Shown: positions 1 to 64,000 of the stretch, in pieces
Layout of the letters: every line of letters begins with the position of its first letter
Position numbering within the stretch: position 1 is the first letter of the stretch
From: Paraspadella gotoi
Taxonomy: Eukaryota; Animalia; Chaetognatha
DNA length: 64,000 bases
Direction: 5' to 3'
NCBI GenBank assembly: GCA_051294375.1
Contig: CM119265.1
Span: 6,581,489-6,645,488, forward strand
Made by a program: the position numbers and the translations under genes
Notes under the pieces: generated by a model
Seen by the model: only the letters and a program-made list of their open reading frames with translations
Database searches by the model: none
What the model was told of the DNA's origin: nothing

Positions 1-77
1 TAAATTATTTAATTATTAATTAATTAATTACCGATAATGATCGTGGGCTGATCCGACATTGTTTGCTCAGGCTTGTT
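1..77 (+). mobile_element. 3' end of a Helentron-associated (HINE/DINE-1-like) non-autonomous element
   Basis: Near-identical to the 3' ends at about 43800-43842 and 44690-44742 (ATCGTGGGCwGATCCGrCATTGTTTGCTCArrCTTGTT): a sub-terminal repeat plus a small stem-loop. Confidence 0.6.
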
Positions 78-765
78 CTTCATCATATTAGTAAATAAAT
101 AGGATTAATTTAATAATTATTTGTTTATTTCCGAAAAAATTGATTTTCGATGTGTTTTTTTTAATAATTTTAGCATTCACTGATCCAATTTTTAAAAAGA
201 ATATTTTTTTATATATGTAATAGCGATTTTTCATTTTGGAAGATCGAGCGATCGACGTCGTCTAAATAATCGTCGTCGACGAAACGCCACCACCACGACG
301 ACGAAAGTTCGAATCGAAGCGCGGCATCGAAATGTCGTCATCGCAGACTTGCTTGCTTAGTTTCACGGGTATAAATAAAAGGTACATTCGAAGTTAAAAG
401 TATCTGATGAACCCCAATGAATGACTTATTTTTAACAATTTGACTTCATCCATATTTGGCTGTTTTGCATCAAACTACAACGTTACATTAATGTTAAATT
501 TGGAGAAGCGAAAACATAACTATACGTAAAATCTTTTTTAAATAACTGATTCTGATCTCATCTTGGAACAATCGTCAATTACTTTTTTAAAAAACCGCAA
601 AGCCTTCTTCGAAATAAAATTTAAGTCTCCCAATAAACCCACGCAATATCACCAACGCACACTACTATTTAACAAAAGTCATTAGTTTATTTGAAAGATA
701 TTTGGGAAAGAAAAAGTCTTTAAACTTTATTAAATGGTATATGCCGTCAACAATCACGACGTAAC

Positions 766-7256
<6,491 letters not shown>

Positions 7257-7867
7257 CCACGCCCAGGACCCTTCGTTTTACCCTTTATCACGAACCGAAG
7301 GGAAAGAAACGGCGGAAGCCACGCCCAGCGGAAAATCAACGTAGAGAACGAAATGAAGAAAGTAGTAAGGGAGGTTGGGTACGTCTAGTCGTCTAGGGGG
7401 TTTTGCTCAATGTCTTAAGTGTCATTCTCATTGCGTGCATCTTGTAAATTTAGTGCAAGCCATTGATTATTATTGTATTGTGGAAATATTTATTAGTATT
7501 TGAAATAAGATATACAAAATAACAAATTTTGTATTTCTTAGATAATAGATATGAATTATAGTGGAAGAACATGATACCTGAATTTAAAAAAAGTATTTTT
7601 CTTATCTACAAAGAGGGTCTTGTTGTCAAAAACCTAAAGGCGAAAAATAATGGGACTGAGAAAGTCTAAGAGCCTCTGACAAAAACACAAGAGAAACTGA
7701 TAAGCGGAAATCTAGAAGCGAGAGTAGTGACGCCGATGTTAAGAACTCCGCGATGGAATTAGCGGTGACTACGGTTTTGGCGCCGTTAACATATCCGTTG
7801 ATAGAGTGGTCGCTGCCGTTTCAGGGCTTGAGTATTAAGTCCCTCTCAGTAAAATGCGAAAATAAAA

Positions 7868-7949
<82 letters not shown>

Positions 7950-9685
7950 TTTCTAACTTGATTGGATTGGCCTTCATTCGGATCTCTTTACCGTCGCCGT
8001 TTGAGTCATCTTAAGACGACATCTGCGGACCGAGAGACCCAAATCGTTGACGTCGATCATGCCAGATGTCTACTCTACTTTGGCCTCGCCGTAAAAGGGA
8101 GACCATTTGCCGTCGAAACTAATATTACGCCGGTAAAAGTGAGTCGTTAATGGGATAATGTGGGACTGTGGGTGAGAAAAAGTAAATAAACTTGAGTTGG
8201 TTCCCTCCTAATGGATCCATTATGTTTATCTCTAAAAAGTATGTTTTCGCTTTTAAGGGAACCAAGTTAGCAGGGGGGGTAAAAAGCTGAAAAGATAATG
8301 TTTGATCCTTTAAATTAAGCTAGTTCTGATTATATGATTATTTCCTTTATAAGAATTTTGGATAAGCTCGCCCAATTTTTTTTTTAATCGGTAAAAAGAA
8401 AATATTTTTTAAATTTATATATTTTTTAAGGGTAAGACCTAATTTTAAAAAGCTTTTTAGTTTTTATTAAATAAATTTTTAATAAAAAATAAAAAAAATA
8501 AATAAAAATTTAAAGTATTGACTGATTTTATTTAAACTTACTTTTCAAATGATTCTGTTAATTAATAAAACAGTAGTAGTAGTAAATAAATATTAATAAA
8601 TAAATAGTAAACAAAACAATAGTAAAATAAGTAATCTTATAATTTTTTATAAAACCCTTTAAAGTAATATAAATATACTTTTTAAGGGTGAATATGAATT
8701 AATTATAAATTAATTAATGGTTATTATAGTTTGTTTTTAAAAGAATAGAATTTAGGTTTATTTTATATATATATATATGTATATATAAAAATAAAAATAA
8801 ATTTATAAAAAAAAATATTAATCTTGTAAAGACTTTGTTTAACGAGTTTTAAACCTAAAATTTTAACTTTGTACAATAAAAAATAAAAATTTAGATTAAA
8901 AATATTAAAAATATTAAAAATATTTTCTGTTGCAAAAATAAAATAATGAATGATATAAATATTTAGATAGAATCAACAAATTTTTTTTCTATAATTATTA
9001 AATTTTGTTTTTTTTCTGCAAAGAAAAAATAATGATTATCATTATTCAAATTCTTTTAATGTTAGACCCTTAAGCTTATGATATCATTTTTATCACTGGG
9101 TCTCCTTACATAAAGAGATAAAAAAACAAAGAAACTTTTTGATTGTTGTTTGAGTTGATTTGCTCAAATTTATATCGATGGTTTCGGCTGGCGTCAAATC
9201 CGAAATGAACATATCGATGCCAGCGCCTAGCTCTAATTACAGAAAGAGAGAGAAAAACAGAGAGAGAGTAAAAGAAAGAGAAAGAAAAGGCGAGACCGCC
9301 AGTTTAACGCTCGTATGCGTCCTCATTAACTTCGCTCGCATTCGCTCGAACGAAAGTACATCATTGGGCGGAGTTCGTTTGTGCCATCATTCACGTCCCA
9401 ACCAACCTGGATTTCCCGGCGCGACGCGCTACGAGTTTTTCTTTCGGTCAAACTCCGACCACAATTAGTAGAGGATTCGAATCGAGAAGAGCTCGGAAAA
9501 ACATACATGTAGAAGGAAGAGGGTAACGCTTGAAATGGTTGTAGTCGAAACGAAATCCTAACGATATGAATTCGAAAGTCTCTTGGTAAAAGATTCTTAT
9601 CCTTTGCCTTTGTCACAGAATTTGTACTCTCATTAGTCTCATTCTTTAATCTTTTCACCTTGTCACTCCCCCTGAATACTTACGA

Positions 9686-9744
9686 ACATAAGAGGACATA
9701 AAGACATAAGAGGACATAAAGACATAAGAGGACATAAAGACATA
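9686..9744. repeat. 18-bp tandem repeat (ACATAAGAGGACATAAAG) x3
   Basis: Directly visible. Confidence 0.9.
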
Positions 9745-12700
9745 GAAACGCCTGTCGCCCCAAGCCGGCCGAGCGGTGCGCGGCGTCATCTCAACAATGA
9801 TTGAAGAAAAAAACAAAAGACATACAAGTTTGAGACGAACCAAGATTAACACAGGTCAAAGTTCAAAATTGGAAAAAAAGAGAGGGATAACGAATAAATT
9901 TGAGTAAGAAGAAACGGAAGTGAATATAGGATTTCGATTTTGTATATCTCTTTCGCTTAGTCGTCGTCGTCGTCGTCGTTGACTTTCACGCTTCTTTTTC
10001 TTTTCGTCAAATAAACGAGGGAGGAATTTTCAAGTAACCATTTTTCCGATGCGACTTCCGTCTTTTTTTCTCCCAACAAACATAACGCTTAATGAATTTT
10101 TTATGTTGGGCCGTTATATGCATTTTCTCGGTTTTAATTTCATTTTTTTCAAATTCTATTTTAAATTCAATTTAAAAAAAAAAATTATTCGTTATCGTTT
10201 CGTTTGCGCCTCATTGAGGGAAAATTGCTAAAAATGGCGGCTCGGTTTTAATTACGAACTCAATGAATCAAATCACCGTAAAGATAAAACAGATTTTTTG
10301 GTCCAAATGGCCGCAACGACTATCTGCCGGACAATTGAACGTCAAAAGCAAAAAGGAACGATATCATTAAAAAAAAGATAATTTTCCCTAAAAAATATTT
10401 TTAAATTTTTTTTTTATTATTGTGCTTTCGACGGTTCATAACGCGAAAATCTAAATTTTAAATTTGAATGCAGTCGCCTCGAAAGCTCCAACGCCTTTAA
10501 ACTCGACTATGACTCCAACGAAGAACTCTCGATGTCGCGTTGGTTAATTCAAACAAACAAAGATAGCGCTCAAGTCGAAAGCTAGGGCATTTGAGGAAAG
10601 ATAAAATCCCGTGAAACGTGCAACCAACACCAGCTACAAATAGTATACATTATACAAAATACATTATACAACGAGTTAAGATAAACCTTTTGATCCGTCA
10701 CGAATTGACACTTTAAAAGCAATTAGCAATTTACAACAAACCTTGAAACATTCTTATCATTATTCATTTTTCTTTTGCGACGTCAAAAAAACTTTTAACG
10801 GTCTCTCTCCCTTTTTTTAGATGGGATTTGCCCCACGGTCGTTTATCTCAATCGGAGTCGACGTTAATTGGAGGTATAATGTTCAACTCGTCGTCGTCTC
10901 GTTGCTGATTTATTTCTTGGAAGAATGTGAATTGGAAATTGAATCTCATCCTCAAGACGTCGCAGACACGCAACCAAGCAGACGGACCGGAAGTGTCAAT
11001 CGATAGCGCCAACTCTCGTCAACCGGAAATGAGGAGACGTGAGATCCGCCGACGTTGCGCCGGACGGATAGAAGGTGGCGCGACAGGGCGGTTAGAAGGC
11101 AACGCGTCAGTCGGCGAGGAGGCTTTCTTGTCAGGCGGCGAGAATTCGTTTTTCCAGGCGGCGAGGAGGCGTCGTTTCAGGCGGCGAGGAGATCTCACAC
11201 CATGCGGGGGGCGGATGGAAATAAGAGGAGCGCGTAAAGAAATGCTGTTAAAAGTTAAAAGTAAGTAAATCTTTTTTTAAAATTTTTTACATTTACATTT
11301 GTTTTTAATTGAATTCTTGTAGTGAATCGAAGAGTAAAGATTGCTTGCGTTGGGACAAAGAACGAAAAGTCGAAAACCAAACACTCTTTTTTAAAAATGA
11401 TCCGAAAATTTGGCCTGGATTCCGAAAAAAAAAAACTCACTTAAGTTTTCCTTTTTATCCCTACTTTCTTCTGTAACTTCTCCATCTCCATCTCAATCCC
11501 CCCCCCCCGCCGCCCATCCTGCCCCAACAAAACTATTAACACCGAAATAACAAGAAAACATTTGTCATCGTCATCGTCGTCTTTGTCGTCGTCGTCGCTC
11601 AATTTTGACAAAAGAAAAGAAAAGAATCGTTACCAATATTCCTTTTCCTTTTCATCCCCGTCATTGGCGATCGTCTCCCGTTTCCGATTTCAAAAGAAAA
11701 TCATTAACGATTCATGAGTCGGCGCAAGAAAGCCTCGTAACCAATGGTTATGGGCGAACACCATTTATCACTTTCATAATGGCGTCACGTCAAACGTTGA
11801 TGAGCCAAAAGCGGAATTTTTATGACGTTTCTGCGGCTTTCTTTTTGAGAGAGAGAAAAACTGTTTCGGAGCGGCAATCGCCCGATTTTATTTTGGATTT
11901 AAACTTAAATTTAAACGACGGGTAATGGTTCTTTCGATTTAGAGGTTAGAAATTTTCATTCCTTCATTCTCATTTCCTCAACCTCGTTTCTTGATTTTCG
12001 TTTACTTACTTCACCTTACCTTTTCCTCCACACTGTGGAGTCCACAGTCTCCATGAAGCGTTTTTCACTACATCTCTCCGTATTTGTTCTCGTTCGAGTA
12101 ACGAGTAAAAAGTGAAAACTGCTCCGTCCCCTGATGACTCATAGCAACGGAACAACAATTGATGTGTAGGGAAAAAGAACAGAAAGCTTTGCGAAGAAAG
12201 GCGATGATGAAGAAGAATTAGAAGAAAAGAGAGAGAATGCAAAAGGAGAAAAAGTAATAAAAGCGAAGTCAAGAAATACGAAAAACTAAGGAAGAAAGAA
12301 TAAAAAAGATGGAATGAGAAAAAAAAAACGAAGCGTTAAATCGCCATTAATCCTTCTACCGATTCGTCTCAATAAACGCCCAAAAAATGTGCTTAATTCG
12401 ACAAAAAAAGTCGTTGTTAGTCTCTGTTGGCCTCAACGACGACAACGCCGACTTTTCTGCTGCCCAGTGCCCACGGTACCGGCGCAGTTTATGATCCACA
12501 CCAGACGGGAAATATCCGGCACGGACTTGTAAACGGCGCCGGCGAGTCGACGTTGGCGCCAATCGCTTCCCCAATAAACAATTTTTAGAATTATTTAAAT
12601 ATTTTTTGAATTCAAGCTCGTCAAAAAATTATAAAAAATTTGGACTTGCTCTATTTTCTTATTTTTTTCCTCGTCATTGAAGCGAAAATAAAAACTTTAT

Positions 12701-13141
12701 AATTCAACGTCATTAGTATTCATTAATTCCAATAAACAAAGAGACGGAACTTTTCAACTAACCCTCGGCTTCGGCCGAGTCGTTAAAATTTACCTCAAAT
12801 ATCAAATAAAAAAAATATTCCGGGATCGAAATTATCGAAAATAAAGTATGGACTGTGGACTCCACAGTGTGGAGTATGGAAAGTGGGGTCTACATTCTAA
12901 ACTTGATTCGCATTCATCAATCCATAATCTCGTCTTTTTTTCTTTTTTTTTACATCTATTATCTCTTTGACTTTGTGTTATTTCTTTCTTTCGTTGTGTG
13001 ATGAGATTTAGAGAGAAAAGAATTTCTTTGTGCAATAACGACTTTTATTGTTAGTATACATACTTGTTTCGACATTTGTACAAGTCTTCTTCAGTGCTTA
13101 TTTGGTTTGTGAATAGGGAGACAAATTTTGTTTCAAAGTAA

Positions 13142-13190
<49 letters not shown>

Positions 13191-16029
13191 AGAGGAGAGA
13201 GAGAGAGAAGGAGAGAGAGAGAGAGAGAAATAAATGTTTCCACAACGAATTAAAAAAAAGGACAGTAGAGTTCAGTTTGAGGACAGGGTAAGTTTGAGCA
13301 GAGAGAGAGAGTAATGAGGAAAAGAAAATAAAATTTGGCAAATTCTTTTGTCTCTAAATCTATCATCTCATAAATTGTCAAATTTGGAAAATCCCAGGCG
13401 TCGTGTCAGCCGACGGTCAAATTGTCATCGGCCACTTCGCCTTCGCTCGTCGTCGTCGTTTCCATCGTCGTTCTCTTCCTTCTACTCGGAACCGGATGAA
13501 GGGGTTCAATTCCTTCGGCGGGTAGAACGCCAAGTGAACCGCTGGAGACTCTTATAATTCACTGGACGTCAGTTCCTCCCTCTGTCGCTTTCGCTCTCTC
13601 AATATCTTTTCTTTCCTCTTTTTTTCTTAGAAATATATTAGCCTTCGCCGTTGTCGCTATTCTCAATTCTGCTTGGGACTTCATCTACCTTTTTTTTTTC
13701 TCGAAACACAAGATCATTTCCTTCGTCGCTTACGCTGTCATCGTCACCATCGTCGTCGTCGTCGTCGTCGTGGCGGAAATTCTGATCAGCGGAAAGAAGG
13801 AACAAAACGTTAGGGAATAACAGCATTCCCGAGGCGTAAACGTCACACCGGGTCCATATCTCATCTCTCTCTCTCTCTCTCTCTTCTCCTCTTCTCTCTC
13901 TCTCTACCTCTCTCTCTCTCTCTAGCTCTCCCTCTCTCATCTCTTCTCTCTCTCTCTCTCTTTTACTGTCTTCCATCTCAATATTCTCAATATTCCACCG
14001 CGATTACTCCAGAGCCCGAGAGAAAATGGCGGTTTTATTGTTCCTACTTCTACCTTATTTTCTAGATAAAGTCTGATAGACCTCATCGGCTTTTGTCATA
14101 TCGGTCGACCCGCTCGCGCTTCAGTCGTCGTCGTCGTCGTCGTCGCCACCTTTGAAGTTTTTCTTTATTTTGTTTTTTTCTTTTTTCTAAATTTCCAATT
14201 TATGAAGAGGGCGCCAATAATGCGTAGATTCTTTGAAGAGTCCGGACAAAAGATCATCCCTATGACGACAAAAAAGATGACGTTATCGAGGGAGGATAAA
14301 TGACGGCTACCGTCAAAAATCAAAACGTCAAAATGGACAAAGAGTTTTCGGCTTGTCGCTCCTAGAGCGTCGGTTATGAACGTGACGGTCAGATAAGAGA
14401 AAATCCAATAGCTTCCAATGCGACGACGATTTATAAATGAAATGCAATACAAACGGAATGCCAACTATTTATCGTTAAAAAGGCCCAGTTTTTCGCTGAC
14501 GTATGTCAAAAACCGAGTATCGAATTGATCCGGGTTCGGATCCAGAAGGGAAATTCTTGAGAAAGATCGGAAATGAAAACTTCGAGCCTATGATAATCCC
14601 CCGCCCCCCAAGACGCGCTGATCGAAAAATCAATCACGAGACGAGAAATGAAATAGTGGGGATCAAGTTATGAATTATTCAACCATTGAACATCGAACAG
14701 AAGTGTATCATATTATTACTAAGTAGTCAACATTAAACCTATTTGATTTATTTAAAAACTCGAGAATACTGGCTATGAAATATTTTGGTATGCAATGTCC
14801 AGTTTTCCCACTCCTCACTGACCACAGTGTCTCCACTCCCCACCGTCCCCACACTCCCCAGTGTCGTGAACAAGCACACTTCTTCAGGCAAACACATACT
14901 ACTCACAAACAATTAGAATTTAGAACCAATTCCCTTTCTTTAGTGTCGTCATATAGTACCTCTATATTACCTCCAACTCTCTCAATGAGAATCTCACTCG
15001 AAAATTGCTATCAAGGGGTCGCTTGATATCCGTTTTGTCTGGACTCATTGGTTGTTACCGGAGAATCACCGAAAGCTGACTGGCTGGAAATCAAATTGAA
15101 GGTTCGTAAATCGATAATTTGTGGTCGTCGCCACGCAAAATGTTGACTCTGTTGTCGAGTGCGGCTCTAAATATTTAACGGCGCCAATTTTTGCGACATT
15201 GACGTCAGACTCGCGAGGGCGTTTGGTGGGGGTGAATATGTAAATATATCCGTCATTCTCACCTCCTTTTATCATCATCTGACGCACGCTTCCCTGCCCA
15301 TCAACCCTCGCTCGACAATAGTAACTCCGTCAACATTTGCTTTTTTTGCTTTCTCGCGGTCTTCCTGTATCACTTTTTAGTTTTCATTAATATTAAATTC
15401 CACAATTTTATACAGTAACGTTACCCCAGTTACTACATCTTTAGCCATTGTGAATTTGTGAATCGCAAAATTTTAAAGGGAGATGAGACGTTGGTAGTTA
15501 CAAAACTTGCAAATCGAATGACTTAGCGTTTTTTTATTTTTTAAAAACATTTTGTTTTTTATTTTTTCCCGATAAAGTCTGTAAAATGTTTTCATTCTTG
15601 AAACTGAAATGGTTATGTATTTGATGTTTTTGATCATCTGAAAAGGGTTATTACTTACTTATGACCGACACGAGGCTTCGTTTTTCTCTTTCTATATCTT
15701 AACAAACTTAAAAAATCTTAATCCTTCAATTATTTTCACCGCGAAACGTTAAATAATTTTCTCAACACTACGCGATATAATGAGCTTGGGTTTTAATTAT
15801 CGCTCATTTTTTTCCATTCTAAAAAAAAATCTTACGTCCCTATTTTCTTTCCCGTTGCTCCCTTCCTTTTCCATCTTGACACCCTTCCCCTTAATTACTT
15901 TTTCAATACGTGGTTCTCGGTCGAGGAGCCGTGAGGGGAGACACTTGGAAAACCGAGGTTCATAAAAGAATTTTCACTGGTGCCACACCAATGTGCAGTT
16001 GTTTTTGTTTTTGTTTTTTACTTTATACA

Positions 16030-16105
16030 CTATACACAGTATACAGTATACAGTGTATACAGTGTATACAGTGTATACAGTGTATACAGTGTATACAGTG
16101 TATAC
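16030..16105. repeat. 9-bp tandem repeat (CAGTGTATA)n
   Basis: Directly visible. Confidence 0.9.
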
Positions 16106-16560
16106 TACACAGTTATCTCCGTTGTTGTCGTATTTTGTTATTCGTCGTCGAAGGCGTTAGTCGTTGTTCCTACCTTTAACTCCTATAACAAAGAACAACA
16201 ACAACAGGACGACAACATCCGCTTTAGGAACCCAACAGTTATCCTCGTCGTCATTCTTCTTCCTCCTCATCGTCGTCCTCCTCTCGTTCCTCATCCTCGA
16301 CCTCCTCATCTTCCGCTTCTCCTTCCTCTATTTCCGTCGCCGCGGTCCATCGACGGAGTATATATAGGCTACTCCTAGACGTCAGCGCCGCTCTTTTCAG
16401 CGTCTAGCATTCTCCGGCGTCACTTTTTGGCCCATATAACTTTTCAAACGCCAACGCTTCATTTTGGCCATACTTTTTTAATAATTATTCGGGGGAGAAA
16501 CTTTTTAGCGCCCTTTTTTGCCCTCTTTTTTCCCCCTTTTTCTTGCCTAACTTTTCGAGC

Positions 16561-16764
16561 GCGGTAAAATTTTACTTTCGCCGTCCGGAGTTTTGGCGTC
16601 TTTTGAAAAACTACTTAAAATATTTATTCCAAAAAAAATATTACCTAATTACCCTAACCTTAAACCCTCTTAACCCTAACCACTATTAATCCTAAACCAA
16701 TCTTAAACCACCCTTAACCCTAAATCCCCCCTGACCCCGGTCGGCCAAAGTAAAATTATGCCGC
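16561..16764. mobile_element. Short MITE with imperfect 23-bp terminal inverted repeats and TAACCC-rich interior
   Basis: GCGGTAAAATTTTACTTTCGCCG versus the reverse complement of the right end, GCGGCATAATTTTACTTTGGCCG. Confidence 0.7.
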
Positions 16765-19700
16765 TTATTTTTTAGTCACTTTTCTAGCGTTTATTGCAGG
16801 CACTTCTTTCCACTTTGAAGCTCGTATTTCCCTTCTTTCACTTAAAGTTAATATTTTTATGAATATTTTTTTTTGAAGTTTTACTGAGTCGAATTCTTCA
16901 GGGAATCCGGATTTATATCGGTTTATGTAGTATATAGATAACTATGAGCGTTTGTTTGATTTCCATCATAGTCTGTAAAAATATCGAAAATAAATTTTAA
17001 AGTTTGGGTCCTAAACTACGTATTATTTTCCTAGTGAATAGATCACGACAAAATCGCTTTCTGGACAAATCGTTACAAAAATAAATTAACGCCCCCCTGT
17101 ACAGGTAAACCGTCCTCAGATGTCAACTCAGCGAGATTTTAATTTTCTCCCTCCTTTCTCTCTTTTCAGAATTCCCTCGTCACGTGTCCGTATATAATGT
17201 TCAGATATCCGTCTTCCTCCGGCCTCCGTTTAGTTTCTCCTCATTTTTTTCGTGGTTTTTTATCCTTTTCTTTTATAATAATCGCCTTCATAGTCGTAAC
17301 GACGTCTAGCGAGAAAAGGTAAGTCGTTTGTGATAACTATCAGTTGTTGTTGTTGTTGTTGTTATTGTTGTTGTTGTTGTTTATTGTATTTTCTTTTATC
17401 AAATTCCTTGTTTTCATTTAAAAAAAAAGTTTATTAAAAATAATTCAATTAAAATAACTTTTCGCTACTCAGTTAAACTTTATGATGATATTTTTAACTT
17501 GAAAACCCCGCACTTTAAACACAACCATTTATTTTTGCCCATTCGCTCTCTGTTTTTGTATCAATTTTTGTATCAAACAAAGATCAGAGAACCCATTCTC
17601 TAAATACGGTGACGATAGAAGTTTTTTCAGAGAGTTAAAAGTGGTCAATGAACCAAAAGTGTTGACGGCGAAAGTCAATACGCCGATAACCCACGAGAAT
17701 TTTCAGGCGGACGTGATACGGTAAACGATTTCGTTTTCCTTTCAATTCTGACCCTCGACGTGTCTCTTTCTCCGTTTCGTGTCGTCCTGTCATTCGCGGC
17801 CGACGAAACGAGCTCTCGTTTTGTCTTGGTGCGAATCAAGAACCGTTACGTGTATATATTCTTCGTGTTCGAAAGCCGCGTCTGGACTTGAATAAAGAGG
17901 GAACAGACGTGGCGTGTTTTTTATCGTCTTCTTTCTCGTTGGCACCCGTGAGGTGTGTACTGTGTAGTTACTGGTTAGTGGTGAGTATCTTTGTCGATTT
18001 TCTGGTTGATATTCTTCATTCATGAACCGAGAAAAGGCCCACAAGCACACTCGAAAAAATTCGGTTTAGTCTAGATACAAAATTACTGCACCGAAGTAGA
18101 TACAATGTTACATTAAGTATGCGGACAGCGTGGGTGCTGAGATTTGAGGGGCTTGAGGGTTCTTTCAAGGGAGTTGATGGCCATTTCTCTCTTGATAGAG
18201 CAATTAGTGACCTTTTGTTGTTGCGGACTCGAAACTGCCGACGTAGGTTTTTCCCACCAGATTCCCGTCTCCTTGCCGCATCGCAAGCCGGAACTGGAAC
18301 TCAATTTTTGCCCTAAAATTGTTTCCCTATATCAAGCGGCTAAAAATGCTAAATAACAGCGCGACGCTTTATTTCAGATGTTCGTCAATCTTTCTGTCAT
18401 CTTGTTGTGTCCTATCTTGAATCTCGAATATTATGGTCTCTCAGTACTATCTTTATTTTTAGAAAACGTTTTCGAATCGCCAACTAAACTTGTTTCTATT
18501 TTTCTCTCGTTTTTTTTTCCTTTTGCCACCTTCTTTCCGCAAAAAGAAACGATTGCACGTTGACCGGTGGCGTGGCTTCACACTGTACGAGCATGGGCGC
18601 GGCCAAAGCGCATTTTATTCGAAGTCAATTGGATAGTTTGATTGGCCCTGGGAAAAAGCGATCGCCGTCAAGATTTTCAGCCTCACGTTTGAGGCTCAGT
18701 GGCCGCCCGGATGACAGAATTTCTGACAAAAAGGCTTTATATCCTAAATTAGAAGATAGGAAGCTCTACAAAAGTATTCTGGGTGACGGTGACAGCCCAA
18801 GGACTCAGAGACAAGTCCTAAGGTAAAAAATGCCTAAAAATACTCGAGCGGAATGTGACTAAACTTGTGCGGTTAAAAATTTCGCTATAACCTTATACAA
18901 TGTATATATCATGTGCATTACAATTATTCCCTGAGAAATAGTTAAGACACATTACTCGGTATAATTTGTGAGCCCGCATGCATTCCTTTGTTTATAAAAA
19001 TTTATATACGGATAATGCCATTATTAATGGATATACATCAATATGGTGACTATTTAGGATTGGGCTTGTTTTTTAAGCTTAAAAATTTCGGAAAAACCGT
19101 ATATAATATATATATATAATCATGTGCTATTACGTGTTTAAACAAAATAAGTTTCAAAATATATTCAGCTAAGAGCTAATGGTTATTTACAGGGAATATA
19201 CTCAATTTTAAAATTTATTAAGTTTAAGAAATAAAGTTTGGAAAACCACTCTACACGGATTTTAAATGTTAGTGAAATGAAAAGATCAATTACTGTGGCT
19301 AAATTATTTATTATGGCGACTTCAAATTTTGCACCCTGGTTGACCTTTTTTATTTTTTAACTCCCAGTAGTCCAGCTTGCTCAGTTTCTCAGTTATGTGC
19401 TCATTAATTACATGGTTGAATTTATAAAAATAAGAAAAAATTTGTGTTTGAATAGCACCTTACTGTTGTAAGATATATTTTAATGAAAAAAAAGTTAAAA
19501 AATTTGGGTTTATCTTACAAATATAGACATTAAAGTATGTGTCTCAGCATTCAGTCAGCAATCAGAATGTCAAAAACTTTTTCACAAATCCTCCAACCGT
19601 TCATCAGCGGCCATTGGTGCCAGAGGCAAGTCATTCACCTCCCAACCCAAAGGCCCTGGCTTTTAGCCCGGTGGTCTCCTAGCAGTTAAGAGGGAATGAG

Positions 19701-19986
19701 AATGAGAACAGTTTTATAGAAAATCCTTAAGAAAGCATTTAACTGTTTTTAATTTTCTTTCTTGACTTTTATCATAAATATTCGAATATTCTGATGACTC
19801 TGGTTTGATGGTGGTTTGGAAGCTCAAATAGTTCAGGCGAAAACGACGACGATAACAAAGATGACGAATACAACGACGAAGACGACGACGAAGTCTTTTT
19901 ACTATATATCTTATCAGGATTTTTGCTATGAAGAAGTTTTTGACTCATTTTATGATCTGCTGAGAGTCTCTCCTCTTTCTCTCTTT

Positions 19987-20032
<46 letters not shown>

Positions 20033-21149
20033 GATTTTCACCCTGATTTTCATCTGCTTCACCCTCCTCTTATACTTTCTTTCTTACCATAGCAATGACT
20101 TGAATTTTGAATGCTAGGTTTAAAGAAATAAACCAATTTCGATATTTTGTATAGATTATTTAATAAAAACCTTAGTAATTAGGAATTAATTCTTTGAAAA
20201 AAAATTTCGGGAACAAAAATAACCTTGTGTTGTGTAGATGCTCCCTCTATTTCCAGAAGACAACACTGACTTCCCATTCCCAAAATGAGTTATTAGATAT
20301 AATGATAAGTAAAAAATTTTTAAGAAAGCAATATATATATATTTAAAGAATATAGATTAAATGGTAAATCTTTCATAAAATATAAAAATAAAAAATAAAA
20401 AATAGTGAAACAAGTAATTTGAAAATTTTCATAAAGAAAAAAGAATCCTGAAAAAAAATTGAAATTTAAAAAAAACGGTAAAGAAGATTCCGTAATCTTT
20501 TTGTTTACTCGGTTGCGAAAAATTTACCCCGTTTTATGCGTGATGCCTCACTAAACCATGAAATAAATTAATGATAATTTTTTTTCATGCTCCCAAGATA
20601 TTATACGAAATAATGAATGTAAAAGAAATTATAATATTTGTCTCATTTTTTTCACAATAAGTTTAAAATTGGATTATCAAATAAGAGGGAAAAATGCTGC
20701 AAAAAAGGTGCTGGAAGACAAGAGCACCAATTGTTCTGATGTAAAGTATTCTCAATTTGTTATATAGGAACATAAACGTCAGGGAATTTCCTAACTATTA
20801 AAAAGATCAAATATCAATAATATTGAGTCAGTTAAGAGTAATGACAAATCTTTTCATTTCACTCCGATTTGAAATCCGTTTTTATAAATAAATTATTATA
20901 ATTATATATATATCATTTTAATTGAGTTTTAAAATTAATAACATAATTCCTTAAGAATTGTTTTTATATTTCAGAAATTAAAAGAAAAAAAAAGAAAGGC
21001 TCAAAAAGCAACTAAAGTTAAGGCATTAAACAAATTAAGATGATTAGATAAACTAATATCATTACCATTTTTATACCTACTGCACGTTTTTTATTGTATT
21101 AGCTGCATGTTATTGTAGCCCGTTACTCTTCCAAGAATCAGTAGTACCT

Positions 21150-21340
21150 ATGGCACCGGAAGTAGCACGAGCTCTTCCCAACCCAAAGGACTCGGGTTCG
21201 CGCCCTGCTGATTCGTACAATAAAGCGCGTCGGGGCGTCTGACCCACCTGTAGTGACGGACTACGGCCCGATCCGGAGTTATGGACATTGTGTGCTACGG
21301 ACGGTGAACTGCTCGCGGCATCGTCTTCCATATTATTCAA
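21150..21340 (+). mobile_element. Candidate tRNA-derived SINE (related degenerate copy at about 19605-19685)
   Basis: GC island in AT-rich DNA with an A-box-like TGGCACCGGAAGTAG and a B-box GGGTTCGCGCCC. It shares CCCAACCCAAAGG with the 19605-19685 segment. Confidence 0.4.
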
Positions 21341-24300
21341 ATTATTTCAGTGAATTTACCCTTTTTATATGCGTTTTTTAATAAAAACATTGTTTTTTAC
21401 GTTTCAGGAATTACGATGATGGTAAAGAAAAAAATCCTTTACCCAAACCACATTTAAGATTTTTTCAGAAGCGTCAAGAAGAAAGAGGAGTAAAAGAATT
21501 TAATGACTTGAGGTAAATTATTGTTCTTATTCAAAATAAAAATCAAATTAGTAAGTTCAATAATATCAAGAACGCAAAAAATATTGGCACTATTTTTGAA
21601 AGCGCCTTCTTTCTGTTTCTATTTCTTGAACTTAATCATTAAGGCGGAACAGGTTACAAACTGTCTGGTATAAATATTATTGTGTCCATCAAAGACCGTA
21701 AAAATTTTTTTTTATCAGAATTTGATAGAGCTTTAAAATTTAGATGAAGGTTATTAATGCAACTTTTAAAAATTTTAATAAAAAATTTTAAAAATGAATA
21801 AAAACGATTAAATTTATTGATTGATGATGAATGTTTTTTAAGGTTTTTTAATTTTTAAACCATTTATCATCAGAACTTAAAAAATTTATAATATTAACCT
21901 TTAACTTTTTTCTTTATCTTTAAAATTTAAAATTTAAAAAAAATTTTAAATATTTTTTATATATTAAATATTAAAATGCTTCCAAGCATGAGGAAAAATA
22001 CAATTCAAAATCTAACATCATTGATCACATTTGTTATAAAAGGACAACAAACTTTTATTGCAGCCAGTTTAATATTGCAAAAAATATTAAACATTGTGTA
22101 ATTCTCTCTTTTCATTATATTATTGGATTTAACGAAGAAACAAAAGTTTTTATTAGCATGTACAATGATTTATTTAATATTAAATATACATATTTAGAGG
22201 TTTTTAAATAGCTAAGTCTTTAGTTCACAAACATTAAGTTGGTGAGAGAGAGAAAAAGTTTTCAACAAAGGATAACAGTATAGTAAATTCAATTACTTAT
22301 GTAATAATATCCTTATAAAATTTTAAAATAGCTAAAATGTCTTAACTTATATAAGTTTTTATTACAGAGAATAAAAAAGTTTTGAATTTTTATTTTTTTC
22401 CCCGTTTTAAATGTTTAAAACGACATAATTTTTGATAACATGTTTTATATTTTTGATTTAACTTTTTATAAAAAATATGAATCTTTATTAAAAGTTAAAA
22501 AAAAATTTTAAATTTACTATTTTATAAAAATATTACAATAAGTATTTTACTATTTAGATCCTGAGACTATATGAACAAAATATTTTTTGTACTACTTAAT
22601 CATACTATTTCACGTCTAAATATTCTTGTTTGATTACTAAAATATTTTTTTTGTTCTTGAATGCTCCACTCTAATGTCCAATATCCACTCTAATGTCTCT
22701 ATTCCTTGTTGGAAACGCACCCCCCTCTCTCTCTCTTTCTCTTACCAACTCCATGTTTTTGAACAAAAGAATTAGCTATTCAAAAACAAGAGTCGAAACA
22801 TATGTTTTTTAATATTAAATAAATCGTCAATGGTTTGTTATATACTTATTTTCACTATGGAGAGACAGTCACAGTGCATAAGAAACAAAAATTTTTTTAA
22901 AAAATTGTTGCCATATATTTCGACTTAATTTCTAAGTCATCATCAGTGGCTGAAAGAAACAAAACAAGAAATCGTAAATGCCAATAAAAACATTCGTTTT
23001 TTCGTTAAATGCCAAAAATGTTAAATACTGGCCCGCCTTATTAATAATATCATCTTAATCATGTACTTGTTCAATGGCCATTTTCAACAACTCGCGTCGC
23101 CTTTCTTAGTTTCTAGTAAACTATATTATTCTCGTCGTTGAGTTAGTTTAACGATTCATTAAATGTAAATCTGAAAATTGTTTTATCTTCGTACATGTGT
23201 ATGTTTACACCTAAATAATGATTTACTTAATTTTTTTATCATCCCCTAGACGTCGCTGCATTCAAGTAACAGGAGGTGCCTGCAAAACTATGGAGGCATA
23301 CAATATGGCCAAGCTGCAGCAATCGGCGATGCCAATGGATTGGAATCGGCGCCGCGATATCGGCGCAAGTGACGCCATCGAAGATTTCGACGGCGCCAAA
23401 GCGCTGCTCTTATTTTTGCGACCCAATCAACGCGAGAAACCGGGGAAAAAGCCAGACTTACGATAGTCTACTGCCCTTACGTCAGAGCTGCGGCAAAAAC
23501 ACTAAATGTCATCAACATAAACCAAATTACATTAAAAATCAACTAAAAAATAAGAATACTAAATTATTAAAATATTTTTAATTTATTTACTTATAGTATT
23601 TCACAATAAATGAGTTGACCGTTATCTTTCACTCTTCTTCTGTGATCTGTTTTAAATCCAAGCTATCATTCAATAATTAATATTTATAAAAAGATTGGTT
23701 GAATATAAGCAAAAACATATCAGATTTCTTCGCTAATCCAAAATATTATGTTTGGAAACAAGTTGTCTTGAAAAAAATAATCAATTTAAGAGCATATTTT
23801 CACATCGTCTGTGTTCTGTTGTTCTCAGTCTTTGATACAATACTTAACATTGATTTCATTTTATGTATATTTGTCCCTGCATGAAATTTAAAAAAAATTC
23901 ATATGCAGTGATATAATTTAAAAAATAAATGATGTGCATTGTGCGTAATTTTAAACATTTTTAACATTTCTTATTTCTAAAGTGAACTTTTATTTCTAAA
24001 CCGATTGTACGGTATAATTATAAAAGTTGTTCGTTAATTGCTGTGATTTGCATTAATGATTGGATACAAGTCCTTTTCGTTGTTTAGACACAGGTCTAAG
24101 AGTTTTTAAAAGGATTCTTACTGGATTATGACCAGCTTTTCAGTGAATTATTGTGACACTGAAAAAGCTTTTCAAACGAAATGGCTTCAACAAGAATAAA
24201 CATGTGCTGCTAATCTTTACAGTTTATTACTTAAGTTTCAATACTTAAGTTTCAAAATTAGAATGAATCGTATGTGACAGTTGAGTGTAGACAACCATTC

Positions 24301-24583
24301 GGAGATAATTGATTACGATTAAATTAACTTATACATAGATTAAAGTTTAATTTAAACATAGGAATAAATGGAATTTATTACTTTTATTATATCAAGAAAA
24401 CTGTTATTCTGCTTGAAAAATTTCAAGTTTTGAACTTAAATGTAAAAAGAATAGCATAATATATTTTAAAATTAAGTATGATAATGACAATGACAAGAAA
24501 ACAAAAAGCCGCTCCTTACTTTGAGACTTAAAATTAAGCTTATTTTCTTAGTATTAGTAATAAGGGTTAAAGTTAAACATAGA

Positions 24584-24722
24584 CCAATTGACTTCATCGA
24601 AAATGAACCTGTTTCCTGAAACCTTCCAATCATCAGTCGCGGAACAAGATTCTAAACCGCGACGTCGTCCAATCAGAAGACGCCAAGTTGAGGATTCGTT
24701 CAGCCAATCAGAGAAAGCCACG
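24584..24722 (+). promoter_or_regulatory. ER-stress promoter: four CCAAT boxes, including a perfect ERSE (CCAAT-N9-CCACG, 24704-24722) and a one-mismatch ERSE (24669-24687)
   Basis: CCAATCAGAGAAAGCCACG and CCAATCAGAAGACGCCAAG; further CCAAT boxes at 24584 and 24626. Lies directly upstream of the HSP90B1 non-coding first exon (donor at 24842). Confidence 0.85.
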
Positions 24723-24921
24723 GTGCCCAGCCGTAAACAAGAACCTCTACGCCGGCGTCCCAACCGTAGTATCGTGGACTCGAATCGGGAATTGTAAACG
24801 AGTAAACTTTTCTTAATTTTTCGTTACTGTTTTATGAAAAGGTAAGTAACGTGTACTGTTTTAAAGAGTGTCCGTTACTAATGTAGTTTACCGAAAAATC
24901 TCATTTTGACAGTAGTTGGTC

Positions 24922-27583
24922 ATGTGGAAATACGTTTTCGTCGTCACTCTTTCCATGGTGACATTATGTTTAACGCCTACGGTAATCGAAGCCGATGAGG
25001 TTACTCCTTTGGAGACGGGACCGGACGTCGCTCTAAACGCTGACGCCGAAGCTGACATCGGGAAGTTCGCAGAGGGATCAAGAACAGATGATGAAACTAT
25101 TTCTAAGGTAAAAATTCAGTTAAAACTGCTCTGATTAGTATGCCGGACCTTGGGATTAATAAGCGATGACTTAATTAAAATAATAACTTTACCCTCATAA
25201 ATAATATATTATTTTAAAAAAATAGGAGGAAGAAGCTATTAAGTTGGACGGATTGAACGTCGCCGAGATAAAGGAACTTCGTGATAAATCAGAAAAATTC
25301 GCTTTCCAAGCAGAGGTTAATCGAATGATGAAGCTCATCATAAATAGTCTCTACAAAAATAAAGAGATCTTCTTGAGAGAGCTCATCTCCAACTCTTCCG
25401 ATGCATTAGACAAGATTCGTTTCATGTCGCTCACCGACCCAGAAGTAATGAATTCTAATGAGGAGATGTCCATAAAGATTAAAGCAGACACTGAAAACAA
25501 GATCCTTCACATCACTGACACCGGAATTGGCATGACCAAAGCTGATTTAATCGACAAACTAGGAACCATTGCGAAATCTGGCACTTCTGATTTTTTCAAC
25601 CGAGTCGCTGAGGGCGGAACACCCGAAGCGGTTAGCGATCTCATCGGTCAGTTTGGTGTCGGTTTCTACTCTACCTTTTTGGTCGCGGATCGGGTCGTGG
25701 TCACCTCCAAACATAATGACGACAAGCAGCACATCTGGGAATCTGATGCCTCGTCTTTCTCCATCGTCGAAGATCCTCGCGGAGACACACTGGGTCGGGG
25801 CACCTCCGTCAGTCTCTACCTCAAGGAGGAAGCCCACGAATTCCTTGAACCCAATGCGATCAAGGAGCTAGTGAAAAAATACTCCCAGTTCATCAACTTC
25901 AACATCTATCTCTGGACCTCCAAGACGGAAGAAGTGGAGGAGCCCGTCGACGAAGATGACGAGCCGAAAGACGATGAAGGAGAAGTTGAGGGATCCGAGG
26001 ACGACGACGCCAAGGTCGAAGAAGAAAAGGAAGATGAAAAGAAGACCAAAAAGGTGGAGAAGACCGTGTGGGACTGGGAGCTGATGAACGACACCAAGCC
26101 CCTTTGGCAGCGCAAACCTTCCGAGGTTGAGGATCAAGAATACCAAGATTTCTACAAGAGCTTCTCCAAGGACTCCACAAAGCCGCTCTCCAAGACGCAC
26201 TTCGTCGCCGAGGGTGAAGTTACATTCAAGTCTATCCTTTTCGTCCCGGACTCTGCCCCTCCCGGTATCTTCAATGATTACGGTTCGAAGTCGAGCCACA
26301 TCAAGATGTTCGTCCGTCGAGTCTTTATTACCGACGACTTCACCGAGATGATGCCCAAGTATCTAAGCTTCGTCAAAGGCGTCGTCGACTCGGACGATCT
26401 CCCACTCAACGTCTCTCGCGAGACCCTTCAACAGAACAAGCTGCTCAAGGTGATTAAGAAGAAGTTAGTGCGCAAAGCCCTCGACATGATTAAAAAGCTT
26501 AAAGAATCCAGCAAAGACGACTACGAAAAGTTTTGGAAGGAGTATTCCACCAATGTGAAGCTGGGCGTGATTGAGGATCCTACCAACCGAACCCGCATCG
26601 CCAAATTGCTTCGCTTTCAATCTTCCAACAGCGATAAGGAGATGACCACTCTCGAAGAGTACGTCGAGCGCATGAAGGAAGGCCAGACCCACATTTACTT
26701 TGTCGGCGCGGGTTCCAAGAGCGAGGCCACTGCGTCTCCCTTCGTAGAACGCCTTCTCAAGAAGGGTTACGAGGTTATTTACTTGGTCGAACCTATCGAC
26801 GAATACTGTCTTCAGTCCTTGCCGGAATTCGATGGAAAAAAGTTTCAAAATGTTGCCAAAGAGGGACTTGAGATTGATTCGACCGAGGAGGCTAAGAAAA
26901 AGAACGAGGAAATGGCCAAAGATCTTGAGCCGCTGCTCAACTGGCTCAAGGAAGACGCTCTAAAGGACAAGATCGAAAAGGCCGTCATCTCTCAGCGGCT
27001 GTCTTCCACTCCCTGCGCTCTTGTCGCCTCTCAGTACGGATGGTCTGGCAACATGGAGCGCATCATGAAGTCTCAAGCCTACAAGAAGTCGGAAGATAGT
27101 ATGAATTCGTTTTACGCGACCCAGAAGAAAACTTTGGAGATCAATCCCCGGTAAGAATATCATGTGCAAATCTTTTGGAACATAATTCAAAGTTTTAGAC
27201 TAATAAAACAATCTTGAATAACACATGAGCTTGTAAAGATTTTATGCTTTTTCAGGCATCCCTTGATGAAGGAGTTGAACCACCGCGTTCAAAAGAACAA
27301 AGACGACCAAACGACGAAAGATTTGGCCAACGTCCTTTTCGAAACGGCGACGCTTCGATCTGGCTTCTCTTTGTCAGAGACATCGTCCTACGCGGAGCGG
27401 ATCGAGCGTATGTTACGGCTCAGTCTCGACGTGCCCCTCGACGCTCAGGTGGAAGAGGAACCCGAACCGGAGCCCGCCAAGGAAGACGCGAAAGCGGAGG
27501 AAGGCGAGGAAATCTCGGCCGAGACTGAAGCCGGTGGGGAAGATGTCGTCGAAGGCGAAACAATGGACAAGGATGAATTGTAG
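24922..27583 (+). CDS. HSP90B1: Endoplasmin / GRP94 (ER HSP90); coding exons approx. 24922-25107, 25226-27150, 27256-27583
   Basis: Signal peptide, [68 protein letters not shown]-terminal KDEL. Confidence 0.98.
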
Positions 27584-27948
27584 GAGAAAAGAACTTTATC
27601 AAGTCTCAACAAACTTTTTAGAACAGTTGGACCAAACTGACTGATTTACATAGATTTCATTCCGATCTTATCCACCGTCTCTTCTCCCATTCAACTAAGT
27701 TCTTGCATTATTTTGCCATGAATTTCGATTAAGTATGCTAATCGCGTTTCATTCCTGTCCCGATTCTTTTTTTTTTTTGGTAGGACCATTTTATTCATTT
27801 TATATTATATATAGTTCGTTTTTGTCCAGGATTAATTGTAGTCTAATATTAATAGTTCGTCCATATTTAAAAGGATTTTTTAATGGTATAAAAGATTGAA
27901 AAATGAATTGTGCCATTCATGATTCTCCTGCGTATTATTTTAGTCGAG

Positions 27949-29843
27949 ATGAAATATTTAATAATCATCGCCCTTACGTGGGCCTTTGTCGCCGTTGACT
28001 CTTTATATTCGCCCGGCGACGGCGTCATCGATCTCACACAACATAACTTTCAAGCGAAGGTCATTGATAGTTCCGACGTCTGGCTTGTGGAGTTTTACGC
28101 TCCCTGGTAAGCACTAATCAAAAGTTGGGTGACATCATTTTACTATCGCCGACTAGGATTAAGGGTGTTTTAGGGTTAGGGGGATCATTTGTTCGCGGTT
28201 AACCAGTTTTTCGCTAGATAATTCATTTTTTACTTTTGTCTTAGGTGTGGTCATTGTCAGGCTTTGGCGCCGGAATGGAAGAAGGCTGCAAAAGCCCTCC
28301 AAGGTTTCGTTAAAGTTGGAGCTGTTGATATGGACCAGCACCCTTCAGTGGGTGGGCCGTACAACGTTAGAGGATTCCCCACTATCAAGATATTCGGAGC
28401 CAACAAGGATTCCCCCAAAGATTACAACGGCCAACGAACTGCTCAAAGCATCGTCGATGAAGCGTTGGCCGAAGTTCGAAACAGCGTAAGGTGAAAAAAA
28501 TGTACATATCCGGCCTGGTAGCAGTGCGTTACTTTTTTTTTCGAATTTATTTGACTTTAAAACTCCTGAGCTGAAGTTAAATCCACTTTTAACATCTGCA
28601 TAATTATAACTCGCTTCCCCAGGTCTCGTCTGGGTGGAGGCGGAGGAAGTTCTGGTGGTGGAGGTCGTGGAGGCAGTGGTGGCAGTTGCGGAGGTGGAGG
28701 AAGCGGTGGAAGTTGTGGGGGAGGTGGAGGAAGCTGTGGGGGAGGCGGTGGTGGAGGGGGTGGAGGAAGTTCCGGCGAGCCCGGAAAGGACGTCGTCGTG
28801 TTGACCGATTCCAACTTTAACGATTTAGTTCTAAATTCTGATGATATTTGGCTCGTGGAATTCTACGCTCCTTGGTACGAAGTGGAATTAAATAATCGAT
28901 ATACGTAGTTGATAGCACGTATAATAATGCTTTTATTTTTCCGTTGCAGGTGTGGACATTGCAAAAACCTTGCTCCGGCCTGGGCTGACGCAGCGACTCA
29001 GCTAAAAGGCAAAGTGAAAGTGGGTGCCCTTGACGCCACCAAACACACGATCAAAGCCGGAGAATACGGAGTCCAGGGATTTCCGACAATTAAATGGTTC
29101 GCGGGCGGCGGAAAAACTGCCTCCGATGCTCGGGACTACGAGGGTGGTCGAACTGCTAGCGACATCGTGAATTTCGCGCTGGAAAAGTTCAAGGCAAATC
29201 TTCCTCCCCCCGAACTCGTCCAAATCACTGTACAAGAAAATGTAGACAAAGCCTGCGGAAACAGCCAGCTTTGCATTATATCGTTTTTGCCCAACATTTT
29301 GGACTGTCAATCCGAATGCAGGTATTGACTTCTATATCAAAATACATTAAGAGTACTGCTTTTTAAATTTATCTACCATTTGACAGAAACAAATTTTTGG
29401 ATATTTTACGAACGATGGGTGAAAAGTACAAGAATCACGGTTGGGGCTGGTTGTGGACTGAGGGAGGTATTCAAAATGAACTGGAAAGTGCGCTGGATAT
29501 TGGAGGCTTTGGTTACCCCGCCATGGCTGCCGTCAACGTAAGGAAAGCCAAATACGCGCTTTTGCGGGGATCTTTCAGTGAAACTGGGATCCACGAATTC
29601 CTTCGAGCCCTGGCGAACGGCCGCGGATCAACCGGTGAGACTAAAAATCAAGGTTAAAATTGAAATGGAATTAAAATTTGGTTCTTTCTGTTTCTAGCAC
29701 CGATCAAGAACGCTCAACTCCCTCCCGTGGTCTCCAGCGATCCGTGGGACGGAAAAGACGGCGAGCTGCCCGTCGAGGAAGATTGGGATTTGTCCGACGT
29801 CGACCTTGACGAGGAAGATGAATCTCAAAAGAGGGAGCTTTGA
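27949..29843 (+). CDS. PDIA6: Protein disulfide isomerase A6 (P5), 6 exons
   Basis: Signal peptide, two VEFYAPWCGHC thioredoxin domains joined by a Gly-rich linker, [25 protein letters not shown]-terminal KREL. Confidence 0.95.
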
Positions 29844-30146
29844 GGTTTCTCTTCAGTCTTCGTTGCGTCACGTCGCCCCTTCCGACAACAAACTAAAATC
29901 CATTCATCATCCCCGGTTAACCAAGTCGATTCGAGTTTTGTTCTAAATTTTACATTCCAGTTTAAAATCTCATTACCGTGCCATCAAATAAAAAAGTTCG
30001 GTTTGTTAAGGAATGTTCCTTTTTAAAGTTAGAGCAAACTTCGAGGGAAATTTATTTTTAGATAGTTGCGTAACGCGTATGTTATTTAAATACGTCCGAT
30101 TATTTTTTTCATTCTCATTTTTTTAGACGACAGACTTAAAAACGAA

Positions 30147-30976
30147 ATGAAGGCTTACATAGTTCTCGGGTGTGTACTGCTGGCTTTTGTTGAGCTGATA
30201 AATGCCAAGAAAGGACCGAAAGTAACTCACAAAGTCTTCTTCGACATTGAGATAGGCGGCGAAAATGCAGGGAGAATCGTTCTTGGACTTTTTGGAAAAA
30301 CTGTGCCAAAAACCGTTCAAAACTTCATTCAATTATCAAAGGTAATAAAACTTTTTGAATTTTTTACCCAGCTTATGTAACGAGCCTACCATTTCTAGTG
30401 TCACGAGAGTGAAACGCCTCCGGCGGGGAAACTCTGCGGATACAAGGGTAGCAAATTTCATCGTGTCATCAAGGACTTTATGGTTCAAGGTGGAGACTTT
30501 ACCAACTTCGATGGCACTGGAGGAAAGAGTATATATGGCGAACGTTTTCCTGATGAAAACTTCAAGGTTAGAACTATTTCTCGATAAAATTTTAATTGGT
30601 GTGCGCAAAATTTATTTTGATTTGTTTTGTAGTTAAAACATTTTGGAGCTGGCTGGGTTAGCATGGCGAATGCAGGAAAAGATACCAACGGCTCTCAATT
30701 TTTCATGTGCACTGTTAAGACACATTGGTTGGATGGCAAGCATGTAGTTTTCGCAAAGGTGAAGCTATGGTTCATTTAGTTCGTTTTTAAAAGTTCGTTT
30801 TTAATGAAATACTGTTTCTTGAACAGGTTCTAGAAGGAATGCCAGTGGTGAGGAAAATTGAAGCGCTTGATGACGGCAGCAGCAAGCCTAAAAAAGAGGC
30901 GAAGATCGCGGATTCTGGAGAGATTCCAGTCGAAGCCCCTTTTGCCGTGCCCAAAGACCCGAGTCCTGAAGAATAA
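30147..30976 (+). CDS. PPIB: Cyclophilin B (ER peptidyl-prolyl isomerase), 4 exons
   Basis: Signal peptide, [65 protein letters not shown]-terminal VEAPFAVPK. Confidence 0.95.
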
Positions 30977-31156
30977 AAATAAAAACGTCAATGCGTGTCA
31001 TTCCAATTAATTTACTTCAGCAAGATTTTGATCTCGCGATTTATTTGTTAGGAAAAAGTTTTTTTTTCAATATCCTTGCGCTGTTTTGTTTTCAACTTCC
31101 AGCAATAGACTAATGTAGATGTTTGATTATTACGAGCTAGCTCACGTTTATAAAAT

Positions 31157-34100
31157 TCAAACGACTTTAACGTAGTCCTCTTCATTTTGCAAAGACGGAT
31201 TGTAATATCCTCCTTCCGGATACATGATCGTTGAGGAGACGTTCTTCATTTCATCATCTATGTCGAAGTAAACTTGGTCGTCCTTTAATAATCATAAACA
31301 CTAAACTTTTTAAGAAGTTGTAGTAACCGGAATGTTTTATGGGCGTTTACAGTGCGTAGATTCGAGTTTATAACTTACCTCCGACTCTTCAGGTTGACCA
31401 ACGGATGCATAGGGCAATTCTTCATTTTGCATAACTATGTATGCTGGATCATCTTCGGTTATTGGATCCGTTTCAACCTCTGCAAATTATTAAATTGGCA
31501 TATAAAGTTGAAAACTTTTGAAACGAGCCAGTTTTAAATTTTCCTAATCAACTGCTATCTATGAGTGGAATGAGTAGTGTAGAAGTCTGTCGTTAACAAA
31601 TTGTTTTTTCAAATTTAAATAATTTTGAGAATCCAACATGGATCATGGACATTAGCGTTTAAGCATAGGCTTATAAATCAGTTTGACTAATTTACCGTTT
31701 GGAATCGAAGGTAGCCGACGAATGCCGAAAGAAACGAAAGCTTCGTTCCCATTTGCACCTGGTATAGGTGAACCTAGTGTGCTGTCATAACCGAGGGAAT
31801 TTCTTTCAGCGCCATCCCAATTAACTTCTTCCAAAGCAACGTTATAGGTTGGATTCATTAATCCTACAGATCTGTAATTGGCATACTTTATATTAACTGA
31901 CCGGAACCAAACCGGTCGGTTGTTTTTTTATTCGCATAGATCATTATTTTTTTGGGCGTTACTTTTATTTTTACCGACCGGGGTTAGGGAGGAGTTAGGG
32001 ATAAGGGTGGTTTAGAGTTAGGGGTAGTTAGTAGAGTGGAGCACTCGAGAACAAAAAATTTGAATGATCGAACAAGGATATTTAGATGTAAGATAGTATG
32101 AATAATTAATACAAAACATATTTTGTTTATATTATTTTGGGAATAGAATAAAATATAATATATTTGTAGTAATATTCTTATAAAATAGTAAATTTTATAA
32201 AAAGTTGAATTAAAAATATAAAACATGTTATTAAGAATTATTTTTAGCATTTAAAATAAGGAAAAAATACATAATTTTTTTATTTTTTGTAATAAAAACT
32301 TATATATTAAAACGTTTTAATCATTTTTGTGATCCAAATATTAAAATATTATATAACATATTTAAAGTTTTTTAGTTTTTCCAAATCTGTTCTTAAAAAT
32401 TAAAAAAATTAGGAATTTAATGATTTTATAAGGATATTATTATATAAATAATTAAATTTATTAATATTAAAACAAAATTTAAAAGGATTAAAAATTTATT
32501 ATTTATAGGCAGTAAAAAAATGTTTAATCACTCAATCTTTTCATCGTTCCACCCTAGTAATTAGGGAATATTTAAATTTTTTTTTTTTTTAATATTTTTA
32601 AGTAATTTTTTTGAAAGCCGCCAAAACTGCGGTCGGCGAAAGTAAAATTTAGCCATTTTTTTCTTCATTGGGCAAAATTTAATTCCGGTAAGGTTTGGTT
32701 AAGGGTTGGAGGTGGTTATGGTTAAGGGTGGTGAGGGTTAGGGGTGGTTACTAGTTACGGATTGTTGGGGTAATATTCAAAAAACCAGTTCTTTATTTCT
32801 TGGTAATTTTTTTTTTACGTTTTTGTTCATAAGAAGTGGGAGAAAAGATCCAAAACAGTAAATGTACAATTTTACCCTGTAATTAAATCTGCTAACTTTA
32901 TTGTAAAAAAATTTAAATGGGAAATGCTACAAACTTACAAAGGTTTTTTTCGGGATTTTTTGATGATAACATAGAACAAAAAAGGTGTCACGATTACAGC
33001 GATGATTATAACTGTGACGAAGATAATTGTGATAGTTTTCTGTTGGGTTTGTGTGATGTTTTTTGTATTGTTGCCAATCGTTTCGCCTTGAATTAAATGT
33101 AATGAAGTGATAAAAATTTTGTTATTCAGATTAAAAAGTAGCTTTTACATACATAGACAAATTTCTGTTGAGTCGTTGCATAAAGCTGGGTAGTATTGAT
33201 TGCATTTGCATCCTTTGCCATTATCTCCACAATGGCAAATGTTACATCGACATGAGCGATTGAAGTCCCTGACTTCATATTTCAAAGAATCGGAGCAGTC
33301 GCATGCTTGAGAAAAATTGCATCCTAAATATTCACTACATTCTATTTGTTTCGTACCTCCTGTTATGTTTCGTTCGCTGTTGCAATTGCCTATTTTACAA
33401 TAACCCGGTTTTTAAGTTGGCTAATATACAAATATACAAATAGTAGTAATATTACCAGTTATATGATTGCATTTATTTTTATTACATTTGCAGAGATGCG
33501 TACAAGCTTGTCCATGCAATCCATGACAGCAGGCTGAAAAAATAAGAATGCTGTGTTATGACTTATGTTTTACTTAAGTTATATATCTGTTTCTAAATAG
33601 TCTTGCCTTCATAACAGTTTGCTCCCTGAAAGCCTGCGGTGCATTTGCTATCGATGTGATCACAAGTCATATTCGAGCAAACGCATCTTTCTTTGCAATT
33701 TCTTCCGTAATATCCAAAATTGCATGCTGGTTGTAAGAGTAAATTTTGTCATTCCACAAGTCGCGTTTTGAATGGCGATTAACAAATATTTAAAAATTGT
33801 TTCAAAATGGGAAATCATACTTGTGTCACAAGCTCTTCCTTGATATCCATCGTCACATACGCACTTATTCGGTTCGACGCATTTGCCATGTATGCATTTA
33901 TTATCGCAGACTGCTGCTGAAAAGGTTTAAATATAAATATCCTGGTACCCTATCGAAGCATTAAAAATTGTCATTTACAGCTACACCTTCTGAACATTGG
34001 GAATCTTCAATCGAAGTCCATCCTGGACAACACCTTTGGATAGTCGTGTTTTTGTAGCGATAGCCTACGTCGTAAACCGTAACATTTACTTCCTTCTCTT

Positions 34101-34365
34101 TGCACCTCCACGGAATGACGCATCCAAGTTCCCAAACAAATACTTTTTTAGATTTGACCACACGTTGAGTAAAGGATACTTTTTGACTACAGAAAATGAA
34201 TATGAATTAATAATTTTTTTGGTATTTATAAAGTTATTCTATGAACGGTCTTCGATATGAATTATTTTACCTAGTTGTCACGTTACAAATGTGATTTGAC
34301 GATATTGTTAACTTGATTGTTAAAAAGAATGTCATGGTTTTTAAGAGGGTTGTTTTGTAGCGCAT
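31157..34365 (-). CDS. EMI + multiple-EGF single-pass receptor (Draper/MEGF10/Nimrod-like), multi-exon
   Basis: EMI-like ending IQRCCPGW; EGF repeats (CDNKCIHGKCVEPNKCVCDDGYQGRAC, CNFGYYGRNCKERCVC, CHGLHGQACTHLCKC); TM segment ITIIFVTVIIIAVIVTPFLFYVII followed by KKSRKK; cytoplasmic NPTY and several Tyr motifs ending EDYVKVV*. Confidence 0.75.
31881..32877. mobile_element. Nested copies of the TAACCC-rich MITE family in an intron (inner copy about 31955-32654)
   Basis: The right end AAATGTACAATTTTACCC is the reverse complement of the 3061 end. The inner end GGTCGGCGAAAGTAAAATTTAGCC matches the 16764 and 3856 ends. GGGTTA-rich interior. Confidence 0.6.
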
Positions 34366-34813
34366 GATGGAAAGTTGAATTGGCAAACATAGAACTTAGT
34401 TTTCTTTTCGTTTAAATCACGTTTCAAGTTGGTTGATTTTGGTGTCATCCAAACTGAGATGGAATCCACCAATAAAAAGTGATTTCATTCCTCCAACTTC
34501 ACCAATTGCGATTCTCTTTAGACACCTCAGTTAAAGATAACTACTCGGTCTCAAAAAAACTATCTTTCTCCTCATCTCGATATGACCTAACAATGATAAT
34601 TCCATTTTAATTAATGTTTTTCGCCTTTGTTGACTTGGTTGAACTATTGATTGGATCATATTTTTCATTGACAAAGTGAATCTTTTTCTACTCCATCTTA
34701 AACTTTAACTTTTTATCTCAAGACTTTTTTTTTGCCTTTTTCCATTTACTACGTTTAGTTTCGAAGGACAGGTTTTTCAGTCGGTGTTCAGCCAATCGCC
34801 GGTCGTCTAAGAC

Positions 34814-34827
34814 GTTGCCATGACAAC
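34814..34827. promoter_or_regulatory. RFX X-box GTTGCCATGACAAC with an adjacent CCAAT box (34792)
   Basis: 13/14 match to the palindromic consensus GTTGCCATGGCAAC, about 105 bp upstream of the first ATG of the cilia cluster. Confidence 0.85.
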
Positions 34828-34930
34828 CAAAATACTCTCTTGGCTCCCTTATTAGCGTTGTTTTCGAGATTCCGACATTAGCTATATGGCTATATATTGT
34901 TTCTTCTCTTAATTTTTGATCAATATAACA

Positions 34931-35836
34931 ATGAACAACACTAAACCTACTTTTTTCGGGTCCGGCTATAAGGAATCGGGAAGGTCTGATCTCTATGCGC
35001 AACCTCAACGAATTTCCAACACGAACGGCCTCAGTAAATTTATCATTCCTCGTTTTCCGGCCGCGCGCAATCGAGTCGTGTCCAAGTACCCCCCGCCTTT
35101 TCACCCCGACGCGACCCCACACGGGCGATTAAATTTCCATGTGAGTGTAAAAAAGGCATGCGCTTCCCATCATGCTTCTGGCGTGCGTCTCTCCAAGGTT
35201 GTAATCATCGGCGACAGCGCAGTCGGTAAGACCGCCCTTGTCAATCGATTTTGTCGCGACGCTTTCGAGCGCGACTACAAAGCCACCATCGGCGTAGATT
35301 TCGAGGTGGAGCGTTTCGACGTGCTTTGTCAGCCTTACAACCTGCAGATGTGGGACACGGCGGGGCAAGAGCGATTCCGTGCCATCGCCGCCGCCTACTA
35401 CCGCGACGCTCACATCGTCATCGTCGCTTTTGATCTGACCCGACGAGAGACGCTCGACGCCGCAAGCCAATGGCTCAATGATGCACTAAAAGAAACAGAC
35501 CCGGAAAGGGCGCTGACGTTTTTGGTCGGCGCCAAGCGCGATCTTTTATCTGACGAAGAATTTGACGCCTTTGAACCGCGATGCATCAGCGTCGCCAATA
35601 AGCTCAGGGCCGAGCTTTGGATCACCTCAGCCAAAACGGGATACAACGTTGACGAACTTTTTCACCGTGTCGCGGCACTTGGCTTCGAATCCTTGGTGCG
35701 AGAAGAGAATCATTTCGAGGAGGAAGATAAAAAAGGAAAAATAGGAAATGTACTGACAAATACAGATGTGATAGATTTAAAATCTAGCGATTTGTTTGAA
35801 AAAAATCCTTCGGGCTGCTGTAAGCTTACTCGGTGA
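34931..35836 (+). CDS. RAB36: Rab34/Rab36-family small GTPase, single exon
   Basis: LSKVVIIGDSAVGKT, RFCRDAFERDYKATIGVDFEVERF, WDTAGQERF, N-terminal extension and near-terminal CC prenylation motif, all characteristic of the Rab34/36 clade. Confidence 0.88.
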   Translation: MNNTKPTFFGSGYKESGRSDLYAQPQRISNTNGLSKFIIPRFPAARNRVVSKYPPPFHPDATPHGRLNFHVSVKKACASHHASGVRLSKVVIIGDSAVGKTALVNRFCRDAFERDYKATIGVDFEVERFDVLCQPYNLQMWDTAGQERFRAIAAAYYRDAHIVIVAFDLTRRETLDAASQWLNDALKETDPERALTFLVGAKRDLLSDEEFDAFEPRCISVANKLRAELWITSAKTGYNVDELFHRVAALGFESLVREENHFEEEDKKGKIGNVLTNTDVIDLKSSDLFEKNPSGCCKLTR

Positions 35837-36128
35837 CTTCTTTTTTTTTTATCTATAAGCTACAGTAACGTAAGCATTTATATGTGATTCAATTGATCTT
35901 CGAGAAGTTCCTCGTAGAAGTTTAAAATTATGTTACATATTTATTTTTTACAGTACTGTCACTCTAAAACATTTTCGGAAATATTTAAAGCTTAACTGTT
36001 AAAAAGTTAAATATTTCTCTTAGGGAAAAGATTATGATTAATAATAGATTATTTTTAATTTTAGATCCTAAGTTGTAGTTCATTCAAATAGCGATGTCGC
36101 CGGCGATTCACGCACGAGTTGCAGGTGT

Positions 36129-36196
36129 GGTTCTAGTTGGTTGGCGACTTCGCCATGGCGATATCGCCATGGCGAAGTCGCCAACCAACTAGAACC
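36129..36196. repeat. Perfect 68-bp palindrome centred on GATATC
   Basis: GGTTCTAGTTGGTTGGCGACTTCGCCATGGCGAT|ATCGCCATGGCGAAGTCGCCAACCAACTAGAACC. Confidence 0.95.
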
Positions 36197-36340
36197 TTTT
36201 TCTACTACAATACTCAAAACTTTTGTTTGTCCCTTTTTATTTTTCATTTGATTTCTCTGTTTTATCAAGGCTACGATGATACGTTAGAGACTATAACTTT
36301 AATCACGATAGCCGACTGTAGGACATAAGATATTATTATA

Positions 36341-39300
36341 ATGGCGGACGAGGGCGAAGCCGTCACAAGTGCCGACGACGCCGGCGCCACCACCACCGAT
36401 GGTGCTGACGCCTCAACGCTCGCAGCTGAGGATTTGGAGGCGCCAGAAACGACGGATGCCGCCGAGAGTGGCGAAGACGCCCCCGAAGGCTCGCCGTCCG
36501 AGGATCCCCACGCCGCAGAGGAGGGGGAATCTCAGATGGCAATATCCGAACGGACCAGTCAATCGGCGGGCGGCGAAGAATCAGCCATGGAGGAGGGGAC
36601 GAAGGAAGAGGAGGAAGAAGAAGGGGAGGGAGAAGAGGAGACAGAGGGAGTGGAGGGGCAAACTGGAGGGACGAGGGCGGCGACCACGGAAGGGAGCGGC
36701 GAAGAACCGGAAATGTCGATGGCACAAGTGCGTTTCATTTTTGTTGTTGTTGTTGTTCTTTTCTATTCCTAGGTTGAGTATAACGTTTTTCAGTCGGATC
36801 TGCTTATCTCCCCTCAATCTTGTCGGTCATTCACTTAAATCATGTCAGAACATCGAATTATGATAAATTATCTTAGGCAGATCCGACATTGTTTGATCAA
36901 ACTTGTTATTTTGATTGTTTTGTATTTCAGACCGGAAATACCTACGTAGGCTTAGACGGTCAACTCTAATGTTGTCACTTTACAATTTACTTATTTCTTT
37001 ATTTATAAATATCAGATGAATTTAAAAAGAATATGTTTTCTTTTTATCTGGATGTGAATCCCTGCCCGTTATTCTCCCATTCAACAGCGTTTGATGATGG
37101 ATCTGGATGACGAAGACCTCGTTCCCGGCAGCAGCGAAGATGAAGGAGAGAGCGAATTTCAGGACGAGGAGAGCGGAGAAGAGGAGGAAGTGGAAGACGA
37201 AGGAGTCACGCGCGACGATCTCATTGGCGAATACCACGCCATGCTTGAGGAGAGAGAGTCGCTGCAGCAACGACGGTGACGATTGCTCGAAAGTTGACCT
37301 TACTCTTGAGCGACTGCTCGTTAAGGACTTATTTAAAATCCAGGCATTTCTTGGAAAACAAATTGGCGGAATATTTTCGGAAGAAACGAGATGATAAAGC
37401 CGAAGCTGATAAGAAGCCGCAAACTGCGGAACAGGAGCAGAGATACGTAAAATATATGTCGCAGTTGGAGGATTTGAAAAACGAGGTGAAGTGTTAATTG
37501 TTTATCAGTTGATTTCTTCGATTGTACATTTATTCTTTCATGCGTTATTAATCACAGGAAATCAGCGAGCAAGAGATATTTCAAAGAGAACTTCAGGAAT
37601 TGCGCGTTTTGTGTCAAAGATTCGACCAAGAGGTCGTCGATGAACTAGAAAGCTTCAGGTAAAATTAAGCAACAAATACTAGTAATTATATTAGAAATGT
37701 TATGTAATGGGGTCAGAGGGATCGCCCATGAGTAAACTGCTTGTCTTTTTGATAAACTTTGGCCAGATTATATAAACGTAACGTCGCTCTGGGCGCCATC
37801 AATAGCCGAACCGGAAAACCGTTAACGGTTAAAGACATCGACGTTTACGAGGCGCGGGAGACGCAAAAGACGGCAGAGGTCGTCGCCGTCAGACTCGAGA
37901 ACATCAAATTAAAAAACAGGTGACTATAAAATATAAACAAAAGTCTTAACGTAAAATACGATTTAAAAGTAATGTACACTGCGGCGCTAAAAAAAGAAGA
38001 CACTTCTTTCACACCGAAAAAAACTATATTGGATGGATGGATTTTACTAAGATATAGAAACATAAAACAAAGCTTATTGAAAGATAAAGCGATTGGTCTA
38101 GGTCCCATTAAAATCGATCAAAGCGTCAGAAAGTTATAGGATGTCAAAGTCGATTGGTACAAAACATATGACGAGAATAAATTAATTTTAATCAAGAAGA
38201 GTCTTTAACTTTTTTTTATTATAATATGTTTATAATATATGCGATTTTATTCGAATACAACGAGGTTGATTCAGTACAATCATCATCAACAAACAAACAA
38301 TATGAAATTAGCTGAACAAATTCAGCATCAATATCTGTAAGGATAGGTGTCAACCATTTTCAACCTAAATCAAATTAAAATAAGTAAAAAAATTATATAG
38401 AAAAATAATCTTTTAAAAATAAAAAAAAATAGTTGAGTGATAACTTACCCAAAATTAATTTCAAAGCTTTTTCAGATTAAAATTTTTTTTCCTTATGGCA
38501 TCTCATGTTAAAAAAGACTAATATAAACTCTTACAATTATATTAAAATTATTTTTTTAAATTTTTATTATAAAATTATATTTTGATTTTGAGATAATTTA
38601 AAAAAAATTGATTGTTTTCAATATTTATTATTAAAATGCCATATTTGGCAGCAATTAAAAAATATTTTTATAAAAAAGTAATATAAATTTATTGCCAACC
38701 CTTTTATATATTTAATTCCATTAAGATTTTATTAATTCTATATTGTAAACATAAGTCAGAAAAAGAAGTTTAATTAATACTAACCTTTAAAAATCACTTT
38801 TTCCCCAATTCTGTTTTGAGACTCTGACTTTAAAGTCTTGCTATATAGTGGTGTATTTAAAAATACATAGCGTCTTTTTTTTTTTTTGCGTCGCAGTGTA
38901 AATTGTAAGTTATTTTAAATTGATTTCAATCTTAAAAAGGTTGAAAAAACGCGAACAGCAATTGAAGGCCAAAGAGGAGTTGGCCGAGGGACTTCATCTC
39001 ATCGATTTCGAGCAGCTCAAAATAGAAAATCAAACTTACAACGAGAAAATAGAAGAGCGAAACGAGGAATTGCTGAAGCTAAGAAAGAAAATCACGAGCA
39101 CAGTGCAGGTGTCACTTCTTTTTTCTTCTCACTGAAACCATTTTTTACTTCTATAGTCTTCTTTCCTATTCCTTTTTTTCACGAAAAAGGTCCTCACCCA
39201 TTTGAAAGAAAAATTGCAATTCGTTCAAGCGGAAAATCAAGTGCAAAAGGTCAACCTGAAAACCTTGGAGTCCACCGTCGCGAGCAGGAGGGACGTTTTA

Positions 39301-39810
39301 TCGAAGACGAAACAAGGTTATCGAGGAAATGAGATTTTCCCCCTTTTTTTCGAGCTTTGATCTATATGTACAAAATTCTTTAGGTTTCCGTTCCCACGCT
39401 TTCATGAATTACAATTTTAAATGACGAGATACAGTATACTAACGTTGATTTTTTATTGTTAAACTTTCCTTATCGTGGCGACTTTTCTTTTCCTAGGTCG
39501 AGACGCTTTGCGAATCGATAATCAGAGACTGCGGCTCAACTGTGGCATGCTTGGAAACGAACCTCTGCTCAGGGACTTTGAGGAAAAAAAGAATGAGGCA
39601 GAGATGCTCGAGCAAAAACTTGAAAGGTGGAGCCTAAAGAATAAAGAGTGAAGACTAAAGGGGGAGGAAATCGGAAACTAGAACTGTTTGAAATTCAAAT
39701 TTCGTTGTTCCTTTTGTTTTTCCAGATTGAAACGTCAGCACGCGGAACTCACGTTGAGTTGCAGTGGAGTGCGCAAAAAGATTGAACAAGTTCGCGCGAT
39801 TAGGTCCTAA
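36341..39810 (+). CDS. CCDC96: Coiled-coil ciliary protein CCDC96/CFAP184 (DUF4201), about 9 exons
   Basis: Acidic N-terminus, KLAEYFRKK, AVRLENIKLKNR, KEELAEGLHLIDFEQLKIENQTYNEKIEERNEELLKLRKK, GMLGNEPLLRDFE. Confidence 0.9.
36787..36908 (+). mobile_element. Internally deleted HINE-family copy
   Basis: Both sub-terminal repeats (GTCGGATCTGC ... GCAGATCCGAC) and internal sequence shared with 43997-44742. Confidence 0.65.
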
Positions 39811-40036
39811 TTATATTGATATATGTACTACCTGTGCTATCAGCCATCCAAAAAATTGATCTTGCTAACAACCTACGCCGGAATTCCAATGGTTCTCCCT
39901 TCTACAATAATCATTTTTTCATTGTACATTTTTTTTCATACATAGATCATTTTCTAAACTATGCATGGACACGTGATCGACTGTAAGCTAAGCACCGACT
40001 GTAATCGACACTAATCAGCCTTACTAATAAAATAAA

Positions 40037-41649
40037 ATGGCCGACTTAAATCCGCTGGCAAACCCCAAGGGGGTCAAGCTTCTGTGCGAAATGTGCAACA
40101 AACCTGCCTTTGTCCAGTGTCACCGATGCAAAGTCACCTACTACTGCAGCAGAGATCACCAGGTGCGATTCGAAACAATTTTTTGCCTGATGTGGTTTGG
40201 TTTTTAAAATTTTAAATAGATAAAAGATATTTTGGACTCAGGATGCCGACTGGGTGGGAATCCACGAAAAGATCTGCCAACTCTTGATTCCCCTTCGAAC
40301 GCCGGCGTCGTTCTCGAGCTCGGAAGAGCAACGACAGCGACGCCAAGCGGAGATCGTCGTGCGCCAACGCGAGCTGCTCGACCTCACCCTCACCACCGGC
40401 TCCAAGCTTCTCTTCGAGGGCAAGTACGAGCAAGCGGTTCCCGCCGCCATGCAGGTCGAGTTTGGCTTTTGACCTTAAAGTGGGCGGTTTCACTCTTCTA
40501 ACCTTTCCGGTTAATGCGGAACCTTAGGCTCTCCGTTTTGCGATGGACGTCTACGGCAGTGGCTGCATTGAACTCGTTCCAGCTTATCTCATTCTGGCAG
40601 AATCCAGTATTGGTTTGGGAAAACTTGTTCAGGCAGAAGAATATCTTTCCCAGGTTAGCTTTAAGAATGGTTTATTTATTTTTATTTAATTTTGATTAAT
40701 CACCTAATTCCTTGTTAATTTGATAAATTTTAGGCCCAGTGGGCGGTTTTGCAAAAACCCGACTGTTCGAAGGCAGTTCGGTCCAAGTTGAACCGAAACC
40801 TCGGCATGCTTCACGCAGCTGAACGTAATTATTCCGACGCGTTGCGATATTTTTCAGACGATATTTACTATTCGTCAGACGAGTTCGGAACCGACAGCAT
40901 TCACACGGCAGGGGGCTTCTTTCACATGGCTACTGTGTTTCATAAGCAGGTTATTGGACGCTCCATGGGAATTAAAACGTAGTTAACAAGACAGAAAAAT
41001 TTTATTACCAATTTGTTAACAATCAGGGCCAAACGGAAACCGCGGAGTCTTTGTACCTAGAAGTGACTGACATATGGTATAAGCATTTGGAGCAAATTGT
41101 GCAGAGAATGACGACGCGTCCACCAACTCCAAAGGGTGAAAATTATAAAAAAACTAAAAACTAAATGCGAAAAATTTTATATCTGTTACTTGCGCTTCTT
41201 TCATCCTATGCTGCCAGGACTCGGCATAATCCACACGAAGAAAGAGGAACCAAAACCTGGTCTTGATGAAGCTCAAGAAGCCGAGGCGCGCCAGGTAAAT
41301 TCTAAGATATAAAAGAGAAATTTCTTTGCTAAGTGGTTTTCTTCCTCCCCTTTTTTAGGTCTTGCACACCATCCACGAATTGCGTGAGAGAGAGCCACCG
41401 GCCAATCGTGACATTTACGCCAAGGTCAGCTTAACATTTTTGAAACGATATCGGGGAGTTCTCCGCCATCTTTACCTTTTGTTTGACGCTTCTTAGGTCG
41501 TACTGACTCTGGCCATGCTTAACTTCGTCATGAACGAGCCCGACCGCGCGAGGGATTGCGCCAGTCACGCGCTGATGTCGCTCCAGGGAAAAGAAGATTC
41601 CGCAGTGGCGCACGACGTCGTCACTTTTCTCAAACTCGTTGACGTCTGA
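40037..41649 (+). CDS. ZMYND12: MYND zinc finger + TPR-like protein ZMYND12 (axonemal), about 9 exons
   Basis: NPLANPKGVKLLCEMCNKPAFVQCHRCKVTYYCSRDHQ-DADWVGIHEKICQLLIPLR, ELVPAYLILAE, DDIYYSSDEFG..TAGGFFHMA. Confidence 0.9.
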
Positions 41650-41920
41650 CCCTTTTTTTTTTCTAGGAAGGGGGGAAGCTTAAAGAGCAGGGCGAAAAGG
41701 GAATGGGAACACTCAATTTCTAGTCATACGTATGTTTTAATCCTTGAATGTTATTCCTTAATCCAGCTTTGTGTAGGTTTTGGAAAGAAAAAATCTGAGC
41801 AGCTATCCCTAACGCTGAAAATGACTTGATTGTTGCGGAGAGGGCTCACTAACTCATCGTTTCCACACCCGAACACAAACACACAACGTAAAAAAATAAC
41901 TACTTGCTAAAGCTTTGAAA

Positions 41921-44900
41921 ATGCCTATGCCGATGAATGGAAAGAGCATGCTGCAAACGCCGGATCCTTATCACACTCCTGGATACTGCGGCTACGTTCC
42001 GCAATGCAAATACCGAATCGGAAACACATACGGCCACACCACTCACAAATTACTCAAAAATCCCGAAGTGCCAAGCTCTGGAAAACTTGTGCTAACAGAC
42101 ATTTACACAGTAAGCTACTGAATCCGGCTAAAGATTGTTCGGTTCTTTTGTAAACAACAAATTTGCATAATGCGATTTACCAGAAAAAGATCAATATTAC
42201 TATTTTTTTATTGAGGTGGTTCTTGGGAAATTCTTGAATTTTATATTACAACGAAATTAAATTTAGGAAGGAACTGATGTGACGTTGCTCAACAAAAAAG
42301 CTCAAAATGTGTCAACCAGAAACGCATCATGGGGCGATCAAAAATACACTGACCGAATGGTTCCTGGCTACACCGGCTTCATTCCGAAAGCCCAACATTA
42401 CTTTGGGAAGAGATACGCCGAAGGATGTGTCAACTCCGTTTCAGATTTCCAAGTTAGTTTCTCTTTATGTAATCTACATTACGTAAACTCTGCCACATAG
42501 CATATTATAGATATTGCCAATATTTTGTTATTTTATTTTGAATCAAAAAATAATTTAGGAATCGCTAGACAATTTAAAAATTGCTCAAGATATATTGATG
42601 ACCTTTTTTCAGCAGATTTTAAGGATTTTAAAACACATCTTGCTAACATATATCCAGCAGCACTTACTGTCAATAAACTTAATAGTACAAATACAAATGT
42701 AGATTATTATTTAGACATTAACATTAAATCAGAAAACCAAAATCTTACTCTTTCTGTTTATGATAAAAGGAATTCCTTTTCTTTTGAAGTAGTTACCCAT
42801 TTATGGACAGTTGTATTCCTAGAAAAGCAGCATTAGGTGTATTTATTAGCCAATTAATTAGATATGCCAGAATATGTTCAATATTTACATATTTTTCATC
42901 GTGAGCAATAAATTTAAGCAAAAAATTACAAAGTCAGGGTTAAGAAAAATGGGAATTAAATTTTTCAATATTTATAAGGAACTAATAATAAAATATAATG
43001 TTACTGAAGTTGATCTATTTTTAAAAAAGATAAAAAATAACAAAATTAAACCTCTTTAAATAATAATAATAATAACATCAACAATATTATTTAAATAACT
43101 TATTTAACTGTTGATTAAAAACGTCGAATTTGGGTTCAAGTGCATTATTCACTTTGTCGGTCCGCCCCATCAATCTTGTCGGGCATTCACTTATGTCAAA
43201 ACATCGAATTATGATAAATTATGCACAAAAAAAATGATGTCCATCCTTCTGTCCGTCCCACCTTAGCAAAAACATCAATTACTCGTGATTTGATGGATGG
43301 ATTGGAATGAAATTTTGTGTGTGGGTAGGAAAGTGTGTGATTGAGCTGGAAATCAAGTTTCGATGGAATTGTCCGAGTGGAAATGAGTTAAAATTGAAAA
43401 AACAAAAAAATATATTTGACTATTTGAACGCAAAATTACTCATGAGTGCAATTCGGCGATTGACTTAAAATTTTGTATGTGGGTAGGAAAGTGTGTGATT
43501 GAGCAGGAAATAAAGTTTTGATGGAATCGTCCAAGTTGAAATGAGTTAAAATGGAAAAAAACAAACAATCTATTTCACTATTAGATTATGCCTTTTTTTA
43601 TTTTTATATTAAATGTAAATTCAAGCTGCATTAATTAATTATTAATAAATAAGCAATTAATTAATTATTAATTATTTGCAATTAATTAATTTTGTGATCG
43701 AGATTGTTGTTTTGTGATTGAGAGGCGAGACAAAGTGGAAAACGATTTTGACACGAATAAAAAAAAATTATTAATTATCTGATCAGCTGCTTACCGCTAA
43801 AGATCGTGGGCAGATCCGGCATTGTTTGCTCAAGCTTGTTTTTTTGAAAACCAATATTTCGATCTTAATTGACAGATCATCGTTCAGGGTAAAATTTAAG
43901 TGGAGGGATTTATCCCTGTTGTATTGTTTGACTATCTCTCTCTCTCTCTCTCTCTCTCTTTCTTACTAAGAGTCTTCGCTAAGAGTCTTAACTCACTTTT
44001 TAGTCGGATCTGCTTTCAGCAGATCCCGACTCTATAATTCACTTTGTCGGTCCGTCGGTCCGCCCCCTCAATATTGTCGGGCACTCACTTATATCAAGTC
44101 AGAACATCGAATTATGATAAATTATGCAAAAAAAACGATGTCCGTCCGTCCGTCCGTCAATCCGTCCGTCCTTAGCAAAAAACACCAATTACTCGTGATT
44201 GGATGGATGGATTGGAATGAAATTTTGTGTGTGGGTAGGGAAGTGTGTGATTGAGCTGTATATGAAGTTTCAATGGAATCGTCCGAGTGGAAATGAGTTT
44301 AAATGGAAAAAAAAAATTCACTATTTGAACACCAATTACTCATGAGTGGATGGGGCGATTGACTTGAAATTTTGTATTCGGGTAAAAAAGTGTGTGATTA
44401 AACTGGAAATCAAGTTTCGACGGAATTGTTTGAGTGGAAATGAGTTTAAATGGAAAAAACAAAGAACCTATTTTACTAATTGATTATGCTTTTTTTTCTT
44501 TTTATTTTAAATGTAAATACAAGATGTATTAATTAATCAATCAATTAATCAATCAAAACAAACATTTCTGATCAAATTAATTAATTAATTGCCTAATTAA
44601 TTAAATAATTAACTTGAATAAATAAATTATTAATTAAATAATTAACTTGAATTAATTATTAATTAATTATTAATTAATTATTAATTAATTAATTACCGAT
44701 AATGATCGTGGGCAGATCCGATATTGTTTGCTCAAACTTGTTTTCTCTCATTTCACTTTTACCCTGAACGATGGTCAATTAAGAGCGAAATATTGGTTTT
44801 CAATAAAAAAAATATACTGCACTTTTAACCCAAATTCGACGTTTTTCATCAATAATTAAACAGTGTATGCTATGACTCTACAAACTCAACATATTTAACT

Positions 44901-45913
44901 TTAATTTATTGAACTCGTTGATTTAACTTATTTTTAAACTTTTATTAATTAACTTAATGTTAACTTAACATACCCTTAATTATTTAACTTATTATTTAAC
45001 TAATTATTTAACTAATTTAAATTATTTAGATTTATTAAGATAAACATTCAAAATATATCTTTAAAAGATAGGATAAGCAACAATGAAGAATCACCATTTG
45101 GTGATACCTGGATATTGGGATTAAAGAGTAGAAATCCATGAAGGGTTTAGTTTCCAACTGATGACCTTCCCTTTGTATAAACATAAAAATATACAAAAAA
45201 GTAGGATAAAGAAATGTAATTTAATTTGCAAATTTTTCTTATGATTATTGATTATGAACGCATCTTATCTAATTATTTTACTTAATATTATAGGTCGCTC
45301 AAGAGAAACATGGAAGCAAGGAACGGTCTCTCGACGCCGCTCAAAAACCTCCAATGAGGCAGACGGCTAAAGACATGTCTTCGTATTTGTCGCCTGGTAG
45401 TCAGGTGAGAATACTGTGTTTGTGCAAGTAACGATAAATTTTTTTATCCTTTTATTTTAAAACCGAGTTCATTATTTTATTAAGGTTGTGTATTGGAAAT
45501 CGCCCTACAGAATGGAAAACAGCGATAGGCTGAAATACTTCATGTCTGGATACACGGGTTTCGTACCTCGCACGCGGCCTTTGATAGGCATCGGTTACCC
45601 CGTTAAGGTAGTTGAACAATGGGTTGTTTTATTAATTAACAAACTCTTAATAACTTTGTTTCTCCATCAGACTCACGTTGGATTAAACACTTTCACTGAC
45701 ACGATTCACGCTAATGACGCGCTACGCGGGGCTGCCGTACAACTTAACAAACCGGAAGTTGTCAAGGTTGTGACGCGCCCTCTCTACCCGAAAGAAGCTG
45801 GAATGATTCCCAATTACACTGGTCATGTACCAGGATACAAGTTCAATTTCGGCCATACTTATGGCCAGGGAACTGTTGGTGCCACACCGGGTAACATAGC
45901 AGCTCATTCATGA
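41921..45913 (+). CDS. FAM166B: FAM166/CIMIP2-family microtubule inner protein with repeated PGYxG motifs; a possible alternative last exon ends at 45988
   Basis: TPDPYHTPGYCGYVPQCKYRIGNTYGHTT, MVPGYTGFIPK..FGKRY, YFMSGYTGFVPR, GMIPNYTGHVPGYKFNFGHTYG. Contains a repeat-filled intron of about 2.8 kb. Confidence 0.82.
42525..42895 (+). mobile_element. Frameshifted reverse transcriptase fragment, Penelope-like element
   Basis: RYIDDLF, IYPAALT, YLDINI, SVYDKRNSFSFEV, then after a frameshift DSCIPRKAALGVFISQLIRYARICS, typical of the PLE RT C-terminal/thumb region. Confidence 0.75.
43145..43842 (+). mobile_element. HINE/DINE-1-like element, 5'-truncated copy 1
   Basis: Colinear with the copy at 43997-44742, with an internal duplication of about 155 bp and the shared 3' end. 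Confidence 0.65.
43997..44742 (+). mobile_element. HINE/DINE-1-like element, full-length copy 2
   Basis: T-rich start, 5' subTIR GTCGGATCTGC with nearby inverted copy CAGATCCCGAC, (GTCC)n microsatellite, 3' subTIR GCAGATCCGA and terminal stem-loop GTTTGCTCAAAC. This is the canonical layout of Helentron-associated elements. Confidence 0.7.
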
Positions 45914-46372
45914 TTTTATCATGCCTCGGTTTTTTGATCGCGATTAATTGAATTTCTGATTGCAGGGCGTCCCCAGTTGGTTGGCTAGAAATCCAACTAC
46001 GAATAGTCTACCCAGGAGCGCGAGAGCCATCTCAAGCGTGGTTTAGATTTAGTGTGTGCTATTGTCGAATGTCGAATGGTTCTTATCACCAAGACGTAAA
46101 TTTCAATAGAGAATAGACGTAATTTGTACATCCTTTTTCGGGATTAGATGACCAGTATGATTGAGACGAACCCCCCCTCACTCGCTTTTAACAATCATCC
46201 TAGCAAGATACAACACGATATCTCGCACTCCACTTTATTTGTATTCCTGGGGGTTTTTTTGTCCTTACGGCACTAGTCATGAATTATTGTTTTGTCACTC
46301 TTTCGGTGCGATCTCTCAATTTGATGTTTTTCGTCTTCAGGAAAAATATTTTAGCTTAGTTTTAAGCGAATC

Positions 46373-46844
46373 ATGTCGAACCCCAAAGAAATAAAGACTG
46401 AGGATTGCGAATGTGAGGCCAGGGAAGCGGCCGAGTTCGACGAAGTTAAGTTTATTGACAGCAAACCAATACCTGAACAGCAGCCTTGCTATCTTCCCGG
46501 CAACGTTGTCTTCAATTGCACGGATCCCCCTAAGATGCGAACGGTAGAGAGAAGTCCAGATCCTTGGTTCAAAGGTTTGTTAAGACTGCTGGTTGATTGA
46601 TTGAGGCGAAATCGTAACGAAAAACTTTTGTGAGCTTGTCTCAGGTTATGGCGGCATGCCCCAGAATCCGATGTATCGTACGACCAACAACGACTACGGA
46701 AGCGGCGTCCCAGACGTCCACACTTTTCCGGCTGTTTTTTACGGCACTTCAAACGCGTACACCAAGAACGCAGGCCAATGTGGCATGTACCGCGATCATG
46801 GACTCAACACTTCGCTCGACAAGTCCAGTGTCCCGGAATTCTAG
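46373..46844 (+). CDS. PIERCE-family microtubule inner protein (C9orf116/C15orf65, DUF4490), 2 exons
   Basis: PWFKGYGG..PMYRTTNNDYGSGVPDVHTFPAVFYGTSNAYT..CGMYRDHGLNTSLDKS; intron approx. 46575-46644. Confidence 0.85.
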
Positions 46845-47083
46845 TTTTCTGTCCTTTGTCAATTTTCATTACATTGAGACTAATTACATCTCATTTGACC
46901 TATAGTTAAATAAACGAAAGTCGCTAGATAATAGGTCAATCGGATCAAACTACATCGTTATCTCAATCGCTTCCTAGTCATTATGATGTCATTTTGTTAC
47001 ATTTGTACGCCTTTCATTTTTTCAACGGTATGATTTTTAGATTTTTGTCTCGACCAGTCATTGATTGAACGCGAGTATAATCG

Positions 47084-49181
47084 ATGGAGTCGCCGCCATC
47101 TCAAGCCGCTGAGGCTTCGGCCGAAACCTCGAGCTCCACCGAGGCTGCGCAGCCTTCCAAATGGCTTGACGCCCACTATGATCCCATAGCCGGCCTGTAC
47201 ACATTCTCCCAGTGTATGACACTGGCCGATATCTACGCCGACGGCGATTACAAATTGGTCATCGCCGACCTCGGCAACGGACTGACGAACATGAAGCTAA
47301 AGGTCTTTAAAGGAACAACAATGATTCAGCAGAACACTATCATCGATCTTCCGACGGGCGTCTGCTCCTTCTTCATGGACGCCAACGAACCGAAGACTCC
47401 TGCCGTTGCGGTCGCTTCTGGGCCCTTCATCTATGTTTACAAGAACCTGCGTCCCTACTTTAAGTTCACCCTACCGTCCCTACCTGTCAACCAGCTGGAG
47501 CAGGATTTGTGGAATCAAGTCCGGGAGGACCAAATAGACGTCAACATCCTGAGGGAGATGTTGGACGGAATTCGTCAAGACGGTAGCCAGGGCACCCTGA
47601 CCGTCAGATCGCTAAAATTTCTCCAGGTTGGACGAAGGCCTTTTTTCTTTCATCATATTTTAATTTTTAAAAAGTTTCTTTTTGTTAAACTGGAAATGTT
47701 TGTAGCTTCACCCCGAGGGATTAGAGTCTTTCGCCAACACATACAAGCACGCACCGCTCAAAAAACAGACTGTCATCACCTGCCTACAAACACTAAAAAA
47801 GTCGATGGCCGACGACGACGCTATAAGTTGCCTAGTTTTGGGAACGGAGAGTCAATCAATTTACATTCTGGACCCCGAGGTTATTATAATTGTTTTTTTG
47901 TATGAAATTTTCATTAACTTGAATTTTTCTTAATTAGAATTAATAACGATAATAATTACAAACACTATTTCTTAGGCCTTCACCGTTTTGTCAACTATGA
48001 CACTTCCTTCGGTTCCTGTGCTGCTCCACGTTTCCGGTTTATACGACGTTGAATTTCGCGTTATCGTCGCCTGTCGCAATGGCGGCGTTTATGTCGCGCG
48101 TCGAGGCCAAACCAGTGGGAAATTATTGTTTTCGCTAAATGCTCAGGCTGTGGGACTCGACAAGGTCAATAAGACAATAGTCGTCGCTTGTATGGATCAG
48201 TCGCTGCAAGGCTACAGTACCAAAGGGAGGTGAGGACACTGCTCAATTTCTTTAGGAGCAACAATGAAACGCGAGATTAATTAAGTCTTTTAGGTCGCTT
48301 TGGTCTGTAAATCTTCCGGCCAAAGTTCTGTCCATGGCGCCTATGGATTATTCTCAACGAGGTTACCAAGCCGTTTTAGTTGGTCTGGCCAATTGCGAGG
48401 TTCACATATACAACGAAAAATTTCTCGTTCACAGCATGAAGACAGAGGATCTCGTGACAGGTTCGTCATTTGTCGGAGATTTTAACTCGTCTTGTGTTCA
48501 TGGTTCATTCCTTTTTTTTCAGGTATAAGGTTCGGTCAATTCGGTCGCGAATCCAGCGCCCTCATCCTCACGACTCGCGGAGGCGGACTTTCCATCAAAA
48601 TCCTCAAACGTAACGCGACGTTCGAGGGCCGAGAGTCCGCTCTCGGGCCACCCGCCGCTCAGAGCTCACGCCTCAACGTCCCTAAGAAGACAAAACTGTT
48701 TGTGGATCAAACGATGCGTGAGCGTCAAAACTGTATCTCCATGCATCGTCGCTTCCAGCAAGATCTTTACCTCTTGCGTCTCAAGACGGCGCGAGAATAT
48801 TGCAAGACGTTGGACACGTCGCTGACGCCCGTCAGCACCAACGCATCGGACCCTTTAAAGCTTTCGGCACAGATTCAAGGCATCGGACCAACGTTCAAGC
48901 TGACCGTCTCTATACAGAACACCAGCTTGACAGCTCCCTCCATGGGCCTAGCCATTTCTTTCGGCTACGACGACTCACTTTACCAACTGCAAGATACCTT
49001 TTTAAAACTCCCTATGCTAGTACCGGGCCTCAATTACGCGTTCGAGACTTTCGTCGAAAGCATCAGCGATAAAGGTGTCGCGGATACGATCAAAGTGTTT
49101 GTACTCAAGGATCAAAGCTCTGCGCCACTCATCACGGCAATGATAAACATGCCCGTCTCGGAAACCGTAGTCGTTGTATAA
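47084..49181 (+). CDS. BBS1: Bardet-Biedl syndrome 1 protein (BBSome), 5 exons
   Basis: SKWLDAHYDPIAGLYTFSQC, LADIYADGDYKLVIADLG, YVYKNLRPYFKFTLP, LNVPKKTKLFVDQTMRER, LITAMINMPVSE. Confidence 0.97.
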
Positions 49182-49404
49182 CTCTGTACACTCAGATATT
49201 CTTTCTCACTTCATTTTTGTTAAAAGAAAAAAATTCTTTTATACAACGTTTCGTTTTATAAAAACGAAGTCGGTAAACAAAAGATCACCCAATTTTGCCC
49301 ACCACTCTAGTCACATTTAAAATCCTTAGCTTTTTTCAAACAGAAATTAAATTACAACTACTGTACCAAATTCCATAAAAACATTATCGAGAAAAATATT
49401 TAAA

Positions 49405-49887
49405 ATGACAAGCTACCGAGCTGCCGATTCGAAGCGTGAGGAGTTCCGGAAATATCTCGAGAAAGCGGGAGTCTTGGACGCCCTTACCAAGGTTCTCGTC
49501 GGCCTGTACGAAGAACCGGAAAAAGTGAGATTCTCTTCGAGAAATAAAAAATAGAAAAAAGATTAATAATTAGTCACGATTTGGAATGATAACGGCGATT
49601 TTCCCACCTTAGCCGAACAATGCTCTGGACTTTCTGCGCCAGCATTTGGGTGCGACTCCGGACACGGCAGACGTGGAGGCCCTGAAGCTCGAAGTCACAG
49701 AGTTGAGGAACAAGGTCAACGTATTATATTTATAATTTACCAATAGAAATCTCATCTTTGAACGGTTCGGTGACTTTAAATTCATCCTATATTTTAGGTG
49801 GAGCAACTGAGTGACGAAAACGCGGACCTTCGCGCTAAACTTCAGCAATACGAGCCCCCGGCTGACGATGCCCCGCCCGCTGAATAA
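49405..49887 (+). CDS. MYCBP: c-Myc-binding protein (AMY-1/FAP174; axonemal component), 3 exons
   Basis: MTSYRAADSKREEFRKYLEKAGVLDALTKVLVGLYEEPEK-PNNALDFLRQHLG. Confidence 0.95.
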
Positions 49888-50453
49888 GTCGACTTTAATT
49901 TTGTTTCTTTTGATTATTTTTCCGACGCTCGGAAGCCAATTTTGCCGTCATCGCTCATGTATAATATAGACGTAGTGATTCTTATTGCCTCAGCTTAGCG
50001 TTCAAGTACGAGTATATATTCATGTTAAGAAAACCAAAGTGAAACGTGTTCTGTACAATGGAGGATTTTGACCTTAATCGCCCATAAAGTTCCTTTATTA
50101 ATACCGAATCATGTTTCGATAAACAATCCTTATTGCTTATGAAAAACTGATCAAGTTCAGTTTTATTGTAAGGTAGTAATATAATTTGCTGGGAAAACTT
50201 TTAATAAATTATATCGTGTGAAAAGACTTTATAACTTTAATTTATGAAATTGCTATTTTTGAAATTTATTTTATGGTAGTACATAATATTTCTTGTTGCT
50301 TCCATTTTTTCTCTCAAGGTCGCAATACTATTAGGATTTGTATTTTTTTCTCTTCAACTTCAACTTAAATATATTTAACGTCCATAATATTGCCATACAA
50401 TAAAACCTATTATTGCTTCGAAAGGTTTTCTTTTTTTTTCGCGCATAGTTTAA

Positions 50454-52826
50454 ATGGTTCCTAAGAGAGAGATGGACCCCGTTTTTCTGGCATACAGTTG
50501 CTTCAGGCGCAGAAAGTTCGAGGACTGCGTGAGGCTATGCACAGACGTGCTTGATAGAAATCCATACGACCAGGTTAGCGTTTCGATATGCGTTCTTTGT
50601 ATGTAAAACTACAACAGTGTTTTATGACAGGCCGTTTGGGCGTTAAAAACGCGTGCCCTTACGGAGCAAGTTTACGTGGACGAAGTGGAAAACGACGAAG
50701 AGGGTATCGCCGAAATGTTGATGGACGACAACTCCGTCTCATCGGTAATCTTTGTTGTTGTAGTGGTTAATTTTTTATTATAACTAAATTGAAATAACAA
50801 ATGATATGCTCTACTTTTTTGTGATCGTTGAGGATTCTTTTATTATCTTGTCACCTGTTGAAGCGCAGATTGCCCGACCTGGGACGAGTCTGAAGACTGC
50901 GCAAGGCCGTCGTCCCGGAACCACGGGACCCTCTCAGGGAGTCCGACCGATTTCTTCTTCCGGTCGCCCTCTCAGCGGTTTTGTCAGACCAGGCACTCAG
51001 GGAGCCAACAGGCCTTCCACCATGGAACAGGCCATCAGGTTGAAAGGGGTACTTTTACTATAATTATTTAATTAGTAAAAAATTGTCTGAAATTAACATG
51101 TTACACGTGAAAAAAACGCTAAAAGAAAGACTCTTTTAATAAGGGCGCCACGTACTGCGCACACAGCACGACCCGTGACTTCGGCCTCCGGGCGATTCGT
51201 TCGCCTTGGGACGGCATCAATGTTGTCAAATCCCGATGGACCTTTTATCAATTTGGCCAGACTCAATCTTGCCAAGTACGCCGCAAGACCACAGGTAAAA
51301 AAGGATTTGAATGAGGCCACAGAAAATGGCTAAAAATAAAGATTTTATTTTATTCTAGTTGGCCAAAGCATTGTTCGAATATATTCTTTATCACGAAAAC
51401 GATGTCAGAAACGCCCTAGATCTCGCTGCGAAGGCGACGGAGGCTTCGGTTTTCAAAGATTGGTGGTGGAAAGTTCAATTGGGTAAGGCGGTTGAATTTT
51501 CCTTGCACCATTGCGCTATTGCGCTAAATATTTTTTCAAATTTAGGAAAATGTTATTATCGTTTGGGTCTTTTTCGCGAGGCAGAGCAGCAATTCAAATC
51601 CGCAATGAAGCAACAGAATATGTTGGACACTGTTTTGTTACTGTCGAAAGTTTACGTCCGTTTGGACCAACCGTTAACTGCCATCGATGTTTTCAATGAG
51701 GTAAACAGTTTTAATTTCGAAATTGTGGAATTAAATTAAAACAAAAAAAATAATTAAAGCTATTTTTTTATTTTTTGTTCAGGCATTAGACATTTTTCCC
51801 AATGATGTCAACCTTTTGACGGGAATCGCTCGTATTTATGAAGGCTTGGATGATTTGGCAAAGTCAGTAAAATGTTACAAAGAGGTGTTGCAACAAGTAA
51901 GTTTACGTATTAGTTGACAATTTTAGAATATAATAAATAATATTAGTTTTATTATTATAATTAGCAATTATAATCTTTAGGATTCCACTCATATCGAGGC
52001 CATTGCCTCATTGGGAACCAATCATTTTTACTCTGACCAACCAGAGGTTGCTCTCAGATTTTACAGAAGGCTTCTACAGATGGGAGTCTACAATACAGGT
52101 TTTGTTCATTAATAGTTAGTTTTGATTATTATACGTAGTTTTTCTTACCTAATCATTAGAACTCTTCAACAACTTGGGTCTGTGTTGTTTTTACGCTCAA
52201 CAATACGACATGTCGCTAACATGTTTCGAGCGAGCTCTTTCCCTTGCAACTGACGAAACCGTGGCTGATGTTTGGTATGTTTTTCTATCTCACCTGATCT
52301 TAGTAGCCAAAACTGAATCAAAAATTGTTTACCTCTTTTTTAGGTACAACATCAGTCATATCGCTGTCGGCATAGGTGACCTTGCGTTGGCTTATCAGTG
52401 TCTCCGACTAGCTATTAGCGTCACCAATGATCACGCTGAAGCTCATAACAACTTAGGTAGCAAGTACTGTGAGTAAACTCATTTGCGAATTATGATATAT
52501 TGTTGTAAATTTATGTAAAGGAGTGTTGGAGATAAAAAAGGATCATGTGGAAGCTGCAAGAGGCTTCTTTCAAACGTCGTCTTCTTTAAACCCACATCTC
52601 TACGAACCACAAGTACTGTGTGTGTTTACTCGGGCGAATTAATTATAGTAGTATAATTTTATTATACTTTTTTATTTTTAAGTTTAATTTCGGATTGCTG
52701 GCCAATCAAATCGGGGATCTTCAATCATCTTTCAACTCGATCAAAAAGTCCCAAGAACTTTACGGGGATCACAAAGATTCCATCGATCTCATGACCCAAT
52801 TAAAGAAACATTTTGCCATGATGTGA
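50454..52826 (+). CDS. TTC8: TPR protein TTC8/BBS8 (BBSome), many short exons
   Basis: FRRRKFEDC..NPYDQAVWALKTRALTEQVYVDE, IARPGTSL, SGRPLSGFVRPGT, ARPVTSASGRFVRLGTASM, KDWWWKVQLGKCYYRLG, NNLGLCCFYAQQYDM. Confidence 0.97.
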
Positions 52827-52954
52827 TTCTTCTGATCACTCCATGTTTCTGTCACTACTAACTAGTCAAATAGTTATCAATTTTGTCAATGTTGTCACTT
52901 TCTCTAACTTATTACATCTTAGTTGTCTTGGAACCTATCCTACGTTTTGAAAGG

Positions 52955-54688
52955 ATGTTTCCCGACTCTAATCGTCTGATGGTTAAGTGTTTTGAAGAGG
53001 ATCACGGAGTGTTTCGTCTTTCTGACTGTTTGGCGCGGATAGTGGGTCTCGTCTCTCGTTCAGAAGCCTGTTGGTCGGAAATACGCGATGCGTACGAGGC
53101 CTACCACGAACGAGTTGGAACTTGCTCCGCCCTCGACGCCCTTCTCATTAACGCCTTTTTAAGCGTCGCATCTCATGGTTTCGGATCCAATATCCCGGCC
53201 AACATCATATCCAAGTGGTTGTTTCAAGCCGCAAAGCTTTTCTCGCATCGAATATATTGCAAGGACTTCTGGCTATCTTGCGAGAATTTTTTAGAACAGC
53301 ACCGCGTTGGCAATGACGACGACGACGACAACAAAGAAAACGCTTACGACAACGCTGAAAGCAAATTTAACTTTTTCGATTATAAAACATCATCTGCAAA
53401 ACTTAATGAAAATAATATATCAGACAACCAAAAAAGCAAAACGGTCGAAGGTGATCCGGAAGATGAGTTCGACCACTTATTCAGCGGAGACGTCAAGACT
53501 CAGCCATCCCTCTTAAAACCAATCGCTAAAAACAAAATACGAAATTTTGAATTATTGAAAACAATTCCTTCGAAAAACCCGAGTAATCTTTTTGAACATT
53601 CTGCCTTTCATCAGCGAAGTCGCCATTTAGTCGCGGAGACGGCCTCGCTAAACGTTGTGTCTTTTGTTCGCGACCTCGGCACTCGACTCGATCCTGACGA
53701 TGAAATGAAATTATCGTCTGACGTCGTCGCCAAATTTCTGAACCCCAACATGACGGGCGCCGATCTTTCTCTACTTTGCAATTTTTCGTCAATGGTTCGC
53801 CTCGAGCCTCTCGTCGGTGTCCCTTCCGGTCACTCGCGCGTCGTCGACGGAATCGTTTTGAGACTCGATGGTGACGTCGATTCGGGACAAAAACGCGCCG
53901 TTCTCTTCGCCGGCGATTTCACTTTCACTTACACCCATCTCGGCTTCAAGAAGAATCTCAACTCGGCCGCCATCGTCTTCAAAAACCCCTCTCAAGAATC
54001 ATTGACCGAACATTCGGGAAAAGAGAAATGGCTGTCGCGTACTCAGAACTTAATCGAAAAGCTTCGAATAGGTCTCGTCGTGTGCAAAGGCAACATAGAT
54101 TTCAATCTCAAGAGTTTCTTCGCGCAACGGAGGATCGGTTTCGTCGAAAACGTAGGATCGGAAAAATACCGGCTACTCGCGAAACATCTCTCTTCGCGGC
54201 CGATAACTTACGCCACCACTGAACAAATGAACTTTTCCGCGATCGGTGTCGTTTCGCTGTCAAAAATCCAAACCAACTCACTTTTTCCCCATCTTTACGC
54301 TGTATCATCCACTAATAACGCACCACCGTCTTTTGTTTCCGCGCTAGTCTGCGCCCCGAGCGATGCGTGGAGCGAGCTTCGCTGTGACCGAGTCTCTCAC
54401 GCCCTCCGTCGGTGGGAACTGTTTTTCGAAGACGGCGGTCTGGTCTGTGATGCGCGTGCGTTGCTCTCGGCCTTTCGTCAAAGCCTCGACGCCTTCGACG
54501 ATGAGATGGGATACTCTCGAGATCTGGCCGACGTCATGCGGTGTCAAATGGAGTCTTTGCTTGAGGGAGACTCCTTGGAGAATTGTCATTTGAACAAATT
54601 TGTCGTCGAGAGGCTGTTGGAACTTTCCGCTGTAATCGCGGATTTTTCGTTGACCGTTTCGCCAGAATGTGTTAATTCCAGTTTTTGA
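52955..54688 (+). CDS. BBS12: Divergent chaperonin-like BBS protein, most like BBS12; single exon
   Basis: Chaperonin apical-like region SRVVDGIVL..AVLFAGDFTFTYTHLGFK..KWLSRTQNLIEKLRIGLVVCKGNI, recalling the BBS12 GDLTENYRHLGF motif. Intronless. First ATG after the acceptor at 52922. Confidence 0.72.
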   Translation: MFPDSNRLMVKCFEEDHGVFRLSDCLARIVGLVSRSEACWSEIRDAYEAYHERVGTCSALDALLINAFLSVASHGFGSNIPANIISKWLFQAAKLFSHRIYCKDFWLSCENFLEQHRVGNDDDDDNKENAYDNAESKFNFFDYKTSSAKLNENNISDNQKSKTVEGDPEDEFDHLFSGDVKTQPSLLKPIAKNKIRNFELLKTIPSKNPSNLFEHSAFHQRSRHLVAETASLNVVSFVRDLGTRLDPDDEMKLSSDVVAKFLNPNMTGADLSLLCNFSSMVRLEPLVGVPSGHSRVVDGIVLRLDGDVDSGQKRAVLFAGDFTFTYTHLGFKKNLNSAAIVFKNPSQESLTEHSGKEKWLSRTQNLIEKLRIGLVVCKGNIDFNLKSFFAQRRIGFVENVGSEKYRLLAKHLSSRPITYATTEQMNFSAIGVVSLSKIQTNSLFPHLYAVSSTNNAPPSFVSALVCAPSDAWSELRCDRVSHALRRWELFFEDGGLVCDARALLSAFRQSLDAFDDEMGYSRDLADVMRCQMESLLEGDSLENCHLNKFVVERLLELSAVIADFSLTVSPECVNSSF

Positions 54689-55214
54689 AAAATGATATTT
54701 TTTTAATATCCGTATATCGGTATGTTGCTATCTCATTCAGCTATATATGTAGTATATTCCATCATGGGATAACTTTACAATTCGACGTCCGCAACCAACA
54801 TTATATTATTATATTATATATTATATTATTATATATATTATTATATTAACTACTACCGGTCATTAAATTTTGTTTCAGCGTTGTTTCAGTTTGCGCTGTA
54901 ATACAATTTTTTTTATTTCTTCATTTATAAAATTGGTATTACCAATATAAAAATTATTTATTTATTTAATAAATAAGCTATTTTGCCCCTGATTTTGGAC
55001 ACTCTTACAAGATATAACATAACAGGTCCCTGCAAGCTTTCAATCAAAACTCTCTCTTTATTCACTCCCAGAGTACCTGGCTTGTTTATAAATGAAGTGG
55101 TATAATATTTCAAAGTATGTTTCAATTGTATGAAAAGACATCTCCTTTTTAAAGTATATGATCGATAGATAAGATTAGACTTATTAAATTTTATGTTTTT
55201 TAAATGGATAGTAA

Positions 55215-55400
55215 TTGGGTTTTGGGTGGTTAGGATTAGGGGTGGTTAGTATTAGGGGTAGTAATAAAAAGTTTTTCTACCCTTACCAATGTTTTTTTTT
55301 GTTTTTGTTTTTGTTTATTGAGATTTTTATATATCATTCATAACAAGCGAAAAACAAATAACCGACCACAAAATCCGGATCGGCGAATGTACAATTTAGC
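55215..55400. mobile_element. Partial copy of the TAACCC/GGGTTA MITE family
   Basis: GGGTTA-like interior and end CCGGATCGGCGAATGTACAATTTAGC. Confidence 0.45.
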
Positions 55401-55566
55401 TCCATCATGAACCATATTACTTTAATATTATATTTTTTATGTTTTTTTCCAGTGAATATAGAATTTTGTTACAGAAACTTAAAGCTTACTAGTAATTAAT
55501 CAACGTCACCGCACCTTATTTATCGCATCATTTATTTAATAACGCCAAAGAGAATCCCCTTCAAAA

Positions 55567-58028
55567 ATGGCAGCTCCGCCTCCTCCAGAGCGCAAAAAGA
55601 TCTTCATCAATGACGTTGATGAGTACCTTGGAAAGTTCTTGTCCAAGTGGTTGTCTCGCGTGGCGCCGGGCGACACTCTCAAAGGCGCGGGCGAAGGCGA
55701 GGGTGACGAGGATGAGGCGCCGCCCGTGGAAGTTGGCGAGGACGGCGTCAATTTAAACGCTTTCATCGTCGTCGGAACACTGATTGACCCGGAGAGCAAG
55801 AAACCGGAATGGGTGACCGAGATCGTGGACAAGAACAACCCTCAAGAATACGCGACCGCCCTGGAGGAGGCCGATATCATTATCTACAACATCGTTGAGA
55901 GCGCGGACAACATCGAACCGGCGCTGGACATCGTCCGAACGCTGAGCACGGAGGGGGCCACTGCCATCGTCAAAAACCGAATCTTTATCATGGTCTCGAC
56001 GGTGTTGACGTGGGCGCGAAGCAAGCCGCTCGATCCAGATGACCCGGAAATTCCCTTCACCGACGACGACTATCGGAGAAGGAAGCCGCATTTGGTAAGA
56101 AGATGTTTGTTTTGTCGAATCGATATTTTTTTGACTACACGGATATTAATCTGACATTGATAAAACAAAATTTATGTTTTGTAATTCGTTTAACTCGTAT
56201 TTCGCCAATATTTTTTTCTTCCTTAAAAACAAGCAGCTTTTTTTTCTCTAGAACTTCAAAGAGCATTGCGCCGCGGAAAAGTTGGTAGTGAAGATTGGAA
56301 AGTCGAATAAAAATAAATTGGCCACTTATGTCGTCGCCGCCGGCCTCGTCTACGGATGCGGCGAGGGAGTCTTTCACTTCTTCTTCAAAGAGGCCTGGAA
56401 CAACGCCACTGTCCTCCCCATTTTTGGCGATGGCACCAACGTGCTTCCGGGCATTCACGTCAGCGACCTAGCCCAGATCTTGCACAACGTGATAGACCAG
56501 AAGCCGAAGACTCGCTACATAGTGGCTGTCGACGACTCGCAAAATACCCTCGAGGAGATCGTCAAGGCCGTCAGCGACTCGCTCACCACCGGCAAAGTCG
56601 TCAAGATGCCCAAAGAAGAAGCGTCGCTGATCAAAGGAGTGACCCAGATGGAGTTGGACATGCTCCTCGTTAATTTGAGGATGGAGAGCGTGTTCGTCAA
56701 GGAAAACTTTCGCGTGATGTGGGTGTCGGAGTCCGGGCTGGCTGCCAACATCGTCAGCATTGTCAAGGAGTACAGATTCACCAGACAGCTTCTGCCGATT
56801 CGCCTCTGCATTCTGGGACCCCCGGCGGTCGGAAAATCATCCGTCGCTAAGCATCTTTGCGAACATTACAAGTTACATCATATTCACTTGAAGGACGTTA
56901 TCGACTCGGCTATTGCACGAGTCGAGCAAAGCGCTAACAACGCCCTGGAAGGTGATTTTTCAAAATTTATTTAAAAAAAATCGTTGTTTGTTATCTATAA
57001 AAATATAAATTTATCTTTTGTTTTGTTGTTGTTGATCGCAGACTCAATTCAAGTTTGTACCATTATAATAGAATTTATCCATTATAATAGTATTTTCAAA
57101 GACATTGTAAATCTTATAAACTCCAGGGACGGATCAGGAGGAGAACGAGGACGACACCGCGGCCGAGGATGCCGAATTGTTGGAGGCTCTCAAAGCCAAC
57201 ATCGACGAGAACAACGGCCGCCTCGACGACGGATTCGTCGTTCGTTTTGTCCGACACAAGCTGATGTCGCCGCCGTGTCAAAACCAGGGGTTCGTCCTCG
57301 ACGGCTACCCGAAAACCCTGGCCCAGGCCAAGGAGCTCTTCACTTCTGCCGATGACGACATAGACCCCGAGGATGCTGATAAGCCCTTGTACGAGACCCG
57401 TATTATGCCGGAGATGGTCGTCAACCTCGAGGCGCTCGACGAGTTCCTCAAGGAGCGAGTCATGGCGCTGCCCGAGAACGTGGTCCACGGGACACACAAC
57501 ACTGAGGAGGGTCTTCTACGTCGCTTGGCCCAATACCGCGCCGACAACACGGAAGACGAAACCGTCCTCAATTACTTTGACGAATTCGAGATTCACCCGG
57601 AAAACTTTGACGCCACCAAGGACCCCACCGACGACATGAGCTTCACCGCCCAAGAGATCATCCGTTTGCTAGGCGCGCCTCGAAACTACGGCCCGACAGC
57701 GGAAGAGATCGAGGAGCAAAAACGTCTGGCGATGGAGGCCCGTTTGAGACGTGAACGAGAGGAAGAGGAGGAGCGGCAGAGAAAGGAGGCGGAGGAGCTG
57801 TTAGAGCGAAGGAAGAACGAAGAGATGTGGGCGGCCAAGTTGCAAGAAGTTAAGCGCCAAGAGTACGAGCAACTGGAGACCCGGTCGGTGCCACTGAGAA
57901 ATTATCTCATGAAGCACGTGATGCCAACGTTAACGCAAGGTCTGGTCGAATGCTGCAAGGTCCGACCGGACGATCCTGTGGATTATTTGGCAGAGTTTCT
58001 ATTCAAGCACAATCCTCAAGTGGATTAA
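55567..58028 (+). CDS. AK7: Adenylate kinase 7 (ciliary), 3 exons (approx. 55567-56094, 56251-56951, 57128-58028)
   Basis: STVLTWARSKPLDPDDPEIPFTDDDYRRRKPH, P-loop ILGPPAVGKSS, CQNQGFVLDGYPKT, PRNYG, C-terminal Dpy-30 motif PLRNYLMKHVMPTLTQGL..RPDDPVDYLAEFL. Confidence 0.96.
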
Positions 58029-58280
58029 TGCTCAATTTTATTGTTTGTAATTTGTAACTCATGGAAATCACGTTTTAGTATTTTAATGTCACTGATTGCA
58101 CTGATATATTCTAGTCATCCCAAGGCTGAAGTTTATGATCAGTTTGATCACTTGCATGTCGATTTTACTGATAAAATACAAGCATTTAACGATAGGTTTT
58201 AACCGATTATGTGGTGAAACTAAATTATTTTTACTTTTTTTTTTTTCAGTTTTATTTTTAAAATTAAAAATATATTGACA

Positions 58281-59696
58281 ATGCCACTTCCGGTTCGTGA
58301 CTTCACGTGGCACGAGACAATCGATTGCGTAATGCTCTCCGTTCCACTCAAGGGCGTCAAACGCGAAAAGATCGACATCCTCGCCGCCGACGATTACGTC
58401 AAAGTCAACTTCCCTCCTCACTTTTTCGAACTCTTCCCCTTCGCCTCCATCGATGCCGACCGCAGCACCGCCACCATCGCCGAGGGTTGCGTTAACTTTC
58501 GTCTTCTTAAAAAATCCCAGGAAATTTGGGGCGCGCTGGAAGCGCCCTTCAGCCGCGATAAGGCCATCTGCCGGGACAAACGACAGGCCGCGTTGGAGGC
58601 TTTTCAAAAAGGGGAAGAAGAAAAGCGAAAGCAAAGAGACGTGACGAAGAACGAATTAAAAAGATTCACCGTGCAGAAACAGATCGATCGCGAAGAAATC
58701 GATCGACGACGCATCACCGAAATCGTGGAAACGACAAAGAGCGACGCCATGGAGGATCTGGAAGAATGGCGCAATGCCCAGCAGAAGGCAGAGGAGGAGG
58801 AGGCGAGAAAGGAGGAAGAGACGAGGGCGAGGAGAGCCAAGATGCTAAAGGCGAAGATGGAGAGAGAGGCGAGGGCGAAGAAGGAGAAAAGGGACGACGA
58901 TTTGGGCGACGGAGACGTCATCTTTGACGAGGCGCCTCCCGTCAGAAGGGGAGGAAAAATTTGCGTCAACTTTACCGAAAGGGTGTTTCCGACGCCAGTC
59001 AGAGAGTCGACGACGGATGCGGAGAATGAGTGGTTGAAGAAGCAAGCGGAGGCACGAAAAGCCTGCGACGTCCAGGACGAAAATCTCAAGCCTGAAGAAA
59101 AAAATCCCGAATGGCTGCAAGAAAAAGGCGACACCTTCTTCCGTCAGGAAAACTACCAGGCCGCAGTAAACGCTTATAGCCACGGAATCCGCCTGGGCGG
59201 AAAGAACCCGCTTCCTAGCTTGTTCTCCTCCCGCGCTGCCTGCCACCTGCGCCTGCGCAACCTTCACAAGGCGCTCGAGGATGCCACGCGTTCTCTAGAT
59301 CTGCTGACGCCGCCGGTGCCGCAGAACGCGGCCGCGCGTGCTGAGGCGCACGTTCGTCGCGGGACCGCTTTCGCCGGCCTAGAATGTTTCGTCGAAGCAC
59401 TCGTCGAGTTCGAAGGCGCCCACAAGATCGAGCCCGGCAACGAGGACGTCAAAGCGGAAATCGTTAAGCTGAGGAAAATGATACAGGGGAGTTCGGAGGA
59501 GAGCGCGAGGAAAGAAAGAAGGGACAAAGCGAGGGGCGGAGGAGACGGAGTGGACGAATTAGAAAAACGAATGGCGACAACCGCTGTTTGCAACGAAGAC
59601 GATGAAGATGATGAAACTGAAGATATCGACATTGACGATGTGTTAAAGAAGCAACAAGAGAGAAGAAACGACGCGGTTTTAGAAAGACACAAGTGA
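58281..59696 (+). CDS. DNAAF4: Dynein axonemal assembly factor 4 (DYX1C1), single exon
   Basis: N-terminal CS/p23 domain MPLPVRDFTW..SVPLKGV..KVNFPPHFFE, GKICVNFTERVFPTPVRES, EWLKKQAEAR, EEKNPEWLQEKG plus TPRs (LTPPVPQNAAARAEAHVRRGTAF). Confidence 0.95.
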   Translation: MPLPVRDFTWHETIDCVMLSVPLKGVKREKIDILAADDYVKVNFPPHFFELFPFASIDADRSTATIAEGCVNFRLLKKSQEIWGALEAPFSRDKAICRDKRQAALEAFQKGEEEKRKQRDVTKNELKRFTVQKQIDREEIDRRRITEIVETTKSDAMEDLEEWRNAQQKAEEEEARKEEETRARRAKMLKAKMEREARAKKEKRDDDLGDGDVIFDEAPPVRRGGKICVNFTERVFPTPVRESTTDAENEWLKKQAEARKACDVQDENLKPEEKNPEWLQEKGDTFFRQENYQAAVNAYSHGIRLGGKNPLPSLFSSRAACHLRLRNLHKALEDATRSLDLLTPPVPQNAAARAEAHVRRGTAFAGLECFVEALVEFEGAHKIEPGNEDVKAEIVKLRKMIQGSSEESARKERRDKARGGGDGVDELEKRMATTAVCNEDDEDDETEDIDIDDVLKKQQERRNDAVLERHK

Positions 59697-60022
59697 ACAT
59701 GAAATTCTCAATTTTATTGCTTGTTGTGCAATTTAGAATAATAATTGAACTAATACAAATTATTTATTTATTCATTGGTTTTATTTTAATTTATAACTTT
59801 TATTCGACACATATTCGAGGAACAACTTTTATACATTTATTTTATTCGTTCTCCTCGATAGCGCAAACTTGACAAAGCTATTATTTTATATTACCGACTA
59901 GTACAGCACAATATAGTACAGTAAGAAAGCATTAAATACAAAATGCAATTTTTAGATGTCATGCTGTAACGGACAAAAAACTACAACAACAACCACAAGG
60001 GTCGGGAAAAAAAAATCTCAAA

Positions 60023-62104
60023 TTATTGACAACATTGCTGCAACTGCGCCGCTAAGTCGTCCAGATCCATGAGTTTTTGTGCCATGGGGCCAACGAGGTC
60101 GTTGAGAGCCTTGAGCAGATCCATCAAATTGCTCAGATCTCCCTTCAATTTATCTATGCCGTTTTTAAGATCATCGTGGGCGTTGCCAATATCACATCCT
60201 CCTAAATAGCCAGTGTGTTTTACGGAGTACATATTTAATGAAGGATTTTTTTTTCTCAACACCATTTCCTCCACAACCTTAGTTAATAGTTGTCGGTATA
60301 ATATTATTATTATTAAGATTAATTCCTGACCTGTATCTTCGTCGATCTCGCCGTCGCCGTCGTCATCGCGACCGTTCTCTCGCTCCTCGTCAACTTCTCC
60401 GTCGCAGTCGTTGTCGACGAGGTCGTCTTTGATGGGCGCAGTGGGCTGACAGAGGGCCCTGTCCATCTCGTCGACCACACCGTCTTCGTCGTCGTCAATC
60501 GAATTGCTGTGCCGGGGGAAGTCTTTGATTAATTAATTAATTAACAAAAACCCAAACGTGACAATCGATAATCATCGAGCAGTAATCGCGGATTTTTTTG
60601 AGACAAGACGTACTCTTGGTAGTATTCCTCGTCGATCCTCCCGTCGCAATCGTTGTCGATGCCGTCGCCGGGTATCGCCGTATCTTCGGACGGAATGCAT
60701 GCCTCGTACAAAGGCACCAATCTTAATCCGCCTTTGTAAAAATTGAGAATTATGATTACCAATGAAAAGAATATAATTTATGAAAGATTGATCAGTTTGA
60801 TACAAATTATCTTACAATCTATATTTAATAGTAAACAATGTTTAGTTAGATAGAGCTAGGAAAAGGCTTCCTCACCCGGATAGCCATAGGAATCGTAATT
60901 GGCGAAACCGTAGACGTAGAGTCCAAACCCAACGAGGGGGGATTGATGATCGGCGAAATGGATACCGGAAGTGATCTCTTTTCTGAGGTAAGAGAATTCG
61001 CTACCCGGAACTTGGACCCAAGGTTCGTCGGCGAGGTTTTCTTGATCCAGGATAATGCCTAAGAAATGTACATTGTACAATCTGCTATTTCGATGTTGCC
61101 ACTCGGGGGTTGAAAAATTAAACGACTTGAGCTCGGCTCGAGGTTGGTAAAATGAAAATACCAAGCTGAGTACGAGACGCTTGCGAAAAGTAAAAACAAT
61201 ATTGTGACAATAAACGTTTTTAAAATAGCAAATGTGGTTTTGATTGTCAATTTTTTTAAATTCAAACTATATATCTATAAGTATCAATATACCGTCTTTG
61301 TCCTTTGTTTCGACCACGAGGGTGACGTAGTTGTCGAACTCTTTTTTGACACGTTCGTCATCCGGCGTGGCGAAGATGTATGAGTTGGAAAACTGTTCTA
61401 TTGGCGGGATCAACATCATAAACGGATCGGCCAAAACACCATCGATGTTCTTTCCTGTACGATTGGCGATGACAAAAAGGTAATTATTTTTTTTTACAGA
61501 ATTGCTCAGGATTGATCGGTCTCACTCGCCTTTGCAATAAAGAGTAACTAGACAGGACTCGGAACATCTAATCACGTGGGACTCGTTGGATGGAATGTCA
61601 AGTTCGACAAAGTCACCCTCTTGTTCTAACAGGAACGGTTGGTTGGAAATCTGCAATCAAGTTTTTTACAAAGCTAAGTATGAAGCATCGTTACCAAAAA
61701 CGAAATATTTATTTTTTCCCCGCTATAATATTATTCAGACTTCGTAATATAATTCAAACTTCGTTTCGTTGCACGGTTTCACGACTCACAGTGACTTCAT
61801 TGTTGTCTTTTCCACTAATGATCCTAAAAATGTCTCCAGCTTTTCGTCGTACAAGCGGAGTTGTGATGTAGGTCTTACCCCAGGTTGCTAGGGGTGGAAT
61901 CTGAAATATTTATTGCAGAATTAGTTAATTTTATACCGTTTTTTTGGCCAGCGTTTTATGTACATGAGTAAGATTTATGGTAAATATCCTTTCGTCCCAC
62001 CCACATTTTCTTTTTTATTTCTTTTCTTTTCTTTCCATTTTTCTTTTCTATTATTTTCCTTCTTCTCTTTTCTCTTCTTAAGTTTCTTGTTTTGTCTTTC
62101 TTTT

Positions 62105-62196
<92 letters not shown>

Positions 62197-63071
62197 TATT
62201 TCTTTATTTCGATCTTTATTTTTGTGATTTTTAAATATTAAACACAAATAATTATAAATTTAATTAAACAACCTGCTCGACTATGTGATCACAGAGGCCG
62301 TTATCGTGGGGGATGTTAGCGCAAATGACGCCGGAAATGACGCCGACGGGTTCCGAAGCCGTAATGATGGCGCCGGTGAGATCATCGTCGGCGTCCTTGT
62401 CTGCGACGGTTTAAAACAAGATGGCGTCTCATATATAGACGAGTTAAAACTCTCCAATAATATCTACGTGCGATGCTTTCATTACCGGTGACGAACCATT
62501 CGTAAACTTCTCCTCGGTTAATCACGGCCGTGACCTGATCCTCTCCCCTCAGCTTGATGTTGATCTCGGTGTTGTCCTGCAAGGACGTCGGGTTTATTAT
62601 TATAATTTTCTGTAATTAACGATAAAGATTAATATTTCGAGAACCTTGTAAGCAATGATGGCCACTTCACCGGGATTTTTCGTTCTTCTCGTTCTGTAGC
62701 CTTGGTACGAGGGGATGATATATTTTTTTGTGGCCACGTCCTCGGGCAATGCTGGGTAAAACGGGAGCAAACTTAACGTACAAACTTAAAAATAATTTGT
62801 CACAAGTATAAATATAAAAAATACAATTTAAATTCGCTAAGTTTCAATCGAGACCATAAATTGTCATAACTAACCCAAGAAAGCGTCGCTGGAAACTTTT
62901 CGCCTGTTTATTCCGTAGACGCCGATCTCGTGGTCAGCGACGATGTCGACCACCTTTTTGACAGGAGTTCCGCGCTCCTTCTTGGAGATGCGCATTTGGT
63001 CAGGACCGGGGATTTCGTACTCGATCAAGTCGTGCGCTGAAGAGGGCGTTAATGAATGGCGTCAATTAATT

Positions 63072-63123
<52 letters not shown>

Positions 63124-63300
63124 TCTCTTTCTCAACACCTGCGATCTTCAGTGTTTCAGTTTTTCCTAGAGATGGGATGCTGATCTCCACTGTCGTTTCC
63201 GTATCGGTTGTGGCTATGAAGATCTTCAAGTAGCCTCCGTTGTTATGGCTGTTCGTCATAAAAGCCAGAGTGAAATGAGTCCCGAAGTGATCCGGAACGA
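60023..63300 (-). CDS. Protein with IgGFc-binding N-terminal domain, DNDCDG Asp-rich repeats and a C-terminal coiled coil; 5' end not determined
   Basis: Exon translations GTHFTLAFMTN, EIGVYGINRRKVSSDAFL-ALP, SDHIVEQ-IPPLATWGKTYIT, ADPFMMLIPPIEQFSNSYIF, FGLYVYGFANYDSYGYPG, PGDGIDNDCDGRIDEE, DNDCDGEVDEE..NGRDDDGDGEIDEDT. Confidence 0.8.
62095..62200. repeat. (TTTC)n microsatellite in an intron
   Basis: Directly visible. Confidence 0.95.
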
Positions 63301-63384
63301 CTGAGGGAATGAAGAACTCAAAGTTGTATCGTTGACTGTTTTCAGAGAGTAAATACTTAACTTTTCACCTCGTTGACCCATCTC

Positions 63385-63421
<37 letters not shown>

Positions 63422-64000
63422 TCTCTCTCTCTATTTAGGGTTTTATATACTTTTTCATATATTGAGCTACTTTTTTCAAAAGCCGGATCTTTAATAAATC
63501 TTATATGCAGAGAAAATGTGACCCATGTGACCAATGTGATAAAAAATTGCCTGTTTTAACAAATATAAATATTGTACATTGTAAACTTAATAAAACCATA
63601 ATCCAAGTTATATTGTTAGATTTCTTTCGCAGATTTACCCTATGTGCAAATTTGATTTTTCTGCATAAAAATTTACAAAATAATTTGGTATGGTAAAGAG
63701 AAAATACCTTTTTTTATGGAAACCAAACCTAATAAAAAAGCTTAAAGGGACCCAGTGACAAAAATGATATCATAAGCTTAAGGGTCTATCATCAAAGGTA
63801 AAAGCAGAAAAATTAAACCAAAATTGTATTCTTATAGAAACAAAACTATAATAACTATTAATTTTTATTCATATTCATCCTTTAAAAGCAGGGGCAGCGA
63901 GAGAAATGGCAGGCCCTTCTATTGGCCCCCTGGCAGGCCCCCTGGCGGGCCCCCTCCCTTCTCTATAATTTTAGTTTTTAGTTTTTGATTATCAACTTTC

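Follow-up and report, generated by a model that had tools for sequence, protein, structure and literature searches.

Our analyses suggest that three genes encoding unrelated ER-lumen folding factors, HSP90B1, PDIA6, and PPIB, which stand in tandem, with a conserved ERSE promoter ahead of them, in a 64,000-nucleotide stretch of Paraspadella gotoi DNA (the window), are, on balance, probably transcribed as one precursor that is resolved into three messages by spliced-leader trans-splicing.

Results

The three genes follow one another on the forward strand in the order HSP90B1, PDIA6, and PPIB, with 365 and 303 bp between each stop codon and the next ATG, and the gene models (Table 1) bear out the tandem trio set out in the preliminary description of this DNA. 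Their products carry, respectively, an HSP90 domain, two thioredoxin domains, and a cyclophilin domain in Pfam, and we take the cyclophilin to be of the B subtype from its signal-peptide-like N terminus and from its intron positions. All 11 predicted introns of the three genes are spliced in contigs of run X1, among them a cis-spliced 5' UTR intron in HSP90B1, of which the preliminary description made no mention; the spliced contigs are the reason for treating this run as RNA, and it may come from the same species or sample as the window itself. Runs X2, X3, and X5, which carry the labels of other organisms, add short, low-depth pieces that count as weak support. In a quick tree, the HSP90B1 lineage groups weakly with chordates (SH-aLRT 81). 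Neither this tree nor that of DNAAF4 placed the lineage, and a tunicate affinity, among other guesses, was given up once relatives' proteins had been matched to chaetognath leaders, a match that makes an arrow worm very likely.

Table 1. Features of the window discussed in the text
Feature	Position	Strand	Content or basis
Promoter array	24584..24722	+	Four CCAAT boxes (24584, 24626, 24669, 24704); ERSE-like element 24669-24687; exact ERSE 24704-24722
GTAAACA word	24733..24739	+	Kept in the window and in relative contigs L001 and L002
HSP90B1 5' UTR exon and intron	24786..24912	+	Exon seen from 24786 to 24841 (X1 contig); intron 24842-24912
HSP90B1 / GRP94 coding region	24922..27583	+	3 coding exons, 812 aa, C-terminal KDEL
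HSP90B1 3' UTR and short spacer	27584..27943	+	Ends in AG 27942-27943; RNA cover, word searches
PDIA6 / P5 coding region	27949..29843	+	6 exons, 473 aa, two CGHC domains, C-terminal KREL
PDIA6 3' UTR and spacer	29844..30126	+	AATAAA 29987; T-rich AG 30125-30126; TCACGTC and TTGCGTAA words
PPIB / cyclophilin B coding region	30147..30976	+	4 exons, 212 aa, signal-peptide-like N terminus
Palindromic RFX X-box, CCAAT just upstream	34814..34827	+	Ahead of the cilia run; pattern search
Second themed run, 11 genes	34931..59696	+	Pfam, PDB matches, homolog names

The CCAAT boxes ahead of HSP90B1 form a cluster of a density reached in 4 of 300 block shuffles, and the last two of them open tandem elements, one an ERSE with one mismatch (CCAAT-N9-CCAAG) and the other an exact ERSE (CCAAT-N9-CCACG). 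The exact ERSE is the only one in 64 kb (0.11 expected; present somewhere in 11 of 100 shuffles), and matches with at most one mismatch number two in the window against 2.51 expected, a count not above chance; the weight is therefore carried by position and conservation. The window's sole exact and sole one-mismatch elements both lie no more than 120 nt from the RNA start seen at 24786, where X1 cover begins after an uncovered stretch from 24353 to 24785. Both are retained in register in L002, a transcript contig of a relative, with 19 of 19 motif letters kept versus 17 of 34 other letters, conservation being judged on the one relative contig of one that reaches this region (L001 begins just past the ERSEs). 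The tandem elements near the HSP90B1 start make this an ERSE-type promoter and are a predicted ATF6/NF-Y target, and the GTAAACA word may be a core promoter or forkhead-type site. Neither spacer holds an ERSE, or a CCAAT on either strand, in agreement with the earlier claim that the first gene only has the CCAAT/ERSE array.

Downstream of HSP90B1, RNA cover runs to 27778 in X1, and low-depth pieces reach 27868 (X5) and 27908 (X3); the hole in contig cover at 27779-27941 was not taken as proof of a gap. This spacer (31% GC) contains no AATAAA, ATTAAA, CCAAT, or AG|GT donor, and TTATTTTAG ends at 27943, 5 nt upstream of the PDIA6 ATG, as originally described. The X1 contig of PDIA6 (depth 822) begins at this AG, at 27942, on two readings that agree (joint side, 164; bin depth, 955.3 versus 955.31 predicted). 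Such a start is what leader addition could give, and AG 27942-27943 is probably the trans-splice acceptor of PDIA6, or else part of an initiator-like TTAGTC. Under an acceptor matrix that is small, having been trained on the 11 verified introns of the locus, this AG ranks 11th of 14 in its spacer; only this AG and the one adjoining the ATG leave no upstream ATG before the PDIA6 start, and three are left by the AGs at 27783, 27829, and 27855, which score better. A fragment from a relative (P0001) has pyrimidine-rich codons and then CAR three bases ahead of its start codon. Published chaetognath leaders end in AAA, in which case the PDIA6 match would begin at 27944 and not at 27942, unless the leader ends in AG. 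No leader letters for PDIA6 occur among the 23 loose ends listed of 186 in X1, and no joint from HSP90B1 to 27942 occurs among the 15 joints listed of 24. A cis intron spanning 27886-27943 was discarded, as it would move the matched start to 27943 and give rise to an upstream ATG, and the 31 foreign letters at the tip of the HSP90B1 contig were read as chimeric rather than as a leader because they have no match in the window and there is no AG at the join. The relative contig L001 ends in AG followed by eight A, and this AG ranks fourth of 27 among those of its UTR.

In the PDIA6-PPIB spacer, 134 nt separate the AATAAA at 29987 from the T-rich AG ending at 30126, which accords with the first account of the PPIB acceptor (about 135 nt). 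This AG ranks first of 13 in its spacer under the same matrix and is, as predicted from its sequence, probably the trans-splice acceptor of PPIB; the main PPIB contig in X1 begins within the coding region, at 30184. The spacer is CpG-rich (CpG o/e 1.98), and its bZIP-like words, TCACGTC and TTGCGTAA, could serve an internal promoter.

Measured from RNA end to acceptor, HSP90B1 and PDIA6 are 165 nt apart by X1 and 35 by X3, and PDIA6 and PPIB are 203 nt apart by X1, 105 by X3, and 54 by X2. Both distances fall below 250 bp, the limit applied in calling operons in chaetognaths, when taken, as here, between RNA ends, but not when taken from stop to ATG. Spliced-leader trans-splicing can be read directly in relatives. 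For example, P0029, a protein that shares 86% identity with the HSP90B1 exon of the window, carries at residues 3-11 the published chaetognath leader SL3.2 in the third frame (back-translation and by-eye comparison; 2.8e-11 for random codons), and the first 12 residues of P0252, which clusters with a relative of DNAAF4, start like SL2/4 and finish like the end of SL3; the same processing would be expected in the window's species. Because the relative's HSP90B1 itself bears a leader, a leader on PDIA6 and PPIB alone would not be decisive, nor would a leader alone prove an operon, because published figures for P. gotoi put trans-spliced genes at about half and operonic ones at only 18%. No tRNA or Rfam match, and hence no leader RNA gene, was seen. 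Contig depth in X1, a poor measure, declines along the run (HSP90B1, 1544; PDIA6, 822; PPIB, 602), and none of the X1 contigs listed bridges two of the three genes. A metagenome scan with PDIA6 exon 1 gave 0 of 187, and the scan with HSP90B1 gave 80 loci, including two close relatives, both transcript-like single-gene contigs. The earlier proposal that a single ATF6-responsive promoter drives a polycistronic set can be kept in part: the promoter is conserved, ERSE-type, and confined to HSP90B1, and the lineage is one with leaders and operons; for the polycistronic part speak the PDIA6 RNA start at an AG lacking a local cis donor and the short distances between RNA ends, and against it the lack of a two-gene contig among those listed.

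The second themed cluster noticed 4 kb away proved real. Eleven genes, all on the same strand and 4 kb downstream of the ER trio, follow in the order Rab (RAB34/36-like), CCDC96, ZMYND12, CIMIP2, PIERCE, BBS1, MYCBP-like, TTC8/BBS8, BBS12-like, AK7, and DNAAF4, and nine of them have direct ciliary matches, with identities that rest on single exons. The PDB matches left the Rab subfamily unsettled, and the names RAB34/36, MYCBP, and BBS12 are provisional. The X-box ahead of the run is perfect, and the window has no other site even when one mismatch to the strict pattern is allowed; a relaxed pattern yielded 8 matches, spread over 6 places, versus 2.83 expected, with none in any downstream cilia spacer. 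The word CTAGTCA sits 93-201 nt upstream of six of the run's ATGs, where the location test was clear and the shuffle test for shared words borderline (a 7-mer in 6 spacers was reached by 17 of 200 shuffles). DNAAF4 in the window lacks introns that seem to be retained in its relatives, and in a tree its lineage falls apart from all named rows.

Discussion

In the single-precursor reading that we favor, the ERSE pair would be occupied by NF-Y together with ATF6, and transcription would begin near 24720-24790. HSP90B1 would either retain its own cis-spliced 5' end or receive a leader at the first acceptor; its 3' end would be made near 27910-27943, with a leader joined at 27944 for PDIA6, and cleavage of PDIA6 past the AATAAA at 29987 would be matched by a leader joined at 30127 for PPIB. 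A single stress switch would then raise three activities in step: chaperone, disulfide isomerase, and prolyl isomerase.

An alternative that we hold to be unlikely, if one to be taken seriously, is that the genes are separately started and co-regulated (or form a hybrid operon), with small internal promoters for PDIA6 and/or PPIB in the 3' region of the upstream gene giving short-outron, single-gene trans-spliced messages and the nearby ERSE array exerting its effect on every one of them. Trans-spliced genes of P. gotoi are mostly non-operonic, the CpG excess and the TCACGTC and TTGCGTAA words of the PPIB spacer would suit such a promoter, and the initiator-like CTAGTCA before six ATGs of the cilia run could mark internal starts. 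On the other hand, neither ER spacer contains CTAGTCA, even if one mismatch is tolerated, and HSP90B1 RNA cover stops just 35-165 nt short of the PDIA6 start, in a GC-poor spacer devoid of CCAAT. It is less probable still, and indeed quite improbable, that PDIA6 starts at an initiator as a leader-free message with a 7-nt 5' UTR, the three genes being mere neighbors. TTAGTC at 27940-27945, which resembles the initiator consensus, places its +1 A on 27942, matching the observed contig start, and the PDIA6 AG is a weak acceptor by the matrix; initiator-like words of this kind occur 0.66 times per 365 nt. Against such a start, a 7-nt UTR is unusual for an abundant message, a search of the spacer for upstream promoter words found none, and P0001 keeps the acceptor-like end before its ATG but lacks the initiator word's AGT.

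We give very little credence to a shared first exon, in which the HSP90B1 5' UTR exon, which ends in AG, would be alternatively cis-spliced to the PDIA6 and PPIB acceptors in the manner of the cholinergic locus: the donor ending in AAG at 24841 would also yield a match from 27942, but the HSP90B1 contig is continuous through the exon, and the 15 joints listed of 24, with depths down to 5, include no such joint. Chance adjacency of housekeeping genes in an operon-rich genome is the reading we believe least of all. The enrichment of P. gotoi operonic genes for protein metabolism raises the base rate, yet, if 30-150 of 15,000 genes are generously assumed to be ER folding genes, the expectation is 3e-5 to 4e-3 runs per genome, and 4 kb off there is a second themed run, of 11 genes (1e-10 or less).

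A broader possibility, tentative and in our view doubtful, is that arrow worms have rebuilt the ATF6 and RFX regulons as bacteria-style operons, namely the ERSE-driven HSP90B1-PDIA6-PPIB unit and the X-box-driven 11-gene cilia run, with scattered targets gathered behind one pathway-specific promoter. Such gathering would be possible because a gene copy needs just an acceptor for its expression. If this were true, gene function would be predictable from operon membership genome-wide, and if themed operons were general in the phylum, neighborhood could place uncharacterized genes in ER-folding or cilia pathways, including human ciliopathy candidates. An inducible single-pathway operon would also make testable the old question of whether co-regulation in animal operons is selected or whether operons merely accumulate.

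Mammalian ERSE (ATF6/NF-Y) targets include GRP94, GRP78, and PDIA6, and the window shares with this regulon the tandem CCAAT-N9-CCACG-type elements directly before GRP94. The mammalian targets are unlinked and have a promoter each, whereas here two targets without the element sit downstream of the gene that bears it. Operons in animals are commonly portrayed as housekeeping groupings, to which an inducible single-pathway operon with a longer one adjoining would, if true, be a counter-example. Caenorhabditis elegans is reportedly home to a cyp-9/pdi-1 operon (attributed to Page, 1997), which involves paralogs other than those here and which our literature search did not find. In other respects, PDIA6-PPIB resembles the SL2 operons of C. 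elegans in its succession of AATAAA, about 100 nt, and a T-rich acceptor, the median intercistronic distance in that species being 99 bp (PMC7986045). SL2 operons have a dedicated downstream leader, whereas chaetognaths have, from published work, no operon-specific one, and C. elegans operon genes are held to be seldom functionally related (review, PMC2776167), the opposite view being cited by PMC2481426. HSP90B1-PDIA6, for its part, is like operons of Ciona intestinalis in that the upstream 3' end lies near the downstream acceptor with no AATAAA, and single-exon first genes, as with the Rab gene of the cilia run, and a functionally related pair (myosin light and heavy chain) are also recorded there; the Ciona genes abut without a spacer, the largest operon has six genes, and the portion of that report considered here describes no pathway-specific promoter (PMC2760879). 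Checked for such abutment, HSP90B1 cover comes to within 35 nt of the AG, and the PDIA6 AATAAA lies 134 nt before the PPIB AG.

Within the phylum itself, leader-resolved operons are documented for Spadella cephaloptera (RPS14-PCNA; PMC2481426), and Paraspadella gotoi has 1,470 validated operons (PMC12460157), with published enrichment for protein metabolism. The ER trio is like these in having protein-metabolism genes on the same strand with RNA ends less than 250 bp apart, and chaetognath operons put a leader on first and downstream genes alike. The genome paper holds that operons leave out genes under fine regulation and gives nine genes for the longest operon (PMC12460157), versus 11 in the cilia run. 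In the literature searched, we found no operon devoted to a single pathway and controlled by the transcription factor of that pathway, and the P. gotoi operon table may list these units without comment. Unlike the chaetognath operons described, the ER trio belongs entirely to one pathway and stands behind that pathway's inducible element, so that, with leader-resolved operons already known in the phylum, it is this pairing of a single pathway with its own inducible element that is probably new here.

Results

The preliminary description placed three ER folding genes (HSP90B1, PDIA6, and PPIB; the ER trio) in tandem with 365 and 303 bp between successive genes, and both the order and the gaps were recovered in the window gene models, with matching Pfam domains. 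All 11 predicted introns of the trio, including one in the HSP90B1 5' UTR, were spliced in contigs of X1, a run treated as RNA owing to such contigs. Because the expressed transcript of the upstream neighbor ends at 24210 and 24353-24785 is without any cover, the ER unit starts by itself.

Features of the window, with the evidence for each assignment
Feature	Position	Strand	Basis
Animal haem peroxidase gene	about 744-7256		cyclooxygenase-like by its motifs
Microsatellite-rich tract, ~12 kb, unlike adjoining tight gene runs	about 8000-20000		no genes recognized by eye
Expressed upstream neighbor	about 20200-24210	+	single frame searched against Pfam, without a match
One-mismatch ERSE	24669-24687		single copy in window
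Exact ERSE	24704-24722		single copy in window
HSP90B1	24922-27583	+	gene model, ends KDEL; Pfam
PDIA6	27949-29843	+	gene model, ends KREL; Pfam
PPIB	30147-30976	+	gene model; Pfam
EMI- and EGF-domain gene	about 31100-34700	-	Pfam
CCDC96, CIMIP2, PIERCE, BBS1	cilia run	+	Pfam
BBS8, Chlamydomonas flagellar protein, ZMYND12, AK7 matches	cilia run	+	PDB
DNAAF4	58281-59696	+	homolog names
CTAGTCA	41720, 46273, 46974, 49307, 52862, 58111	+	93-201 nt upstream of next ATG
Inverted repeat, near-perfect, MITE-like	36096-36270		within apparent CCDC96 5' UTR intron
Secreted-type gene, short Asp/Cys-rich metal-binding-like repeats	about 60000-63400	-	weak Pfam match

Upstream of HSP90B1, four CCAAT boxes lie within 24584-24708, a clustering reached by 4 of 300 shuffles, and both ERSEs fall in this same promoter; their position is above chance, unlike their count (2 observed versus 2.51 expected with one mismatch allowed). 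A relative's HSP90B1 contig (L002; 89% identity across 183 residues) retains the two ERSEs in register, with 19/19 motif letters kept versus 17/34 of the letters between and inside the elements. The CCAAT/ERSE array was said to mark the first gene only, and both ER spacers indeed lack CCAAT on both strands. ERSE is bound by NF-Y and ATF6, and the HSP90B1 elements are candidates for this binding and for stress induction.

The AG noted 5 bases upstream of the PDIA6 ATG coincides with a contig start, the X1 contig beginning on its A at 27942; two contig readings agree on this start, the first piece being 164 letters, and only this start yields the observed bin depth of 955.3 (955.31 predicted). 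An AG|GT donor was sought in the HSP90B1-PDIA6 spacer, and none was found. A leader ending in AG would reproduce this start exactly. AGs farther upstream score better but would leave three ATGs ahead of the PDIA6 start, the chosen AG ranking 11/14 with a matrix trained on 11 introns only. A relative's fragment carries a pyrimidine run and CAR three bases upstream of its start. Leader letters were absent from the 23 listed of 186 loose contig ends, and chaetognath leaders are printed with an AAA end in PMC2481426, which counts against the fit at 27942. On balance, leader addition at PDIA6 is likely.

For PPIB, the candidate acceptor, the AG ending at 30126, 134 nt past AATAAA, ranks 1/13 in its spacer. 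The main PPIB contig begins within the coding region, so that the 5' end of the message lies outside its cover, and an X1 PPIB contig continues unspliced to 32061, across likely 3' exons of the EMI/EGF gene. The distance from RNA end to next acceptor is 165 nt for HSP90B1 to PDIA6 (35 nt by a piece from X3) and 203 nt for PDIA6 to PPIB (105 or 54 nt by X3 and X2 pieces, both runs being labeled other organisms and of low depth), below the 250 bp used in chaetognath operon calling (PMC12460157). No two-gene bridging contig was found among the X1 contigs listed.

HSP90B1 has 28 relatives at 86-89% identity, in 9-13 groups, and matches from named organisms reach at most 74%. Residues 3-11 of one relative's protein (P0029) equal, by eye, the third reading frame of the published chaetognath leader SL3.2 (2.8e-11 under random codons), which shows that leader addition is possible on the first gene, HSP90B1, in a relative. 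A relative's HSP90B1 contig (L001:3245-3272) finishes with a T-rich AG and then eight A, and its 672-nt UTR is without AATAAA, like abutting operons, a weak sign, the AG ranking 4 among 27 AGs. P0252, which clusters with a DNAAF4 relative, opens with 12 residues whose start resembles SL2/SL4 leaders and whose end resembles SL3, with 11 codons between them and the start; the top acceptor of DNAAF4 in the window lies 31 nt upstream of its ATG. It is these N-terminal extensions of P0029 and P0252, and not phylogenetic trees, that make the animal very likely a chaetognath.

The second themed cluster that had been announced is a cilia run of 11 plus-strand genes from 34931 to 59696 (34814-59696 with a perfect X-box ahead of the first gene; none was found in later spacers). 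Direct ciliary matches cover 9/11 genes; we take the Rab gene to be RAB34/36-like and the chaperonin-like gene BBS12-like. The EMI/EGF gene is divergent from the Rab gene, and the two probably have the X-box region in common. Stop-to-ATG gaps are 128-878 bp, and at most 1e-10 such runs are expected by chance, on assumed gene-set sizes. All six window copies of CTAGTCA occupy six different cilia-run spacers (Bonferroni 2.8e-5), with none in the ER spacers. The word may be an intercistronic processing signal, an initiator-like internal start, or a 3' UTR element; since an internal start is among these, the run is only a candidate single transcript. A contig joins 36124 to 36271 at depth 581 versus 15 for the Rab contig, so there could be a stronger internal start before CCDC96, although the short side of the joint has 27 letters and adjoins a repeat. 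The left flank of the inverted repeat at 36096-36270 is matched by many high-depth contigs. DNAAF4 is one exon here, and relatives' fragments (P0254, P0256) break off intron-like at two places, suggesting intron loss or retrocopy; the Rab and BBS12-like genes are likewise single-exon.

Discussion

The ER trio is probably an operon. In the likeliest reading, favored with some reserve, ERSE-driven transcription would yield a single precursor of HSP90B1, PDIA6, and PPIB, which 3' cleavage and leader addition would split into three messages. The arrangement is real and non-random: at most 4e-3 such same-strand runs are expected on assumed gene-set sizes, so that chance adjacency is extremely improbable. 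Hardly more probable is a first exon shared between genes.

Internal promoters with short outrons are a weightier alternative, though an unlikely one. A promoter before PPIB is possible because the PDIA6-PPIB spacer is rich in CpG and holds bZIP-like words. PDIA6 might also start leader-free at an initiator, TTAGTC being an initiator-like word whose +1 coincides with the contig start at 27942, and we consider this improbable. Compared with these, the ERSE-driven precursor resolved by cleavage and leader addition is preferred.

The mechanism is of an already known kind, leader-resolved operons being established in chaetognaths, nematodes, and tunicates (PMC12460157, PMC2481426, PMC2760879, PMC7986045, PMC2776167, PMC2566580), with about half of P. 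gotoi genes trans-spliced and 18% in operons (PMC12460157). The new part, if true, would be an operon dedicated to one pathway under the element of that pathway's transcription factor; a full-text literature search, with subscription papers mostly outside it, found no ER-folding or cilia operon under such an element. That arrow worm regulons were rebuilt genome-wide as pathway-specific operons (ATF6/ERSE trio, RFX/X-box cilia run) is a tentative idea and rather doubtful. A C. elegans cyclophilin-PDI operon is reportedly a partial precedent. So are the Ciona myosin light/heavy chain operon (PMC2760879) and, in P. gotoi, an operon made up of nine ribosomal, ubiquitin, and proteasome genes (PMC12460157). 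The operon table of the latter paper may already include both the ER trio and the cilia run, which at 11 genes exceeds the nine-gene operon reported there as the longest in P. gotoi.

Follow-up and report, generated by a model that had tools for sequence, protein, structure and literature searches.

Two same-strand gene rows of an arrow worm as likely operons resolved by spliced-leader addition

Operons resolved by spliced-leader (SL) trans-splicing have been published for chaetognaths (arrow worms), including RPS14–PCNA in Spadella cephaloptera (PMC2481426) and others in the genome of Paraspadella gotoi (PMC12460157); statements on these two papers refer here to their accessible parts. They are tight same-strand clusters, like the two gene rows described below, and their first genes can themselves be trans-spliced, as is an orthologue of HSP90B1, which opens one of the rows. 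Chaetognath leaders are 33–36 nt long, start with GGAAGC and end in AAA (PMC2481426, PMC12460157), and the lineage is reported to lack an operon-specific leader; in the Spadella operon, a poly(A) site lies 3 bases from the next acceptor (PMC2481426). In tunicates (Ciona and Oikopleura), SL addition likewise resolves polycistronic units, and the genes of Ciona operons lie very close together (cited in PMC2481426), but the leader evidence here matches leaders of chaetognaths, not tunicates, and the stop-to-ATG gaps measure 128–878 nt. The mechanism itself is already published for arrow worms, and the rows would be a further instance of it. Their content differs: published chaetognath operons are described as rich in genes for nitrogen and protein metabolism and as reaching nine genes at most (PMC12460157, accessible text), whereas here up to 11 mostly ciliary genes accompany an X-box and three ER-folding genes accompany an ER stress response element (ERSE). 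In its accessible part, the Spadella list of 119 trans-spliced genes has none of the genes in our window, just a PPIA. The gene names of the rows are absent from three supplements of PMC12460157, whose tables or Fig. 5i may already list a row or the motif described below.

The window, a 64-kb stretch of P. gotoi DNA, carries all genes of both rows on one strand (+). The ER row is opened by HSP90B1 (GRP94; 24922..27583; three exons, 812 aa), followed by PDIA6 (27949..29843; six exons, 473 aa) and a cyclophilin with a signal-peptide-like start (30147..30976; four exons), called PPIB in the initial annotation. The ciliary row opens with a single-exon RAB34/36-like GTPase gene (34931..35836) and continues with a CCDC96-family gene (36341..39810; 5′ exons tentative, with the stop at 39810 in the unspliced form and at 39977 if 39804–39945 is removed), a MYND-finger gene (40037..41649; eight exons, 7/7 introns RNA-confirmed; earlier named ZMYND12), a FAM166/CIMIP2-family gene (41921..45988; six exons, 5/5 introns RNA-confirmed), PIERCE1/2 (46373..46844; two exons, intron RNA-confirmed), BBS1 (47084..49181; five exons), a MYCBP-like gene (49405..49887; three exons, the first matching a flagellar chain in PDB 7som), TTC8/BBS8 (50472..52826; 12 exons, conserved ATG), a single-exon chaperonin-like gene (52955..54688; earlier named BBS12), AK7, an adenylate kinase with a Dpy-30 motif (55567..58028; three exons), and the single-exon DNAAF4 (58281..59696), which closes the row. 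Automatic models of CCDC96, FAM166, ZMYND12, PPIB, BBS1 and TTC8 contained false exons, which were corrected from RNA joints or by hand. The RAB34/36-like gene at the head of the ciliary row was absent from the initial annotation.

Stop-to-ATG gaps fall below 250 nt, the published operon rule being <250 bp, in 4 of 12 cases and exceed it in 8; those ahead of CCDC96, TTC8 and AK7 span 504–878 nt, and the gap between TTC8 and BBS12 is 128 nt, as originally claimed. These tight rows, HSP90B1–PDIA6–PPIB and RAB34/36 to DNAAF4, are likely to be chaetognath operons. Eleven genes is an upper bound for the second, because internal promoters may lie in the gaps ahead of CCDC96, TTC8 and AK7. The reading that we favour, and consider quite probable, places one promoter ahead of the first gene of each row and has a leader added at AGs that lack a cis donor. 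Transcription from each promoter would yield a long multi-gene RNA, which leader addition would resolve into single mRNAs, most plausibly at AGs 58249 and 47040, then at 52922, 46340 and 41766; each upstream mRNA would end near the next AG, as in the published Spadella operon.

A short word marks half of the gaps. The most enriched 6-, 7- and 8-mers were CTAGTC, CTAGTCA and CTAGTCAT, and all six copies of CTAGTCA in the 64 kb lie 30–132 nt before an AG flagged in the initial annotation (p = 4 × 10−12; 0/300 control sets); in a whole-gap version of the test, the p-value was equalled by 11/300 control sets. The copies, all on the + strand, are at 41720..41726 (40 nt before AG 41766 of FAM166), 46273..46279 (61 nt before AG 46340 of PIERCE), 46974..46980 (60 nt before AG 47040 of BBS1), 49307..49313 (16 and 30 nt before AGs 49329 and 49343 of MYCBP), 52862..52868 (54 nt before AG 52922 of BBS12) and 58111..58117 (132 nt before AG 58249 of DNAAF4); the word is missing from the other 6 of 12 gaps. 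Its position, 30–61 nt before the acceptor in five of six cases, resembles that of the nematode Ur element, a short word tens of nucleotides before a downstream acceptor, but the sequence is not that of Ur (TAYYTT, about 50 nt upstream). CTAGTCA may work like a Ur element and, as a signal in the RNA, tie the making of the upstream 3′ end to the addition of a leader downstream. The nematode element has a hairpin next to it; no shared hairpin was found at the six CTAGTCA sites (z −1.0 to +1.7). The accessible text of PMC2481426 and PMC12460157 does not give the sequence of any intercistronic motif.

Each row is preceded by a candidate promoter element. Ahead of the ciliary row, 103 nt before the first ATG, is an X-box, GTTGCCATGACAAC (34814..34827, no strand assigned; consensus patterns from PMC2375033). 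Among 14 gaps, stricter X-box patterns matched only the one ahead of the first ciliary gene; a degenerate pattern also matches four internal gaps, and the strictest misses 34814. Upstream of HSP90B1 stands the sole exact ERSE (CCAAT-N9-CCACG; 24704..24722, +; consensus from PMC5890977) in the window, with a one-mismatch copy at 24669. The counts of X-box and ERSE matches are not by themselves above chance. As judged from sequence, the X-box is likely to be an RFX site and the promoter of the ciliary row, and the ERSE the promoter of the ER row, which suggests function-specific operons, one with up to 11 genes. In fly and worm, the listed targets of RFX include BBS1 and BBS8 (PMC2375033), and GRP94 is an ERSE gene in the ATF6/NF-Y regulon (PMC5890977); in those regulons each gene has the element in front of it, whereas here a single element precedes the opening gene of a row. 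A bolder version, which we hold tentatively and rate as rather doubtful, is that one RFX X-box promoter drives an 11-gene ciliogenesis regulon (including BBS1, BBS8, BBS12, AK7, DNAAF4 and PIERCE) and one ERSE the ER-stress regulon, with CUAGUCA as a chaetognath intercistronic signal and independently evolved counterpart of Ur.

Alternatively, a separate short promoter and an outron could precede every inner gene. The AGs would then still serve as SL acceptors, but the rows would be co-regulated neighbours and CTAGTCA a directional core-promoter element. In chaetognaths, more trans-spliced genes lie outside operons than inside, and an operon-related motif lies in open chromatin (Fig. 5i), according to the accessible text of PMC12460157; the 504–878-nt gaps before CCDC96, TTC8 and AK7 offer room, the last with four CCAAT/ATTGG boxes, and an RNA contig that spans several genes is no proof of one transcript. 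We nevertheless think separate promoters unlikely: gaps of 128–271 nt would have to fit the upstream 3′ UTR as well, and the CTAGTCA gaps lack a stricter X-box and have 0–1 CCAAT boxes, compared with four upstream of the gene that opens each row.

Whether leaders are added in this lineage at all, as both that alternative and the favoured operons entail, can be judged from orthologues, in which leaders were seen through translated 5′ ends rather than DNA. The HSP90B1 of the window falls in a 29-row clade (support 100, FastTree) with 28 database rows at 86–89% identity, separate from the named clades of molluscs/annelids, vertebrates, amphioxus, cnidarians and spiders; the tree contained no named chaetognath or tunicate row, and no named chaetognath was among the 120 matches listed. 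One HSP90B1 orthologue in this clade, P0147 (84% identical), starts M-G-KLISTTSLV-QK, and the published chaetognath leader SL3.2 translates to KLISTTSLV* (PMC2481426, Table 3). All 9/9 residues agree, with the leader 14 nt before the ATG, and the fit (1 edit) was reached by 0/300 shuffles. A DNAAF4 orthologue, P0243 (69% identical), carries both conserved leader ends with no mismatches, from the first codon and with matching spacing, a fit found in 0/372 N-termini and 0/5,000 non-coding ORFlets; its unanchored fit took 6 edits, with 1/300 shuffles as good. Its leader-like 5′ end lies 34 nt from the ATG, compared with 31 nt between AG 58249 and the ATG in the window. The leader-derived N-termini of these orthologues make a chaetognath source of the window very likely; a sponge origin, also considered, was rejected because no named sponge was among the top matches and the leader fit points away from it. 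Of five tested clade proteins whose N-termini are extended or start oddly, two gave a clear leader fit. Among the candidates set aside, P0140 had one mismatch when anchored but did not stand out in the shuffle test (85/300), and its cluster-mate P0250 continues upstream; P0250 and P0148 were also rejected. PIERCE orthologues of the clade start at Met with no N-terminal extension and are uninformative about leaders, a PDIA6 homologue search returned no clade member among the 120 matches listed, and metagenome scans with DNAAF4 and the 3′ part of SL3 gave no matches. The 64-kb window yielded no Rfam match, no SL RNA gene and no leader-like pattern. For the lineage and for orthologues of these genes, there is thus good support for the initial reading of the flagged AGs as SL trans-splice sites. 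At the donor-less AGs of the rows themselves leader addition is likely; a leader was seen at no AG here, and two of the AGs are probably cis sites.

Those two sites bear on the claim that the acceptors are unpaired ahead of each gene. A donor scoring at least 6.2 lies 55–200 nt upstream of 1/12 flagged sites, compared with 40/47 short introns in the gene models (an in-sample figure, which leave-one-out lowers to 75%) and with 32% of non-coding positions drawn at random, so that 11 of 12 genes lack a donor of typical strength within intron range. The claim probably fails for AGs 36269 and 39945. Donor 36125 scores 10.7 and delimits a putative 145-nt CCDC96 5′ UTR intron (36125..36269, +), making 36269 probably an ordinary cis acceptor, at least in part. 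A perfect 68-bp palindrome (36129–36196) lies inside this putative intron. AG 39945 is used in an RNA contig (record 1: a piece from 39943, with 981 further letters), in which a 3-letter overlap fits a weak donor at 39804, a few bases short of the stop codon of CCDC96; this would be a cis intron spanning the CCDC96–ZMYND12 junction (39804..39945, +), and 39945 too is probably a cis acceptor, at least in part. Because this candidate donor scores just 3.9, a low donor score is no proof of an unpaired site. The contrast drawn originally with HSP90B1 is real in one respect: its paired 5′ UTR intron is present (24842..24912, +; AAG|GTAAGT donor scoring 9.6, AG 9 nt before the ATG). As a contrast between first and inner genes it is weak and not general, because P0147, an orthologue of this first gene, also receives a leader, 14 nt ahead of the ATG.

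RNA contigs were compared over 39800–47600, which covers the sites of 4/12 genes; the removal of 13 GT..AG introns identifies run X1 as RNA, whereas runs X2 and X3 matched repeats only. Record 1 joins ZMYND12, FAM166 and PIERCE in one contig with these 13 introns removed and covers two gaps of more than 250 nt without a break. Contig assembly discards side branches and may merge RNAs that overlap, and a contig cannot prove a single transcript. Transcripts that run unspliced through the AGs or splice to cis donors had been named at the outset as evidence against trans-splicing: the contigs do run through 41766 and 46340 and apparently use 39945 in cis, and 47040 coincides with a contig start. 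Record 2 begins at 47041, one base past the BBS1 AG, a position that fits leader addition given the terminal AAA of leaders in chaetognaths: competition between the last A of a leader and a genomic G would give this start, which we take as a hint only. No leader was seen joined at a flagged AG in the assembled contigs, and no loose end lay at the four AGs compared among those listed (303 more are unlisted). The stretches 46812–47040 and 39804–39942, which have no contig coverage, were excluded from the evidence. Record 2 measures 4,538 nt, compared with 2,002 nt from BBS1 to the next AG. If all gene models are exact, its end projects to 52893, 25 nt past the motif at 52862, a length-based coincidence that we do not count as support.

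The contigs could also mean that the rows give stable, completely cis-spliced polycistronic or read-through mRNAs, or have overlapping UTRs, with the AGs as ordinary or cryptic cis acceptors. Record 1, fully spliced, unbroken through two flagged AGs and apparently spliced in cis at 39945, and record 2, whose length requires downstream genes, speak for this. Set against them are the donor deficit at the flagged AGs, the leader-bearing orthologues, upstream ATGs in several of the resulting leaders, and DNAAF4 contigs of relatives, which at 1.57–1.66 kb for proteins of 419–485 aa are of single-gene length; we regard read-through as very unlikely.

A pyrimidine-rich stretch and AG are present at all 13 positions originally flagged. 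On a scoring matrix built on the 49 coding introns in the gene models of the window, of which 13 are RNA-confirmed, the flagged AGs reach 4.0–12.8 (leave-one-out quartiles of real acceptors, 3.3/5.0/7.1); 3 outscore every real acceptor by this matrix, and in 5 of 12 genes the flagged AG is the best of its gap. Apart from CCDC96 and ZMYND12, the highest scores belong to DNAAF4 (AG 58249; 12.8; 31 nt to the ATG, best donor within 200 nt 1.8), AK7 (55451..55452; 11.0; 114 nt before the ATG, in a gap of 878 nt that contains AATAAA as well as CCAAT boxes and is possibly a break in the operon) and PIERCE (AG 46340; 10.4). The cyclophilin (30125..30126; 7.7; 20 nt before the ATG, donors of 5.4 at 99 nt and 8.6 at 211 nt, AATAAA at 29987), FAM166 (AG 41766; 7.6; best donor 2.1) and TTC8 (50447..50448; 7.3; 23 nt before the ATG, donors of 6.1 and 6.9, two AATAAA and no CTAGTCA in the gap) come next, followed by BBS1 (AG 47040; 5.8), BBS12 (AG 52922; 5.5; best donor 1.9, in the 128-nt gap), PDIA6 (27942..27943; 4.7; 5 nt before the ATG, best donor 4.8 at 27780) and MYCBP (AGs 49329 and 49343; 4.5 and 4.0; a donor of 6.1 at 49273 could pair), all on the + strand.

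The initial annotation warned that T-rich AGs arise by chance in AT-rich DNA. In 8/12 genes, the 160 nt next to the ATG contain an acceptor of at least 7.1, compared with 24% (+ strand) and 9% (− strand) of 2,000 random non-coding positions (p = 0.002 and 2 × 10−6), and within 50 nt in 4/12 genes, compared with 9% and 4% (p = 0.018 and 0.001); across 18 combinations of window, threshold and strand, p exceeded 0.05 in 5/9 on the + strand and 2/9 on the − strand. The enrichment of flagged AGs modestly exceeds chance. That all of them are role-less T-rich sites is scarcely credible: equally strong AGs near a quarter of random + strand positions and non-significance at weaker thresholds against that control favour it, but the three sites stronger than all real acceptors, the two that are an exact junction or start in RNA contigs, and the linked CTAGTCA pattern do not.

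Chaetognath operons have been pictured as housekeeping and little regulated, whereas those described here appear to be sorted by function under an inducible or cell-type promoter element. If this is true, operon membership would be a guide to new cilia genes. A ciliary operon of all 11 genes would be longer than the longest published for chaetognaths. Several human orthologues of the row genes are ciliopathy genes. The strand-specific 7-nt word offers a testable handle on how a lineage that lacks an operon-specific leader marks its downstream cistrons, so far mainly a question for nematodes. As a lead noticed post hoc, the published leader SL2.11 contains UGACUAG, to which CUAGUCA is perfectly complementary, and the word may pair with the leader itself.

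Two plus-strand gene rows lie in compact, intron-rich animal DNA (GC 39%), where the modelled coding introns measure 57–180 nt in 47 of 49 cases. Row 1 (24922–30976) comprises HSP90B1, PDIA6 and a cyclophilin; row 2 (34931–59696) runs through RAB34/36-like, CCDC96, ZMYND12, FAM166, PIERCE, BBS1, MYCBP, TTC8, BBS12, AK7 and DNAAF4; and a minus-strand EMI/EGF gene stands between them. Pfam, homologue, PDB or Atlas matches back the gene families of both rows. The names PPIB (the cyclophilin), ZMYND12, MYCBP, BBS12 and AK7, which are finer than the family match, and the ciliary role of RAB34/36, CCDC96, ZMYND12, AK7 and DNAAF4 are taken here from the initial annotation or as background. Stop-to-ATG gaps measure 128–878 nt (<250 nt in 4 of 12). 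In PDIA6, which ends in KREL, the Gly/Ser linker (28630–28770) is unusually long and contains three Cys.

All 13 acceptor-like AGs that the initial annotation had proposed as spliced-leader (SL) trans-splice sites, ahead of 12 inner genes, were found in place. They score 4.0–12.8, compared with quartiles of 3.3, 5.0 and 7.1 for real acceptors, and an AG scoring at least 7.1 lies within 160 nt of the ATG in 8 of 12 genes; the corresponding shares of control positions are 24% and 9%. This enrichment above chance at inner-gene starts is real but modest, 7 of 18 tested combinations being non-significant at 0.05. A stronger signal comes from the shortage of donors: a typical donor lies upstream of 1 of 12 flagged sites, compared with 40 of 47 modelled introns in-sample (about 75% leave-one-out) and 32% at random. 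The claim that the AGs are unpaired thus holds by donor score for 11 of 12; it fails for the CCDC96 AG, which has a donor scoring 10.7 at 145 nt upstream, and the ZMYND12 AG appears to be cis-spliced. A stronger AG at 36064 (score 7.3), followed by a 60-nt exon (36064–36124) and a paired intron, may be CCDC96's true leader acceptor. Four nucleotides past the donor of this probable 5′ UTR intron begins a perfect 68-bp palindrome (36129–36196; 34-nt arms, no loop, z −17) made of three 14-nt repeats, a feature that could be a transposon remnant, a regulatory site or an assembly fold-back. At TTC8 a further ATG in frame with the conserved start lies 18 nt ahead of it and 5 nt past the flagged AG (50454–50472); upstream ATGs likewise lie downstream of the flagged AGs of CCDC96, ZMYND12 and FAM166.

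Leader-derived N-termini were found on orthologues. HSP90B1 exon 2 matches 28 database sequences at 86–89% identity, followed by named animals at no more than 74%, and those 28 form one 29-row clade with the window gene (FastTree support 100, stem 0.29) in a 121-row tree, none left out, that holds no named chaetognath or tunicate row. The HSP90B1 orthologue P0147, a member of this clade, starts with MGKLISTTSLVQKISIK ahead of its signal peptide. The chaetognath leader SL3.2 (Table 3 of PMC2481426) translates as KLISTTSLV*, and P0147 fits it with 1 edit at the nucleotide level, reached by 0 of 300 shuffles. P0243, a DNAAF4 orthologue (69% identical), begins with MGSLKFIFTCLK, to which both conserved ends of the leader (5′ and 3′) fit 32 nt apart with 0 mismatches. 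None of 372 other N-termini and none of 5000 non-coding ORFlets reached such a fit; the unanchored fit to three published leader forms is weaker (6 edits, 1 of 300). Its leader-to-ATG distance is 34 nt, compared with an AG-to-ATG distance of 31 nt at the window DNAAF4. Three other clade proteins (P0140, P0250 and P0148) gave no clear leader fit. The two leaders make a chaetognath source of the window very likely and indicate that row 2's last gene and row 1's first gene are trans-spliced in a relative. The trans-splicing of row 1's first gene weakens the contrast drawn earlier with HSP90B1 as a conventionally cis-spliced first gene, although its strong cis donor at 24842 stands.

Assembled contigs of three runs were compared with 39800–47600, and genes were found only in the set X1. 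Its record 1 (4039 nt) is spliced at 13 GT..AG introns, is unbroken from 39943 to about 46811 and has 981 further letters upstream of 39943. A 3-letter overlap (39943–39945) matches the donor at 39804, adjoining the CCDC96 stop, and is incompatible with donor 39790 and with a leader ending in AAA. The ZMYND12 AG at 39945 appears to be spliced in cis to donor 39804, a joint that we infer and that lies outside the listed matches. Such splicing would give CCDC96 8 more residues, ending ...IRSFSKLCMDT instead of ...IRS. AATAAA stands directly against the ZMYND12 ATG (region 39804–40036), so a single precursor may yield either the CCDC96 or the ZMYND12 mRNA, and in it the same AG may be used in cis or in trans. 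Run-through, which the initial annotation had counted against trans-splicing, was seen at AGs 41766 and 46340, and no loose contig end at a flagged AG was among those listed for 39800–47600. We weigh run-through lightly because variants are lost from assembled contigs, which do not reveal transcript starts or single transcripts: graph assembly prunes short leader branches and keeps precursor or abutting-UTR paths. For the same reason, the start of X1 record 2 (4538 nt) at 47041, which is the first base past the BBS1 AG and has no unmatched letters before it, is only a hint; as BBS1 to the next AG spans only 2002 nt, this record must carry further sequence. An intronic high-copy repeat with GTCC runs (43100–44800 and 36790–36900) is very deep in X1 and matches weakly in the other two sets.

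SL trans-splicing at the inner AGs is favoured by the orthologue leaders and the donor deficit, against run-through at two AGs and apparent cis-splicing at 39945. The rows are probably units with a promoter ahead of the first gene, resolved into single mRNAs by SL trans-splicing; the CCDC96, TTC8 and AK7 gaps may be breaks in row 2. Each row would be transcribed from that promoter and its introns removed in cis, as seen for 13; the upstream mRNA would end close to the next acceptor, as in the Spadella case, and the downstream cistron would be capped by a leader at a donor-less AG, as seen only on orthologues. Separate promoters with short outrons are an unlikely account of the rows. A stable polycistronic or cis-only RNA, in keeping with record 1 running unbroken through AGs 41766 and 46340, is less likely still. 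That the flagged AGs arose by chance is the least likely.

The word CTAGTCA, as CUAGUCA, may mark many internal junctions of such SL-resolved units. Its 6 copies on both strands of the 64 kb are not above chance in number (4.0 ± 1.8), but all 6 are on the plus strand, 30–132 nt ahead of a flagged AG (FAM166, PIERCE, BBS1, MYCBP, BBS12 and DNAAF4); 6 of 12 gaps lack it. When the final 150 nt of each of the 12 gaps are taken, it ranks first among 7-mers (p = 4e-12; matched by 0 of 300 random non-coding sets). With whole gaps, 11 of 300 control sets did as well, perhaps because control segments could overlap. AATAAA is missing before the AG in 5 of 6 motif gaps versus 3 of 6 others, too few for a test, and a search of the CTAGTCA flanks found no common hairpin. 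The published leader SL2.11 contains TGACTAG, of which CTAGTCA is the reverse complement; against the major SL2.0 there is one mismatch. This complementarity was noticed post hoc, and a rough count puts its chance at a few percent.

A near-palindromic X-box (RFX site pattern) lies 103 nt ahead of row 2's first gene. Among the 14 gaps it alone matches two of the stricter patterns in the literature (PMC2375033); the most degenerate pattern also has matches within 4 internal gaps, and the strictest does not match this site. The window's sole exact ER-stress element (ERSE, CCAAT-N9-CCACG; PMC5890977) lies 200 nt ahead of HSP90B1. Neither count is above chance; only position is telling. The minus-strand EMI plus EGF-repeat gene (31100–34600) and RAB34/36 stand head to head, and the X-box region may therefore serve as a promoter in both directions.

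Chaetognath SL trans-splicing and operons are already published (PMC2481426, PMC12460157). According to PMC12460157, trans-splicing affects about half of the genes, 18% lie in operons, the longest operon has nine genes and there is no operon-specific leader. The mechanism is therefore known in chaetognaths, and the rows offer two testable additions. The literature comparison also covered the Ur element (PMC7668243; bioRxiv 10.1101/642082) and sponge leaders (PMC10282587). Literature searches that combined operons with cilia, with X-box or RFX, and with trans-splicing or spliced leaders found no report, and ciliary genes were not mentioned among the matches listed in a further search. CTAGTCA is not in the main text of PMC12460157 or the searchable supplements of PMC2481426; the tables or Fig. 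5i of PMC12460157 may already hold it or row 2.

Elsewhere in the window, a haem peroxidase gene (765–7256), with no CTAGTCA, is cyclooxygenase-like by eye, with a weak Pfam An_peroxidase match in 1 of 4 scanned pieces. A minus-strand multi-exon gene (59900–63400), three pieces of which had no Pfam match, resembles by eye an IgGFc-binding-type protein with CDG-DNDCDG repeats.

Follow-up and report, generated by a model that had tools for sequence, protein, structure and literature searches.

Eleven ciliary genes head to tail behind a single RFX X-box: a candidate leader-resolved operon

Eleven intact, non-paralogous genes with a ciliary theme occupy positions 34931-59696 of the window (the whole stretch of DNA that was analysed, 64 kb), head to tail on the + strand, with an RFX X-box before the first of them. 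We read this run as one function-themed operon, driven by one promoter and resolved by spliced leaders (SL), and we put the probability of this reading at about 0.55. Transcription from the X-box promoter would give a precursor of about 25 kb over the eleven genes; 3′ cleavage, together with SL trans-splicing at acceptors before the downstream genes, would then yield the individual mRNAs. Not every junction would be fully resolved: at several of them, spliced RNA continues over two or more genes. A single switch would in this way command BBSome parts, axonemal structural proteins, a dynein assembly factor and a ciliogenesis Rab, and its site of use may be ciliated cells, the male germ line or both. 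A single promoter for all eleven genes is likely; we infer, in addition, that four gaps besides the one crossed directly by RNA are read through, that these genes receive SLs, that RFX binds and that internal promoters are absent.

All eleven gene models close, with GT-AG introns (39 in all) and open frames. In their order along the + strand, the genes are RAB34/36 (34931..35836, a single exon, 301 aa), CCDC96 (36341..39810, 9 exons, 493 aa), ZMYND12 (40037..41649, 8 exons, 361 aa), FAM166/CIMIP2 (41921..45988; 6 exons and 283 aa in the form supported by RNA), PIERCE1/2 (46373..46844, 2 exons, 133 aa), BBS1 (47084..49181, 5 exons, 598 aa), a MYCBP-like, FAP174-like gene (49405..49887, 3 exons, 105 aa), TTC8/BBS8 (50454..52826, 12 exons, 509 aa), a fast-evolving BBS12-like chaperonin (52955..54688, a single exon, 577 aa), AK7 (55567..58028, 3 exons, 709 aa) and a DNAAF4-like gene (58281..59696, a single exon, 471 aa). 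Pfam identifies CCDC96, FAM166 (CMI2B-like), PIERCE, BBS1 and AK7 (ADK and Dpy-30); TTC8/BBS8, ZMYND12, AK7 and CCDC96 are named by PDB matches, and RAB34/36 by Rab-34/36 clusters in the Atlas. The BBS12-like protein gave no match in a word-indexed search and 21 with a full HMMER scan; among ten matching clusters looked up, two carried a name, and both were BBS12. Two identities are weaker. The MYCBP-like protein matches a 93-aa 'flagellar associated protein' of PDB entries 7som/7sqc, which we take to be FAP174/MYCBP, and the last gene, with the domain order CS then TPR and RPAP3 as its best PDB match, is presumably DNAAF4. The window's three single-exon proteins were absent from the protein collection that was searched.

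An earlier note on this DNA had described eleven consecutive + strand genes, non-paralogous, ciliary in theme and with no unrelated gene among them. This description holds, its theme being supported by the Pfam, PDB and cluster matches, with the reservation just made for MYCBP and DNAAF4. The eleven proteins show no cross-matches among themselves, which rules out tandem paralogy, and a search of the gaps and of two large introns, which found decayed repeat pieces and no hidden gene, rules out intervening genes. On both sides the flanking genes are non-ciliary and lie on the minus strand (an EMI/EGF gene upstream, an IgGFc-binding gene downstream). If 5-15% of genes are assumed to be ciliary, the chance of ten more ciliary genes on the same strand is 1e-16 to 6e-12 per start, and chance clustering was rejected. 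The genes are thus non-homologous, functionally related and physically clustered, as in operon-like clusters. The earlier note takes these genes to be dispersed across chromosomes in vertebrates; in human, several pairs of them lie on common chromosome arms, and PIERCE2 adjoins DNAAF4.

The X-box (34814..34827) has one mismatch to the palindromic consensus and lies 103 bp before the first ATG, behind an NF-Y type CCAAT box found by consensus scan (34790..34798, + strand). It is the only match with at most two mismatches in the 64 kb, where 0.30 would be expected. As 28 of 100 shuffles of the window contain a match somewhere, the position of the box matters more than its presence. In this respect the 500 bp before RAB34/36 stand apart: none of 200 shuffles equalled their X-box score, and in the ten internal gaps the best X-box-like site was equalled by 12 to 194 of 200, all these scores being obtained with the analyst's own consensus, not a curated matrix. 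Both parts of the claim made earlier, a near-perfect X-box with a CCAAT box ahead of the first gene and no equally good one inside the run, therefore survive scans and shuffles. It counts against a one-unit reading that the box is a palindrome and stands upstream of the divergent EMI/EGF gene as well.

Initial models gave stop-to-ATG gaps of 504, 226, 271, 459, 239, 223, 566, 128, 878 and 252 bp, as first announced; nine of these stand, and the fourth falls from 459 to 384 bp, RNA having revealed an extra, last intron of FAM166 (45890-45964), with which the gene stops at 45988. The genes are adjacent and on the same strand; four of the ten gaps are below 250 bp and six above, a point against an operon that is to be read with care as 250 bp is a gene-to-gene limit in PMC12460157 (in its available text) and the stop-to-ATG distances include UTRs.

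RNA evidence comes from assembled contigs of one run (X1) of one study, compared over 2.5 kb of the cluster; contigs are assemblies, not single molecules, in which genes can become joined through read-through or UTR overlap. The first to be considered, contig 3, has lost all four introns within the compared stretch, joining FAM166 exon 2 across a 2.8-kb intron, and continues without a break from FAM166 through the 384-bp gap (45989..46372, + strand) into PIERCE. Its remaining 2807 nt would extend to 37402 if spliced and to 39489 if not, inside CCDC96 either way. The next, contig 4, begins at 47041, and its 4538 nt would lead to 52887 if spliced and to 51578 if not, into or past TTC8; RNA for the BBS1-DNAAF4 half is inferred from this length. 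Since introns are removed, a DNA origin of the X1 contigs is ruled out. Over the ten gaps, RNA continuity is direct at one and deduced from length at four; one is uncovered and four lie beyond the compared data. The polycistronic read-through proposed at the outset is accordingly seen across FAM166-PIERCE and implied at four gaps by length, and finds no contig at PIERCE-BBS1, where none of those compared covers 46812-47040, an uncovered stretch that by itself proves nothing. Depth is 410 for one of these contigs and 267 for the other. In run X2 no contig matched the cluster stretch, and X3 gave a single 70-nt piece.

How would such a precursor be resolved? BBS1 offers a candidate trans-splice site, a T-rich acceptor (47023..47040, + strand) whose AG, at 47039-47040, immediately precedes the first nucleotide of its contig and is the top-scoring acceptor in the ATG-free stretch before the gene. 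Printed chaetognath leaders end in AAA, and by our reasoning the assembly graph would for this reason break exactly at 47041. In all ten downstream genes an AG occurs within the ATG-free leader (for instance at 46340 before PIERCE, 55452 before AK7 and 58249 before DNAAF4), and the first gene has none in its 44 nt. Unpaired acceptors scoring above the lowest decile of 39 real ones precede eight of the ten; a stricter cut-off keeps an acceptor in six gaps and finds a donor-like site also in two. Of 1000 shuffles, 21 equalled the mean score over 12 downstream genes. The RNA contigs show none of the eleven genes with an SL attached; the window contains no SL-like sequence (the closest has 11-14 mismatches) and no Rfam family. 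Contig 3 is unbroken at the PIERCE acceptor, whereas a break there could be anticipated if SL resolution were complete.

That the DNA belongs to a trans-splicing chaetognath is most likely, judging from a GRP94 clade in which one member bears a translated SL3 leader. The window also encodes GRP94, and 28 proteins are 86-89% identical to it; the 13 of them included in a tree form a clade with the window's protein at 100% support. One of the 28, P0210, starts with nine residues identical (9/9) to translated chaetognath SL3.2 (PMC2481426 Table 3), a match attained by none of 20000 shuffles; SL1, SL2.0 and SL4.2 match at most five residues. According to the available text of PMC12460157, trans-splicing affects about half of chaetognath genes, and 18% lie in operons. 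As side observations, a quick tree of 48 of the fetched BBS1 proteins places the window's BBS1 in a spiralian polytomy, and a FastTree of 40 of 120 GRP94 matches places its GRP94 beside chordates; the two placements disagree, and neither tree includes a named chaetognath. A metagenome scan yielded five distant BBS1 loci (58-66%), two with long flanks and none with another of the eleven genes.

The interruption at PIERCE-BBS1 is an argument for dividing the run into two or three SL-resolved operons that lie side by side, or for one operon with internal promoters, the upstream RFX site acting as a common enhancer. We hold this to be unlikely, albeit worth serious attention. The blocks might be, for example, motile-cilia genes from RAB34/36 to PIERCE, BBSome genes from BBS1 to BBS12, and AK7-DNAAF4, which roughly matches function; the contig break comes with a change of depth and a canonical AATAAA at 46909, four CCAAT/ATTGG words lie in the longest gap, the 878 bp before AK7, and the first gap holds a perfect 68-bp palindrome (36129..36196) with two X-box-like cores. 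Yet none of the internal gaps exceeds its shuffles in X-box score, and the BBS1 contig starts behind a splice acceptor, with no evident start site. The PIERCE-BBS1 gap has only 239 bp, and filtering may explain why part of it is uncovered.

Fully spliced contigs that cover four and three genes by length might also be taken at face value, as stable polycistronic or nested 3′-coterminal mRNAs, whose downstream cistrons would be translated via a leader spliced ahead of them or by internal initiation. In keeping with this, the gaps after CCDC96, ZMYND12 and FAM166 lack a well-placed canonical poly(A) hexamer. We nevertheless find it improbable. Upstream ATGs, two to 14 each in nine of the ten gaps, speak against scanning translation of an uncut mRNA; the 'bacterial-style' mechanism of the earlier note is for the same reason likely wrong, and SL trans-splicing fits better. 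Contigs of relatives, known by transcript alone and not by gene order, are of single-gene size: 1983-2328 nt for four full-length BBS1 relatives and 2804-4016 nt for GRP94 (26/26 with a length), less than the 4223 nt needed for GRP94 and PDIA6 together. Assemblers, too, prune short leader and poly(A) branches, so that a contig can pass over a junction that is for the most part resolved. Slightly less credible still is an operon-like cluster of genes with separate promoters, co-regulated through one RFX enhancer or chromatin domain, its contigs joined by read-through or overlapping UTRs, for while no leader appears on these genes in the contigs and clusters of unrelated genes are known in fungi, plants and animals (PMC2776167, available text), all eleven genes lie on one strand, gaps of 128-271 bp would need to hold a 3′ UTR, a promoter and a 5′ UTR, X-boxes are missing inside the run, acceptors precede the ATGs and the likely phylum has SL operons.

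Animal operons are usually seen as by-products of trans-splicing, made of loosely related housekeeping or germ-line genes. The single leader-resolved operon that we prefer for the ciliary genes would have a counterpart in the same window, a run of GRP94, PDIA6 and cyclophilin B (PPIB) behind one ER-stress element (ERSE at 24704). We may tentatively, at somewhat less than even odds, go further: with one RFX promoter driving a cilium operon of eleven genes and 25 kb, and an ER-stress element driving a chaperone operon of GRP94, PDIA6 and cyclophilin B, chaetognath transcription-factor regulons might have been rebuilt as operons, genes might be grouped by function genome-wide as in bacteria, and operon membership might predict gene function. 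An eleven-gene unit of cilium genes alone behind a master-regulator motif, next to a chaperone unit behind an ER-stress motif, would show that an animal genome has been selected for the joint regulation of genes by function, and the old question of why animal operons form could be put to the long-read, ATAC and single-cell data already available for chaetognaths. Guilt by association would then make unknown genes in X-box-headed operons candidate cilia or ciliopathy genes.

It remains to set the run beside known systems. The ciliary regulon of RFX and its X-box (DAF-19, RFX2/3), of which BBS1 and TTC8 are classic targets, normally gives each gene its own X-box in the proximal promoter. Here the same motif, close to consensus and with a CCAAT box nearby, lies some 100 bp ahead of a ciliary gene; one box, however, precedes eleven genes. 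In the literature searched, subscription papers not being covered, we found no description of a ciliary operon in an animal. The main text and PDF supplements of PMC12460157 do not mention RFX, and the names of these genes were not found in its three PDF supplements; its gene table may list them. The following comparisons refer to the available text of the papers cited. In C. elegans, Ciona, Oikopleura and Macrostomum, operons have one promoter, a polycistronic precursor and SL resolution, as proposed here; they mostly contain two or three genes, with maxima of 8 in C. elegans, 6-7 in Ciona and 9 in Macrostomum, and spacers are near 0-60 bp in Ciona and Oikopleura (PMC2776167, PMC2760879, PMC7986045, PMC8629364). 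C. elegans operon genes are rarely related by function (PMC2776167), and C. elegans operons are also cited as grouping pathway genes (PMC2481426). Fungal and plant operon-like clusters likewise bring together unrelated, co-regulated genes for one function, but with separate promoters, mixed strands and mostly metabolic roles (PMC2776167), whereas here we see a single strand, RNA read-through and the building of an organelle. The closest likeness is to the SL-resolved operons of Spadella cephaloptera (PMC2481426) and Paraspadella gotoi (PMC12460157), with same-strand close genes, acceptors before the downstream ones and, as here, no need for an operon-specific leader. Their gene content is biased towards nitrogen and protein metabolism, finely regulated genes being said to be excluded, and the longest operon reported for a chaetognath has nine genes (ribosomal, ubiquitin, proteasome; PMC2481426, PMC12460157). 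An eleven-gene unit devoted to one organelle, with the motif of a cell-type master regulator in front, would exceed this maximum and depart from the housekeeping bias.

The eleven + strand genes at 34931-59696, the consecutive series described in the earlier note, could all be rebuilt exon by exon (11/11), with GT-AG introns and frames open throughout. The ten stop-to-ATG gaps listed there are equalled by the rebuilt models, save that between FAM166 and PIERCE, which falls from 459 to 384 bp with a last FAM166 intron (45890-45964, + strand) seen in RNA only; the altered C-terminus then runs to 45988, and the spliced and unspliced forms, of 283 aa each, differ at their C-termini. Intron 2 of the same gene (2.8 kb) carries an AT-rich 111-codon frame (42501-42833), presumably a decayed reverse-transcriptase piece, and nested inverted-repeat elements (43103-44860); intron 1 of CCDC96 has a related piece near 36810.

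For nine of the genes the identity is backed by names in databases: CCDC96, FAM166/CIMIP2, PIERCE, BBS1 and AK7 from Pfam, TTC8/BBS8, ZMYND12 and again AK7 and CCDC96 from PDB, the Rab-34/36 identity of the first gene from Atlas clusters, and BBS12 from the name of both named clusters (2/2) among ten looked up of the 21 matches to the chaperonin-like gene. This last gene (52955-54688) is highly divergent, the closest protein found being 31% identical, against 84-89% for the BBS1 and GRP94 relatives. MYCBP is the putative name of a protein matching the small flagellar protein of PDB 7som/7sqc, and DNAAF4 that of a gene identified by domain order. The ciliary theme is supported. When all eleven proteins were compared with each other no similarity was found, which agrees with their supposed non-paralogy, and no hidden gene appeared in the ten gaps and large introns; the run is, as the note has it, free of unrelated genes. 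Its neighbours are non-ciliary and on the opposite strand: an EMI/EGF-domain gene (about 31300-34250, -), divergent from the run, and a gene with IgGFc-binding and MopE motifs (about 60020-63400, -), convergent on DNAAF4. Assuming a ciliary fraction of 5-15%, the chance of ten more ciliary same-strand genes after a first is under 1e-11: the run is real, and far from chance.

The single near-perfect X-box with CCAAT claimed before the first gene is borne out. At 34814-34827, 103 bp upstream of the first ATG and 17 bp past a CCAAT word, lies the sole site in 64 kb that departs from the palindromic consensus at no more than two positions (home-made consensus scoring). A comparable site occurs somewhere in the window in 28 of 100 shuffles, but when the 500 bp preceding the first gene were shuffled 200 times, the score of the X-box was never reached. 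It lies likewise upstream of the divergent EMI/EGF gene. Most likely, with a probability of about 0.55, RFX with NF-Y would fire one promoter, and the precursor would be cis-spliced, cleaved, then given spliced leaders at downstream acceptors, resolution being incomplete at some junctions. The foremost rival, which we hold less likely, would be a division into two or three operons or the presence of internal promoters: no X-box in the ten internal gaps beats its own shuffles (best 12/200). The RAB34/36-CCDC96 gap contains a perfect 68-bp palindrome (36129-36196; 34-bp stem, fold z about -12) holding two weaker X-box-like cores; it has no Rfam match, and transposon relic, RNA processing signal and weak RFX site are candidate readings of its sequence.

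An AG is present in the ATG-free leader of all ten downstream genes, and none in the 44 nt of the first. Measured against the 39 real acceptors of the window, eight of these ten score better than the bottom decile, and 21 of 1000 shuffles attain the mean over twelve downstream genes (PDIA6 and PPIB included), a modest result; a stricter scan retains acceptors in six of ten gaps and donor-like sites in two. Upstream ATGs occupy nine of the ten gaps, so that downstream genes need new 5' ends. RNA contigs from one run were placed over 45100-47600 only. Contig 3 (4039 nt, depth 410) lacks each of the four introns there, passes unbroken out of FAM166, across the gap and on into PIERCE, and has its loose end at the end of FAM166 exon 2; its remaining 2807 nt would reach CCDC96 either way (37402 if spliced, 39489 if not), hence two further gaps crossed, as implied by length. 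Stable polycistronic or nested mRNAs, which such continuity might suggest, are improbable given the need for new 5' ends. A contig spanning two genes does not show a single transcript, and separately promoted genes with read-through are the least probable reading of all.

Contig 4 (4538 nt, depth 267) starts at 47041, directly behind a T-rich AG, the top-scoring acceptor of the ATG-free stretch upstream of BBS1; by length it would end at 52887, 61 nt beyond the TTC8 stop (51578 if unspliced), again implying two further gaps crossed. Chaetognath leaders as printed in PMC2481426 finish with an A, against a G in the genome at this place, and an assembly graph breaks where a shared word is preceded by two different letters, which would account for the start at 47041. 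The same start would result from a cis-spliced intron whose exon does not end in G, or simply from the ordinary end of a contig. No leader sequence was seen on the contigs over 45100-47600, and the uncovered 46812-47040 proves nothing.

A second themed run may be a further operon. The candidate, at 24704-30976 (+) and read from sequence, comprises GRP94/HSP90B1 (24922-27583), PDIA6 (27949-29843, 365 bp after it) and cyclophilin B, PPIB (30147-30976, 303 bp after PDIA6), all on the + strand, which act together in ER folding. Acceptors lie 5 and 20 nt upstream of the two downstream ATGs. A perfect CCAAT-N9-CCACG at 24704, which we take to be an ATF6/NF-Y element, has no second copy in the window, and such an element turns up in 11 of 100 shuffles; further CCAAT words precede GRP94 and none occur in the two internal gaps. 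Such an ER-stress element is by itself ordinary; the interest lies in PDIA6 and cyclophilin B as neighbours. The two catalytic domains of PDIA6 are separated by a long Gly/Ser linker in which cysteines are scattered (28623-28780, +). Elsewhere, an animal haem peroxidase gene (about 1500-7260, +; Pfam An_peroxidase) is presumably cyclooxygenase-like.

Named matches are not close, the best reaching 72% for BBS1 and 74% for GRP94 over most of the query. Closer relatives, which are transcript-length records, number five for BBS1 (the four full-length ones at 84-86%) and 28 for GRP94 (86-89%); the contigs of these GRP94 relatives are too short to include PDIA6 (26/26 with a length). The two trees disagree in wider placement, and neither holds a named chaetognath. 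One GRP94 relative, P0210, which falls in a clade with 100% support and with the window's GRP94 as its sister, has an N-terminal extension matching translated leader SL3.2 (PMC2481426, Table 3) at 9/9 residues (0 of 20000 shuffles); three other leader forms matched 5 residues at most. Judged from its residues, the extension is the translation of a chaetognath spliced leader, and for this reason we read the genome as most likely that of a chaetognath. The leader is seen in 1 of 28 records, most others starting with the start methionine or beyond it and thus being unable to show one; extensions of this type might serve to mark chaetognath entries in collections without names. None of the other cilia-run genes lies near five distant BBS1 loci, weak evidence for a lineage-specific order. 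At two metagenomic loci, L002 (9983-11737) and L003 (5261-7081), BBS1 is a single open frame without introns, and the gene upstream of it is unrelated and runs on the opposite strand.

PMC12460157 has chaetognath operon genes marking the germ line, and bioRxiv 10.1101/2025.01.31.635879 describes bulk sperm production and ciliated sperm ducts in these hermaphrodites, so that a programme for sperm tails is no less plausible than one for somatic cilia. Our literature search found no description of a ciliary operon, nor the length, theme and master-regulator motif of this run in print; the gene table of PMC12460157, outside that search, may list these genes, possibly split there by a 250-bp rule. 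The run is likely a leader-resolved operon of the kind known in chaetognaths (PMC2481426, PMC12460157), where operons hold 18% of genes with a protein-metabolism bias, finely regulated genes being said to be excluded (PMC12460157). Reported maxima elsewhere are 8 genes in C. elegans, 6-7 in Ciona and 9 in Macrostomum (PMC2776167, PMC2760879, PMC7986045, PMC8629364); PMC2776167 describes the genes of C. elegans operons as seldom linked in function, and PMC2481426 has a contrary remark. The longest chaetognath operon reported in PMC12460157 has nine genes and is itself loosely themed.
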